DNA of 63,978 nucleotides, counting the filler, from Sphacelaria rigidula (taxonomy: Eukaryota), in assembly GCA_964200075.2 (NCBI GenBank). It is 8 parts of 8 records of this genome, joined end to end, with 100 filler letters (N's around TTAATTAATTAA, not from the genome) between each part and the next. Parts side by side here need not be neighbours in the genome. Positions count along the whole stretch, not along the records: positions 24,032 to 31,941 come from CAXNAA020013007.1; positions 32,042 to 39,951 come from CAXNAA020013008.1; positions 40,052 to 47,960 come from CAXNAA020013009.1; positions 48,061 to 55,969 come from CAXNAA020013010.1; positions 56,070 to 63,978 come from CAXNAA020013011.1; 3 more parts are not named here. The stretch is one strand, 5' to 3'. Positions 1 to 63,978 of the stretch are shown in pieces; the first letter of the stretch is position 1, and every line of letters starts with the position of its first letter. A model generated the notes under the pieces. That model saw nothing but the letters and a program-made list of their open reading frames with translations. It did no database searches and was not told where the DNA came from. A program made the position numbers and the translations under genes.

Positions 1-480
1 CCCCCGAAAATGATCGAAGGCACTTGCGGACGGTACTTCCCTCGGGTTTTTGTCGCATACTGGCTAGCCTCCTCAAACCTCATTTCATTGATCAACCTCA
101 TTTTATAGAAACCCCTGTTAACAGCGTTTCTCTTTGGAATGGGTCGGTGAAAGCGGGCGAGACCCTCGAGCCCAAGTTTTGTGCCTTTCAGGCGCAGGTA
201 GTGGCTTACTTTAGGCAGGAGAAATGTTTCGAAGCCCTCTTCAAACAAGTCCGAAAGATCCAACGAACATGTGTAATAATTTCGTTCGGGCGTGCGTGTG
301 TCGGCAAGACTTTTCACGCGTGTTCATCGGATATTTACGAGCCCCGGCACGTGAGCGTTTGCGTCCTGTAGACATCGTCGGATCTTCCGGGTCTGCAGGC
401 CAACCGGCACGGGGGCTACAATTTCTTGGTCGTTGCGTTTCGGCCTTTTTGGTGGGGTGTAACACACACAACAATAATAG

Positions 481-736
481 GAGTGACGCTACGGTAGGGG
501 TGCACAAATATTTTCTGAGGTTAAGATTGTTAGGAGCCCTGTACCTCATGTAAAACATTACTCATGAAATATTCAAAAGTACGCCAGGATTTCTACTCCA
601 ATGTGCTGGGGATATCCCGAATGAATTTGCAAACGGGGATGCCCTGACCCATATTCTTCTGCGTCTAGAATTGTTAGGAGCCCCTGAACTAGGCAACATT
701 TCGCGAAGAAAGTGTACCCCTACCGTAGCATTGCTC
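481..736. repeat. Dispersed repeat (ACCCCTACCGTAGC / TTGTTAGGAGCCC motifs), probable transposon end
   Basis: The reverse complement of 481-540 matches 56070-56131. Parts of the motif recur at 668-685 (same orientation) and 712-736 (inverted). Confidence 0.6.
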
Positions 737-1183
737 ATAGGTATTGCTGGGACTGTTTGGCGTATCTTCTGCGGAGCCGGCGGTACGGTCACCACCTCCC
801 TAACAAGGGTAGAGAAGGGTATGCGCTTGAGTATGAGAGGGTCCACACGTGAACAAGAACGGCAAAAGATACGTTTCCAGCAGAGAGCAGGGTGAACCCT
901 CCTGATTTGTTCACGAAAAAGGGCGCTGTGACAGGCAGCTTTATTACGCGCGGTAGTCAAGCCGAGTACCACGTGTGAACACGAAATGATCGGGCATGTT
1001 GCCTGGACACCTGGGACGTGTGGCTGAGGCGCTGGAACGCGTTTTTGAGGTGTTCTGCCCGCGTGCAGCCCCGCGCCCAAAACCGGAATATGTGTCACCC
1101 TTCATTGTTTTAGAACCACCAGAGTGTACCTTTTTTTGTATATTGCCTATTTTGGATCTTGGGGTATATGTTTTCGTTGGATT

Positions 1184-1400
1184 TGTGACGAAAATACGCC
1201 GTTACGTTGAGTTGGTAGTGATGATATGGATAATGACTGGGGACACAGATATGGTATCTGCAGGTCTAGCTGGTGCCCTGGAAGGTCACACCTGAATAAT
1301 GAGATTGTTGTAAAGGCTGACAACCGAAACTGAGGCCAGTAAGACTGGGGAGTCCCTCAACAGCAGTGATCCAGCAGTGCTTCCACTGGCTGGCGTCACA
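1184..1400 (+). mobile_element. 5' LTR of a Ty3/gypsy retrotransposon
   Basis: 217 bp bounded by perfect 7-bp inverted ends TGTGACG...CGTCACA, lying upstream of gag. No second LTR in the contig to confirm it. Confidence 0.65.
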
Positions 1401-1722
1401 ATATCGATATTAGTGCTAGTGCTAGTGTTAGTGCGAGTAGTGTCAGTGCTAGAGACCTGCTGTAAAGGAGTTCGGCGGAGTGAGTCTGGCAGCTGGGGAC
1501 AACCTGACATCACGGACGCGTGACGGGGGTTCAAGCTGGTGGTGGCTGCAGAAACGCGGCTGGCCCGTGATTGATCAAGACTGGAGACTTGCTGAAGCTG
1601 CGTGCAGCGGGAGGTTGGAAGCTCCTGCGACTGTGTGGTGCGGCGACGAAGCAAGGAAAGTGCAATTCGAGAAGGTCCACTGGCCTGCAGAGGTTCGCAG
1701 GTAGCCGGTTACAGCTACAGCT

Positions 1723-2648
1723 ATGGCTACCGGCTCACGAGGTACGTCCACCGTGACACCCGTGGTCATGCGGGGAGAATTTCGACCTCCCCAATACAGG
1801 GACAGGTACTCAGAGAGTGCATCTCGCACTTTTTACACGAGGTATTTGGAGTACAAGGAGCGTGTGGAGCACGCTAATGCAGGGGGTGCCGTGCGGCATC
1901 AGGTGGTGACAATGGTTCAACAAGTGTCAACTCATGCACAGAGAGTGTTTGCTCGTTTGAAACATAATGAGAGCACTCTCACCTCGCCGCAACCAATTGC
2001 GGCGATCAAAACGCACGCTGGGCACGCGGCAGGCGCCGAGGTAGATCTGACCCAAGCGTCCGCGGCCGTGGCGAAGGTTGTCGCAGTGGATTCTCGGGGG
2101 GAAACGATATTGGAGCGTGCGGAGCCCATCTTGGTCAATTTGGAGAAGTACTTTACGGAAAATCCGAACGTAGAACTAGTATATCGTTCCCCCGATGGTG
2201 AGTTTATTCCCGGCCCGGCAGCAGTAATCGCTAAGGCTTTGGTGGAAGGGCTGGCAGCGGAACATTTCAAGCAAGCCGTGCTTATTCAGCTACAGAATCA
2301 AACAGAATGGAAGGCCGACCCTTACCTGGTGATGAGCATCGTCGTGGCCAAGGCCAAGGGGTGGGGGAAAATAGAGGTGTTCGGCCAGTCGTCCACCTCT
2401 TCGCCGAAATCTTTGCGCAACCATGGCTCGAAATCGGCTGGTCGCGCCGCGTGTATTACTGGCCACCGCTGTGGCCAGGTCGGCCATCACGCGCACGATT
2501 GCCCAACATCTTCCGGTGGAGAGTCTAGGCAGTCTAGTGCCGCGTGCCATCAGCATCGTCAGCACAAGGGCAAAAGACGAGGTAGTCATAGTGGCGGCGG
2601 CGGACCCTCCGGCGATGGAGGGTCGCAGGCGAGCCCTCAGCAGCAGCC

Positions 2649-2689
<41 letters not shown>

Positions 2690-2985
2690 GGCAGCAGGGG
2701 CAGCGACGTCAGCATGGGCCTAGCTCTGGGTCCGGCGCCACCGTAGGTAGTGTTGCTCTGCAGCGGGCGGTGCAGGTGGGGCCGACTTTTACAGAGTCCA
2801 ACACTGCGCCGGCGCCGGTGATGGCGCCGGCGGCGACACCGGCAGCAGCGCCAGGCGCGACGCCTGTTGACGCGCTGGTCGGAGGGTCGCCAAATTCTTG
2901 GTTTGCTGGCTGGGGGGCGCGCGCGCCGGCGGTGCCGTTTGAACCTGCCGGGGCATCTTCGTCTGCGCAGCTTGCGCAGCCGTAG
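1723..2985 (+). CDS. gag: Ty3/gypsy Gag with degenerate zinc knuckle and poly-Gln tract
   Basis: 420-aa ORF. GHRCGQVGHHAHDC matches CX2CX4HX4C with the first Cys changed. It directly precedes in-frame protease and RT sequence. Confidence 0.8.
2638..2697 (+). repeat. (CAG)n microsatellite in gag
   Basis: Run of CAG codons encoding poly-Gln. Confidence 0.95.
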
Positions 2986-4103
2986 CGTCACGTGGGATTA
3001 GCGGCGCATAGGTCAGCGGAAGAAGTCCCCGTGAAGCTTGCCGACAGATACATTCCGGCGGAGTTATGTCTTCCGAATCAACGGCAGCGTGGAGCCATTG
3101 TGGGTCGGTCTGTGTTGGATTGCGGCGCCCATTTCACTAGTCTGCCGGTGCAGATGGTTAAGATGCTGGAGCGACAACTCCCGGGTGTGCCGCTGCGCAT
3201 CCCGTTTTCACTCGGGGCGCGGCAGGCAGTCACCGCGTCAGGTCAGCATGTTTCAGTCATGGAGCGTACTGTTCCGTTGCAGCTAGCCTTCAAGACTGCT
3301 TGGGGGCTGGCGCCGTTGCCTCCGATCTCGTTTGCGGTTATGCCAGGGTCGGATGGCGTTGTTCTTCTGGGGCTGCCGACGCTGCAGGAGCTAGGAGTCG
3401 ATCCGTATAAGTGGTTGAAGGACTCCATCAAGACGCGGATGTCTCCGCCTGGTCCGCACGTGGAGACGCCCGCCTTTTTGGGCAGTCGTCGCGTGAGCTT
3501 GTCGGTGGATACTTTTCAGGACGCTGGGGGGCAGGTGACCGAGGAGCGGGATGCGGCGGTGGAAAGCTTAGTAGAGCGCGGTCCGGATATGTTCATGGAC
3601 CCGGCGGAAGATGAGTCCACTCGGAAGGTCGCGCTGGAGGAGAGCGTGACGGATGCTGTAGCAAAAGGCCTCAGTGTCCCCAAAGCGGATCGCCTGCCCG
3701 GCATCTTGCATTGCCGCGTCAACGCGTTTCGTCATGCCCTGCGGGGTGATCCCCTTGCGCGCGTGGAGCCCTTGCGTGTTCAGCTGAAACCTAGGGCATC
3801 CGCGGGGAAGGCGAAGCCGCGGCGGTACGATCCGGTGAAGTCGAGTTGGTTGGCGTGGTGCATGGCGGCTCTTTTGGCGCTTGGGTTGGTAGTCCGGAAC
3901 CTACAGGCGGTATGGTCGAGTCCGGCGGAGGCGGTTCCCAAGAAAGACCCATTTCGCCTGGTAAGCGACAACAAGGCCGTAAATGATCAGGTTGAGAAGC
4001 CGCCGGGTGTGATGCCCAATCAAGAGTAGGACATGCGTGATCTCTTGAGTGCTCGTTGTTTTGGCAAGTTGGACCTCCTCCAAGGTTATTGGCAGATGCC
4101 GTT
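2986..4103 (+). pseudogene. pol: Ty3/gypsy pol (aspartic protease + N-terminal RT), disrupted and truncated
   Basis: Protease motif VLDCGAHFT and downstream VLLGLPTL. RT motifs WSSPAEAVPKKDPFRLVSD and FGKLDLLQGYWQMPL. In-frame TAG at 4027-4029. Homology ends abruptly at about 4103. Confidence 0.85.
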
Positions 4104-5243
4104 GTATGCCAAACATGAACAAAAAATACCCCTTCTTTTGGGGGGGAGAGGTTCGGGCGCTCTCGTTAAAAATATCCGTTACCATATACCTAAACGCCCC
4201 TTAACCGGTGAAAAAACGAAGAAAACCCTGGCTACGGTCCCCCTGCAGGCGGCCTAGCTTGGGCTATGCGACATTTGGGATCCAGGACAGCTCCGTTCTC
4301 GCAAAACGAAACGCTGCTTTCATGGGCATGTGGATGTTCGCCATGTACATCGACAACAGTTCCGGAGAACCCCCAACCGGTGTTGAGCGTGCAGTAAATA
4401 GCGTACGGGGTCAGCATGTGTGCAGTATGTGTCCGCTGGACTACAGTTGGACTACTTCAGTGTGTCATCGCTCTCCACTGAAAACAGTTTACTGCATGCT
4501 GCTGATATCTCTGCTTCATGTTCATCCAACACTACAGACAGTGTGAAGCTATGCTGGCAACACATGAGGCGTCAGACAGGCGGCACAGGCCTCGAGCAGG
4601 GTTCAAGAAAAAGTTATTTGTTTTCATGTAACCTATGATTGACCTGCCATGGCGAAAATGAGAAATACCGGTAGACAGCGAAGGAGCCCACCTTTAGGGG
4701 AACTACGTGCTCATTTTGACGGCCGTGACTGGTCAGAATGATCATTCGTGCCTCTCGGACCCCGTTATTGGATTAGAGAAGACACGTCCAACAAAACGTC
4801 ATCATGGCAATTTCATATCGAAAACATTGCACCGCGTGCCGAGTACAATTATTCCCTACAGAGCGGAACACAACAACACAGCAGGGCAGACAACCCCGGC
4901 GGAGAGTATGTTCTTTGGCAATTGTCAGCACAGCACAAAACACACAAACAGGTACAGCCCATGGGGCTTGTTGGTGTGTTGCTGCTCGGGGTACTCGTAC
5001 AGTCAACCGTTACGTGAAGCACCCTCATCTACAAAAGTTTCAAAAAATCAAATTTCATGAGACAGACTACTGCCTACGATCAAAGGCAACCCCGGCAAAG
5101 ACTACACCGCGTTTGCAAGGGCCAAGCACACTCCAGTACCGTCATAGGCACAGCATATGCGAGAAGGCATGACTGTGCTTATGCGCCAAAGCATATCAAC
5201 TTCCTGCATGCCGCTGGAACAGCAAAGCACATGCAGCACTCAC

Positions 5244-5601
5244 CAGCGTGGTGCTGGCTGACCCAGAGAAGCGGAGCCAGCAGGCCGGCGAGTTTCTGGA
5301 ACGTCTCCTTCGGCATACGGTACATCCGCTTGAAGCAGCCGCGCTCTTCCAGATCCTGCACATGTTCATCTCCGTCGAGACGCCTTGGCTCATGTACTGG
5401 CTTCCTTACTTCAGGACGGTGCATGGTGTGAGCGACACCCGATGACACCGCGGCCGCGACGATGACAGCTGCCGTGATGCCTCTCATCACGGACGCCGGG
5501 GTCACGTCCTCGTTGACCCGCCTTCGACGACTTGAGGACGACAATGCCGGTAACCCACGGCGCTTCCTACCCTCTGACATGGCCCAAGGTGTCACTGGCA
5601 A
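5244..5601 (-). mobile_element. PIF/Harbinger-type transposase, N-terminal exon (remnant)
   Basis: CFKRMYRMPKETFQKLAGLLAPLL resembles the FRM-x3-F-x2-L helix motif of Harbinger transposases. A GTGAGT donor follows. Candidate terminus ...GGCCC|TTA at 5816-5823. Confidence 0.6.
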
Positions 5602-6640
5602 GGTTACTCACGATTTTTGTACGCGTGCGGGCGTCACGGCGTGCGCCAAGGGCAGCTCTGCAGAGTATTGTGCTGGGTTACGAAAAATTGGACATTTACC
5701 AAACGTGAAGGCTTGGCGAAAAAATGTTGCCGCTTCATATTGGGAAAAGGTTCGAAAAAGGTGCGAAAACGCCTAAAATCAGGACGATCGCCGAAAACAT
5801 TGTGTCGAAAATAACGGCCCTTAGTTAGGCGCCCCTGTGCTGTTATGATTGGCGTGGGCGTCAGCTTACTCTGGGTTCGATTGCATTGCACAACAGTAGT
5901 ATTGACTGCTGTACGTTGCCCCCGCTTCGCGTATTGATGATATGTATCTGCACCTCCGTTGGTCCACTGCTTGTAGCTGCTGAGCGATTTGCTGTAGCTG
6001 TCCTTCGGTTCTGTTCCCGCTTGTTTACATCCGCGTAAGTGCCATGATGACGCACTTTGTTGGTTTCCTGACTACTCGTGGATTTGGCCGGAACTGCGTT
6101 CTACTTCCGCCTTGTGCATGTAGCCAACCGTTACTCTGTCTCACTACCGTGTGTTCATTCTGCTCTCGAACAGGGTATCGCACGCGCCACCGTACTACGG
6201 GCAAACTGTGTACCCGCGCACCACTATTACATTGATGGTGGTTAATAGTTGGTTTCGACGGCTCATGCTGTAGTAGCATATGGTTGGTTTGCCTTGTGCC
6301 GGCGAGCACAACAGATCTTGGTAGATACGCAACGCCCCCCTTCCCCCCGGGCGCCCTTTTGTGTGTTGTGGTACCCCACCGCGCAGCATGGTTCTGAGGT
6401 GTAGGAATCTGAACCGTCAGTCATCGAGGCAATAGCCTCCCCCTGTGACAGCACACGCATGATAATACCGGACGTCGCGTTGTTGACGTTGGCACAGTTG
6501 GTTCGAGTCTACAGTAGTTGATTCCCGCCATTCTGGGACAACGTCGCCTGACCGATTTCCTTGTCATGGTGTTTTTTTTTTCCGTTAACGGTACTACAAA
6601 TCGAGCCCCCTTTTCAGGACTCGCCTGATAATCAACGAAT

Positions 6641-6900
6641 TGTGGTTTTAGCGACAAAATTAGCCTTCGGATGTAAGCCCACGAGTTTTACGTGACCACC
6701 CCACGATGTTTGCCCACATCACTTCAGTTAGGCCTGATTGACCTTTTCCTGTATTTACACATGACTCCCGTCGGGAGTACTGTTGTTTTAGCGACAAAAT
6801 TTGCCCTCGGATGGAAGCCCACAATTTTTGCGTGACCACCCCACGATGTTTGACAACATCACTTCAGCCCGGCCCGGTTGAGCTTTTCCCTGTAGTATCA
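6641..6900 (+). repeat. Tandem duplication of a ~140-bp unit
   Basis: 6641-6780 and 6781-6900 share GTTTTAGCGACAAAAT...CGTGACCACCCCACGATGTTTG...CATCACTTCAG. Confidence 0.85.
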
Positions 6901-6991
6901 GATGGTCCCTGCCCCTTGTTAAGGAGAGAGGAATGGTCCCGTAAGCGCGCAGGTACTTCTAGCGCACCATGTCCCTCATCAGTGCAAAGTA

Positions 6992-7533
6992 CTCCCTCTG
7001 TCCGAAAATATAAGTCTCATTTGGGAATTTGGAATATAAGGTCGGTTTGTCGTTCAGAGCATTGCAATGAGTTTTTTTGCCTCATTTTTTTTTGTCGTGC
7101 TCCCAATTGTAGTACTGTTGAATAAATGGCCTAAAAGAGGGGATGGTTCGTTTTCATCCTCTCCCATGGATGTTTTTGGCCCCAGACGGATTTGCCGAAG
7201 ATCTGGTCAGAAAAAGACCGTGTCGTCTTTCCTCAGTTACGTGGCGAGGAAAACGTTTTTTTCAGTAGTGTTTTTTCCCGTGGAATCTTGGCTATATGTG
7301 GCCACCTGTAGGCGTGCACTTTGAAAATATATATATACCGTTGACCGGGAGCAAAACTGCAGGGTACCAAAAATTGGGACTTTTGAACCGAAAAAAAGGC
7401 ATGAAGGAAAAAAAAGAAGAAAAAAACGGTGTTCAAGAAGGGAATCGAACTCAGCACCTGCTCTTTCGTAGTCTAGAGCGTTTGATTTGACATGAGGTGC
7501 AAATCGGACTTGATATTTTCGGACAGAGGGGGG
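6992..7533. mobile_element. Stowaway-like (Tc1/mariner) MITE
   Basis: TA|CTCCCTCTGTCCGAAAATATAAGTC ... GACTTGATATTTTCGGACAGAGGGGGG|TA. Stowaway-type TIR and TA target duplication. Confidence 0.85.
7428..7490 (-). pseudogene. tRNA-like relic inside the MITE
   Basis: Minus strand reads GCTCT-AGACTACGAA-AGAGC (stem-loop containing ACG), then B-box GAGTTCGATTCC, then an oligo-T run. No complete cloverleaf. Confidence 0.4.
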
Positions 7534-7869
7534 TATAATCTTTTGCCGTACTATAGAATACTTGAGCTCGAACATTTTCCCTGGCAGAAGAACCGTCTTC
7601 GGACACAGCCCACCTGCCCCTTCCATATGCCGCTGCCCTTGCTGCTTACCAGCACCCCCTTCGGCCGATCTGGTCTGATATCAGGTCGTAGCCCCCCCCA
7701 ATACCGGTTGTATCGTAGGCCAAAACATGAGTTGCTATGACATACCGCCCGCATCCCTCGGCGATGCGGCGAGCGATAAGCCCACCTTGACGGATTCCAA
7801 AATCCCCCCGTCCGATCTGGTCAGATATCAGATCGAAGCCTTAGCCTATTAGCCTGGTCCGGCGAAAAC

Positions 7870-7911
7870 CCGGCATGCTCCGTCCCGGCTTTGTAGGGAT
7901 GCGAGGTCAAT
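7870..7911 (-). repeat. High-copy poly-G-headed repeat (contig-breaking family)
   Basis: Reverse complement ATTGACCTCGCATCCCTACAAAGCCGGGACGGAGCA matches 23895-23930 and, with two mismatches, 32155-32190. Related variants at 8270-8350, 39900-39951, 47945-47960 and 55906-55969. Confidence 0.8.
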
Positions 7912-8011
7912 NNNNNNNNNNNNNNNNNNNNNNNNNNNNNNNNNNNNNNNNNNNNTTAATTAATTAANNNNNNNNNNNNNNNNNNNNNNNNNNNNNNNNN
8001 NNNNNNNNNNN
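7912..8011. other. Artificial contig spacer (also 15922-16021, 23932-24031, 31942-32041, 39952-40051, 47961-48060, 55970-56069)
   Basis: Identical 100-nt N44-TTAATTAATTAA-N44 blocks separating contigs of 7911, 7910 and 7909 bp in descending size order. Confidence 0.98.
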
Positions 8012-8712
8012 TAGTACCGCCTAAAAAACCGTTCCCGAGGAGTTCCCTGGAAAATATAGACACAAAGCAATCACGTCCTCGTCTGAATTTCAGGGGAAGT
8101 AGATTGTGCGACTTTTAATCATTGAATTCGAAGTGGACTATTTTTTATGGGGAATTATACGTGTGAGACATGGGCGTCATCACACAACCCATGACTACTG
8201 TGTGACCTCGTTGAGTCCCCTAACCCGATACGGTGATGTGGTACTGTTCCGTTCATCACGCGAGGTGGTGGCGGGGGCGAGGGTCACTTATTTGTTGCTT
8301 GCCTCAGTCATTTGACCATCGACCGCACATCCCTTTCGAGACGGAGCAAGGAAGGACGGGGGTGGGGGCGGGGGGCGGGGGAGTTGTGCCCTATTTGGGA
8401 CCCTTTTTATCATTCCAGAGTCTGAAATGGCGCATGTGCTCCTCTCCATCGTGGGTTGAAAGCGCCCGTCCCGTCAGAGCAAAGCGAAAACGGAGCACCA
8501 ATCCGTCACACTTTTGTTCCTTCATTGTTTAAATGAAGAATACGAAATCATCTCAAAATACGGTAAAGACCGGATCACCGCACGTTTCAAGGTTTGGGCG
8601 TCAGTAGACTTCGTCGTCATGACCCCAAAGCAACCAGGCACAGCGCGAACCCTAACTCCGTGTTTCCCCCCCCCGCTCTTGTCAATTTGCGTATATCTTG
8701 ATCGGTCTTCAG

Positions 8713-10174
8713 TGCACCACCGGCACCTCGCCCGGCGGCGCAAGCTCCTGCCGTCCAGAATAGCCAAGGCGGGGGTATGATGGCGTCTATGGCCTCGACT
8801 ATGGCACAAGGATTTGCTTTTGGTTCTGGATCAGCGGTCGCCCACAGGTACGGATCTACGGTCCCATAATTGTCGGCGGATCGGGGGAAATGCAAGTGTG
8901 AGCGTAGTAACCCCGTCGCTGGCATCTGGCTTATGCATGCCGGTTTGCATTTAGATGCCTCGAACGTCAAGACACGCTAGCGTTCGCGGCTTGTGTTGTC
9001 ATGCAGATGCACCGTTGCACTCTCGATCTGTGTAGGAGCAGTTTGGATCTTTCTACTATCACATCTTGTGTTGTCGGCCGAGGCAGGGTGTCGCTTTCTT
9101 GAAGATGAAGGGAGAGAGGGGGTGGTAGAGCGAGACCGTGATGTAGACCTTCGTTCCCTCCTCCTGCCTTGTCCCCTGTATCCTGTAATGGTGAGACCTT
9201 GAGGTCTCGAGTCTTCTCGATGATCTGTAGATACCACTCTTTGAAGTAACCTGGTTTCCTCGCTGACTCCTCGCGCTTGAACCTCGCCTACGTCATGCGC
9301 ATTGATGTCCGTTGCTTGGCGGATGTGATGCTTACGGTAATGCAGGGCGGTGGGTGCGGTAATGGGTGGCGGCTCAGGGGGCCACGCGCCGGCGGAACAT
9401 GACCAACAGGCGGCGGTGAGTAGGTAGCTGCTGAGAATATGTCACCGATGGATGCTAGCCCAGCGGTATGCTTGAGCTGGCCTCACCATCAGAGTAAAAC
9501 TCATTTATGTCGATCACAAGGTCTGCAAACACTTGCCATTTGCCCCTCCTTCACGCAAAAATACACCGCACAACCGCAGGCGTGGGCGTGAGCACAGGCT
9601 TGACAGCACGAAACATGCCACCATTATTTATTTATTTCTCTCGTGCTGCTTGAAGTTTCCCAATGCTAATTCGTTTTCATTCTCACCCCGCGTATTCCGG
9701 TCTGCAGTGCGGTACGCAAGCAAAGCTTGAAGCAGGGACTGACGCTTTTACTTTCATTCACGGACGTGTCATGATACACACGAACCATCATTCGCCCCGA
9801 TGTGCGTTTTGTTCGCGGAATATTTCACACACGCTTCTTGTACTTATAGAGCAGCACGACCCCTCTGTTGTATCTTCACGTCCTCCCTTCCTCGAGTTTC
9901 CCCAATGCGTGAACTGATATGTGAATCGTTTGCTAAATGTATCATTTCGCGTGGGCGCATCCTCTCCCCCATGCGTGTGTGTGTGTGCGCGCGCGTGTGT
10001 GATATCTTGTCTTCGTTTTTATGCCGCGCACGCCAGGCTCAGCCCGCCGCGCACCAGCAGGCGCCATCGGATCCGTGTGAGATGGACAAGCAAAATTTTG
10101 GACAATGCCTTCAGGGAAACAACAATGACGTTACCGCTTGCCAGTTTGTGTTCGAGGCTCTGCAAACCTGCCAG
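8713..10174 (+). CDS. CHCHD2: CHCHD2/CHCHD10/Mic17-like mitochondrial twin-CX9C protein (internal exons)
   Basis: Exons 8713-8847, 9346-9415 and 10037-10174 with phase-compatible GT-AG introns. GGGMMASMASTMAQGFAFGSGSAVAHRAVG central motif and C-x9-C-x10-C-x9-C. First and last exons not identified. Confidence 0.9.
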
Positions 10175-10768
10175 GTAATGACAAGATCGGAAGATGATGC
10201 CACACACTTGTGATGCGCTGCACGGCGCGAGAATCATACACTTCCCCCACCCACTCCCCTCTCTTTCTGGGAGTGGGTTGTGTTGATGTCGTTTGTCCAG
10301 AGGTCGAATTTTCAAGTTGAATCTTTGTTCCAGATTGCATGTTGGGCTAGGTATCATTTATGAAATGAATACGTTGTTGGAAAAGCCGTTTTTCAAGAGC
10401 GCCATTTCTCCACAGTATTTTTCAAAGTAGCCCTTCTTGCGTGATCGATGCACTATCAAAATTGGAAACGTAGTGCTCATCGTTTCATGAGGTGTGTAGG
10501 CATAATTTCAAATTCTGGGGCGCGCCAGAGAGGCATAGTACTCTGCTATCGTGTCGTGGTGTACGGCACTGACTATGTACTACTGTGATACCCTGCCTGT
10601 GCACTACACGGTGGGCTGTGTGACGCAAGACGATCAATACGAACATCGCCTTGCTGTACTAACTGACTGGACGTGACGGTTGTGCTCTTTCACTGCACGG
10701 TAGTACTTAACTGAAAGGACAGCACGGACAACAGTACTGTGTTGTACACATTGGCTCTAGTGATGGAG

Positions 10769-11334
10769 TGGCTGCCATCACCACTGCTGTCGCTTGTGCA
10801 CGCGGGCAGTCAGCGTGTTGCTTTATTGTCCTTCGCTCGCCAGTGGCATGATACGCCTTACCCCCATGGGGACAGAACAGGGCAGGCTCGATGACGAGTG
10901 CCGTACCGATCCTCGGTAGTTTGCACAAAATTGTAGCTCAGCTTAGGTCTGTGCACGCAGCGTGTTGCGAACAGGACTCGAATACAGTACAGACTGCCAA
11001 AGCACCCAAGCCCTGTAAATACTACAGCAGTAGCACTGCGTATACTGTGGTCTTGTGTGTACAGTCGGTGCGGTCCTGTCTCAAAAAGTCTTGGGTGTGG
11101 GGGCAGCCTGTACTGCATTGCGAATGCGGTATGCAGCACGCTACATGCATAGACCTGAACTTCGACCTACAATACTGTCTTACATACAGAGTATTTGTAC
11201 AGCACACGTCATCGACCCTGTCCTGTACTGTTCTCATGGGGTAAAGGGCCACCATGATACTAACGAGCGAAGGACAATCAAGCAACACGCTAACTGCCCG
11301 CGAGCACCAGCGACAGTAGTGGTGATGGCAGCCA
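10769..11334. repeat. Long inverted repeat (138-bp arms, ~290-bp spacer)
   Basis: 10769-10906 is an imperfect reverse complement of 11197-11334. Confidence 0.85.
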
Positions 11335-14300
11335 AGCCATGATAGCTGCTGTCGTAGGCTGGAGGGTGTGTTGGCGTGCGGCGGAATTTCAAGCGCGTTT
11401 TCAATAACATTTTTCGATAGCCCGAAGCTTTGTGAAAATCCCGATTTTCTCATGAATTCGGGCTACCGCAAAACATCATAACTTTTTTTTTACGCGCGTT
11501 TTCTGATCACATTGGAGTTTTTTAGTCATATCTTAGGAAACGCGTTTTTCATGGAGATCCTTTGATGCATGGAAAGTAGCCTTAGAGGCCTTTTTATTTT
11601 TCATCGGTCTTGGGTTCTCTTTCAATCAAGCATATACAGAGGGCCACTCGCTTGCGTCCAGGCCGTGTCTGATCAAGACCGAAAACAGGGAGCGAGGAAA
11701 GGAAACCAGCCCGAAACCAGCGTGTTGATTAATTGCCGGGCAGGTGCATGGTCGCGGCGACTAATCAACATGCTGCTTTTTGCACGTTCGCTCTTCTTCC
11801 CGCTTCTTCCTGTCTCGATAAGACACGTCCTTCACCCTTTTCGTACTGGCAACGGATGGGCCCTGATTTCGAGGTACTGCTTTTTGAAAGACGTATGATT
11901 GATTGTTTGCAGCTTACACGAAGCACTATTTTGCCCAAGACGTGTTTTTCAAACCCGCTCCGACTTGCGGTGAATCGGGTCAATATCGCACCTCATCCTT
12001 TCACGTGTGATGAGGGGCTCGGCCATGCGACAGGCTGGTTCATGCTCATCACCCTAAATTGTATCACCACCAAATGCCTTTCGCAATACCTACCCAATAG
12101 TCGCATACATGATATCACACTGACCGCCATGCACAGCCGAAGAGCGTGACATGGCAGAATTTATGTGTAAGGCCGTAGTGGTAGCGCTAAGGGCGAAAAG
12201 GAAGATCGACCAATCGGCGCCCGTCGAATTGTTCGGAGATCGTAATGACCAATTCTAATCCCAATTTTCACACAACCACATGCTTTAAATCGTAGTAACC
12301 GTCATCTGCCCGGGAATCTAACGAAATAACATATTTTGAAACGTTCACTACGGGGGTTGAATGATACCTGAAACCGTGATGTTTCGGTGATGTCGGGTGT
12401 TGGCGTCGTCTAATTTCCATTGTTGGTACGCACGAAAGAGCCAGGGAGCCTCGTGACGGTATCCCCTATATCTGTAGTAGAAAAGCTCAGCCCGCCCTCA
12501 AACTTGGCAGTTCCGTAGGTATTTATGCTCCATATGAACAAATTGTATTCTTGACGATATTTCATAGTTTCTCTGTTTCCTACAGGCTTCCGGGGATTCT
12601 GGTGCAAAGACCCCGAAAGCCGGTGCAGAATGCCTCAAAAGAATAATAATAAAATGATGCGATCCGGGATAGTCCAAGGATTACATGTACAAATTTGGGT
12701 GCAGAAACTTGAAAACCTCACAACAGTCCTTGCCTTGACTTCAAATTCATCTAAGAAGACGTTTTATACTAGAACCAAGTAGTCAGGAGTTGCACGTGTC
12801 AAGCCCATGTCCTTCACAAACGCGCAAACCTTCACGCCGTTAATGGTAGTTGGAACATGAAATTTTCAACAAACATGCCATGTATTATTACGCAATTTTT
12901 CATGGACAAGGTCTTCACACTTGTTGAGTTTTTCACCGTTTTTGAAAGTAGTCCCAATCGGGACTGCGGAAAACCGGTACCATGGTATGATTTTTACTTT
13001 TTCGCGAACGAGCTGTCGCCGCTTAAGCCAAGGAAAGACCCCAGAAAATTGCGTCGCAAAACTCGATCAACTGATTCCTATATTTACATGTTCACGTAAA
13101 GGAAGGCCCAAAAACGCCGTCTTTATACTAAAATCAAGTAGTCTGCGATTTCATCGCGGCAGGGCAAAATTCATTGCACTAGAGCGAAAAACCTCACGCC
13201 GTTCTAATCCTTCTGGGACTGGGCCTCCAGAACGATTACTGAGGCTGGTGAGGAATGATGTGTCCGGCGTCTGGATCGAACAGTGTTTTCATGCTGCTGA
13301 AAATTCACGTATGTGACCGCAGCGTTAGGAGGAAGACCGGAAGTTTAATCCGATCTACTCTCAGGTGCAGGTACAAACTGTCATTCGGGTGCTGTGCCCA
13401 TGAGTAGTCGTAAAGAGCGTTCAACAGGATATGGGGACCGGCAAGCCGGCCGCCACTTGTGGCTTAGGATGATACTGATGTTGCCATCACGTTGCCACGA
13501 ACCCCCTTGTGATCGGGGTGGGCCACGGTTTCCCTCTTTGTTGCGAGTGACAAACTCTTCTCGGATGGCGCACATACAGTACAGTTCAGTACGCCCATTT
13601 GACTGCAGCAGCAGCTGCCGCTGCATACTCGTTTACACCTTCTGAGCAGTTCTTCACGATGGAAATCAGTTGTCCATACACGGCTTTGTCGTCCTGGTCG
13701 ATTAAAGTACGGTCGCACTGCATGCTGTCCCGCCTCAGTACAGGGCTACGCAGAACTCATGTATGTAGCCCCGTCTCTTTTTCCATGGCGTTACTAAATT
13801 CAGTCGCCTTGTGGACATGACCACATACTGTATGTAGTACGGCACGCTATTCCCGAATTTCCCCCGAGCGCCCGATGTCATTATCGTATTGTCACTACGT
13901 TTCGCCCAAGGATGGTGGCCCAAAACATTCGGGAGAGGGGGCGTCGGGCCAATATAATGCAAGTAAATAATGGAAAATAGCGGAAGGGAGCCTCGATCAT
14001 CGCGGCTTTTTTTTTGCTTCGAAGGGATTTTTGTGGGCCTGGAACAGGGTGGACACAAACTTGGCAGTGACGCAGTGACAACACTCCCGACGATAGCCCC
14101 CCCACTGGTTGTCCGGATGTGGTGGATAAGTTTCGCCTCGCCGTGAGTGGGCAGGTCACTCCCAAACGTGTTCATTAATGTACTAATGCATGGTGAACCC
14201 CCTGTTATTTTGGATCAGTCCCCAAAGGTTCAAGGAGCTGGACCCTGAATTTTCGGACAACTGTGCTATGGGTCATTACGCAACTCTAGATGGAGGAGTT

Positions 14301-16089
14301 TTTTTTTTTTCACGTATGACGAGGGTGCAATTGGATCGATGATGACCGAAAAACGGTGAACAAGTCATGAACTAAAGAAGAACTCGACCTTCAAACGCCA
14401 GCCACATGTTGGGCGAGTATGACCTACGGATTGCAGCACAACAAAACTCAGGTGCGGTGCGTTATAAAAGTGTGCCCCAATGCCACACGGGACTGCACAT
14501 GAAAATATACAGGTTGTGCTGATTTTTTATTATAAAGTTCAGAGGCCACGAGGCTGAAATTTGCTGTGTGCACAAAGTCGAACACATCTGATCGTTGCGT
14601 CCCCTCACTGGATGAAACTAATCCGACCGCACCGGGGCGATATTTTTGGTGCGAGCATGACGTATGTGTCGGATTCTTCTGTGGCACTCTGCCGTAAAAA
14701 TGGTTGCTGTCAGTATTTTCCTTCCCCACTTTTTCTCCTGTCTGCGCTTCAAATAATGAGGTATCTGCACCGGGGACGGCGGTGCAGGCGTGGTCGTTAT
14801 CATATCGAATTGAGAATTTTTCGGATGAAGGCGATTTTCCCAAAAAAATCAAACGTGCGATTTGTGACGTTAATCGTTTGATTTTTTGAAGATATCGTGA
14901 TTTACGGGAATAAATGTGGAGGTGAAAACATTCCCACGATCAGCTTGAAACGACTCACAGGCCCGGCCAAGACCATGACTTCTGGAGACGGAAAAAACCC
15001 CGGCAGAAACCCTGGACAGCACAGCTTGTCTGGCCACAACAAACTACTCTGGTCGTGACGAGGGAACACGGGACGATTTTTTTTGCAAGGGAGGTGTTCC
15101 TCCCGGCACGGGATGCAGTCAGAAACCAGTCTCAAATCTCAACGGGCGTGACAGAAACACGCGACGCAAATGCGTCATCACCTGCACAATCCAGCCCGAG
15201 CAAAAACTTTTCATTAGCTAATCAATAGTCACAGCTCATGCTATGTGTTGTCTGTCCTCGGACAGAGGGATCGTGAGGTGACGTGTGCTTGTGAGTGAGA
15301 TCCGCACAGTGTGACGGGCGCGTGCGCAGCACAGCAAGGGTGATTGCGCCACTGGTTTAAGTTCTTCTGGATGGCGAATAGCCAAAGGAGAAATTAAAGT
15401 AATCGGAGGAAAAAGAAGCGCCGCCGCTTTTTTTCGTCGCGGGCCTGTATCGCAGCGACCAGCCAACATGCTTATCCTTCTTGCTTTTTTTTTGCATTCG
15501 ATGTAGCTGGGCCTATCCGATCGTGGGGGCTCTACGCGTGTGTAGCCCGAAGATCCTTACGTCCAACACTCGTGCAGGCTTTACTTTCGTAATTTCTAGC
15601 TATTCGGCATTCCCCAGCTGAAAAATGATGTTACAGGATCAAGATAACCGTCCTCCCCCCCCTCTCGACGAAAGCGGGTTAATTTCGTCCCACCACACCA
15701 ACTTGGAAAGTGCTCGTTCCGAAATGTGTGTTTGTCTCTCGTCATGCGCTTCCACCACCAACCGATTCCAGAACCTTCGAACGGAAATGAATCAACAGTC
15801 CACGAAAGCGATTGAGGTACAACAGATGAATCTTTCACGGTTAGGACAAATCATCACGACTAAAAATCACCAAATTCACGATATCTTCGGTCTGATTGCT
15901 CCAAAGGGAGAAAAAAGTTGANNNNNNNNNNNNNNNNNNNNNNNNNNNNNNNNNNNNNNNNNNNNTTAATTAATTAANNNNNNNNNNNNNNNNNNNNNNN
16001 NNNNNNNNNNNNNNNNNNNNNGCGGGTGTGTTGCGTCACAAGGTGGACCGGTCGGCGGGGCGGAAGGAGGGCAGGGGGGGGGGGGGAAG

Positions 16090-16299
16090 GGGGGGGGGGG
16101 GGCTTGATTCCACAAAAAAGGCTCACGGATGTGTCAAAAGACCTAACTCATTCGCGGTGCGCTTGTATTGAGATGAAGACGGTGTCAAGCAGTCTCTATG
16201 GGTGTTATTTGTCGGTAACAAGCGGGTTCGAACAACTGTTGTTGCTTTCGTGAAATAAATGACCCCGAACACTCCCCCCCCTCTATTGTAGGATGGCTC
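16090..16299 (+). mobile_element. Degenerate copy of the GAGTCATCCTACGATAG MITE family
   Basis: Internal similarity to 31025-31275 and 62227-62478. Right TIR CCCCCCTCTATTGTAGGATGGCTC. Left end eroded. Confidence 0.7.
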
Positions 16300-16625
16300 G
16301 GATCCCAACAGATGCGGTTTTTCGGGGCAAAATCTGGCTTCGGCCACTGGAAGCATCAGGACGCGAGCAACGAACAAAATTAGACACGAATCGACGGGAC
16401 GAGGGGGCAACGCTGATCCAACCCTATTTATATTATTTTTTCTTAATTTTATTTGTCGCACCCGTCTCTCCCCGGTACACGCCTTGCATTTTGGTCTCAC
16501 GAATTGGGTCAGTACTACTCCCGCACCGCGCCAACTGACGTCAAAACAAACTCGGTCAACTACCTTATTCACTCATGTTCTCACGCTTTCCACGGTGAAA
16601 ATCAGATACTGACGAAGACAAAACC

Positions 16626-16697
16626 CAACGCATCGTGAATCGAACCCTCGTCCTCTCCACCCTAACGGCGACAGTCAGACCATTACACCACCGGGGC
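16626..16697 (-). pseudogene. tRNA-derived sequence (SINE head or tRNA pseudogene)
   Basis: A-box TGGTGTAATGG and B-box GGTTCGATTC at tRNA-like spacing. The acceptor stem does not pair. Confidence 0.55.
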
Positions 16698-18574
16698 GCG
16701 GCGGCTACATCTCAAAATGTCAAGGCAGGTATATGTCGGGGTAGAGATGGGTTACCCCCTCGAGAATAAGGACGCGTCACTCCGTCCCGAAGGTGAGAGG
16801 TGGAAATCAAGACTGAAGACAACAAGGAACGAGAGGAAAACAAAACGGCTTTAATACATGGACACACCTGAGTGATTCCATAAGACAGGCGAGACGGTAA
16901 ATCGTTGTTCCGGCGATTCGTACCACGAAGGTATTCAAAACATAATATCGTGGACCTGCCTTTTCCTCTGCGAAACTTGTTTTGACTGTTTTGGAAACAA
17001 TGCGGTTCTTCATAACCTCGCGTGACCTTTTTCTTCCTTTGCTTCTCCGGGTGTTTGGGTGCAAAAAAAATCACGGTATAAACGGGGGATTTCGAAACAT
17101 GGGGAAAAGCTTCCATATGAGCACGATTTCTTTTTCGATGCGTGTCCAAAATTGTGAGGAATGGTACCCCTCGAGGGCACCTTCGAGAGAACTGGAGGCC
17201 TCGAGAGAGTTCTTTCAAGCTCCAGTGCCCGCGAAAGCACCTTCGCGGGGTATAATCCCGCAGACTCTCACACAATAAAAAAATCCAAAACCACGGTACC
17301 CTTCGAAGGTGCCTGCGTGAGGTACCATTTCTCACAATTCTGAACACCGTCGAAGAAATTATGTTCTTATAACAGAAGTTCGTTTCCACGTTTCAGAATA
17401 TCCTAATAAAAAACTCCAAAAGTGCACATTAACAACAGCATGGATATGCACGGAGGAGTATTAATGCCGAGAACGAAAAATGATTGATTACATCTCTCGA
17501 GATTTTTGTTGTTTCTTCTGAAAAAAAAAAAAAACGCCATGTATCTCAAGGAGAGAGAACAAAATTTTTGGGCCGCAAAAACGGTTGTGGACCGGCAAGG
17601 GGGGAAAATTGCTCACAAAAAATTGCATGGATGGAGTCAAACTGAGAGCTGCGCAGGCTAAAGCGCAGCATGACATTACACGGATAAAAGCCACGGTGGG
17701 GAGAAAAAAAGAACATGACGGCAACTGCGACGATCGGAATGACAGGGTGTGTGCTGGTAAGACACGCAATGACCGGTTCGCCCATCAGTCCTTCAAAAAT
17801 TCATCGTAAAAGTGCTGTTTCTTTCAGAATCCATCCTACAGGGTGCTGATGTCACCCCCATCCCCCACATTTGAGGACTGAACACGCTTACCGTGATAAC
17901 TCTTGGTCACCGAGAAAAAAAAGAAAAAAAAAATGGGGGAAAAATCGCCCGTGACCGAAAATTCCAGGGATATACACGTTACACGTTACACGTTCACGTT
18001 ACGTTACGCATGTCACGTTAAAAGAATTAACGGTGAGTAAGTGCTTCATTTGAAAATTTAACGTTACGTTCACCACGTGAAAAAAATTAACGATACGTTT
18101 CGTTACATGTAACGTGATCTGAAACGTTTCATGTAACGTTTAACGTCCAACATAACGTTACATTAACACGACTAACTTTCGAATGTAACGTTCCTTTGGA
18201 GAGTTTCGGGAACAAAAAATCGGCCGGAAAAATTCAGGGTTAGGGTTGAGAAGTTGGTATTCAAGGCCAGGATATGACAAATTCCCCTACTTGAACCCCG
18301 AAAACTGAACCCTGATAAGAGATGTGCGCAGGCAGCAACACAGGATTATTTTTTTCAGGTAAACCCCAAGTTGCTAAACACCCCAAAGCGTTGGTGCCCA
18401 ACTCAGGGTTAGGAAACGGAACTAGACACCCTGCCCCATAACGACCAAGCTTACAGAACACAGCCGTAGGACAAATATTGTACGTGGGGCGATAGCGGAT
18501 GCCGTGAACGCCCGTGACAGCGATGGCGATAGCAGCCCGTACACGAGAGTGACCCAAGACTACGAGGAAGACTT

Positions 18575-18838
18575 GGAGGCAAACGGGGGAGCCGAGACAC
18601 CAGTCTACCTGGCTTATGATGACGCGAAAGGGCGGGAGTCGGCCGCTCAAGCAGCCGCTACGAAGACTTGACAAAATGGCCACCCAACGTGAAGCTTGCG
18701 TTAGCTCGCGCAGGTACACCACCGTTGGGCGACCATTTTGTCGAAGTCCTCGTAGCGGCTGGATGAGTGGCCCACTTTCGCCCTTCCGCGTCATCTCTAG
18801 CCAGGTCGACGGCTGTCCCTGTTCCCCCGTTCGCCTTC
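18575..18838. repeat. Fold-back hairpin (~115-bp arms, ~33-nt loop)
   Basis: 18575-18689 is an imperfect reverse complement of 18723-18838. Confidence 0.85.
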
Positions 18839-19202
18839 ACGCAGCTAGGACTATTGCGCAGTGAACCTTTATCGAGGATGACTGTACTCCCTCAAAATAT
18901 GCACACACACACACATACACACAGGCATGTGCACACTTGTACCACGGACAGCACAGTACAGAACACTTGCTACAGACACAGTGTACAGAACTGTCTGCAG
19001 ACAGTTCAACAGGACAACTCTCCCTGTCACAACTTGTACTCGTGCTGTACCACACACCCACAGGTGCAGGACTTGTGAATGACTAGCGGGCGCCGAGGCG
19101 CACTGCCTGTGTGCCCAACGCTGTGTACCGTGCCGGGTTCACCCGGAGCTGTGTTGAAGGCTTTCGCGTATTCAATGGTACGGGGACAGCAAAAACATCT
19201 AT

Positions 19203-19446
19203 ACTCATGTGACGACAGGACGAGGGGTATTTTGGGCCATTGCTTCCACGAAATTCACCTTCGAATCATCGTTGTAAGAAAAAAACGATCGTCCGAACGC
19301 GCGTGATACCGATAAATAACGCTCACTCATACTGTTTGACGCCGTTTTACCCAAATACACGCGCACGGCGAGTGTGTCAGATTGTCTGAAACACTCATGA
19401 GTCCTTTCTTCCTGGAACCAAACACCCAACTTATCGTAGCACGGCT
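19203..19446 (-). mobile_element. Degenerate GAGTCATCC-family MITE, reverse orientation
   Basis: Reverse-complement similarity to 31025-31275 (GGGGTATTTTGGGCCA... and ...TTATCGTAG). Confidence 0.7.
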
Positions 19447-20635
19447 ATTTACATGTTCTTCCGCGCTGTAGGGGTAGCACCACATGGGTGGGCAAAGAGT
19501 GCAAACGCAGAACAGCACGGTGCGACTTTCACCTCTTCAACTCATAACACCGACCACGTGGCATTCGGAACAGAAAATACCAACCGCTGAAAAGTTGGCC
19601 ACGGTCCACAACTACGTGGTAAAACAAAATATAACAAACCTGGGGTTTAAGCGTGAAGAATCCAGTCGTTTCTCGCTTATCCCTGAGTTCTGTTTGTTTT
19701 TTCCCGAAACTCTCTGTACCAGTGTTTACGGCGTTGTAACGTGTCGTGTAACGCGTGACGTCACCGTGTACGTGACGCTGAAGCACAATCTTCTAGGATT
19801 CTAAAACTCATCGCAAACTTGAAGTGTCACCGCTTCATGTAACGTGTTTATAACGTTTCAGGTAACGTGTAACGTAATATGAAACCTTTCGTGTAACGTG
19901 TAACGTCTAATGCACGTGCAACGTGTAATAGACGTTACACGATACACAAAAGGTTTCATATTACGTGTTTTGAAATTTCGGGCAACTTGACGTCGACGTC
20001 ATGTTACGTATGTCACGTTGCAAAAAATAACGTTACGCTAACGTTTCATTTGAAAATTTAACGTTCCGTCAATCACGTAAAAAAAATTTAACGCTCACTC
20101 TACGTTTCGGCCGAAACGTAACGTGAACGTAACGTGTAACGCTGTGGCACGTGTAACGTGTACATCCCTGGAAAAAAATCTCATTTCGCTCTTGATCGCT
20201 ACATGTGCATACACTGGATTATCAGGATGGGGTCTTGACCTTGATGCTGTCCGGTGCGTGTGCCGCGGCTGCCAACGCCGTGAAGCCCCCCAGGGAGTTC
20301 CCCGCTACGACGGCTTTTCCTCCGCCCACCTCCTTCACAAACGCGCATACCTGCATGTGGCGTTTTTAGTCGTGTCACTGTTAGTCCCTTTCTCACGAGT
20401 ACGACAAAACGAAGCAGAACAACCAAAATATCAGCGTCACCCATGATTCAGTCTGTCAACAGAATGTTTGGCTTTCTCCCTCGTTCCTCTCACCCACACT
20501 CCCACCCCCCACCCCCCCGCTCATTTTGTCGAGTTTCCTTTGATCAGCGCGATTTTTTTCTCGTTTATTTTTTCCGTTTCATTGCCTGTGTTTGCTTGAC
20601 GTCTCTCGCTGTTATTGCTTTATTTCGTGTTATTG

Positions 20636-20835
20636 GAGAGTTTCGGGAAATGCTTTTTTGTCACTTCAGAGTGCAAATATCTGAGGATCAGAATACAGAA
20701 TACAAGAAAAACACCGCATCGAAAAAAAGTGGAGGGGATACCACATTTGACGGAGGGGACAATTATTTTTCGTTACACTCTGATCCTGAGATATTCGCAC
20801 TCTGAAAGCACAAAAAAGCGTTTTCCGAAACTCTC
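20636..20835. mobile_element. 200-bp MITE with ~57-bp TIRs (GAGAGTTTCGG termini)
   Basis: 20636-20692 is nearly the reverse complement of 20779-20835. Confidence 0.75.
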
Positions 20836-22540
20836 TATTTTTGCTTTGCTTTCGGAGTCACCGAAAGAGCAGCGGCACCGAAATCTCATGTAAGGGATAG
20901 CGGTGTACTGGAAACGCAGGCCTACGTCTGTAACCACGGGTTAGAGAGATCGGGCTGATGTGCGAAAAAATAAAAGCTATACAGGGAATGTGAACTACAG
21001 AATACACGGGATGCTGTCATCATCATTGATGTTTCGCAAATAAAGAATAGCCGTTTGGCTACGAGTATAGCGTCAGGGTTATACCGGTGTCGTAGTTCGG
21101 CCAGTGATACCATTCCAAAAAGAGGTCTGATGTCCAAGGGTCTTGATTCAACAGCTGCACCTTGTTCTCCGTCATAAATGCCACTGTTGGAGTGCTGCAG
21201 GTTGCATATGATCGACAGAATGAACACAGCTAAACATATTAGCATACCGGCTTTCAAGTGTTTCGCTCGTGCAGCAGTATAGTGGAACATGTTCCATAAC
21301 CGAGCGGTATGTGCCAGTTTTTTCACTATTTTTTCCATCTCTGTATCAATACGGCGGGTAGGGAAAAGGCTTTTGGCTGCTGCCGTCTTTGATTTGGGCC
21401 AGGAATAAAACGCTCCACGTGTTCACCAAGAAATCACGTACAGCGCTGACAACACTCGTACATGTTCTGCGTGCCACCAGTTAAAAGCCCGAATTTCCAT
21501 GTGAAGGACTTCCTTACCTCAAACCCTGGCGAGGGGTCTGTGGTGGGCCTTTTCGAGGTCGATAGTTCATCGTGAGACTGGTGGGTATTACGTTTTTCCT
21601 TCCACCTCTCTTCCTTTCTTGTTGTCCACCCTCCTCGTTTCCTTCCTTCATAGAGTTTCACCTGTTTTCTGGGGTTTCCTTGGGCAGATGTTTCTGGGAA
21701 TTTTCCTTGGGCACTAGTACGTATACCTATACCCTTGTCTCGACGGCTGGGTTGGTACTTACAGGAGCGGATGAATGAAAATGCGCGATAATTATTCATG
21801 AACGGATTAACCAATTAACTGATCAAATGAATTGAATCAACCAATTGTTCACTGCAGAATGTGATTTATGTAAGAGTAGGATACTTGCTTCGTCGTCAAG
21901 TCCAGCTGGTCTTTCAGAGCAGGCTCGCATGCCGTAGGAGACAGTGCGCACCACCACAAAGTGATGAGCTCTTCGGGCCCTGGAAGTCATGCCCCGGAGT
22001 TCAGGGGATGATACTCAACGTCACCCTGTACAGTACTGTGATTGCTGGTACGGTGCTAATGGTGGGCGAAAAGCTACTACCCAGGAACGTTATTCAAGGG
22101 GGTGGTATACAACGTATCTCGGCGCAGTACAGTAGGTATCCGTATGGTGACACAGTAAGCTAACTGAAAGTCATGATCCGGCCGGTATCATCGACGGGGG
22201 TGATATTCAGCGCATCGATGTTGATTTGTTGATTTTTTTATTAATTGGATACTTATCGTGCATCATAACTCACATTAACTGGTCCGCTACGAATTCAGCC
22301 GCGGTCATCAGATAGACATACATACCCAAGGAAAGTCAATTACCGGTTCATTTTGATCGATTTGTTGACCGGTGGTCGCAACATTAACTGACCCCCGCGA
22401 CGGAGGATCCGGTGGTGGTCATTATCCACAAGATAGACGTCAAAGAGGATAAAACGAAACGGAAGCACTCGCTGAATGAAAAGAGAACAGAAACGGAGTG
22501 AACTCAACAAATATAAGGACGAAGGAAAAACAAGAGGCAG

Positions 22541-22586
22541 AGGAGAAGGAGAAGGAGAAGGAGAAGGAGAAGGAGAAGGAGAAGGA
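22541..22586 (+). repeat. (GAAGGA)n microsatellite
   Basis: Direct hexamer repeat. Confidence 0.95.
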
Positions 22587-25301
22587 AATGATAACTGGCT
22601 CTGATGAAAATATTGACAAGAAGCAAACAGAAAAGCCACCTCCTGCAGCATGGCTTCCGGCAAAATGTGCCACCTACAACATATACCAGTACCCAGACTC
22701 CGAGATTTTTCAACACAAAGCATGATACTATGCTCGGATACTTCCCGGTGGAGAAACTGCTGTAGTGCATCAATCACATTTCGTGGGTTCGGATTCCAAC
22801 AGTAAGAGCCGTTGATTGGGGTCCCAGTATCGAAAAATGTCAGAACGTGAAACTGATTGATTCGCTTGATTGGTCAATTGTCTCAAGGGTCAGATGAATG
22901 AATTATTCGCCTAGGAACTCCTTGAATCTAGTGTCATTGATTCGTATCGTACGAACCCATCCTTAGGCTTTGTTTACAGCCTCGCAACGAGTAGATCAAA
23001 TCAAGGCACATACAACATATTACTCGGGAAATCTAGCGTTGGATTTTTTTTTCCCGAGAACTCGGAAAATTTCAAGGGTTGTACGAATGAGTGATCCGTC
23101 TGGAAATTTCTTGTTTTTGGTGTAATTGATTCGTACCATACGAATCAATTATTAGGCTTTGTTTCCAGCGTTGCAGCCTAGGTACGCGCACCCCAGGCAC
23201 GAGACATTTTTCACCAGCCGTCAACTTTTTTCTCTCTTTCGAGCAATCAGGCCTGGAAAATCGCGGATTCGGTGATCCGACCCGGCTATGTTTCGTCCCA
23301 ACCGTGGATTGTCGCATATGAACTGATGCACGGGGGACTCAGCCGCGATCACAAGCTAGATGTACCTGGAGTAAAACAGAAGAGGAATGCGTCTTGTCCC
23401 TGGAGGTTCAAATCCCAGTCTCTAGCTTCAGCGGAGTCGCGCGCTTACACCGCTGTAGCTTGGGCTTACACCGCTGTAGCTTGGGGGGGGTCATGTTATT
23501 ATGACCTCTGTATGACCCGACCCGCTTGCTAATAACCCCGGGCTAGTCAACCCGAACCGGCTCCCCGGGTATGTCTCCCTAGGACTGTCATCATCCAATC
23601 TCCAGTCTGGGAGCGTCATTCTCCCGTGTCAAGATGCCTCCTTGTGGGTGCATCCAGTCTGCATCTCAACTCAAACCGACTTGCAAAGTACGTCCTGTTC
23701 AAGTCCAAGTTGCGGCTCCGCACACTCCGTACCCTTTCACCGAGTGAGAAGCTACAACCTACACACACACCGTCCGGGTAGGATAAGTCACACTCACTGT
23801 CCGACGGTGTCTTATATTAATGGCATACAATTTCATGGCCATGAAAGTCCACGAGTTGTGTACTCATGATCATGCATGCCATAGTCGTAAGACCATTGAC
23901 CTCGCATCCCTACAAAGCCGGGACGGAGCACNNNNNNNNNNNNNNNNNNNNNNNNNNNNNNNNNNNNNNNNNNNNTTAATTAATTAANNNNNNNNNNNNN
24001 NNNNNNNNNNNNNNNNNNNNNNNNNNNNNNNGGTTAGGGTTAGCGTTCGAGGTATGTTGGAGGCACCTCATTATTCGCGTCAACCATTTTTTCCGACCAG
24101 TTGGTAAAGAGGCCTCCTTTCGGTTGAGCAAGTCACATTTCCACGCGCAACCGTCGTGTTGGAGCAAAATTTCAGGTGCCGATCGAAGCTTGCGGGTCAA
24201 TTCCCGCACAGTCGTTCAGAGGCAGTACTATTTTCACCCCGCAGGCAGGCGCCCCGTCTCCCGGGTGTTCTTTTTTCTTCACGTGGATTTTCGATACCAG
24301 TACACCTTCAAGCATGCGTCACCTAGCCCAGCCTGCTGGAGATGTGTAGCCGCTTGTGTTTGGTAGTCTGTTCATCAAACATCTTTATCCCAACCACGAA
24401 TTGCGCTTTCGAACAGAGCATACAAGTTGTGGTGCTTGGGTCGATATCCTGTTCGAGCCACTGGCTCTTCGGTTTGAAGTATCTCCGTTCCCACATACAG
24501 TACACCAGCATATGAATGTTCAGCGCTCCCACTTCCCTAGTGTGAGAGAAATTTCGAGATAAAGCGCTGGTAAAGCATGGGAAACTCGGTACTGACTGAA
24601 ATCATGATGCGCACGAACTCTGTCCGAACCAAATGCGTCGGATATCCCAGTGCACCACGCCTATGCATCATTCGGGCGGGTGTTTTCAATTTCGGGTTGT
24701 TCCCCCACGTGCCACAAGCTGGCTGTCAAGGCATGTGTTGTATACACTCCCTCGACATACCGCTTGAACTGTATTGAACATTCCCCCAGCGTGACAAACA
24801 TCCCTCCAACGCATATGGGTAATGCAGTGGTGTTTTGTTTTCAAACCACCACTACGGTATTTCAAAATCCATACCATCAATGGATTGGCATCGATGAGCT
24901 TGCATCGCGATGCTTCTCCGAAGTTAGGGCCACACAGGTTCTGCTAAGGTTCCGAACGCCCTTACCAGCAGCCCCATGTGTTCCCATACACACAGACTGT
25001 ATCCAGTACCACCGTAACCAGCCCAGTACCTCTCGCCTCGCGCACCACCAAACACGCTGTTCTGACAACCCCGTGTGCCACCCGACAACTGTTCACTGAA
25101 ACCTGTCTGGAGTACCAAATGGTGGTCGCATGCCTTCACGACGACACCCAAAACCACGATGCCAGTCTCTGTACATGCTATCAGGCCCGGTGCTTGGTAC
25201 AAAAAGAGAAGAGAAAACCACTGCCTGAAGGGGATTTCCCCTCAGCCTCGAGTGATCTATCCTTCCACGAGAATGTACCCAAGCCAGCCACGGTGGCTCC
25301 C

Positions 25302-25511
25302 TGTAATGCGTGAGAGGACCGCGTGCTTAGAGGACCGCGCCGTAGTTCAAAGCATCCCAGGATCGACGTTTTTAAAACCAATCGGACCAGTCCCTGCAAA
25401 TACCACGCCCCTGACCATAGACCTAACACCAACCCTGACCCTAACACTTACCATAGGGATGTTCAAATCCCGATGCGGTCCTCTAAGCATGCGGTCCTCT
25501 CACGCATTACA
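25302..25511 (+). mobile_element. Telomere-repeat-bearing MITE, copy 1
   Basis: TIR TGTAATGCGTGAGAGGACCGCGTGCTTAGAGGACCGC, internal degenerate CCCTAA tract, 5-bp TSD CTCCC. Confidence 0.9.
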
Positions 25512-26803
25512 CTCCCGACCACACACCAAAACGTAAATGGTGCGGTCTCATTTCATACGCGGCCAGCGGCCCCACGCCTCATTTCCGAGTGAACGTCGGC
25601 CGGCGCTAGCTCAGGCTTGTGGTGTGGGTACAACGGGTCCGATCGGTCCTGGGTCAAGGGTCCCGCTAAGACACGATCCCGCGAAACCACACGTGGATGT
25701 AGCTCTCACGGTAAAGAATTGTGTCGCCCATCATAAGAATTGATCACTCTAGTGTAACACTTCATAGTTCAAACTGTTAGTAGCTAACTCCTCCCTGACC
25801 ATCGGCGTGGAAGACCACGTCTTGTGCAGGTACCCACATGCCGAGAGAGAAGCTGTCTCGCGGTACTGCGTTGCTGCCCCTACGGCTATCCACCGTAGGG
25901 TACATGTTGGCCCAGACGTCCACAGGGCGTCGGGCCCTTTTGTGGTTGATCACAGTTATTCCACTGTGGATCATCACCACAGGGAACCCTCGCTTTCCGT
26001 TGCTCCACGGGTTGGAGAAGGACCCCCGGCAGTGGCCCGGTCGGTAAGCCAAGAGCTCACACCGTTACGAATACTCCCAGGAACTTCCAAACAGCGACAG
26101 TAGTTCATGACGGTACGCCTGAGGTATAGGATGTGCCGCTACCACCCTCTGCCCCCCCGTTGCCCCCTGAGCTAGCACCAACAAAGAAGTCGAGGCGGAA
26201 CATGTTGAGCCACGAGTCCACCCTACCTACTGCCGGTTCGTTGTCGCGTTCACGTGCGGGTCCGCCACTGGCGATCCCACACCACGACAGGCTTACGCGG
26301 GTAATAGACGATTCGTCCCCTGTAGTTCCAAGTTGGCCCCCGACACCGTGTCTACCGATAGATTCAATGCGACCATGTCTATTTCCACTACATATGTTGG
26401 TGTTGATCACGTGAGTTCCGCTGGTGAAGCCACCGGAACCACGTCCGACGACGAAAAACCGTCGACCCTCTTTTCCACTACTGTAGAGGATTCGGCAAAC
26501 ACATTGCAGTGCAGGGCTGAAATTTCTGCTGACCCCGCACTTGAGACATCCACTACTAAGCCGGCAGTGCATGCCCCCCCATGCCGGCATCACAGCCGAC
26601 CCCGCCCATACCACGACGGTCACGACAAATAGTCGCACCCCCATGGCGGTCTGCGAGATACGTAGCCCTGACGCCCCAACATTGGAGAACCCCAAGACCA
26701 GTGCCCACATCCCCAGGTCCCACAAGACCACCCCAGAGTATATTCCAGTGCTAAGGTAAGGAGGTATAGCGAACACATATCAATCCGTTGCCGAAAATTG
26801 GCC

Positions 26804-26999
26804 CGTGAGAGGACCGCGTGCTTAGAGGACCGCATCAAAACTCCTATGATCAGGGTTAGGGTTAGGGTTAGTGTTGGGGTTATGGTCAGGGGCGTGGTAC
26901 CTGCAGGGACTGGCCCGATTGATTTTGAAAAGCATCAATCCTGAGGTATGTTGAACTACGGCGCGGTCCTCTAAGCACGCGGTCCTCTCACGCATTACA
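26804..26999 (-). mobile_element. Telomere-repeat-bearing MITE, copy 2 (left tip lost)
   Basis: Same TIRs and internal AGGGTTAGGGTTAGGGTTAG. Confidence 0.9.
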
Positions 27000-28635
27000 G
27001 GCACATACAAGTTGGTGTGAGAACTGCGGGAGCAAACAACTTGGTCCGTCTGTGCTCATGTGTTGCGTTTTGGGGTAGATATAGGCATACACGAACAGGA
27101 AAGGGGTTCTTTTGTGTCTTACCGTTGGGCTGATCGTTCGTCGGTCCACCACCTCAAGACACAACACAAATAGAGCACACACAAACGTCTGAAACGTGTA
27201 CACGTAACGCACATGGGTCACCCACGAACGTGGACGTATATGTGTAGAAACTCCGCAAGTTTTCATGAAAGAGTGAAGGAATGGAGTAAAAGGACTACTG
27301 TACTGCATAGACTGAAAAACATTATATATATATATATATATCAGCACGGTGTCGATTCGCTGCCGCTGTAGAGTGCCGTACACAAACTAACCTCGGCGTT
27401 CTCGCCGAAGTGGTAGGGTGATGGATTTTTCCCATCACGACCTGTCAATATGGACAGCGATGCTGTGCTGTTGTGGCATCACAAAAACAATCCTGCAAAG
27501 TTATGTACAGCAACCAAACTGTACTATATCTCGATCCGCACCCATGGAGGGAGACTCCAACAACACTGAAACGGTCTTGTGCTGCACACATGTTCATCCA
27601 GGCGTGCGCAAACAAACTGAAGGCAAGGGGAATATGACCGGTGATAGAAATGAAACCTCGCATCTTGTAGGGTGCACATCGTGAACGGAAGTTGGGTAGT
27701 GGCGCACGATGATGAACCCCGGTGGTGTGTGCACACAGCGGTGGAGTGTACACACTGATCTCGACGCAGCCCGCTTGGCGTTTCTTTGCAGGTGCCCGGA
27801 ACCAACTGTACACACACACGCGGTTTCGCGCCTGAAACGGGGTAGCACGGGAACGATCGCAGCTTGTTCACAATTCACCAAGCCGGAGAACACTATATAC
27901 AACAGCGAGCGCGGCGGGAAAAGGAAGCCTCATGCACCGGGTGCATTGTCGCGGGAAGTTGTAGGCATGCCATGATCAGTTGAGACCAGGTATCATTTTG
28001 TTATTAATTCACTCATATTTATTTGCCCACTCACACATAACACACATATACTGAAACCACCACTGAATCAGAACTGACACACACAACAACGAACACAACA
28101 ACACTGAATCAAGTGGGGCGGGAAATCATTCATACAAAATCACACGTCATGATCCCACATTTTCGGCCCGCGAGATGGCGCGTGCCCCCAGTAGATTTGC
28201 ACTGCAAGCACTAGATCGGGTATACCTCAAATAGCAGAACTAGTCTCTTATTCGTACTTCCCCTGTATGTCATGATCCAATCTTGATATCCATTTCCCTC
28301 GTATCCACGCAGATCCTGGAGCTTAAGTATAATTGATTAGGCGGTGCACGCTGATCCTGTGATCGTTACTTGTGCCGACGGCAGCCAAGGGCGAACGTGT
28401 GCACAGGAAGGAGCTCCAGAGGGGGGAAGGAAATACGTGCAGCTGTAATGTAATATACCGGTAGGTTTGGAAAAACGAAAAATGCGTAGTACCAACAACT
28501 GCGGCTGACTGTTGTACACGCTCGCGTAAGATACGCACAGAGGCACAGCTACTAATGCAGTCGACACGACACACTAGTAGCTAAAACTGAAACTGAGTGC
28601 TTGATCTAGCGATGTGGCACTCCTGTGTGGACGAG

Positions 28636-28846
28636 TGTAATGCGTGAGAGGACCGCGGGCTTAGAGGACCGCATCGGAATTCGAACACCCCCATGGTTAG
28701 GGTTAGGGTTAGGGTTAGTGTTGGGGTTAGGGTCAGGGGCGTGGTACCTGCAGGGACTTGCCCGATTGGTGTTGAAAAACGTCGATCCTGAGATAGTTTA
28801 AACTACGACGCGGTCCCCTAAGCACGCGGTCCTCTCACACATTACA
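28636..28846 (-). mobile_element. Telomere-repeat-bearing MITE, copy 3
   Basis: Both TIRs present with a (TTAGGG)3 tract. No TSD seen. Confidence 0.9.
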
Positions 28847-28979
28847 CCCGCTGAAATTAACAGCACGGCCTCCTTGATGACACTAGCCGGTCAGCCCCGG
28901 ATAAACTATCCATCTGTCCCTCCTCAACAGTTTTCCGCACAGGTTTTGGATGTTGTGGGAGCTGTGTCAAGTATACTCG

Positions 28980-29190
28980 TGTAATGCGTGAGAGGACCGC
29001 GTGTTTAGAGGACCGCGCCGTAGTTCAAAATACCTCAGGATCGACGTTTTTCAAAACCAATCGGGTCAATCCCTACAGGTACCACGCCCCTGACCCTAAC
29101 CCCAACACTGACTCAAACCCTAACCCTAACCATAGGGGTGTTCAAATTCCGACGCAGTCCTCTAAGCACGCGGTCCTCTCACGCATTACA
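28980..29190 (+). mobile_element. Telomere-repeat-bearing MITE, copy 4
   Basis: Both TIRs present with a CCCTAA tract. Inverted relative to copy 3 and 133 bp away from it. Confidence 0.9.
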
Positions 29191-31024
29191 TAGGATCAAG
29201 CGTACCGCGCTGCAATATGACCTGCCAATCGTGAGTATCCGTTTGCTCCTGTTGAACAGCTGTGAAAATATCCAAATACGTACTGTCTGTGTGCGAACGT
29301 GACGAGGGGGGAAGTTGTTGGGCACTAGTATGCAGAGAGGGACCGACTACTCAAAAACTGTCGTGCCGACTCGAGCTAACCACACAACGCGGAATTGGTT
29401 CCGGCGTTGGATCGAGCGGAATACTGTCTAGTGCATCCTGAGACGGCACATCATACACGAAAGTACGTCATTGTGCATGACGGCTGGTAGTGTTCGCTAA
29501 CGGTTGTCCCCGGGCGATATCTCGTCGGATGCGACGCTGTAGGCAGAACACAACAAGAGCTTGATCGCTCAAAGTTGAAACCCCATTTATTATGATCCCA
29601 GCTGACGCCCCACATATTATGAGCTTAAGGCTAGTCGCCTCGGAGAAGGCAGCCTCAGTACACCTTCGTCCTCATATGTTCTCACCAACAGAGGCTCAAG
29701 CCGTGTGCGCCAGGCTGCAAGCGCAGCTGCGCAGTAACAACCGAGATCCAGATCACAGAAGTCGTTCAAATCCAGTTGTCACAGAAATTGGTTATCTCCT
29801 TATACTTTACAATACGAACCAGAGCCAGTAGTTTCTCCACGACCACAAAACTCTCTGGTAAGGACTCACTTGGAAGTCAGAGCAATGGCGGCAAGGCTGA
29901 TGATATCCGGGGCCCAAGATGAAGTGAGCTCAGATGGGAGCTCGGGGCGCCAGCGTGACTACCTTACGCAGGAACTATATCCGTAAAACTAATTATGATA
30001 CAAAAACCAAAGATCAGACATCCTCCATCCAACGAACGTTCGGTGAATACTATCCGTTGTGCATATGATCATCCAATGTGCAGACATCAACCATACTGTA
30101 TCTCCCATCGACTAATCGGAAGATCAAATTGGATCTCCCAACAAGCTGACAACTCTCGACGGCTAACCAAAACCCAAACGTTCATATACTCCGAGATCTG
30201 TATGTCTAGAGCGCTGCTGTACCTCATCGACGCTAGTCCCTTCGAATACCATAACAATAGCCCACTCTGAAGCGTGAGCATGCAGACGCTCGAAGAGCTT
30301 CGAAGGCTCACGTTTCACCATCATCTCCCACACCACAAAAAAAAAGGTAAGATGAAAATAGAACAAAGAGCAAAGAACTCACTCATCATGACAAATAACG
30401 GAGTTCCAACTTTGGCGCAGGGTCCGTGCGGTTGCGTGATTCGCCAGTCCCTGGTACACACAGAGGAGGCGCTTGGCCTGCCAACCACAACCCACACGTC
30501 TCACCCGGATGGTCAATTCAACCCATCAACATGACATACAAAAAAGAAAACAAACTACACGCCGACGAAAAAATCAGCGCGTTGCCCGGATGGTCTCACG
30601 GTCAACACTCTGTAAACCCACACAAACCAGACTGTTCCTAAGGCAACGGGAACTGTATTACCCACAGTCGAACGAACATCATGGGGCAGCGCAATACTCG
30701 CGATAGGATTTCACGTTTATCGGTTTCAAGGGGCCCACCAAGGCATAACGACCAAGAAGACATCACTTTCATCATTGAGGTAAGTGCATGCGAAAAGTCA
30801 TACCGGTGGAAAGACCAACGAGAGAGCTCGCGGTATAGGATCTAGGAGCGGCAGCAGTGGCCGATTGAAGCTCCAGGATCGTACAGCGATAATCGCCGCG
30901 CAACGCGTACTGAGGAAGCCCGAGGGGATTGGTCATCCGTTTTCGCACACGCCGACAAACAAAGGCCACCGCCGTCATACCCAAAAACACGTGACAATTT
31001 GCTGAGGAAGCCCTTGGGGTATCG

Positions 31025-31275
31025 GAGTCATCCTACGATAGGGGTGGGGGTATTTGGTTGCACGAAAAAAAGGGCTGATACGTGTGTCAGATGGCTTGCA
31101 ACACTCGCGATGCGCTTGTATTTGGTTCAAAACGGTGTCAATCGGTATGAATGAGCGTTATGTATCTGTAACAAGCTCGTTCAAGCAACCGTTCCTGATT
31201 TCAGCGGCGATTTGCCTCGGGATCTCGTGCAACAAGTGGCCCAAAATACCCCCCCCCCCTATCGTAGGATGACTC
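31025..31275 (+). mobile_element. 251-bp MITE with GAG...CTC termini (Sola2-like)
   Basis: TIR GAGTCATCCTACGATAGGGG...TATTT. Flanks ATCG / ATCA suggest a 4-bp TSD. Sister copy at 62227-62478. Confidence 0.85.
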
Positions 31276-31869
31276 ATCAGTCATCCCTTGGCACAAATGT
31301 CGAACATACAGCCTAATCTACTGTGCTCACGCTCTGCCATGAACAACGTTGATGTAGGATACAGTGTGGTACAAATAACATGCGCCATGTTACAATTGCG
31401 GAGGATTTGGTACCAATCAGAGGAATGATGTCTAATAACGTAGGTTATGCGAGTACAGTCACGTGTGCAGCACAAGCAGCTGGAGTGCCCATCGCCCCCT
31501 TCGGTCATTCCATCGTGGTCCATCTTGGGTCTTGGTTCTGGGATGCCAACTGTCTGCCTTGCTCTGGGGGTTAACATAAGTGTATGTGGTGAGTTTGTTC
31601 GTGTGTGGTATTGAGTGGAGGATATTGAGCGTGCGTTATTGTGTGATTGGAGGTGATTAAGGTCTGGAAGAGTGAACAGAGTGAAGTGAGATAATCGAAA
31701 CGTGTTCTGGAGCCATCTATAACTAATACGATTTGCCTGAGCCAAGGTGTTGACTGCGGTTCACCCGCTTGAGGTGTGTGAACGTTTACCCCTCATCAGA
31801 GCGGTCGATAACGCTAGCGTGAAGAGTTACAGCCGATGCAAAGGGGTTTGAGATTGGAGAGAGTTTGAG

Positions 31870-31941
31870 CAAGAAACAACAAGTTGTGAGAATTGAGGTT
31901 TAACTTCGAGATGAGGCTCAAGCCTAAAACAGTGCTTTCCC
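31870..31941 (-). repeat. Dispersed repeat shared with 48072-48150
   Basis: Reverse complement GGGAAAGCACTGTTTTAGGCTTGAGCCTCATCTCG... matches the start of contig 7. Confidence 0.75.
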
Positions 31942-33543
31942 NNNNNNNNNNNNNNNNNNNNNNNNNNNNNNNNNNNNNNNNNNNNTTAATTAATTAANNN
32001 NNNNNNNNNNNNNNNNNNNNNNNNNNNNNNNNNNNNNNNNNCAGGGGACAGGTTAAACAGTGAGACCACGCCTCGGGACACGTGGGGCGACGACGGGGGG
32101 GGGGGGGGGGGGGGGGGGGGTACTCATAATCTTGCATGCCGTAGCCATGTAATCATTGACCTTGCATCCCTATAAAGCCGGGACGGAGCATGCCGGATTT
32201 TCGGGAGGGGGGGAAGGGGGGGGTGTACTCGTGGTCTTGGCATGCCATAGTCACCACACCCTGGACTAAAGAATACACAGTCAAAAGTGTACTGCGTACA
32301 GTATCGACTATTGCGCCTATTACAATAGACAATAGATTCCATACTGTACGCAGTACATTTTTGGTACAATATAATCTATTGTCCAGGGTGTGATAGTCAC
32401 TAAGCGAAAGTGATGTGTTATTATACGTGAACTCAAATACACCGCTTCGTGGGGAAAGTTGTTGACCGTTTGGACGTCCCTGGGATTCTGCTCCGATATT
32501 TTGTAAATTGACAGTCCTGTGAGTTTTCGAAGGCTAGTCTTTGGAGGCGTAGATAGATGCCTAGAGGACATGCAGAAGTGATGCAAAAGATGGACAAGAG
32601 GCGTGCAGCAAGTCCGGTGCACCTTTTTTGCCCCATATGTATGTGTCGGCTGGGCTCCGTAGTGTTGAGAAGATGGCTACTTCTGCCACGCCTTTGCTAG
32701 CCACCACTGTTGCTATTGAAGCATTCAATTACGCAAATCCGAATATTATCACGACGCAGTTGCTTGGCAGCCGGGGTCTGTGAGCGGGGCAAGGTCACTG
32801 CTGCGCTTCCACTCACGCTGCTCGTGTGTGCGTCAACTTGTCCCACTCCGTTGGCTGTGGGGAGTATCATAGGAAGAAACTCTTCCGCAAATCCCGGACC
32901 TCGGATCAAAATGCCACTCAACCACACGCGCACTCGCCGTCTACAGCACGTACACCCCTCACCCACTGCGCCTGTACTTTTACGTATTGCTCCTGCGATA
33001 ATTTTATGTAGTTGTCCTGAGGCGGCCCGGTCGCGGCTCATGCACTTTTAGATACGATTTGCGGCGTATGCGTGGATAATAACGACTTTATCCTTGTATG
33101 CGTTCTCTCAACCAAGAGTAACTACTCCAACCCCCCCTCGAGACCGTGCCTTCTTTTAGAGTCTAACTATTATAGGGTCCCGGCCACAAGGGGTTCACTA
33201 TCACCAGGCATTTCAAATGTCCGGTACTTCCTGTTGAAGGCCCTCTATTCCTGGAGCACTCCATGAAATTGATCCGCACGTCGGGGCGGACGGTGTTTCA
33301 TCCTAATGTCGAGTAATGGTATCATCATGAACAGTGTTGATTTCACCACACGTCAACAGTCTACACAAAGTGGTGTCTTCGCTGGGTAGCACGGTAGTAG
33401 CGAGAACAGCCGAGTAGGCGTGTTTGGCTCAACCGGGCAAGAGTATTCACACCTCCACGCACAGCACAGTCAGACCAAGCAAAAGGTCGAGCTCTCGCAA
33501 CAGCAGTGCCCATCTAGGTCATGCAAGGTATCTAGCATGTCGG

Positions 33544-36500
33544 ATGGTTGTCGTATACCCCCGCCCCGCTTTTGCGGGCGAAAACGAAGATATTTTGCAC
33601 TGGTGCAGCACTCTGAAGGCCTCTGCAGACAGCTGCATCGACTGCAGGGGTGAGGTACGGCATATAGACAGTCATCAGGTGTCCTGATCCTTTCGTACCC
33701 CGCACCTCACCCGATCTTTCCCTCTAGCAGAGACGACGTCGCTTCGATTATCTTACCCGCGGTCAACTCTCCTTAACGTTCTTACTCCGTGACCAGGAAA
33801 TAGACTCTCATTCCTTCAGTCAACTTGAGTTTAGGTCTGACTACGTCTCGTAGCTTAGTTTTTGGATCTCAGACTGCCTTCCTCCCCCTTTTGTGCAGCA
33901 AAGACAATTGGGAGTGTGGCGCAAATTGAGAGATATGCTACCCTCGCTTGTTCACGGTCGAAAAATTCGAGCAGCTTTCCAGCCGCAGTTGTCCCCTCGA
34001 CCCTCAAGTGACAGAACAGTCTGGCACTCTTGACCCACGACAGGCAAAGACACAAAACCGAAGGACAGGAAGGGCGGGTCATCGGGCGGCAAGCACAAGA
34101 AAAAGGCCAAGTCGGGACAGACCTCTAGCCAGAAAAAGCAGACTCCTGCTCCCGCTCCGAAGAAGGCCTGGGGCAAGGACAGCGTCAAAGGCAATAACAA
34201 GAACGGTGACAACGATGACCCAGCGCGTGCCGCGCGTGGAGCGTTGAGACCGGTGAAGGTGAAGCTAAACAGAGAGGGCCAAGATACGATCCTCGACATT
34301 TTGTACCAGCTGCGTGTAGCCGGTATGGATGTTGATGATGGCGGGCAAGACGACGCCGATGGCGACGGAGACGAGAGCGCGTCAGATGATGAAGAGCAGG
34401 AAGCGGGAGAGGGTGAAGACGACAGCGGGATGGACAATAGTGGAGAAGATTCTGGGGAGGATAGTGGCGAGGACAGTGACGACGGAGATGAAGATGTACA
34501 GAACAGCCAGGGCCATGGTGACTTTGAGTACGATGGATCCTTCGGGGCCATGGCTAATCAACTGTCCGATCTGACCGTCAACGAGTCCCCGATTTCCGCC
34601 GATGGTGGTACAACAGGTGGCCAGTCAACAAAGAACGGAACCAGAAAAAAATCCAGTGAAAATGCCGCCTCCGAAGCTTCGAAATCCGAACAGTCGCCCA
34701 TGACGGATAAAAAGTCCCCGTCCTCCGGGAATGTCAAAAAGGCGTTGCGTAGCACTGTGACACGCGAGAAACTCCTCGATACCATGGTGAAGGAAGATCG
34801 AAAACTCGCGCGAAAGGAACGGGGAGCACCCGAGGGGTTGTCGTCTGCGGTAGTTGCGGCCGCGGCGGTTGGGGCGACCTCTGTGAAAGGAAACTACCGG
34901 CGACCGGACCCGCCGAGCGGCAAGGGAAACGACAAGGTGCGCTTGGAGGTTTGCGTGGAGAACAAGAAGACAGGCGCTCCGGACTTGAATGGGAAGAAGG
35001 TGATGATGAGTGTCCATGCCACACTTTCTTGACGGAGACGAGCCCTGCTGCGTCGTAGAGTTCACGAGCTTTGCGTGGTTGCGATGGATTTGCACTATGT
35101 ATATATATATGTATATATATATTACGGTCCGGCTTTTGTGGATGAAAGCAGGCAGCTTACGCTTGCCCTCTTGGGGAGCCACCCCTCCTGAGCGGTCTGG
35201 ACACGAATAGTCCGCAATGCCACTCTACGGGCGCCGTGAATGATGCTTCCAATAAAGGGTTGCGAGAGGTAGCCCATCATCACTTACGCGACATTATCAC
35301 ACTCGAGTCGGATCGTTGATTCCATGATACCCCCTGGACTGTTGCCCGCAGATGATGGTGTTCGACCGCAAAGAGCCCATCGACCGCGTCATCCAGGCGA
35401 GCAAAGACAAGCTTCGCATGAAGAAAAAGGCCAAGGGAGCAGCGGTTCTCGACGGCGAAGAGGTGCTGCACTGCACTGTATTGTTCACGCTGTACCGTAC
35501 GAGGACACGGTCCACCATGTCGATGTGTGCATGACATAAATTAGCCTTAGCTCTGTCGAATAGCCCAAATTTTAGTGACTTGTAGGAGATTCAGACCACT
35601 AAACCCATCGAGGCTATATCCATGGATCACTTGCATCCGTGGGCCCTATCCCACATCACCCTACGATAACAACAGTAATTCTTGCTCGCAAGCGAACCAC
35701 GACAACGGCCGACATCTGAACAGACGACGCCTACTCGCCATAACCCCCGCGACACCAGGTCGTTCGTTTTGATGCTATCCAGCTCAGTCTCAGTCAACCA
35801 AGCAACTCACATAATTTCACGTCAATTCCGCATCGTACGTGCACACCAAAACAAACAGGTGGTAGACTGGCTAACCGATCTCTCGTGGGTCCCCAACGGA
35901 GCCGTGGTGTTCATTACCGCGGAATCTGCCGGGCAATCCTTCAACGGGAAGAAGGCCAGGACGTCACCCGAACCACCCTCTGGCGGTAAGAAGGCCACTG
36001 CCGCAGCGACGCCGACGACAAAAACTGGCGGTCGTGGCGAGCAGACGCCGCACGTTTCTGCAGCAACTGCAAAGGCGTCAAGCGGCGACGGGGCGGAAAG
36101 AGTCGCAGATGATGAGGATGATGACGAGGCAGTGGCCTTGGCAGCGCTAAGTCGCATCAGGGAATCGTACAAGCGACGGGCAAGGGGGAGGGACAGGGAG
36201 ACGCGTGACAGCGGTGTCAGTAGCGAAGCAAGGCAGGATGAGGACGGCCGACGCATGCTGGAGAAGAGTCGTCAGGTGGCGCAGACTGAACGGTTCAGAC
36301 AGGCGAGAAAAGGTTCAAAAGTAGGCCTTTTTTTGCATGTTATCCACAATTGAAAAGGTTGGAGGAGAGGATAAACGGAAGATGATGTTGTGACGAGACC
36401 TCCTGCCTGTGTTTTCAGAGTGCACGTTCAAAGTTGTTTGGCTGTTGCAGCCGGTTATTATTTTAACGAGTACCAATCTCCTCGCTCGAGATTATGTTGA

Positions 36501-37430
36501 ATGTCCGGTTCTGCGTGCCATCTGCTCTCCGATGATGATAACTTTTTGCCTCAGGTTTTCTTCTCTGTTATTTTTTTCTGCTCATGGTGTTCCGCTCGCA
36601 TTAGCGTTTGCGAGTACTGCTCCCGTATTTGTGTATGATTGTCGAAGCTCGTGATGTCGAGCATTGTACACTGACTGCCCGAGTGGCGGGCAGCAGTGTG
36701 TGTGTGCCCGCTGGTTGCCGCTCGTTTCATTTGCCCGTGCTGTGGTGAGACTCGGCTACCCGCATGCGTCAAGATGTAACGTGTTGCATCTCCGCGGTGT
36801 TTCCTGGCGCCCTCCAACCACTCCCTCTCCGAATCCAGATGATGTCGCAGAGGAAGAATCTCCCAGCATACGCACAGCGAGAAGAGATTGTCGACATCAT
36901 ACGTGATAATCAGGTGAGCCTCCCTAAAACCCTTGAGCGTGATACGGTGCACAGAGACCACTCACTGTGCGTAGAAGGCCGGGATTGTTTTTGTCAGGAC
37001 ACCTGCCGAAAAGTGTCGGAGAGAAGAATGAGTTTGTATCGAACAGGATCTATGAGTATCTCATTCCCCACCCCTACATACTGTAACTAGTGGGCAGGAC
37101 AGTTTTGTTGTTATGTGCTCGTTGTCATGGCTGCTACCGTGGTGAAAATATGACTCGCCGTGTGTTTCTGTACCTTTGAAACATCGCTACGGCAGTGTTG
37201 TGGGTAATGGCTGTGGCCCTCCCAGCGTGCCGCTGCCACGGCTTCGCGTGGTTAGGTGACCTTTTTTGATTTGTCAAGGTCTCGGGTGTTATGAGTGAGC
37301 ATTTGTCAGCCGGTCACAAGTCATGCAGCCAGTCGGAAGCCAAACTGCAGTTCTTGTGCTGCACTATACGAACTATGAGCCACCACCACGCGGTGCTGCT
37401 GATCAGTCTGCCGAGCTCCACCCTGTCGCG

Positions 37431-37472
<42 letters not shown>

Positions 37473-39692
37473 GCACATTAAAAACCGTTCCGATATCTGC
37501 GCGGTACATTCGCGCTGGGCATCGATGCGGACGCCTTCCGTGGTCACAGGCTAGCAAAAAGAACCCCAAAATAAAATAGACCCAGATTAAAACTCACAAA
37601 ACGCGATACAAGCAAAACAGCGATAAATATCAAAGAAGAAAGAGAGTACATATGGCTAACCTCAGAAGATCCGGTGCCCCAGGTGGCCATTCGGACTTCA
37701 GGGGGTGGCACCCGGCTTTCCAACTCGACGCGTGATGCCTAGTAGAAATGAACAGGGTCCGACTACGGGCGAGTCTCAAGGCCCCAAATACCGCCAACCA
37801 AAGAACTGGGAATCGCAAGGTTACATCTTTCGGCCTCTCGAGGGACAGCCATGCGTACAAACACACCAGGTGTATCAAGACAAGCACTGCATGACATGAC
37901 GACACCCCTCATCGGGGGGGTTCACCGCCTACCCCCCCCTTCTCTGGGCCGTCGTCATTGCTGTGCTGTTTGGGCTTCGTCGGTCTCCCATCTAATCGCA
38001 CGCAGTCGACTGGCCTCCTCTTCGTGTCTGTACCATGAGGTCATGAACCTCTCCGCTCCCTGCAACACTCCCGCGTGCCACGGCAACCTCCCCTCCTTGT
38101 TTGCTGCTGAGGTCCATAGGGCGCGGTCAATTCCGAATGCCTGGGGGTTGTCCTCCGTAGAACGCGTACGGCATATTTTCCCAACACAATACGGCCCAAT
38201 TTGACGAATCTGAATTAGATGCATGTGAGTTACGCGTATCTATTCTTTGATGTAGCGCTGGCACCCTTTCTGTGCCCGCAGTAAAAAGCAGCACAAGCTC
38301 TTTGTGCCATTGTATCGAGGACGCCGTACCCCAACATTCCGAAAATTACCCATCCAGCCCCCCAAGTATCCGCGAGACTGTCAGTCGGCCATGATGTTCC
38401 GAAGTGTAGTCTCGAGCCCAACGGGCTGCGTACGTCTGATTTGGAGCTGCTCTTGTACGCTATGAAGTCATACGTGACTCGATGCTACCGTGCAGCAGCT
38501 GCATGTAGTCTCTCTGAAGTGTCGGCAGAAGCATCGCTTGAGTGTACACCTTGCATTTCGTCAGCTTGAAAGACAACCGCACCTCGAAGGTACATGCACC
38601 GCTTTGTACCCCACGTGGAGGCGCATGCGCTGTTCGTTATGTTGTGCCCCACGGCGAGTTTTTGGGTGTCCACGCGACAGAACGACCCATGTCCTCGTTT
38701 CCCCATTTATACCAGGAGCTAAAGCTTGTCTTTATCCACAACGTTACGATTATGTGCACCCATAGACTTCATCGGTCACCGGAGGCATACTTTCCGCGTG
38801 TCCATCCCTGATTTAATACTTACAACGTTCCTGATTCTGCGGATGCTGATGTCATGTTGTGCAGGTTGTGGTGCTGTCTGGAGAGACAGGGTGCGGCAAG
38901 ACCACGCAAGTGCCGCAGTTCGTGTTGGACAGCATAATTAGCCAGGGCCAGGGCGGAAAGTGCAACATCGTTTGCACCCAGCCGCGCCGCATCAGTGCCG
39001 TGGGGGTCGCCGAGAGAGTAGCGGCAGAGAGGTACGCATCTACAATATAGGACCTCAGTTCAAGGTGGCAGGCTCCATTCACTTCTAAGAACATCGTCTA
39101 GCTGAGCATTACTTCACTACTCTGCGTATGGAAAACATCATTTTTTTTGTGAAATATAAGTTTTACCTGGGCAAATTACTGCAGATGCAATTTCCTCGCC
39201 GAGCTATGCGTCGCATTCGTCGATAGGAGCAGTAGTTGGTGGAGCACGGTGTGCACTAGCAATGATAATTTACTGTCAGAAGTATCGGCCGCGCATCTTC
39301 GTGATGTAGAGGAGAGACCACTGGCGATGCGGTATGGTGGGAGCCGCAGAGACTTTTTCGATACATCGCTGTGCGCTGGCACGGCTTTGCTCGTAAGGAA
39401 ACACCGTGTTCAAGCACATCTCTTTCCCATCACTGGTATTTACTGCGAGCACGCATCCGGCTCTCTCTTGTGGATGACGAGCACACTTTCGGCTCATCTT
39501 CCGCTCTTTGTCGTGTTCCATCGGCGCGGTGAAAGATGCGAGAATGTGGGAGGCACCGTGGGGTACCAGATTCGGCTTGAGTCGCGAATAGGACCGTCCA
39601 CGCGGCTGACGTTCTGCACCACCGGTATTCTCCTCCGTCGCCTTACATCGGACGATACGCTGGCCGGGGTGTCGCACATCATGGTCGACGAG
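33544..39692 (+). CDS. DEAH-box RNA helicase (DHX57/DHX36/DHX29 group), 5' part, spliced
   Basis: Confident exons 34044-34999, 35352-35462, 35859-~36302, 36839-36913, 38865-39031 and 39536-39692. Motifs [54 protein letters not shown]. Upstream exons near 33544-33654 and 33899-33956 are tentative. The gene runs off the contig. Confidence 0.93.
37430..37471 (+). repeat. (GTT)n microsatellite in helicase intron
   Basis: Direct trinucleotide repeat. Confidence 0.95.
37620..38800 (-). mobile_element. Decayed RTE-type LINE 3' portion, antisense within the helicase intron
   Basis: Translation [47 protein letters not shown] resembles RTE C-termini. MYLRGAV-x3-AD resembles the RT thumb YLG motif. 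Frames are broken. Confidence 0.6.
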
Positions 39693-40051
39693 GTGCGACG
39701 GCAGTAGGAAAGATTGGGTAACACTGCTGAAGTGCTCGTCTTCAGGCGGTCGCCGCTGTGCTTTGTCTTTTTTTTTATTCGTTTTCGTTTTCGTTCTTGT
39801 TTCGTTTCGGTATGATTGGTACTCTCCATCAGTCCTTTTGCTCGGTGTTTACGTTGCGATTTTTCGTTTTTCGTGGATGAAGTAATGGGGGGGGCGGGGA
39901 GGGGGGGCGTACTCATTTGTTGCTTGCCGTAGTTGTTTGACCATTGACCACNNNNNNNNNNNNNNNNNNNNNNNNNNNNNNNNNNNNNNNNNNNNTTAAT
40001 TAATTAANNNNNNNNNNNNNNNNNNNNNNNNNNNNNNNNNNNNNNNNNNNN

Positions 40052-41235
40052 GAAAACCTTTCAACTACGACCGGCTTCGTACTTGGGGATCGGAGTGTTT
40101 TGTGCATCAGCACAAGCAGCAACGCGGCGCCGCTGCAAAGTTCCACCCATATGCGAAGCGGGGCATCTTGGTGGGGCACGATCGGCACTCTCTCTGCTGG
40201 TATGTATGGCTGATACAGGAATCAAAGCTCGTCAAGTCTTCACACATCACGTTTGAATCAGAGTCCAAGATCCTAGACATCGTGGGGGAGCTGAAGGCGG
40301 TCGAACTCAGTGATGACGAGGACGAGCCATCGGCAGAAGTGGAAGCAGCGCCAATCGACGGCGATGATGGCCCGGGTGGACAGCCACCACAGGACTCGAC
40401 ATCATCGAAGCGCTCTTCTCCGGACAGTGGACTGCGCAGGTCCAGCCGACTGGCGCAACGGCATCGAGGGGACAACGCACAACGACGCTTCAGGAGTTCT
40501 GACGACAGCAGTTCTGATGACGGAAATTTCCTCGCCACCCTTCTACAAGAAGAGGACATAGACGCATTCTGCATGCTCGGGGGCGGAATCGTCACTGGAC
40601 CACAGGAACCGTCGACAGCGAAAGAAACCCTGGCAGAACCTGATGCTGACAGATGGAAAGTGGTCATGGAAGAGGAAACCCAACGGAAGGGCAACGAGCC
40701 TCACAGCCGAGAGGCCGGTGAACCGCTGGGACCGCGGGGGCCACCGGCGGCGCCCGTAATTCATATGACTCCAAGCGCAGACGAGCGCTCCAACGGCCCA
40801 AAGACCAAGGCATCACACACAAGAAACGAGCCGCAGGTCGGACTGGAGGATCAAGCCTCCTCTAACGGCGATGATCGTGAACGAGGCCGAGTCACCGAAC
40901 CACCGGAGACGCTGGGCGAAAACGAAGGAGCGCAGCTCGAAAATATATTCGTGCCAAGCGCGGAGGGTTCTGGCCTTGACCAAGAAGCGAAGGAACAGCC
41001 CGCAGTGAAGAAAACGACAAGGGCAGTGGAGGGACCATCTAAGGGTGCGGGATGCATGCCAAGCAAGGACAACCTCGCACACAGCAAACAAACGTTCAAG
41101 ATACCGTTCTCGACGAAGGATGTCAGAAAGGAAAAGGCGCCGGAAGTCGAGACGAGTCTGGAGGGTCCAGGTCCACCACGTGGCTTCTTTGGCATTCAAT
41201 GGAAAGAATCGTTTGCCTCGTATCTAGAACGTTGA
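40052..41235 (+). pseudogene. pol: Ty1/copia pol fragment (integrase C-terminal SH3-like region to start of RT), internally deleted
   Basis: LRTWGSECFVH...KFHPYAKRGILVGHD...WYVW...SSHITFE, LRRSSR and EPSTAKETLAEPDADRWKVVMEEE. The RT core is absent after about 40680 although the frame stays open. Confidence 0.85.
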
Positions 41236-41285
41236 GTGTGATCGTATCAGCTCTCTGCTGTCACCGCTATACGATCATGGGGGAG

Positions 41286-41521
41286 TGTGCAGATTATGTA
41301 TTGGACATAGATCTCATACGTAGATTCTCGGGCATATAGTCAACCAGCCTGGTAGGAGCCAGTGCGGTTCAGTACAAAGTACCGACAGGAACGGTCCGGG
41401 AACCAGTACTGTAGCCAGTGTTTAGTCTAGCCAGAACGGCTCCGCGGCTCTATATTGTAAGCTCTACAGTTGGGGTTTAGGGCTGAGATTCAGAGAGCGA
41501 AGGTTCAGATAGAGCTGTACA
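41286..41521 (+). mobile_element. 3' LTR of the copia element
   Basis: Polypurine tract GGGGGAG immediately upstream. Ends TGTGCAG...CTGTACA. TATA-like CTATATTGTAA inside. Confidence 0.7.
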
Positions 41522-41959
41522 CCAGCGGGTGACGTCTAAATGAAGAACGAAAAACACGGCGATGCAGCGCCCCACTGGGGTACGTCGTCTGCTCAACCCA
41601 TCAAGATCTCTCGTGACAATTGCCTTGCTCCGCTATAAAACGGTGCACTGCGAGGAAGCGCGCCACGGCCACACCAAACAACACCTCACAAGTGCACAAA
41701 AACGATCGCAGGGCTGCAAGGATGTTGTCTATCGTGGCGAACTACAGGTGCAAAGAAGATTACAGAGGTGCTCAAGATTGGGTAAATTCCGATTGCGGCT
41801 ACATTGAGGTGTCGACACTCGAGGTACCCTGAAATACTCGGTAGATTCAACAGGCGATACTGTTCTCTAAAACATTCAGTATTTCCAGGAGTGAGTACAG
41901 CCGGTACTCGGAACATTCCGTACTATCCCGAGTACTCTTGAGTACCACACCGAAGATTT

Positions 41960-43432
41960 CAAAGTTGTGTTCTGTAAGGTACGGGTACGTTCTGTAGGGT
42001 ATGATATTCCTTACAGAACTTACAGAAATATCGGGTACTGGTATGACGGTCTTACAGAAATTACAGGACTTGTCGGGTACGGTTTGGGAGGCTTGCACAG
42101 AAAACCGGTACCGGCGTTCGAGTAACTCTTTTGGGGCATGCCCACCCCTCGGGTTAGGGTAAAGTTTTCGTACAAAACCCACTGAACTGTCGGGTAAGGG
42201 TATGGGAGGCTTACAGAACTCACAGAAACTATCGGGTAGGGTATGGGGGTTGCACAGAAAACCGCACCCGCAACCGGGTATCATCATCACCCCTGTGGTG
42301 GGACCTACGTCACTACAACAGAGGCGACATACAGATGACAGTTTACGAAAACTCTGAACGGCTTCACGGGGTTGATAGACAAGGACTACACGAATAATCG
42401 CAGCACAACATGTGCAACGGATCGTCAACATATATCGGCTTCACGTACACTTCCAGAGAGTACATGAAGGAGCATTCGCGACTAAATCGCAGACGGCCTT
42501 GACTTTGTGCTGTAGATATCCATTACGGCCTGGGGTTTGATGACCACGACACAACCGCCATCAACGTCGACGACGGGCATCTTGCTACTTGCTCCCCTGG
42601 GTGGCGCAGATGAACTGCCCCCGCTCGAGCCACCACTCGAGTCTGGGGGTGATCCATCCTGACGGTCTACAGTGCTGCTCATTTTTCGTGTTCCCACTCA
42701 GCGGTATCTCGTATCCCGTCAGATTCCAAACCAAAGAACTTTTCAGCACTGAATCATTGTTGGTGTACAGTTTTGAATGAAGGAGTTGGGCGGGTTGATT
42801 GATGGGAGGTATATGTTCCGGTCATGAGGTTGTGTTTGGATTGAACCTATATCCGTACCTCCCCAAGGTATATAGCTGTGCTCATACCTTCAATCGGGTA
42901 TATCTATAACGGTAAACCCCAGGTAGGGGTATGGGAGGCTTTTAGAGCTCACAGAACTGTCGGGTACTGGTACTGGATAAGAAAGTCTTGAGGAAATTAC
43001 AAAACTCGTGGGGTACGGTATGGGAGGCTTACAGTAAAACCATGCCGGCAATCGGGTATTTCTTTAAGAGCATACCCGCGCTCCGGGTACGGGTAAACGT
43101 TGTGTACAGAACTCACAGAACTGTCGGGCAAGGGTATGAGAGCCTTACAGAACTCACAGAAACTGTCGGGTAGGATATGGAGGTTGCACCGAAAGCCGTA
43201 CCCGCAATCGGGTATCTTACGAAGAGCGTACCCGTGCCCCCCGGTGACGGTACCGAAGGCTTGGAGAGAATACAGAACTATCGGGTAAGGGTATGAAAGT
43301 CTTACAAAGATTACAGAACTGCCGGGTATCGATATGAAAGTCTTACAGAAGTCACAGAACCGTCGGGTACGGTAAATACCCGGCAAAATACCTCGGGTAT
43401 ACATGAAACGTACTCTACAGAACATAACCTTG
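41960..43432. mobile_element. Non-autonomous hAT element with TTACAGAAC / CGGGTA subterminal arrays
   Basis: TIR CAAAGTTGTGTTCTGTA ... TACAGAACATAACCTTG. 8-bp TSD GAAGATTT / GAATATTT. It appears inserted into an older GTACTC-rich repeat (~41800-43750). Confidence 0.85.
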
Positions 43433-44318
43433 GAATATTTCAGGAGGTAGGTACTCCAGGTATCCTAGCGTGATCAAAACTTTGTAGAAATCAACACTTA
43501 AGGTGCCCTGCAGCACTCAGTTTTTCAATTAATAGATAAATGCTGTGGTTACTTTGGAATAATCCCTGTCTACGATGGTCAATCCAGCTATTATACTGCA
43601 CTCTGGATCACCCAGTATGTCTCAGAGTTGGTACTCCAGGTACTCTGCAGTAGTGAGTGCTGGAAATACTTTGGAATCCAGAGTACCTGTAGTGCCGTAC
43701 TCTTTCCAAAGCACCGTTGCAAGATACCTGGTACGCAGTTATTCCGGGCACAAGAATGTATATCTTCCGTTTCTCATACAGCACCTTACATTAAAAATAT
43801 CAGCATCGTCGAGCTGAGGCGTGATGAAATCGGGATTTGGCAGTACGGTAACTTCAAAACGTTAGGGCTTCCACACATCAACAACAGGCAATCCACAGTC
43901 CTTCACGGGACACGGCCAGTACATGTAATCGGCTACGAGTACGAGTACACGCATTTTCTCTCAACAACTTTCAACTTTTGCGGGATAAAGCACCTGCTAG
44001 ATATGCTGTGGAGCAACTGTCATATTGTTTCCTATTTTGAAGCATTTCCGCTGCGTGCTCATCTACATGGAAATAATAATCATTGCCAAGATGACACGCT
44101 ACTAGAGACAAAATGGGCGAGCGGCACTCTACGTGACCTTCCCGGCCGACAGCACTGCAACATCCACGAAGCGGGTAGTTAACGCAAACACTCCAACCTC
44201 CTTGCTCAAAAATCATGACAAGAGCGGATTGGTACGCACACACGTCGGCATATTACGTGTATCTTTCCTTGAACAACTGAAACAGTCCGTCGTGCACGAT
44301 ACAATGGATTGTACTCAC

Positions 44319-44914
44319 CAGCCCTCGGAACTCGCCACAGCCGAATCCCATACATATCGAGGTGAACGGGTTTGTCCCTGCAGAGAGATAGACACCAACG
44401 TGACCGTAGGGAGAAATTAGGAGGTTGGGGCAGCCTAAGGGGCAGGGGCAGGTATGCTCGATGGCGGGTTTGGTTGAGCAATGCACGTAACGGCTCAACT
44501 GTTGTTTCACCATAAACATGAGGGAAAACGTGGAGCGGATCTCGCAGTATCTAGGAACATGCGACACGACTCGTTACAACAGTAGTGCTGTTTTTTTAGT
44601 CACACAAGCGCTCAATCCGCAGTGCGCACCGCAAAATGCTCACCCTCAGGGACAGCCTCAGCCAATGCAGGGGCTGTCGGAGCAGCCAGGGCAATAGAAG
44701 TGGACAACGCGCAAACTACAGCCAGGCTGCGAAGCTTGGATTTGAAGTCGAATGTTGACGCCGCCGCCAGAGTGTCATCATGTTTCTGCATGGCTACTGC
44801 TGTCACTGTCGTCCTTGTTCCGCCTTGCCTAGTCACAGGGACTGCCCCGGTGATGAAACCTTCTACAGCATGATGATTCAGGCCACAGAGTACCGCAAGG
44901 ACGGCAGTCTTCAT
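44319..44914 (-). CDS. Plastid-targeted, probably thylakoid-lumen protein of unknown function (first two exons)
   Basis: Exons 44914-44644 and 44377-44319 joined by a phase-1 GT-AG intron. Signal peptide ending VEG|F, Thr/Arg-rich transit peptide, second hydrophobic stretch ending PALA, then SICMGFGCGEFRGL. Confidence 0.75.
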
Positions 44915-46590
44915 GCTGTACTGGCGGGCGTCGATATCTGAAGGGTGACTTATCCTTGGTCGACTAGAAAGTGCCGCTACGTGTCTTGCAGTACGCTGGA
45001 GCATGACAGTACTTTCGTCCACCAACACTGAATGTCATTTTCCATCATATCTGCCAAGTTGCTGAGCGGACAGGCTCCGGCCAAGCACAGGCTGGGTGTT
45101 TGTATATTGTTGTTGCTTAAGCTGTAGGGAGAATGGGTGACAAATACTTCACACCTTCATGGGTACTGAACGCTAGGGATGATATTGGGCGCTCCCCGGC
45201 ATGGGAGGTGCGGGCCAGAGACATGTGCAATGCAAAGCCAGACCTCTTTGGCACGGCATATCCTTGATCTTGAAAGTACCATGAACCACGAAACACGTTT
45301 GCAACGACTGTTGAAAATTCGATTCAGATCCCGTACACTCCTACAATTGATGGATGTGCCTTCTCATCAGCATGTGCAGAAGAGACGCACAATGCAGCAC
45401 TGTGGTATACAGTATAGCGCAGTACAGTACCGACAACTCGATGCCCCGGGCTGTTTGCTCCAAGCGAATCCCTAAACCCACCCCACACCGCATTCACCCC
45501 AGGTGCTGTCTGACCAATTATATGACCGGGTTGAGGTCGTGCTCAAGTCCCATGGTCTTGGACACTTTTCGGATCTGTGCGAAGCAGAGCAGACCACTCT
45601 TCTTGAAGAAGCGCATCGTGCGCTTATCGCGGAGGACAATCCAGTGAGCAGGAAATTCGTATATGCGCAATATAGCTAGAGACACAAGAACAATGCATCG
45701 AAGTACAGTACAACGCGTACGAATCGGCATGTCCTCATTTTCGACGGACGTACACTTGCCGAGCGCTGTCCAAGCCATCACTGTGCCCCCGGTCCGTGTC
45801 CGTATGGTTGGTTGATGGATCAGACGATACTCTGAGGGGAGCAAATAAGTCATGTCAATAGTTGAACCCAACGCGAAGTGGGTCGCATCACTGCAGCGAG
45901 TGAGAGTTGACTTGAGATAGCAAGGCAGTCTAGTGTGAGATGAACGTGTTGACTACGCGTCAGAGTTTCGCGTCGCAACGGCAAGCACAGCAAAAAGAAG
46001 TGACGGGTAATAATCGTTCGCTGAAAAGGCCAAGCATGGATGTCTACCGCTGCATTTCCTTCTTCCCCACCACAGGTTTACCAAGCTTTTGAGGCGCATA
46101 TCAGCAAATCTATGGATGCTGAAATCGCTAAAGAGGCCAGGTAACACGCGGAAGGACAGAAATATACGGAACGTTCCTATACGAACAAACCGCTCAACAA
46201 CAACTCTTACATCGCACGTGGATCTGCAGCACAGACCTCGCCGCTAGCCACCACGAAAGAGAAACGGGTTTGCCACGTACTATAATATTCACACCGTCGT
46301 TCTAAGACCGAATGCACCATCTTTGACGGATGCTCGTCGGCGTATCGAACCGCTAGCTCTTGCTCTATTGGCTTGTGCCCTTAATAGCCAGCTGTTACGC
46401 CTGGAAAATGAGTAAGATTGTCGGTCGCGTGGCACGTGAAACGTAACGACGAATAGAGATCGTACTGAACGGCTAAAGCCAGGATTCACTGAAAACTAAG
46501 AAGCTCAATGTGGATGATGGTCAACAGCTAACTCGAAAACATCCCGAGTCGACGAAACTCAATACGGTATAGCAGTAGTGAGCGTGCAAC

Positions 46591-47451
46591 ATGCTGAACG
46601 AGTGGTTACCGCTTGACGGAGGTGTACGGGAAAGTGCGGTAACCAGACGCAGTCTCGGCCCCCAAACAACATTGTTTCCCTCGCGCGGAAGGGTGAGCCA
46701 AAATGAACATGGTGCCCGCGACGGGACCGACGAAGCTCTGTACTTGAAGCACATTCTGGAGATGGCTGCAGAGGGCGCAGTGTCGCTACTCAACCAGCTC
46801 CCTCGAGAGCACTTGGGCAGCTTGCGACTCATGCTGAATCAACCGATTCCATCACGCGCGAGGCTAGGAATGTGGCGGTTACTGCTCAAGCACAGAAATG
46901 TGAGTCGATAATGGAAGACAATTCCTTGCTATATATAGTTGTGGACTACACCAGGCCGGCATGAAGACCACGGGCAGTCCGCAGAGACGTGCTTGTGATA
47001 TCTATTTTCGTAGAATGTTGTTTCTCCTACATGCACTGAGATCATCGCAGACGGAGGATAAATCCAGGTCCTGGGACGTGTGGGTCTCGAGCCGAAGAAG
47101 CGCTGTCGGTATAATAATTTCGATCATGGACTGTGTTCAAACCCCCAAAGAGTGTCAGACCTTCTTCGACATCGGAACGGGCTCGTCTGGGTCCCCACGT
47201 TCATGTAGGGATGACATGTAGAGACCGTCTTTCGGTTTGCTGGCACCATGAAATGCACGCTCCATGTGCGATATCCGGCGATAGCTCGCCACCACGATGA
47301 ATGGACTACGATAAATATGTCCTCGTGGTAAATACGAATGGTTTGATATTGCTGGTGATTGCAGGCGCGGGAGGATTATGAGGTGCTCGCCAAGGAGGAT
47401 CGCAAGAGTACCATATCGGGGCAAGATGTTAGTATCACTCACCGTTCTCAG
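46591..47451 (+). CDS. Probable Rab-GAP/TBC-like protein (first two exons)
   Basis: Exons 46591-46899 and 47365-47451 (phase-0 GT-AG). IPSRARLGMWRLLL resembles the TBC IP-x2-R-x3-W-x2-LL signature. The family call rests on this motif alone. Confidence 0.6.
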
Positions 47452-50286
47452 GTACGCTCTCGAGGCATCCCTATTTTACATGTGGGAAAAAAACACTCGA
47501 AATGGTGCCCGATAGATTCAGCGATGAATAAATGCACAGTTTTATCCGTCATTGCTCTCGTAGAACGTAGAACGTTCCTACGCATCAAATTTGCTGCTCT
47601 TGTACATATTACAGCAACTAAGATGAAGTGAAATCGGCGCTGACAAATGCATCCCCGTGTTCCATTGATACCGGCATATCGCCGCGCCCGGGTGGTCTCA
47701 TGGCACAACCGACAGCATGGCGTCGGGGAAAATGCGAGCTCACTTCCCGTCAGATGCGTCTAGCTTGGATTTTTTTCTCAATTTTTTGTGATTTCGTCGT
47801 TGGATTTATGAGGACGTGAGTAGCAAAGGGAGGTTCTTTGGCTGAGTTTGTAAGACGGCAGTCGACGCGGTGCGGGAGTGCTGGTAATAGTCATGATCCA
47901 ATCCGCAATACCAAAATGTCAGGTGTGCACGAGGGGGTGGGGATGGGGGGGTGTACTCATNNNNNNNNNNNNNNNNNNNNNNNNNNNNNNNNNNNNNNNN
48001 NNNNTTAATTAATTAANNNNNNNNNNNNNNNNNNNNNNNNNNNNNNNNNNNNNNNNNNNNCTGAAAGTGTGGGGAAAGCACTGTTTTTGGCTTGAACCTC
48101 ATCTCGGATGTGAACCTCAATTCGCACAATTTGTTGTTCTAACCTCTCACCTTTAATGCTCGCTTTCATCGATGGCAACCATTTTTTGTTTTTGCTTTCA
48201 ACATGCCTCAGTGCAATCTCCAGCCTGCACGCTTGTTCACGTCTCTACGTCCCTTTACTTTGCCCCTTGCCCACCTTCTTTATACCGTGATGCGTTCCAA
48301 ACCCAAGTGCTTACACTCGGAACGTGACGAACTTCGTCACACCCGACATCATCCATGTTAGCTTCCGGCAGCATCTGTGGCTTGTTAGCGGCATCGTTTC
48401 TTTTCATTTTGGGCTCCGGTTCTTTCGGCGTTGAGCCGTCTTCTGTACAGTAAGGTGGTCAAATCATCTTCTTTTTCCCGGTGATTTTTGGGGGCCAAGA
48501 TTGGGGGGATCAGGAGTGTCCTAAGTTCTATATGGCCTTAGTTTTGAACTATTTCCCATAAATAACGAATATTTTACTTGTAGGGCAGGAAGATATGAAT
48601 TTCTCGAACTTGCATTAGCTCTGGGAAGTTACATCGAACTAGCAATAGGGTGATAAACTCATTGATATTGATGTTGAGCCAAGTCAGTTGATGCTTCGGC
48701 GATGAAGTTATTTCCTCAGTTCCTTGAACCTGAGATATTTTCCAATACTACAAGGTTCATTACGGGATAGTTCTCGCTGCCTGCAACATGTCGATTCCTG
48801 CGTTTGCTGTTTCTACACGCATATGCAGCAGTAGGTGGTAATTTGGTTGTCTAGATCGCGCGCCGGTAATTTGTCAGCTTGCAGTGTGTTCCTTGTAGTT
48901 CGATCGGTTTTTGCGGGCTCGTTCTTTTCGTGTACCGTACCGTCTTTGTGTAAAGCCATCCTTTGTCAACTCTTGGTTTTATGGTCATGAGTGGTAGGCT
49001 CCTTGCACCCCATGACCACGGGTCACATACGCTTCTTGATCTCCCACCATAATTAATTTAACATTTTTTGTCAGTTTTGTAGGGATGTGGGGACGGTATC
49101 CCCCCCGATACGGTGCCCAAACTTGTCATTTTCATCCGTAATCTCTTGCACGTTGGACGAGACGCCCGCGGACGAAACTGTCATGAAGGCGCATATTAGC
49201 CTGTTGTCATGCCGCTTCAGACCCGTTATCGAGTCTGGCTATTTGCCTTCTGGGGTTTCGGTAGCCAAGACTGCAGGCCGTCAGAGTTGGTCGGGTGCGA
49301 ATGTGAACCTGTAAATTACAGAGATGATACTGGCTTTGCTCGCTGAACACGAACAAAGCTTACACCATCGATCACTATCTACTGCTCCACTACTGCTTCC
49401 CAGCAGAAAGAAGTCTAAGCATCGGTGAGGCATATTTGGTTGGATTGATTGATTGGATAATGGAGTTAGAAACAAGACAATCAAAAAGAAGTTAGAACCA
49501 CCGCGTGAAACACTTGTCTGACCTTTGGACGCTGAGCCTATGTACCTCATCCGCAAGCTGTAGCAGCCTGACGGTTGTGCACTTGCCTCGTGAGGCTGTG
49601 CCTTGGATTGCAAGCTGTGTCCTTGCAATAATAGCCCTTCAGCTCTTCATTACATTGGCGTTTGACTAAGGAGCTTCTTCTTTTGCTATTGCGTTTCCTT
49701 CTTGATACCGATTTGTATCCCTGCCCGTCCAGCTGCGTGACCCCAGCTTTGTGATCACTTTTGCCCCCTTGCGTTTTTCTTCGGTACAGTAAATAGTCGA
49801 CCCTATCGCTTCTCGATAGTCAGTAGATTCTGGAAAGCTTCTGCCCTGTGTGTCCCTTGATAAAGAGTATTCGTGCCCTGCTACTTGCGACTTGCTGCAG
49901 CGCTTGACTACACATCTTGTGCTACGTGGGGTCAATGCGCACTGCTTGCTATTCTCGCCTTGCTGTCGGTTGTGACATAAACACCTGCACCGCGCCGCAC
50001 GCTGTAAGTTCCAACTGCACGACGTAAATCCCTTGGTGATTCAGCCGGCACGATCACAAGCCAAGCCATCGTTGGCTCGCGTATTTGGTCTTCTACTACA
50101 GGTTTGTACAGAACACCAGTGCACAAGGCGCACTGTTGTTCATAGTCTGCCGCTGTCCCTGACCTGATCTCCTGCCAAGTCAGCACTCTGCTGCTCTTAT
50201 TTTTCAGTATTGATTGTACGCGACCGTTGTATCTTCCCTTCAGGGAATTACTGAACAAGTACAACCCGTGCTCCAACAAAGTGACC

Positions 50287-53200
50287 TGTAGACCTAGCCA
50301 CCATTGTTACCTAAGGTCAGGGACATTGTAGGTGGAGTTGCGGGTCTGATTGCCGGACTCTGTGATGGTGACCTCCATGGCGAGTAGGCTTGGGTTTGTC
50401 ACTCTGGTGGAGAGAGGCTATATGGTCCTGTTCTCCTGCACTATGCTGAGGGTTAATCAATAATTAAGTAAAGCTGCTGAAGTCCATGTGCCCGTGATGG
50501 GAGGAGTCCACATGGCAATCTGATCTTGAGTGACAGTGGTATATAATGAACGACTGCTGACCGAAATGTACGAGGTGCAGGAGTATATCGCGGCGGACGG
50601 CCATGTTGTTCGTGCGCCGCAACAATATGTTGTCATCGATGGTCGCGCTGTCCGTGTCCGATTTCTGGATATGCCCTACTACGGTCGCAAGTTCTCCAGT
50701 GAAAAATCTGCTCAGTTTATGCGGAAGTATGAGGACTACCTTCGTGAGGTGTACGTAACGAACGTGCGTCAAGCACCCTGGCACGATGTTGAGGAGCCAG
50801 CGGTCTCTGACCTCATGCCCGCACATATCGAGTACTGTCTATGTGACACATTTTTGGATGTTGCGAATGATGTTGGGCAGGAGAAATTGCTCTTTGCGCT
50901 GCGCAAGCATGCATCTTATGCATCGCCGAGTATGGTGCAAGATAGTGTGAAGGTCGGTGGCGGTATAGACAGGCACGACAGTGCACCCGCCGAACGTGCA
51001 GTAGGTGCTGCGCGTTTGAAACAACGATACAGGGCAGCTGCTTGCCCTGTGACAGCCGAGAAACATGTGTCTGCCCGAGGGGACAGGCACGACAGTGTAC
51101 CCGCCGAACGTGTAGTAGGTGCTACGCGTTTGAAACCACGATACAGGGCAGATGCTTACACTGTGAAAGCCGAGAAGCATGTGTCTGCCCGAGGGGATAG
51201 GTACGATAGTGCAACCGCTGAACGTGCAGTCGGTAGGGCGCGTCTTAACCCACGATACAGGGCAGCTGTTTCCACTGTGCAGAGCGGGAAGGAAACACAG
51301 CACGTGCCTATCAAAGCGGGGAGGCATGAGTACGCGCCCGCCGAAAGTACCACGGTAAGAATTGGTTTGGATGCTGCTGGTATTTCTACTGGAGAGGGAA
51401 AATATGTCACGCCGCTCGAGCAGACTGCAGGCCGCTCAGCTGCCGCTGTTGCAGTTCAGGAGTGCGCTGAGAAAAGGGTGGCGACTGTAGCGAGTATGGG
51501 TGATACTGCTGCTGCTGTTGGCGATAGTGAGAGGGCGGGGTCTACATGGGCCAATGAACAAGTACTGGTGGGCGGAGGTCCCAGTTGCTTGTTGCCGCCG
51601 GACCAGCGCGAAGCTGGAGATACTCCTTGCATGCTCGAAGCTGCAGGGGAGTGTTATTCGCGTATTGCGAACGAGGAGGGTGATCAAGGAGCTTGCGATG
51701 CACAGGGTGAATCTATCTGCGCCAGTGACATGGCGGGAGATCGTTCAGATGATTCGCAGGGGTATCTGCTTGAAGGACAGGTGGATGCCGGGTTGGCGGA
51801 ATTGCCGCCGGAGCAGCGCGTAGCTGTGGACACGCCTTGTATGATGGAAACAATAGGGGGGTGTGACCCGCGTGAAGCGGGTACGCAGAGCGAACTGCAA
51901 GCTCGTGATGCTGTTAGCGATCACAATTCTGACGGCGACGACGAGCGTCGCGTGGTGTTGGGGTGGTCGTGTGCATTGGTGTTTACATGGGCAGCTTTGG
52001 CGTATTTGGCGGCGATGGCGGAGGTGTCTCCACTGTTTCGCCGCGGGGTGTTTGAGGAGGATAGTGTGCCATCAGGAGGTGTTGCTGTTCGGGACTGTGA
52101 AGCTGTTCCCACTTCACCTCTGGTTTCCTCTGTAAAACCGACTGAAGCACAGGTGTTCAGTACTACCCAAGTATCTGGGGAGGCAGATGATGTGTCGCAT
52201 TGGTTTGGCGGGACGAATATACCTTTTAGAGGCGTGTTGAGCTACACCATGGAGGTGCCAGATGTAGTTAGACTGAAGGTGCAAGGAGGGAGTGTCCGAG
52301 AGGAAAGGCTGCTCTACGCTGTGCATGGGGTTGTGGTTCGAGTGCTGCTGTTTCTCAGGAGCGGGCTGGAGGACTGCAAAGAAGGCATTATCTGACGTGT
52401 TTGCTGTTGTGGTGAGCGCCGAGTGGGGTACTGATGTTGAGGAGCAAGTGCTGTGGTGAATGAGTGCTTGTTGAGAATGAGGAAACACATTATGACTGGT
52501 ATTCGCGAATCGTTTTGAGAATGGTTTTAGCTTGTTCTTGTGTGGTTTGTGGTCATGCTTGCGCATGAAACATGGTTGTTGAGCAAGTATGATCGTATCG
52601 CGTGTGCAGGGTAAAACTCTGGCGTACACGTGGGTATTTGGCATGTGTGTGTTGCACTGATCTGGTTGGCACGGATGATGCATGGTGTTTGCTGCGAGGA
52701 AGGTAGCATTGCATGTGCTGAGTGAAATATTGGCATGCATGTGCGGATTTTCATATGCTGAGTGGAATTCTGGCAGGCATGTGCGATTTTTTGCTCGAAT
52801 GGTACTGATATGAATGGTATCTGGTGACGACCTAGGGTGGGGCAATTTTTAATATACTCCTGTATGCTAAATGAAGTGAAGCTCGTATAATTTTGTTTGC
52901 GCAGGAACACAGTCGAATCATATTTGTGCGGTTTGCACATACTGAGTGCAGGATATATGGTTTGCTGCTGTTAGCGTGAAAATGAGCTGAAAGGTACGAA
53001 ATGCGTAGGTTCGTCGTATGTGAGCAGGTATGACGCGAGACCTTCCGGTGGTTGGAGATAAAGACATTATACACGCATGCATCAATGATCTTTGACCGTG
53101 GCATGTTTTTGTATGGATTGTCACGTGTTTGAACGAGTACGTGGTTGGTTTTTCGTTCATGTCAGAAGGAGCATGTGGATGATGCGTCCATTTGTTCGAA

Positions 53201-54308
53201 GAACTGGTGCAGGTGGACTACAAGAGTGTCGAGGAAATCGTTATTTCTACATTTTGGCTGATGCACGGATGGGATATGACGGTCCAAGATCCAAACGAAA
53301 TATAGAAATGTCTGGGATTTGCTCGAAAACAAGAGTTTGAGAACGATAGTACCACGGGTGATGAATGATGGCGGAGGTCGAGGTCCGTTCGCCGTCGTTG
53401 GATTTGTATGCATGACTTGAAAAGCGGTTTGAGCCATGGCTTTCCTTTGATTGTCTTTATGAAATGAAGGCAAGTTGAAGCATTGGAGCTTTGACGGCGG
53501 GGAGGCATGCGATGCATACGTTTTTAATGGTGTTGCAGAAGCAAGAGGTCAGGTGCGTTTTAGACGTGTTGGGTTCATTATTTCCTTCTAGCGTGAGGAT
53601 GATGTATCATTTGGCTATTGCACTCCGTTGCGCAGGTGTTGAACGTACAAAGAGTGCATTTTGTATGTTGAGAAGAACCTTGTCTCGGATGAGAGAGGCG
53701 ATGAGTCACGAATGCTCTGGAATTTGACGTTTGCTGACATTTCCGGTTTCGTGCCGATGAAGAGTCAAGAGACTTGTTTTGGGCGAAGATTTGAGACTTT
53801 GGCGCTAGCTATCGCTTTGTAACTCGAAGTGGTGCAAGTAGCGTGATTGCATGTTCATGATGGATATTTTCTTGGAATCTCTTGCGAGTTGTTTGAAAGT
53901 GGGGCAAGCTTATATGGAGCTGTTGTCGAAAGCAGCGAAGAGATTGCATTTCTTTGCGGGAAACGACGGTACTATCAGGCACCAATGATGTCTGAGTTTG
54001 TCAAGCTCTGATGTAACTACTCGTTGGTAGTAGAGAGCTTTGGGGGTGCTGTAGACCTAGCCACCATTGTTACCTAAGGTCAGGGACATTGTAGGTGAAG
54101 TTGCGGGTCTGATTGCCGGCCTCTGTGATGGTGACCTCCATGGCGAGTAGGCTTGGTTTTGCCACTCTGGTGAAGAGAGGCTATATGGTCCTGTTCTCCT
54201 GTACTATGCTGAGGGTTAATACATAAGTAACTAAAGCTGCTGAAGTCCATGTGCCCGTGATGGGAGGAGTCCACATGGCAATCTAATCTTGAGTGATAGA
54301 GGTCTATA
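50287..54308 (+). mobile_element. Complete non-autonomous LTR retroelement (gag-only)
   Basis: Two similar 259-bp LTRs (50287-50545 and 54050-54308, TGTAGACC...GGTCTATA). Purine-rich tract before the 3' LTR. One long ORF and no recognisable pol motifs. Confidence 0.9.
50566..52395 (+). CDS. Gag-derived protein with 38-aa tandem repeats and a hydrophobic segment
   Basis: The N-terminus aligns by eye with the gypsy Gag at 1723. Three 114-bp repeats (DRHDSAPAERAVGAARLKQRYRA...EKHVSARG). VVLGWSCALVFTWAALAYLAAMA is a candidate TM helix. Confidence 0.7.
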   Translation: MYEVQEYIAADGHVVRAPQQYVVIDGRAVRVRFLDMPYYGRKFSSEKSAQFMRKYEDYLREVYVTNVRQAPWHDVEEPAVSDLMPAHIEYCLCDTFLDVANDVGQEKLLFALRKHASYASPSMVQDSVKVGGGIDRHDSAPAERAVGAARLKQRYRAAACPVTAEKHVSARGDRHDSVPAERVVGATRLKPRYRADAYTVKAEKHVSARGDRYDSATAERAVGRARLNPRYRAAVSTVQSGKETQHVPIKAGRHEYAPAESTTVRIGLDAAGISTGEGKYVTPLEQTAGRSAAAVAVQECAEKRVATVASMGDTAAAVGDSERAGSTWANEQVLVGGGPSCLLPPDQREAGDTPCMLEAAGECYSRIANEEGDQGACDAQGESICASDMAGDRSDDSQGYLLEGQVDAGLAELPPEQRVAVDTPCMMETIGGCDPREAGTQSELQARDAVSDHNSDGDDERRVVLGWSCALVFTWAALAYLAAMAEVSPLFRRGVFEEDSVPSGGVAVRDCEAVPTSPLVSSVKPTEAQVFSTTQVSGEADDVSHWFGGTNIPFRGVLSYTMEVPDVVRLKVQGGSVREERLLYAVHGVVVRVLLFLRSGLEDCKEGII

Positions 54309-55529
54309 GTACACTGTGTGTGTTGTCGTCTCATCTATTTTGAACGCTGGTCCAGACATTTTGGTAAATGTGGGCGCACCAGCCGGGGTCACACACACAG
54401 AAGGTCAGTCCGTGTTCAGGTTTTGAAACTAAAAAACACTGCATACTGCCGTGTTGTCTGGTGTTGGGTGTAGTACTCTGCAGTTCATACACCACTGCAG
54501 AGTTATCTGGTGCTGAGTGTACCACACTGTAGTCAAGATGATGGGGTCATCTTTTGGGCAGTTTTTAAGCAGTTTTCCGGAAGGTTCTTCCGATTTTTTA
54601 GAGGTTCTGCTCGTTATTTTAAAAGTATTCCGAAAAAACGAGAGTGTTTTCTGTCACAAAAATCTACAGCCGAATCTGGAATAGCCTGAGACAACAACCA
54701 ATTTAAAAATTGGAATTGTTTATATTATATACAATATATTTACATGTTATATATTTATATATATAAATATAAATATTCATCAAGGGGCAGTATATACTAT
54801 ACTATTTATTCATATATGAAAATATATGTGCTAAAGTATATACGATCCTTATATTATATATTATACATAACTATGTAAAGGAGCAGAAGCAAACATACAC
54901 CCCGCAAAGCCCACCAAACTTTTCGGATTTTGTCAATGTTGACTGATCAATTTCTTGCAACAAGGTTAGCAGGGGAAAAAAAATCAGGGCAATTTTGATT
55001 GTCGAAAAAACGCTCTTCGGCATCTGAGGTCATCGGGACAGAACGGGCAAGGAGCAGAAGCAGATATACGAACCCCACACAGCCCATCAGACTATTCTGT
55101 TTTTGTCGCAGCCTTCAGTGATAAATTTCTTGTAACAAAATGAACAAAAGAAATCAAAACAGTGTTTAGTGATCAAGTCCTTGTGACAAACTTGACAAAA
55201 CAAAAATGAAAAAATCATGACAATTTTCGAAAAAATGCCCTCCGGGAGGGGGGAAGGGGGGGGGGGGGGGGGGCTACGTGTCCCGAAATTGTTTTTCGAC
55301 TGCCCCTCGTGGGAGCCCACGTTTTTTCAATCTGCGACGGTTATATACGAGCAATTCGAGAGCCAAAGTTTTGAAAATGAGAGCGCCACGTGTACAACCT
55401 CGCCCGCGCATAGACGAGCACGTGTGATGCTCAGCGGGCAGGTGAACAGCACGCACATAGTTGACATGAACACAGCTACACACATGGAGAACATCCTCAA
55501 CAGGCAGGGTAAACTTGTAACCTTAAGTT

Positions 55530-55590
55530 TGCTTGGTTTTGAAAAACGTCGATCCTGAGGTGTTTCGAACTACGATGCGGACCTCTAAGG
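55530..55590 (-). mobile_element. Fragment of telomere-repeat MITE family
   Basis: GGTTTTGAAAAACGTCGATCCTGAGGTGTTTCGAACTACGATGCGGACCTCTAAG matches the family body and inner TIR. Confidence 0.7.
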
Positions 55591-56791
55591 CCGTGTTTCA
55601 ACGAAACAAGGGAAATGATAATCATTTCGTGATAGTGATAGTGAAGTGACGGTTCACAACTTCATTATCACGAAAAACCACGCGCCGTTCTAATCGAGTT
55701 TGCTACGGTGGGAAACAAGTGATACAGAAACGGTAAAACAGCATGCGGACAGACCAGCGACTTCAAGGAGGGCAAGAATCACGCGGAAGGGGGTATGGGT
55801 ATTCTCGCAGGTCGAAACGCGGATCGCCTTCCGCACGAGAAGAAGAAGCAAAAGCAGCAGTAGTATCAGCAGCATCTTTACTGCCAGTAGATGTACGTGG
55901 CTGAAGGGGCGTACTCATTTGTTGCTTGCCTTAGTCGTTTGACCATTGACCACGCATCCCTTTCCAGACNNNNNNNNNNNNNNNNNNNNNNNNNNNNNNN
56001 NNNNNNNNNNNNNTTAATTAATTAANNNNNNNNNNNNNNNNNNNNNNNNNNNNNNNNNNNNNNNNNNNNAAGGGGCTCCTAACAATTCTAACCTCAGAAT
56101 TTTTTTCTGTACCCCTACCGTAGCATCACTCGGCTTCGATGGAGTTTGAATACATCCACTCGGTTTCAGCGTGGTGTCGGTATCTAGTACTGGATCCCAG
56201 TACTTTGATGTCGTTGCGAAGCGCTTCGTTTAAATTGGTTGTTCTCCTTTCGATATCTTGTTGTGTGGAAATAACGTGCAACAGAGTACTGTACGGTATT
56301 CATTTCAACATCGAGTCCGACAGCTTTTCTATTTCAGCGCGTGCTGTTCAAAGTTCACGTATGTTCACGACATGTTGAAAACGTTCCTCCGGAGGAGGGG
56401 ATTCGAGAGATATCCGAAATTCAGATCGAGTTCATAAGTACCCTCGATCATACGAACAAGCAAACAACAATCCTCTGAAATCTGAGTCCACGACCTACTT
56501 CTTTGTCGGTCCGCTCGTTTATATCTGTGGGTCAAACGAGAAGCATGACACACTTCATACTTCCACCAAGCACCCTTCCTACGTACCGGAGCGTGAAGCC
56601 TTTTCACCACCGAGGGCGAGGGGGGGGGGTCATCTGGACCCTTCATTTACTCTTAGAAGGAATACCGACTTCAAGGAAAACAACGGGTGGTCGACCCTGG
56701 CGACCATAGTAGGGTAAAATTCATAGCAGGCTCACGTGCTGTACGGCAACACTCGAATAAAGAACAACTGTTCTGCAATTTTTTCTCGCAG

Positions 56792-59700
56792 CAAATATAC
56801 TTCTCCGAGACGATGGCCGAGGACGCAACGGTGGTTCTGTTGGAGTCCGGACCTTTCAAGCTAGAAGCCTCGTGCAGGACCACCGAGCATGACGACGACT
56901 GGTATGCGGTCTACTCGAGCGGGTCGTACGACTACAGCTACACGAGTCACTACGTAAGTGACATAAGTATGACGCGTAGAGCTTTGCAGAAGACAATACG
57001 CGAACCCCGGCGTCAAAAATGGACTCAGGCATTACAGCTGCCCAGATTTTGCCTGGAGTGGTTCAGGGGAATCGGGGTGACGGTGATTTGTGTTTTGAGA
57101 TGCCTAGACTATCAGAGGGTAGGTCAGACGCGCTGAAGGGGAGAGAGCAGCGCGGGGGGAGGATGGAGAAATTGTTTCCTAGTATAAATAACATTACCGC
57201 TGAATGTGTCGCACAAGTTGTCGACTATCCAGTAATAAGGTAAGATCACGCCGACCGAGGGTTAAAGCACACAGCGACGTGAGTAGGCGTTTCACGGCGG
57301 AAGCGAAGTAGGCTTTACAGAGGAAATGACGTGGTCGTCAACATACGTCGCTGCTACAGCCAACGAGCGCACATCTTATTCCATCAGCCCGGGGATGACG
57401 CTGTGATGCGTGAGAGGACCGCGTGAATCGGGGAACGCATTGGAGTTTAAAAACCACCATGGTCAGGGGTAGGGTTAGGGTTAGGGTTAGTGTTGGGGTT
57501 AGAGTGGGGGTGCGGTCTCTGCAGGGACTGGTCCGATTGGGTTCGAAAAACGTCGGTCCCGATGTATTTCGATCTGCGATGCGGTCCCCTGAGCACGCGG
57601 CCCTCTCACGCATCACGACGCCATGACAACCTTTGCACCAAAACACACAATTCACCTTAGATTATTCGCGCCGTTACCTCTACCCTTCTCCCCTGTCTCC
57701 GCCTCGTTGTATTGTCTCGACACTGGGAAATTTCTCATACGCGTGGATGCTCCGTCGATCTCCCGCGCAGCTGGCGTTGGATCTGACGTATACCTCCTCC
57801 GTGGAAGACTACGTGTACGGCCCGCCCTACTGGTGTGAGTGTTGCCACCACGGGTCTACTCTTGTATTTCGCCAGTCTTTTGAGAGCCTATACCTGACGT
57901 GATCTAGTAAAACCCCGTAGCGATTATGGTGCTGGCAATGTGCATCGAGAGGCAAGCAATGTTTTTTTGTTTGCTTAAATTGTAAGTGTCAAGACTTTCA
58001 CGAAGTAACTCCTCGGCACATGATCCGATTTTCATGGTCATGTTGTAATGCGTGAGAGGACCGCGTGCTTAAGAGGACCATGCCGTAGTTCAAAACACCG
58101 AAGGATCGATGTTTTTCAAAACCAGTCGGGCCTGTCCGTGCAGGTACCACGCCCCTGACCATAACCCCAACACTAACCCTAACCCTAACCCTAGCCATGG
58201 GGATGTTCAATCTCCGATGCGGTCCTCTAAGCACGCGGTCCTCTCACGCATTACAATGTTCCCGTTCGTCAAATAAATTTTTGTCAACTGTTGGGTAACA
58301 TTTGTATGTCCTGAGCTTCTCCGCCTCTCTGGCATGTACAGGGACCGGCTTGATTAAAGCGACGAGCTTTCCCCCCCCCACCCCCCCTCTCATCTCCAGG
58401 GAGCAGTCATCCTGATGAGGAAGTGCTAGTGGGGCCTTGGGCGGCGGGTGAGTCTAGGACGACCACTGTTTTCCAAGGTTACTCCGGTACTTATGGCGAC
58501 GACTTCACGCTCCAGAGCTTGTCTGGGTGAGTTCGTTGCGTGCGTTACTTCTTTGATGAATTGATTATCAAGCTATGGCAGTGCAAAGAAGGCCTCTGCC
58601 CTCAGTTGTTTCGCATGTTGGAGCACAAACCGGAACAGACATGTATATATACACACTTCCTCTGTCCCATGAGTAAAGTCCATGATGATCACATGGACCC
58701 GTAACCGTGTCCAATGCCGTAGGCGATACTTGTTTCGAGATCTTCAGGGTGTTTTTAGATTAATGCCTTTTTTTTGTCTGCTTGCGCAGCAAGTAGCGTA
58801 CACAAACGGCTGATGAATGATCAGTCGCCCCAAAAATGGCGATATTTTGCCCCTTCTCCAAAACACAAGAGAAGTATCCTGGGAACCCGAAAAACGGCGA
58901 AAATCGCGAAAAATCAAATCGACTCTTTTTCTCCGATTCATGACTGGCATACGATAGCTTCCTCTCATCCGAAACCACTGCAAGCTTAACTTACTTTAAA
59001 ACGAGCCAAATTCGTCGAAATTCGGCCGAAAATGTACAGATTGGACGGAAGTTGGTCGAAATTTGGTCTTGTTTGACCCAACGGTTGTAAGGTTGTAGGT
59101 CGAATATTTTGTTATTGTTATTTTAGGGGCCAGCTACACAACTATATAGTTTCAACGAACCTAATCGTAATATTGTGAGCATCTCCATCTATCCTCTATA
59201 ACGGACTTTACTTATGGGGCAGGGGAAGTATATTTACGCGTGACGTCAAAACCCCGAGTTAAGCAGCGACTAGTGTACCGACCGTCTGTGTAAATTGACA
59301 TGTGAAACATCGGTGTCTGATTCGCCGTCTCTTGCATCTTCCGTAGGCCACTGCGGAATCTGATCTGAATGCCGACCTTCCTTCAACACACCACACAGTA
59401 ATATTTCGTGTATCTTGTAATGCGTGAGAGGATCGCGTGCGTCGAGGACGGTATCGTAGTTCGAAACATGAGAGGATTGACGATTTTCGTAACCAATTGG
59501 GCAGGTCCCTGCAGGGACCACGCCCCTCATCATAACCCCAACGCTGATCCTAAGCCTAACCCTTAGCATAAGGGTGTTTAAAACCCAATGCGGTCCTCTA
59601 AGCACGCATGACATTGTCTCCCTCCTGGTTCGCGGGTCTGTGACTACCATCATATCTACTAGAACATCAATAGTTTCCTCGCTACTGTGTGATGTATCAG

Positions 59701-60383
59701 GCCATTTCATGCCACCTCCATACACCTGCTGCAATGCGTGGGAAGACCGCGTGCGTAGTGAACCGCGTCAAAATTTGAGTACTTCATGATCGATGTCTTG
59801 TAATACCGCTCGGGCCAGTCCCTGCAGGGACCGCGCGCCTGACCCCTGACCCTGACCCAAACCCTAACCCTAATCATAGGGACGTTCAAATGCCGATGCG
59901 GTCCCGTAAGCATGCGGTCCTCGCACGGATTACAATACGACGTACCCTCTCCCAATGCGTATTTCGGTGAAAACGGGATGAAGTGGTATGAACTAGAGTC
60001 TTGTTTGCAACAAAAATATTCGAAGAAACGTCGCTGCTTTTAATGACGAGTTGACGTGGAAAGTCGTGGAAGAAATAGCCCCAACCCTTCCCCCGCCCCC
60101 CCACCCTCCTCCATCGCAACATCACTCACCAAGCATTGGTTTTGTGTCTTCGCGTCAAAGCCATTTCTTGCTGTCTGCGAAACTTACGGGCGGGTTCATC
60201 TTTGTCTTCGTGTTTGGCTTGTACGGCAGGAACTACCTAAGCATTGACGGTGGTGACACAGCAGGCATCCACCGGGAGAACAGCGACTGGCTACCCGGGG
60301 GCGTGGAGGCCTTTCCCCAGGGCATTGAATGCATGGTTGCCGGCTTCATCACCTACCACATCCCCGCCATTCACGACGTCTAA
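56792..60383 (+). CDS. Unknown protein, 3' exons
   Basis: Splice-bounded coding-like exons 56792-56953, 57771-57834, 58400-58447 and terminal 60230-60383 (NYLSIDGGDTAG...CMVAGFITYHIPAIHDV*). One linking exon or donor choice is unresolved. Confidence 0.6.
57402..57616 (-). mobile_element. Telomere-repeat-bearing MITE, copy 5 (intronic)
   Basis: TGTGATGCG...CGCATCAC termini, TTAGGG tract, flanking duplication GACGC. Confidence 0.85.
58044..58255 (+). mobile_element. Telomere-repeat-bearing MITE, copy 6 (intronic)
   Basis: Full TIRs, CTAACCCTAACCCTAACCCTAG tract, 4-bp TSD ATGT. Confidence 0.9.
59416..59613 (+). mobile_element. Telomere-repeat-bearing MITE, copy 7 (intronic, diverged)
   Basis: Left TIR largely intact. 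The right TIR has lost one internal unit. Confidence 0.8.
59730..59934 (+). mobile_element. Telomere-repeat-bearing MITE, copy 8 (intronic, diverged)
   Basis: TGCAATGCG...GGATTACA termini and an AACCCTAACCCTAA tract. Confidence 0.8.
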
Positions 60384-61235
60384 TGAAGCGCTTCCCTTCA
60401 TCTGGATAAATGCCGAAGTGTCTATTTGCTGAGATGGACTCCTTGCAAATGCTTAAAAAGATCGTTTGCCGTCACAGGGTCTTATCAGAGGTGCTGGATC
60501 GTGCGGGATATGTGCAGGGTCGTCCTTGGAAGTGTTTCAAATAGCCCTGACAGGGGCTTGCCCTTCCTTTTGAAAAGATGCAGATATTTGGCCCTTCGGC
60601 TGACGTAGACTGTATCGCTTGTTCTGCTATGGTGCTCGACAGCTAGGTATGTATAGTTGTCGCAGCTCATGTGTTTGTCTTTGAATCTCGGCTCTACAGC
60701 AAAATTGCGGTAGTACAACTTGTGGCGGTTTAACGAAAGCTTGAGTCGTGAAACTGTTCACTGTATATAATTGACGTGCTTTTTAGGTAACACCACATAT
60801 ATGTGGGATATTGTGGATAGCAAACGTGCCGTCATTGTGTGTCATGGTGAGATACTGCAGCGAAGTATTTAAGCCACGTAGCTCGTGGTAAGTCTAGTGT
60901 AAAAACTGGCACGACTGGCACGTCAGACGTACGCTGAAAAAGATGACACGATATGACCTGACGTACGTATCATGACGCGGAATTGTTTCTTGTCCTGATG
61001 AAAAAAATCGGCTTGGGCTCGATGGGCAGCCTGGGTTCGACGATCTCGATCCCCCCACTACCCGCAAGAGATGAATAATAGGTTGTGTGAATGAGCAAGG
61101 CGAGGGGGGAAAGCCCGGGATGCCACTGACTGTTGATTGAGATATGGAGCGGTAGCGGACGTAGCCTAGCCCACGACTCGGACTTGGAAAGCCGGATTTG
61201 TGGAATTCACCGCTTTGACGGTCGGGTGTTGACTT

Positions 61236-61451
61236 TGTAATGCGTGAGAGGACCGCGTGCTTAGATTAGAGGACCGCGCCGTAGTTCAAAACACCTCAGG
61301 ATCGACGCTTTTCAAAACCAGTCGGGCCAGTCCCTACAGGTACTACGCCCCTGAACATAACCCCGACACTAACCCTAACCCTAACCCTCACTATAGGAAT
61401 ATGCAAATTTCGATGCGGTCCTTCAAGCACGCGGTCCTCCCACGCAGCACA
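61236..61451 (+). mobile_element. Telomere-repeat-bearing MITE, copy 9
   Basis: TIRs, CCCTAA tract and 5-bp TSD GACTT. Confidence 0.9.
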
Positions 61452-62226
61452 GACTTGCTTTTCAAGGATGCGCGCTGTTGGTGGAAATGGTGAGACTTGA
61501 CCTCCACGACAAACAGCTGGAGGTTCCAATGTCTTGTAGATCTTGTCGTGTTTGGTGCATTTTCGCACAGCGTTGAGTGCATTTCTCCTTCTGTTGAGCA
61601 AGGCGAGGGTATTGGAAGTTTATACAGCTAGTTATCTAGCTGCTCGTTCTTGTGTGGGTTTTTTTAGCTCTGGCAAATTAGCGGCATAATAGGTTTCGGT
61701 CCAAAAAGGGTGCCAACCCCAGAATTGGCCCTGGATACAAATACCGTTTTATGTGGATCCTTGGTGTCATATCTTCTTTTTTTAAAGTGCAACCTTTGCC
61801 ACCTCGAAATCTACGAATCACGTGTTTTCAATTTTGCCAAGAATTGATTGCTGCTGGTTTATGGTTGAACCAAGATCACGTGGTTTCAGAACCACCTCAA
61901 TGCACCATCGAATCTGCTTATCATAGACCCCCCGAAAGGTGCAATTGTTACCACCTCAATAATGTTTTCAACAAACACATATTGTGAGGTAGCGCCCATG
62001 ACTGTTGGCCCTATCTGCCATGTCACTCTGCCGAGAGTGGCAGGTTCATCATTCATATCATAGGGCCCATCGAGTATTTACAAAACACCAGAGTTCATCG
62101 GGAACCAACCTCAAATGGTTTCAGAACCATCTCATTGCGCCGGGGTAGTCGTGTGTACGCAAAGGTGACCCCCCCCCCCCCATCACTGGAAACCCCAGGA
62201 TGTCTCGGGACTGCGCCTGTTCATCT

Positions 62227-62478
62227 GAGTCATCCTACGATAGGGGGGGGGTATTTGGATGCCCGAAAAACGAGGCTCAACAGTGTGTCAGACATCCTTC
62301 CACACTTGCGTTGCGCTTGGTGTTGGTTCCAAACGGTGTCAGACAGTATGGATGGGCGTTATTGATCCACAACAAGCTTATTCGAACAACCGTTGCTGCT
62401 TTCAACGACGACCTGACTCAAAATTTCGAGCAACAAATCGCCCAAAATACCCCCCCCCCCCCTATCGTAGGATGACTC
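62227..62478 (+). mobile_element. 252-bp MITE with GAG...CTC termini (Sola2-like)
   Basis: TIR GAGTCATCCTACGATAGGGGGGGG. Flanks ATCT / AACT. Confidence 0.85.
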
Positions 62479-62559
62479 AACTGTTCCGAGGCGACGCTCG
62501 TCGTCTAAGGGGTAATTATCCTTTCGAATTGCGGAAAATTCGGAACGTATATTTATCTC

Positions 62560-62840
62560 AACCTTATACGAGAGCTTGGGTGGTCATCTACTGAGCCTGC
62601 GAGCACTGTATCTACTCGGATTCACAAGGCGCACTTCATCTGTCTTCGAACGCCAATTTCAGCACCAGCTCGAAACACCTGGCGATACCGTTCTTTCATT
62701 TAAAATATGTGATTCGAGCCGGACAACTTAGGATAAACTATGTACGATCTTCGGAACAATTAGCCGATCTCCTCACCGAAAGTTGTGATAAAATTGTACA
62801 TCAGAGACTGCTGAAGGCTATAACCGAATTCGGGAGATGG
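62560..62840 (+). pseudogene. Ty1/copia RNase H remnant
   Basis: IYSDSQGALHLSSNANFSTSSKHLAIPFFHLKYVIRAGQLRINYVRSSEQLADLLT matches the copia RNase H pattern. Confidence 0.85.
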
Positions 62841-62873
62841 CGGATATTAATCGGGCAGGATATCCATCTTCAG

Positions 62874-62973
62874 CATCATCGTCAACGCTCAACTTCGATC
62901 ATCATCGTCAACGCTCAACCTCGATCATCTTCGTCAACGCTCAACTTCTACCATCATCTTCAACGCTCAACTT
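62874..62973 (+). repeat. 26-bp minisatellite, four units
   Basis: CATCATCGTCAACGCTCAACTTCGAT repeated with variants. Confidence 0.9.
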
Positions 62974-63978
62974 GGACCTTCCAATTGTTTCGAGTGCTGT
63001 CACCCAAGCGACATCTCAACGACCAACCCTAGGGCACCACACCGCATCACTTCTCAACCTATACCTCCAACACCTTCAACCCCCGACATTTTCTAAACCC
63101 AACCTCCAGCACCTTCTATCATCTCCATAATGAGCCACTGCATCAACAACAACTCCAACAACTACGGAAACAATCCCAGGCAAGGAAATAGAAATGCACG
63201 CGGAAACGTCGGGCGAAACCCAACATCAACAAATGGCCGTGCACACCGCACTTCGCACCGCCATAGGACACAAAACGGCGTAACAGCCGATACGCAGGCC
63301 CGCCTGAGTGACCAGCCGCTGCGACCCCAAGGACGCGCTACCACGTACGACACTGGGGAGATCGAGCTCCTATCGTACTGGACATCATCATCCCCGGACA
63401 GTCAACTGAGGAGCATGCGCGAATGGCGGGCATGCTGAGGATGTACGGGTTCACCGATGTTCGAGAGTACCCCAGTATTTTTTTATTTTTTGAGGAGCTT
63501 ACCGCAACTGTATCTACACAATGACTTGCCTTTTTATTGATGTCGGGATCTATAGAGCCCTCCTGGACTCAGAACAATGTCACAAGATTGCTCCGAGGGC
63601 TTCCTCCCTCACTAGGGCCTGGAGACTTCAAGACAGTTGTAACAATAAAACCACAGCCTTCGTTATCGGAAGTAACCACATGCGTGGAGCATGTGATGTT
63701 CAAATCCACATAGTCTGCCGATCAGACCCGCAAGTCTATCAACCAATAGAAAACGCCTACAGCAGATCGTTCTACTTGTATATCATCATGGACCTGCACG
63801 TACGTGTACTGGAGGTGGACTACTCTACAGCACCCCCCAAGACTACGCACCACTCGAAGTAGAACGCGAGTGTGACAAAACAGTAGACATCGACAATCAC
63901 GTATAACAGGGTTGCCAGAAAAATGAGAACGTATTTTGAAATGAGAATCAACCGCTCCCCGGGATTGTGTCCATTTTT

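Follow-up and report, generated by a model that had tools for sequence, protein, structure and literature searches.

A putatively Ginger2/TDD-like family of non-autonomous MITEs with an internal telomere-like tract in the brown alga Sphacelaria rigidula

The window, by which we mean the whole stretch of 63,978 nucleotides of Sphacelaria rigidula DNA that was analysed, contains a family of short inverted-repeat elements (MITEs) that is real and for which a description in the literature is apparently lacking. Taken as a whole, the family is best explained, with a probability of roughly 0.6, as a non-autonomous Ginger2/TDD-like MITE family in which a telomere-like tract is a passive passenger. 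According to this explanation, cut-and-paste DNA transposons of ~210 bp without a transposase of their own would have spread in the algal nuclear genome, the paired AGAGGACCGC motifs at each end being most likely binding sites for an enzyme supplied in trans. Insertion would produce a target-site duplication (TSD) of 5 bp, at times 4 bp, and the TGT...ACA termini together with these TSDs would suggest a DDE enzyme akin to retroviral integrases (Ginger2/TDD-like); the superfamily is the least certain step. The founder element would already have held the tract, with ~7 degenerate CCCTAA units of which about three were ancestrally perfect, and the tract would have multiplied passively with the element, decaying after insertion like the remaining interior. 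It may have arisen by telomerase-type break repair in the progenitor or from captured telomere-adjacent DNA.

The window consists of 8 mutually unrelated pieces of ~7.9 kb, with spacers of the form N44-TTAATTAATTAA-N44 between them. Hence the 36-kb range 25302..61451, given as one span in the initial annotation, is not a single locus, and distances between pieces are meaningless. The elements themselves are all there: a profile of the copies, run with nhmmer over the whole window, recovered each of the ten that had been listed, at the starts given: nine copies, with E from 2e-72 to 6.5e-58, and an internal 59-bp fragment at 55533-55591 (minus strand, profile positions 23-81, E 9e-13). Beyond these it returned just reverse-strand matches of the terminal inverted repeats (TIRs) to themselves inside the same copies. 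Four copies lie in piece 4, the fragment in piece 7 and five copies in piece 8, so that the ten elements are dispersed over three separate pieces with unrelated flanks, as is characteristic of MITEs. The copies are ~190-217 bp long and occupy 1,932 of the 63,362 non-N bases. With up to one mismatch, AGAGGACCGC occurs 31 times in the window (3.16 expected; maximum of 9 in 100 shuffles), and 29 of these occurrences fall within the ten elements; CCCTAACCCTAA, at the same tolerance, is found 25 times where 0.23 would be expected, and 23 of these lie within copies. All 8 exact matches to (CCCTAA)2 in the window are likewise inside MITE copies.

The end of one copy also speaks about abundance. Directly past position 58255, contigs turn unrelated (agreement ~0.33) in three runs, numbering 136 in X1, 140 in X3 and 127 in X6, and about a quarter as many diverge at 58256, as expected if the next base matches by chance. 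Since more than 100 contigs per run part exactly at the ...TTACA end, the family is high-copy. Scans of sequence collections found no member of it.

In piece 4, a complete 210-bp copy at 25302..25511 (plus strand) is flanked by the TSD CTCCC at 25297-25301 and 25512-25516, and its tract (25411-25452) is C-rich on the plus strand. The copy at 26804..26999 (minus strand) is without 8 nt of one terminus, at its window-left end, and its tract (26848-26889) is G-rich on the plus strand. Two complete copies without a TSD, at 28636..28846 (minus strand; tract 28695-28736, with three perfect tandem units) and 28980..29190 (plus strand; tract 29090-29131), are inverted relative to each other and 133 nt apart.

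Piece 8 holds a four-exon gene on the plus strand at 56813..60383 (coding segments 56813-56953, 57771-57834, 58400-58526 and 60230-60383). Its exons are evidenced by loose ends in X5 at 57771, 57835 and 58527 that bear the letters of the neighbouring exon, and GT-AG borders can be read at its introns. The three introns contain four copies. Intron 1 has a diverged copy at 57402..57616 (minus strand; tract 57461-57507, with one additional unit), which misses its final A, is flanked by the TSD GACGC and is ~80% identical to the consensus outside the tract. Intron 2 has a complete copy at 58044..58255 (plus strand; tract 58155-58196) with a 4-bp TSD, ATGT. Both copies of intron 3 are diverged and on the plus strand: 59416..59607 (tract 59526-59567, without a perfect unit) lacks ~19 nt of its right end, and 59730..59934 (tract 59839-59875, one unit fewer and with CCCTGA-type units) is complete without a TSD. 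Copy 59416 is bridged by X1 and X3 contigs, and its right junction in X6 too. The fifth copy of the piece, complete at 61236..61451 (plus strand; tract 61351-61392), has the TSD GACTT, carries 5 inserted nt in its left TIR and lies ~850 nt 3' of the stop codon. The five copies are oriented 4:1 with respect to the gene, which is not significant at this number.

Alignment and inverted-repeat comparison bear out the description of a ~37-bp TIR that begins with TGT and holds AGAGGACCGC twice. The conserved 37 bp start with TGTAATG, the two motifs are 16 bp apart, and an imperfect extension reaches ~55 bp. In copy 25302 the arms are 97% complementary over 37 nt; in other copies they measure 46-58 nt at 76-89%. 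TIR columns agree with the consensus at 599 of 639 positions (93.7%; p = 4e-6 against the interior). The left terminus is TGTAA in 7 of 9 copies, the exceptions being TGTGA (57402) and TGCAA (59730), and the right terminus is TTACA in 5 of the 7 copies keeping that end. Folded as RNA, copy 58044 reaches -96.6 kcal/mol (z = -10.2), the entire 210-bp unit forming one hairpin. Among the seven two-ended copies, three have a perfect 5-bp TSD, one a 4-bp TSD and three none; for these last (28636, 28980 and 59730) no TSD of 3-8 bp was found. The four duplications are those given in the initial annotation and adjoin the TGT...AC(A) termini directly, and a control with non-self flanks yielded 0 of 42.

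None of the 200 ORFs of at least 90 aa in the window contains a transposase, integrase or reverse transcriptase (RT) domain, ORFs crossing MITE copies have no Pfam match, and an autonomous partner sharing these TIRs was not found within the window. With the ~210-bp size, the TIRs, the TSDs and the divergence of contigs at the terminus, this zero coding capacity upholds the identification as a MITE family. Separately, a Copia-type ORF at 40054-41232 has an SH3_retrovirus match. Its best named relative is a protein that carries the label Sphacelaria rigidula, with 65% identity across 53% of the query, and this one transposon protein makes a brown-algal host probable. A gag-like remnant at 1705-2982 has a weak zf-CCHC match.

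Which transposase moved the family is a more difficult question. Because no autonomous element was seen, the enzyme family is deduced from the ends and the TSD length only, and the TGTAA ends with 5-bp duplications are compatible with an integrase-type, Ginger2/TDD-like transposase without proving it. Ginger1, Ginger2 and TDD elements are described as having TGTNR termini, TIRs of 40-270 bp or (Ginger2/TDD) 50-180 bp, and TSDs of 4 or 5 bp (PMC2836005, PMC10045372); Ginger1 targets CCGG or CCGT and Ginger2 prefers the AT-rich RTATAY (PMC2836005). The Ginger-like character that had been proposed is matched in the termini, which are of the TGTNR type also given for Ginger1 (PMC2836005), and in the TSD lengths, three of 5 bp and one of 4 bp, as in TDD-4/5 and metazoan Ginger2 respectively. 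It does not extend to the target sites, nor does the window contain an integrase or transposase ORF. CTCCC, GACGC, GACTT and ATGT do not follow the Ginger1 rule of a 4-bp CCGG or CCGT, and no AT-rich palindrome is found among them, although with n = 4 this is weak evidence against an RTATAY preference. The TIR, well conserved over 37 bp and imperfect over ~46-58 bp, is at the lower edge of the Ginger2/TDD range or below it.

It is possible, although in our opinion somewhat doubtful, that the same MITE family was moved by a non-integrase transposase of another or an undescribed superfamily making 5-bp staggered cuts, the TGT...ACA ends being coincidental. This would agree with the missing partner element in the window, with TSD sequences unlike the described Ginger target preferences, and with the two spaced direct repeats per TIR, a layout of transposases that bind each end at several sites, and not one specific to integrases. 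Transib, one alternative with 5-bp TSDs, agrees in that length, but its termini are CAC-type heptamers and those of the MITE are TGTAATG. In the curated TE library of Ectocarpus, 51 families are classed as 'DNA/Unknown' and none is a confirmed Ginger (PMC12477816), which would also be in keeping with a different enzyme; among the literature matches listed, none joins Ginger1 or Ginger2 with brown algae. Against such an enzyme, the termini fit TGTNR exactly and the mixture of 5- and 4-bp TSDs is that of Ginger2/TDD (PMC2836005, PMC10045372).

Returning to the Ginger2/TDD-like reading, its other part concerns the tract. The degenerate (CCCTAA)n tract was said to sit at the same internal position in the copies, and indeed it occupies identical aligned columns in 9 of 9, ~20 nt inward of the right TIR. 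The number of perfect units does vary, from 0 to 3 tandem CCCTAA, but mostly through point substitutions, tract length being nearly constant (42 nt in seven copies, 47 nt in one and 37 nt in one). Two to three tandem perfect units are present in 7 of 9 copies; one is left in copy 25302 and none in copy 59416. An interstitial telomeric sequence has at least two tandem units of the host telomere repeat away from chromosome ends, and the seven would be such sequences if the host repeat is TTAGGG as in Ectocarpus, the telomeres of which are (TTAGGG)n (PMC11541908). The variant units CCCCAA-CACTAA are common to 7 of 9 copies, two of the three diverged copies among them. Sub-lineages with 69-79% identity to the remaining copies still have the tract, and this survival indicates that source copies retained it for long, which could also reflect an advantage to the element.

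The idea that the tract is conserved more than its flanks is not borne out: it matches the consensus at 332 of 373 positions (89.0%) and the other interior at 731 of 845 (86.5%; Fisher p = 0.26, a test on 9 copies with little power for weak selection), and the TIRs alone are higher. A tract that decays like other interior sequence is best seen as a hitch-hiking interstitial telomere-like array and is not a demonstrated functional module. It is very unlikely, in our opinion, that an integrase-type, Ginger-like system active in brown algae has, through this MITE, seeded many genic and intronic telomere arrays that are bound by telomere- or Myb-type proteins or act as healing seeds after breakage; the copies would then form a network of interstitial telomere sites built by a transposon.

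We regard as highly improbable the related proposal that the tract is itself selected and working, the MITE being the vehicle that spreads sites for recruiting telomere- or Myb-type proteins, telo-boxes, G-quadruplexes (G4s) or seeds of new telomeres. The constant position in all nine copies, including the three diverged ones, would favour it, as would the four copies within the introns of one spliced gene and the retention in 6 of 9 copies of a loose G4-type motif (four C3+ runs, loops of at most 12 nt); in Ectocarpus, a role as healing seeds has been suggested for subtelomeric satellites with TTAGGG motifs (PMC11541908). The conservation equal to that of other internal sequence argues against it, as do the loss of all perfect units in one copy and of all but one in another, and the 4:1 orientation does not help with so few copies. 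Protein recruitment, telo-box regulation, G-rich structures and healing seeds, all suggested in the initial annotation, find no support in a tract that does not exceed its internal flanks and has a canonical G4 motif in only 2 of 9 copies.

We find it hardly credible that the copies represent solo LTRs, or terminal parts of a small TRIM/LARD-like retroelement. Integration of LTR retrotransposons is marked by TG...CA ends with 5-bp TSDs, the copies show TGT...ACA ends with 5-bp TSDs, and other parts of the window contain Copia- and gag-like remnants, but the ends are inverted over 37-55 bp in a unit that is a single hairpin, no gag, pol or RT lies in ORFs between or beside copies, no direct pair of copies flanks gag/pol, and the profile is silent near the retroelement remnants.

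The importance of such a family is easy to illustrate. DNA transposons of brown algae are poorly classified, and in the best-curated library, that of Ectocarpus, a Ginger entry is merely tentative (PMC12477816). With its many copies, clean TGTAA...TTACA ends and 5-bp duplications, the MITE offers a promising way to the missing autonomous element, which could reveal whether integrase-related DNA transposons occur in the brown-algal lineage. The embedded array illustrates clearly, and in a way that can be dated, how a transposon multiplies interstitial telomeric sequence across a genome, and the copies are a ready set of sites on which to ask whether telomere proteins bind short internal repeats, whether genes nearby are influenced and whether chromosome healing is seeded there. 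Since the evidence so far has the array behaving as neutral cargo, the biological weight of the finding is modest.

Autonomous copies of Ginger1 and Ginger2 encode a Gypsy-integrase-like DDE transposase with an H2C2 zinc finger. The MITE family differs from Ginger2/TDD in having no linked integrase-like transposase, targets other than RTATAY and a TIR of 37 bp instead of 50-180 bp; it resembles Dictyostelium TDD-4 and TDD-5 and metazoan Ginger2 in its TGTNR termini, 5- or 4-bp TSDs, TIRs of tens of bp, cut-and-paste movement and the existence of non-autonomous derivatives (PMC2836005, PMC10045372). Another paper gives the Ginger2 TSD as 6 bp (PMC6839031), thus the TSD length expected from the literature is not uniform. 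Within brown algae, the element DNA5-N1_Ec32 of Ectocarpus, on which its curators comment 'TGTTG-CAACA termini; 5 bp TSD; possible Ginger?', is likewise non-autonomous, with TGT...ACA-type termini, a 5-bp TSD and no known autonomous partner; its description sets it apart, since it is 502 bp long with a 9-bp imperfect TIR, and that comment mentions no telomere-like tract (PMC12477816).

As for the tract, interstitial telomeric sequences can be inserted where double-strand breaks are repaired, sometimes by telomerase (PMC7215372, PMC2246262). They are similar short internal (TTAGGG)n-like arrays, and such an event is a plausible origin of the founder tract. As described, however, they are single-locus insertions, whereas the MITE array would be one array multiplied by transposition, its copies having variant units in common. 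The telomere-bearing elements of Oxytricha are mobile and carry telomere repeats at their ends. In these and in endonuclease-less Penelope-like elements, which are also mobile and bear the host telomere repeat (PMC4522978), the repeats are terminal, as part of a priming or end structure, whereas the MITE array is internal to a TIR-type element. Finally, a ~98-bp subtelomeric satellite of Ectocarpus, the proposed healing seed, holds TTAGGG three times and is alike in that a brown alga has telomere motifs placed within a repeat unit that is not itself telomeric (PMC11541908). That satellite is described as tandem and confined to subtelomeres, with dispersed single motifs, whereas the MITE is dispersed, with copies in introns, and carries one contiguous hexamer array.

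When read and then aligned in a common orientation, the ten listed places prove to be one family, as the initial annotation had proposed. A profile made from the nine copies (starting at 25302, 26804, 28636, 28980, 57402, 58044, 59416, 59730 and 61236) recovered all nine in a search of the window, at E-values from 2e-72 to 6.5e-58, as well as the fragment at 55533-55591 (E 9e-13); the remaining matches in the window were solely reverse-strand matches to the terminal inverted repeats (TIRs) within those copies. With at most one mismatch allowed, AGAGGACCGC occurs 31 times in the window against 3.16 expected, 29 of the 31 being in elements, and CCCTAACCCTAA has 25 occurrences (0.23 expected), of which 23 are in copies. 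The copies account for 3% of all non-N bases and contain all eight exact (CCCTAA)2 matches of the window. Six of them (25302, 26804, 28636, 28980, 58044 and 61236) share 85-91% identity with one another, while 57402, 59416 and 59730 show 69-79% identity to the other copies and among themselves. Judging by these identities, the copies are old insertions that belong to at least two waves or sub-lineages. Outside the copies, telomere-like dimers are seen only at 24032-24045 and 18234-18245, with one mismatch each; the former opens piece 4 at its very first bases (GGTTAGGGTTAGCG).

The window is split into eight pieces of about 7.9 kb each by seven 100-nt spacers of the form N44-TTAATTAATTAA-N44 (7912-8011, 15922-16021, 23932-24031, 31942-32041, 39952-40051, 47961-48060 and 55970-56069), which also surface as "palindromes" in an inverted-repeat search, and thus features or distances that extend across a spacer are artefacts of the joining. 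The elements reported initially under the single span 25302-61451 are real; the span itself is not a locus, because it crosses five pieces. Piece 4 carries copies 25302, 26804, 28636 and 28980, piece 7 the fragment near 55530, and piece 8 copies 57402, 58044, 59416, 59730 and 61236.

Complete copies are 205-217 bp long. The TIR is indeed the outer 37 nt of each end, reading TGTAATGCGTGAGAGGACCGCGTGCTTAGAGGACCGC in copy 25302, where the two ends are 97% complementary, and in other copies the inverted ends run on imperfectly to 46-58 nt. Each TIR holds AGAGGACCGC twice, at a spacing of 16 bp. As RNA, the whole unit of copy 58044 folds into one long hairpin (-96.6 kcal/mol, z = -10.2). The internal telomere-like tract sits at the same position throughout, about 20 nt inside the right TIR, and is hexamer-periodic; it is 42 nt long in seven of the nine copies, longer in 57402 (47 nt) and shorter in 59730 (37 nt), and reads CTGACCCTAACCCCAACACTAACCCTAACCCTAACCCTAACC in copy 28636. 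Its fit to a perfect (CCCTAA)n register ranges from 31/39 up to 41/49 positions. The number of perfect tandem units does vary (three in one copy, two in six, none in two), the differences being mainly point substitutions. The variant units CCCCAA-CACTAA are common to seven of the nine copies, including 57402 and 59416, two of the three diverged ones, so that the degenerate part must have been present by the time of the common ancestor.

Seven copies retain both ends and were scanned for target-site duplications (TSDs) of 3-8 bp. Perfect 5-bp duplications abut the TGT...ACA termini of 25302 (CTCCC) and 61236 (GACTT); copy 57402 has GACGC, provided that its missing last A is allowed, and 58044 has the 4-bp duplication ATGT. 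As a control, each left flank was set against the right flanks of the other copies, and none of the 42 pairs matched. Since the chance of a random 5-mer match is 1/1024, three in seven is far beyond chance. No TSD of 3-8 bp was found for 28636, 28980 and 59730. The first two of these stand head-to-head at 28636-29190 with 133 nt between them, and we considered an inversion between them as the cause of the missing duplications. One of the two flank matches that it predicts is present (the outer flank of one copy is reverse-complementary over 4 bp, CGAG/CTCG, to the inner flank of the other); half of the prediction is not convincing in our opinion.

Contigs from Logan for four coded public sequencing runs, X1, X3, X5 and X6, were compared with piece 8; the runs that match it are labelled with a coded organism and as "algae metagenome". 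Directly behind position 58255, the last A of ...TTACA in copy 58044, 136, 140 and 127 contigs of X1, X3 and X6, respectively, turn mutually unrelated (agreement ~0.33), and one base on, at 58256, a further 41-43 contigs diverge, as expected if the next base agrees by chance. This divergence gives independent support for the exact terminus, and it reveals well above a hundred separate insertion sites. MITE bins exceed unique bins about 100- to 8,000-fold in summed contig depth, a ratio that is not a copy number. The element is high-copy, non-coding and bounded by TIRs, and its insertion leaves a duplication of 5 bp, in some cases of 4. Copy 59416 as a whole and the left junction of 59730 are spanned by contigs of X1 and X3, and a contig of X6 spans the latter junction as well as the right one of 59416; given that the X3 data are from a different study and show SNP differences, these insertions are shared and not private. 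Bridging was counted from 31 nt, so the X3 contigs that enter the 58044 and 61236 junctions by only 21 and 26 nt were not counted. Among the 15 joints listed (206 further ones exist), there was no clean empty site for the five piece-8 copies.

The piece-8 copies lie in and near a four-exon gene on the plus strand, whose coding parts (56813-56953, 57771-57834, 58400-58526 and 60230-60383) are delimited by GT-AG borders and by the loose ends of X5 contigs. X5 is an RNA run by our guess and served solely to place the exon junctions seen at its loose ends: the ends at 57771, 57835 and 58527 carry letters of the neighbouring exons. The gene comprises about 160 codons, and its exon-bearing ORFs have no Pfam match. 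All three introns hold copies: intron 1 has 57402, intron 2 has 58044, and intron 3 has both 59416 and 59730. Copy 61236 follows about 850 nt beyond the stop codon. One may ask if the element makes introns, as introners do. We reject this idea: the introns measure ~817, 565 and 1,703 nt and are only partly filled by the copies, which are therefore insertions into introns.

If the copies were solo LTRs, gag/pol sequence might lie between paired copies. Nothing of this kind was found there in a Pfam scan of all 200 stop-to-stop ORFs of at least 90 aa in the window (12 + 108 + 81, one counted twice), which contain no integrase core, reverse transcriptase or transposase; the only matches are SH3_retrovirus at 40054-41232 and two sub-threshold zinc fingers. 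The former (plus strand, E 3.4e-14) marks a Copia-type polyprotein remnant; among named relatives the best is a protein labelled Sphacelaria rigidula (brown alga), at 65% identity over 53% of the query. This match speaks for a brown-algal host, though it is no proof of one. At 1705-2982 (plus strand) lies another retrotransposon remnant, a gag-like ORF whose zinc knuckle is sub-threshold. A 621-aa ORF compared with a protein atlas gave sub-threshold leads only, and scans for Rfam families and tRNAs gave no matches.

Other short elements occur in the window. Two copies of a MITE-like family of about 250 bp, at 62226-62479 and 31025-31275, have TIRs that read GAGTCATCCTACGATAGGGG... and finish with a homopolymer run of G/C. 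Of all bins in piece 8, those of this family reach the greatest summed contig depth in every DNA-type run, and the family is therefore probably even commoner than the one with the telomere-like tract. A TIR core of similar kind occurs in a 262-bp element at 478-739. Three further elements of ~200-266 bp with inverted repeats of 45-96 nt (17142-17347, 20636-20835 and 18574-18839) are unrelated to the telomere-tract family and are likely other MITE families. Near-perfect palindromes are present at 19872-19966 (46-nt arms at 91%, 3-nt loop) and 32282-32363 (40-nt arms at 80%, 2-nt loop).

It had been suggested that the tract may have a function. It is not better conserved than its flanks: 332/373 positions (89.0%) match the consensus, against 731/845 (86.5%) for the other interior (Fisher p = 0.26), and for the three core units taken by themselves the figure is 177/198 (89.4%, p = 0.35), in a test to which nine copies lend little power. 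The TIRs match at 599/639 positions (93.7%, p = 4e-6 versus the interior). As far as nine copies tell, the tract has decayed as neutral cargo does, and the ends show the signal expected of a transposase-binding sequence. A G-quadruplex-type motif is present on the G-rich strand in two of the nine copies with loops of up to 7 nt and in six with loops of up to 12 nt. The telomere-like tract, striking as it is, shows no sign of function, and we consider it very improbable that brown algae have an active transposon system of the integrase type that has given rise to a network of interstitial telomere sites with a function. The family belongs to the MITEs and carries an unusual passenger. For the tract, the best reading is an interstitial telomere-like array that would have entered a progenitor element once and then multiplied with it. 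Break repair that adds telomeric repeats, documented in vertebrates (PMC7215372 and PMC2246262), would be a plausible source. The available part of PMC11541908 gives (TTAGGG)n as the telomere repeat of Ectocarpus and describes a subtelomeric 98-bp satellite with three TTAGGG motifs, likened by its authors to proposed healing seeds.

No relatives of the family were found in viral, metagenome and prokaryote-genome collections. The 21-nt terminus had no match in viral or in metagenome contigs. The double AGAGGACCGC motif hit 19 loci in metagenome contigs, all of them unrelated 16-nt tandem repeats, where the profile matches the seed only; a 19-mer gave four single chance matches in genome contigs, in bacterial records, with a best profile score of 12 bits, again to the seed only. 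No MITE with an internal telomeric array appeared in the literature searched, including the accessible portions of PMC9071541, PMC9498494, PMC6532368, PMC4522978 and PMC5381526; the portion of PMC4522978 describes Penelope-like elements with telomere repeats at their termini. The term "MITE" is absent from the main text of the Phaeoexplorer preprint, and the curated Ectocarpus TE table has no TGTAA-ended element of about 210 bp. By these searches of sequence collections and literature, the family is apparently undescribed.

The family is real and tidy, and it can help to classify the transposons of brown algae. A DDE enzyme acting in trans would bind the paired AGAGGACCGC motifs and cut at TGT/ACA. 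The Ginger-like character seen initially holds for the TGTNR ends, the TIRs of tens of bp and the 4-5-bp TSDs, the combination given for Ginger1, Ginger2 and TDD in the available text of Bao et al. (PMC2836005); that of Kojima (PMC10045372) likewise has a TSD of "4 or 5 bp for Ginger2". However, the targets of the family are neither CCGG/CCGT nor RTATAY, unlike those of Ginger, its TIR is short for Ginger, and the defining integrase-like transposase is not seen in the window. Because of these three differences we do not assign membership. That the family works like a Ginger2/TDD-type element is, in our opinion, a reading with a probability of roughly 0.45, and we do not file it as a member. 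We found no literature that joins Ginger1/2 with brown algae. A parallel is DNA5-N1_Ec32 of Ectocarpus (PMC12477816), a different, non-autonomous element of 502 bp with TGTTG-CAACA termini and a 5-bp TSD, which its curators flagged as "possible Ginger?" on the same grounds as apply to the MITE family here.
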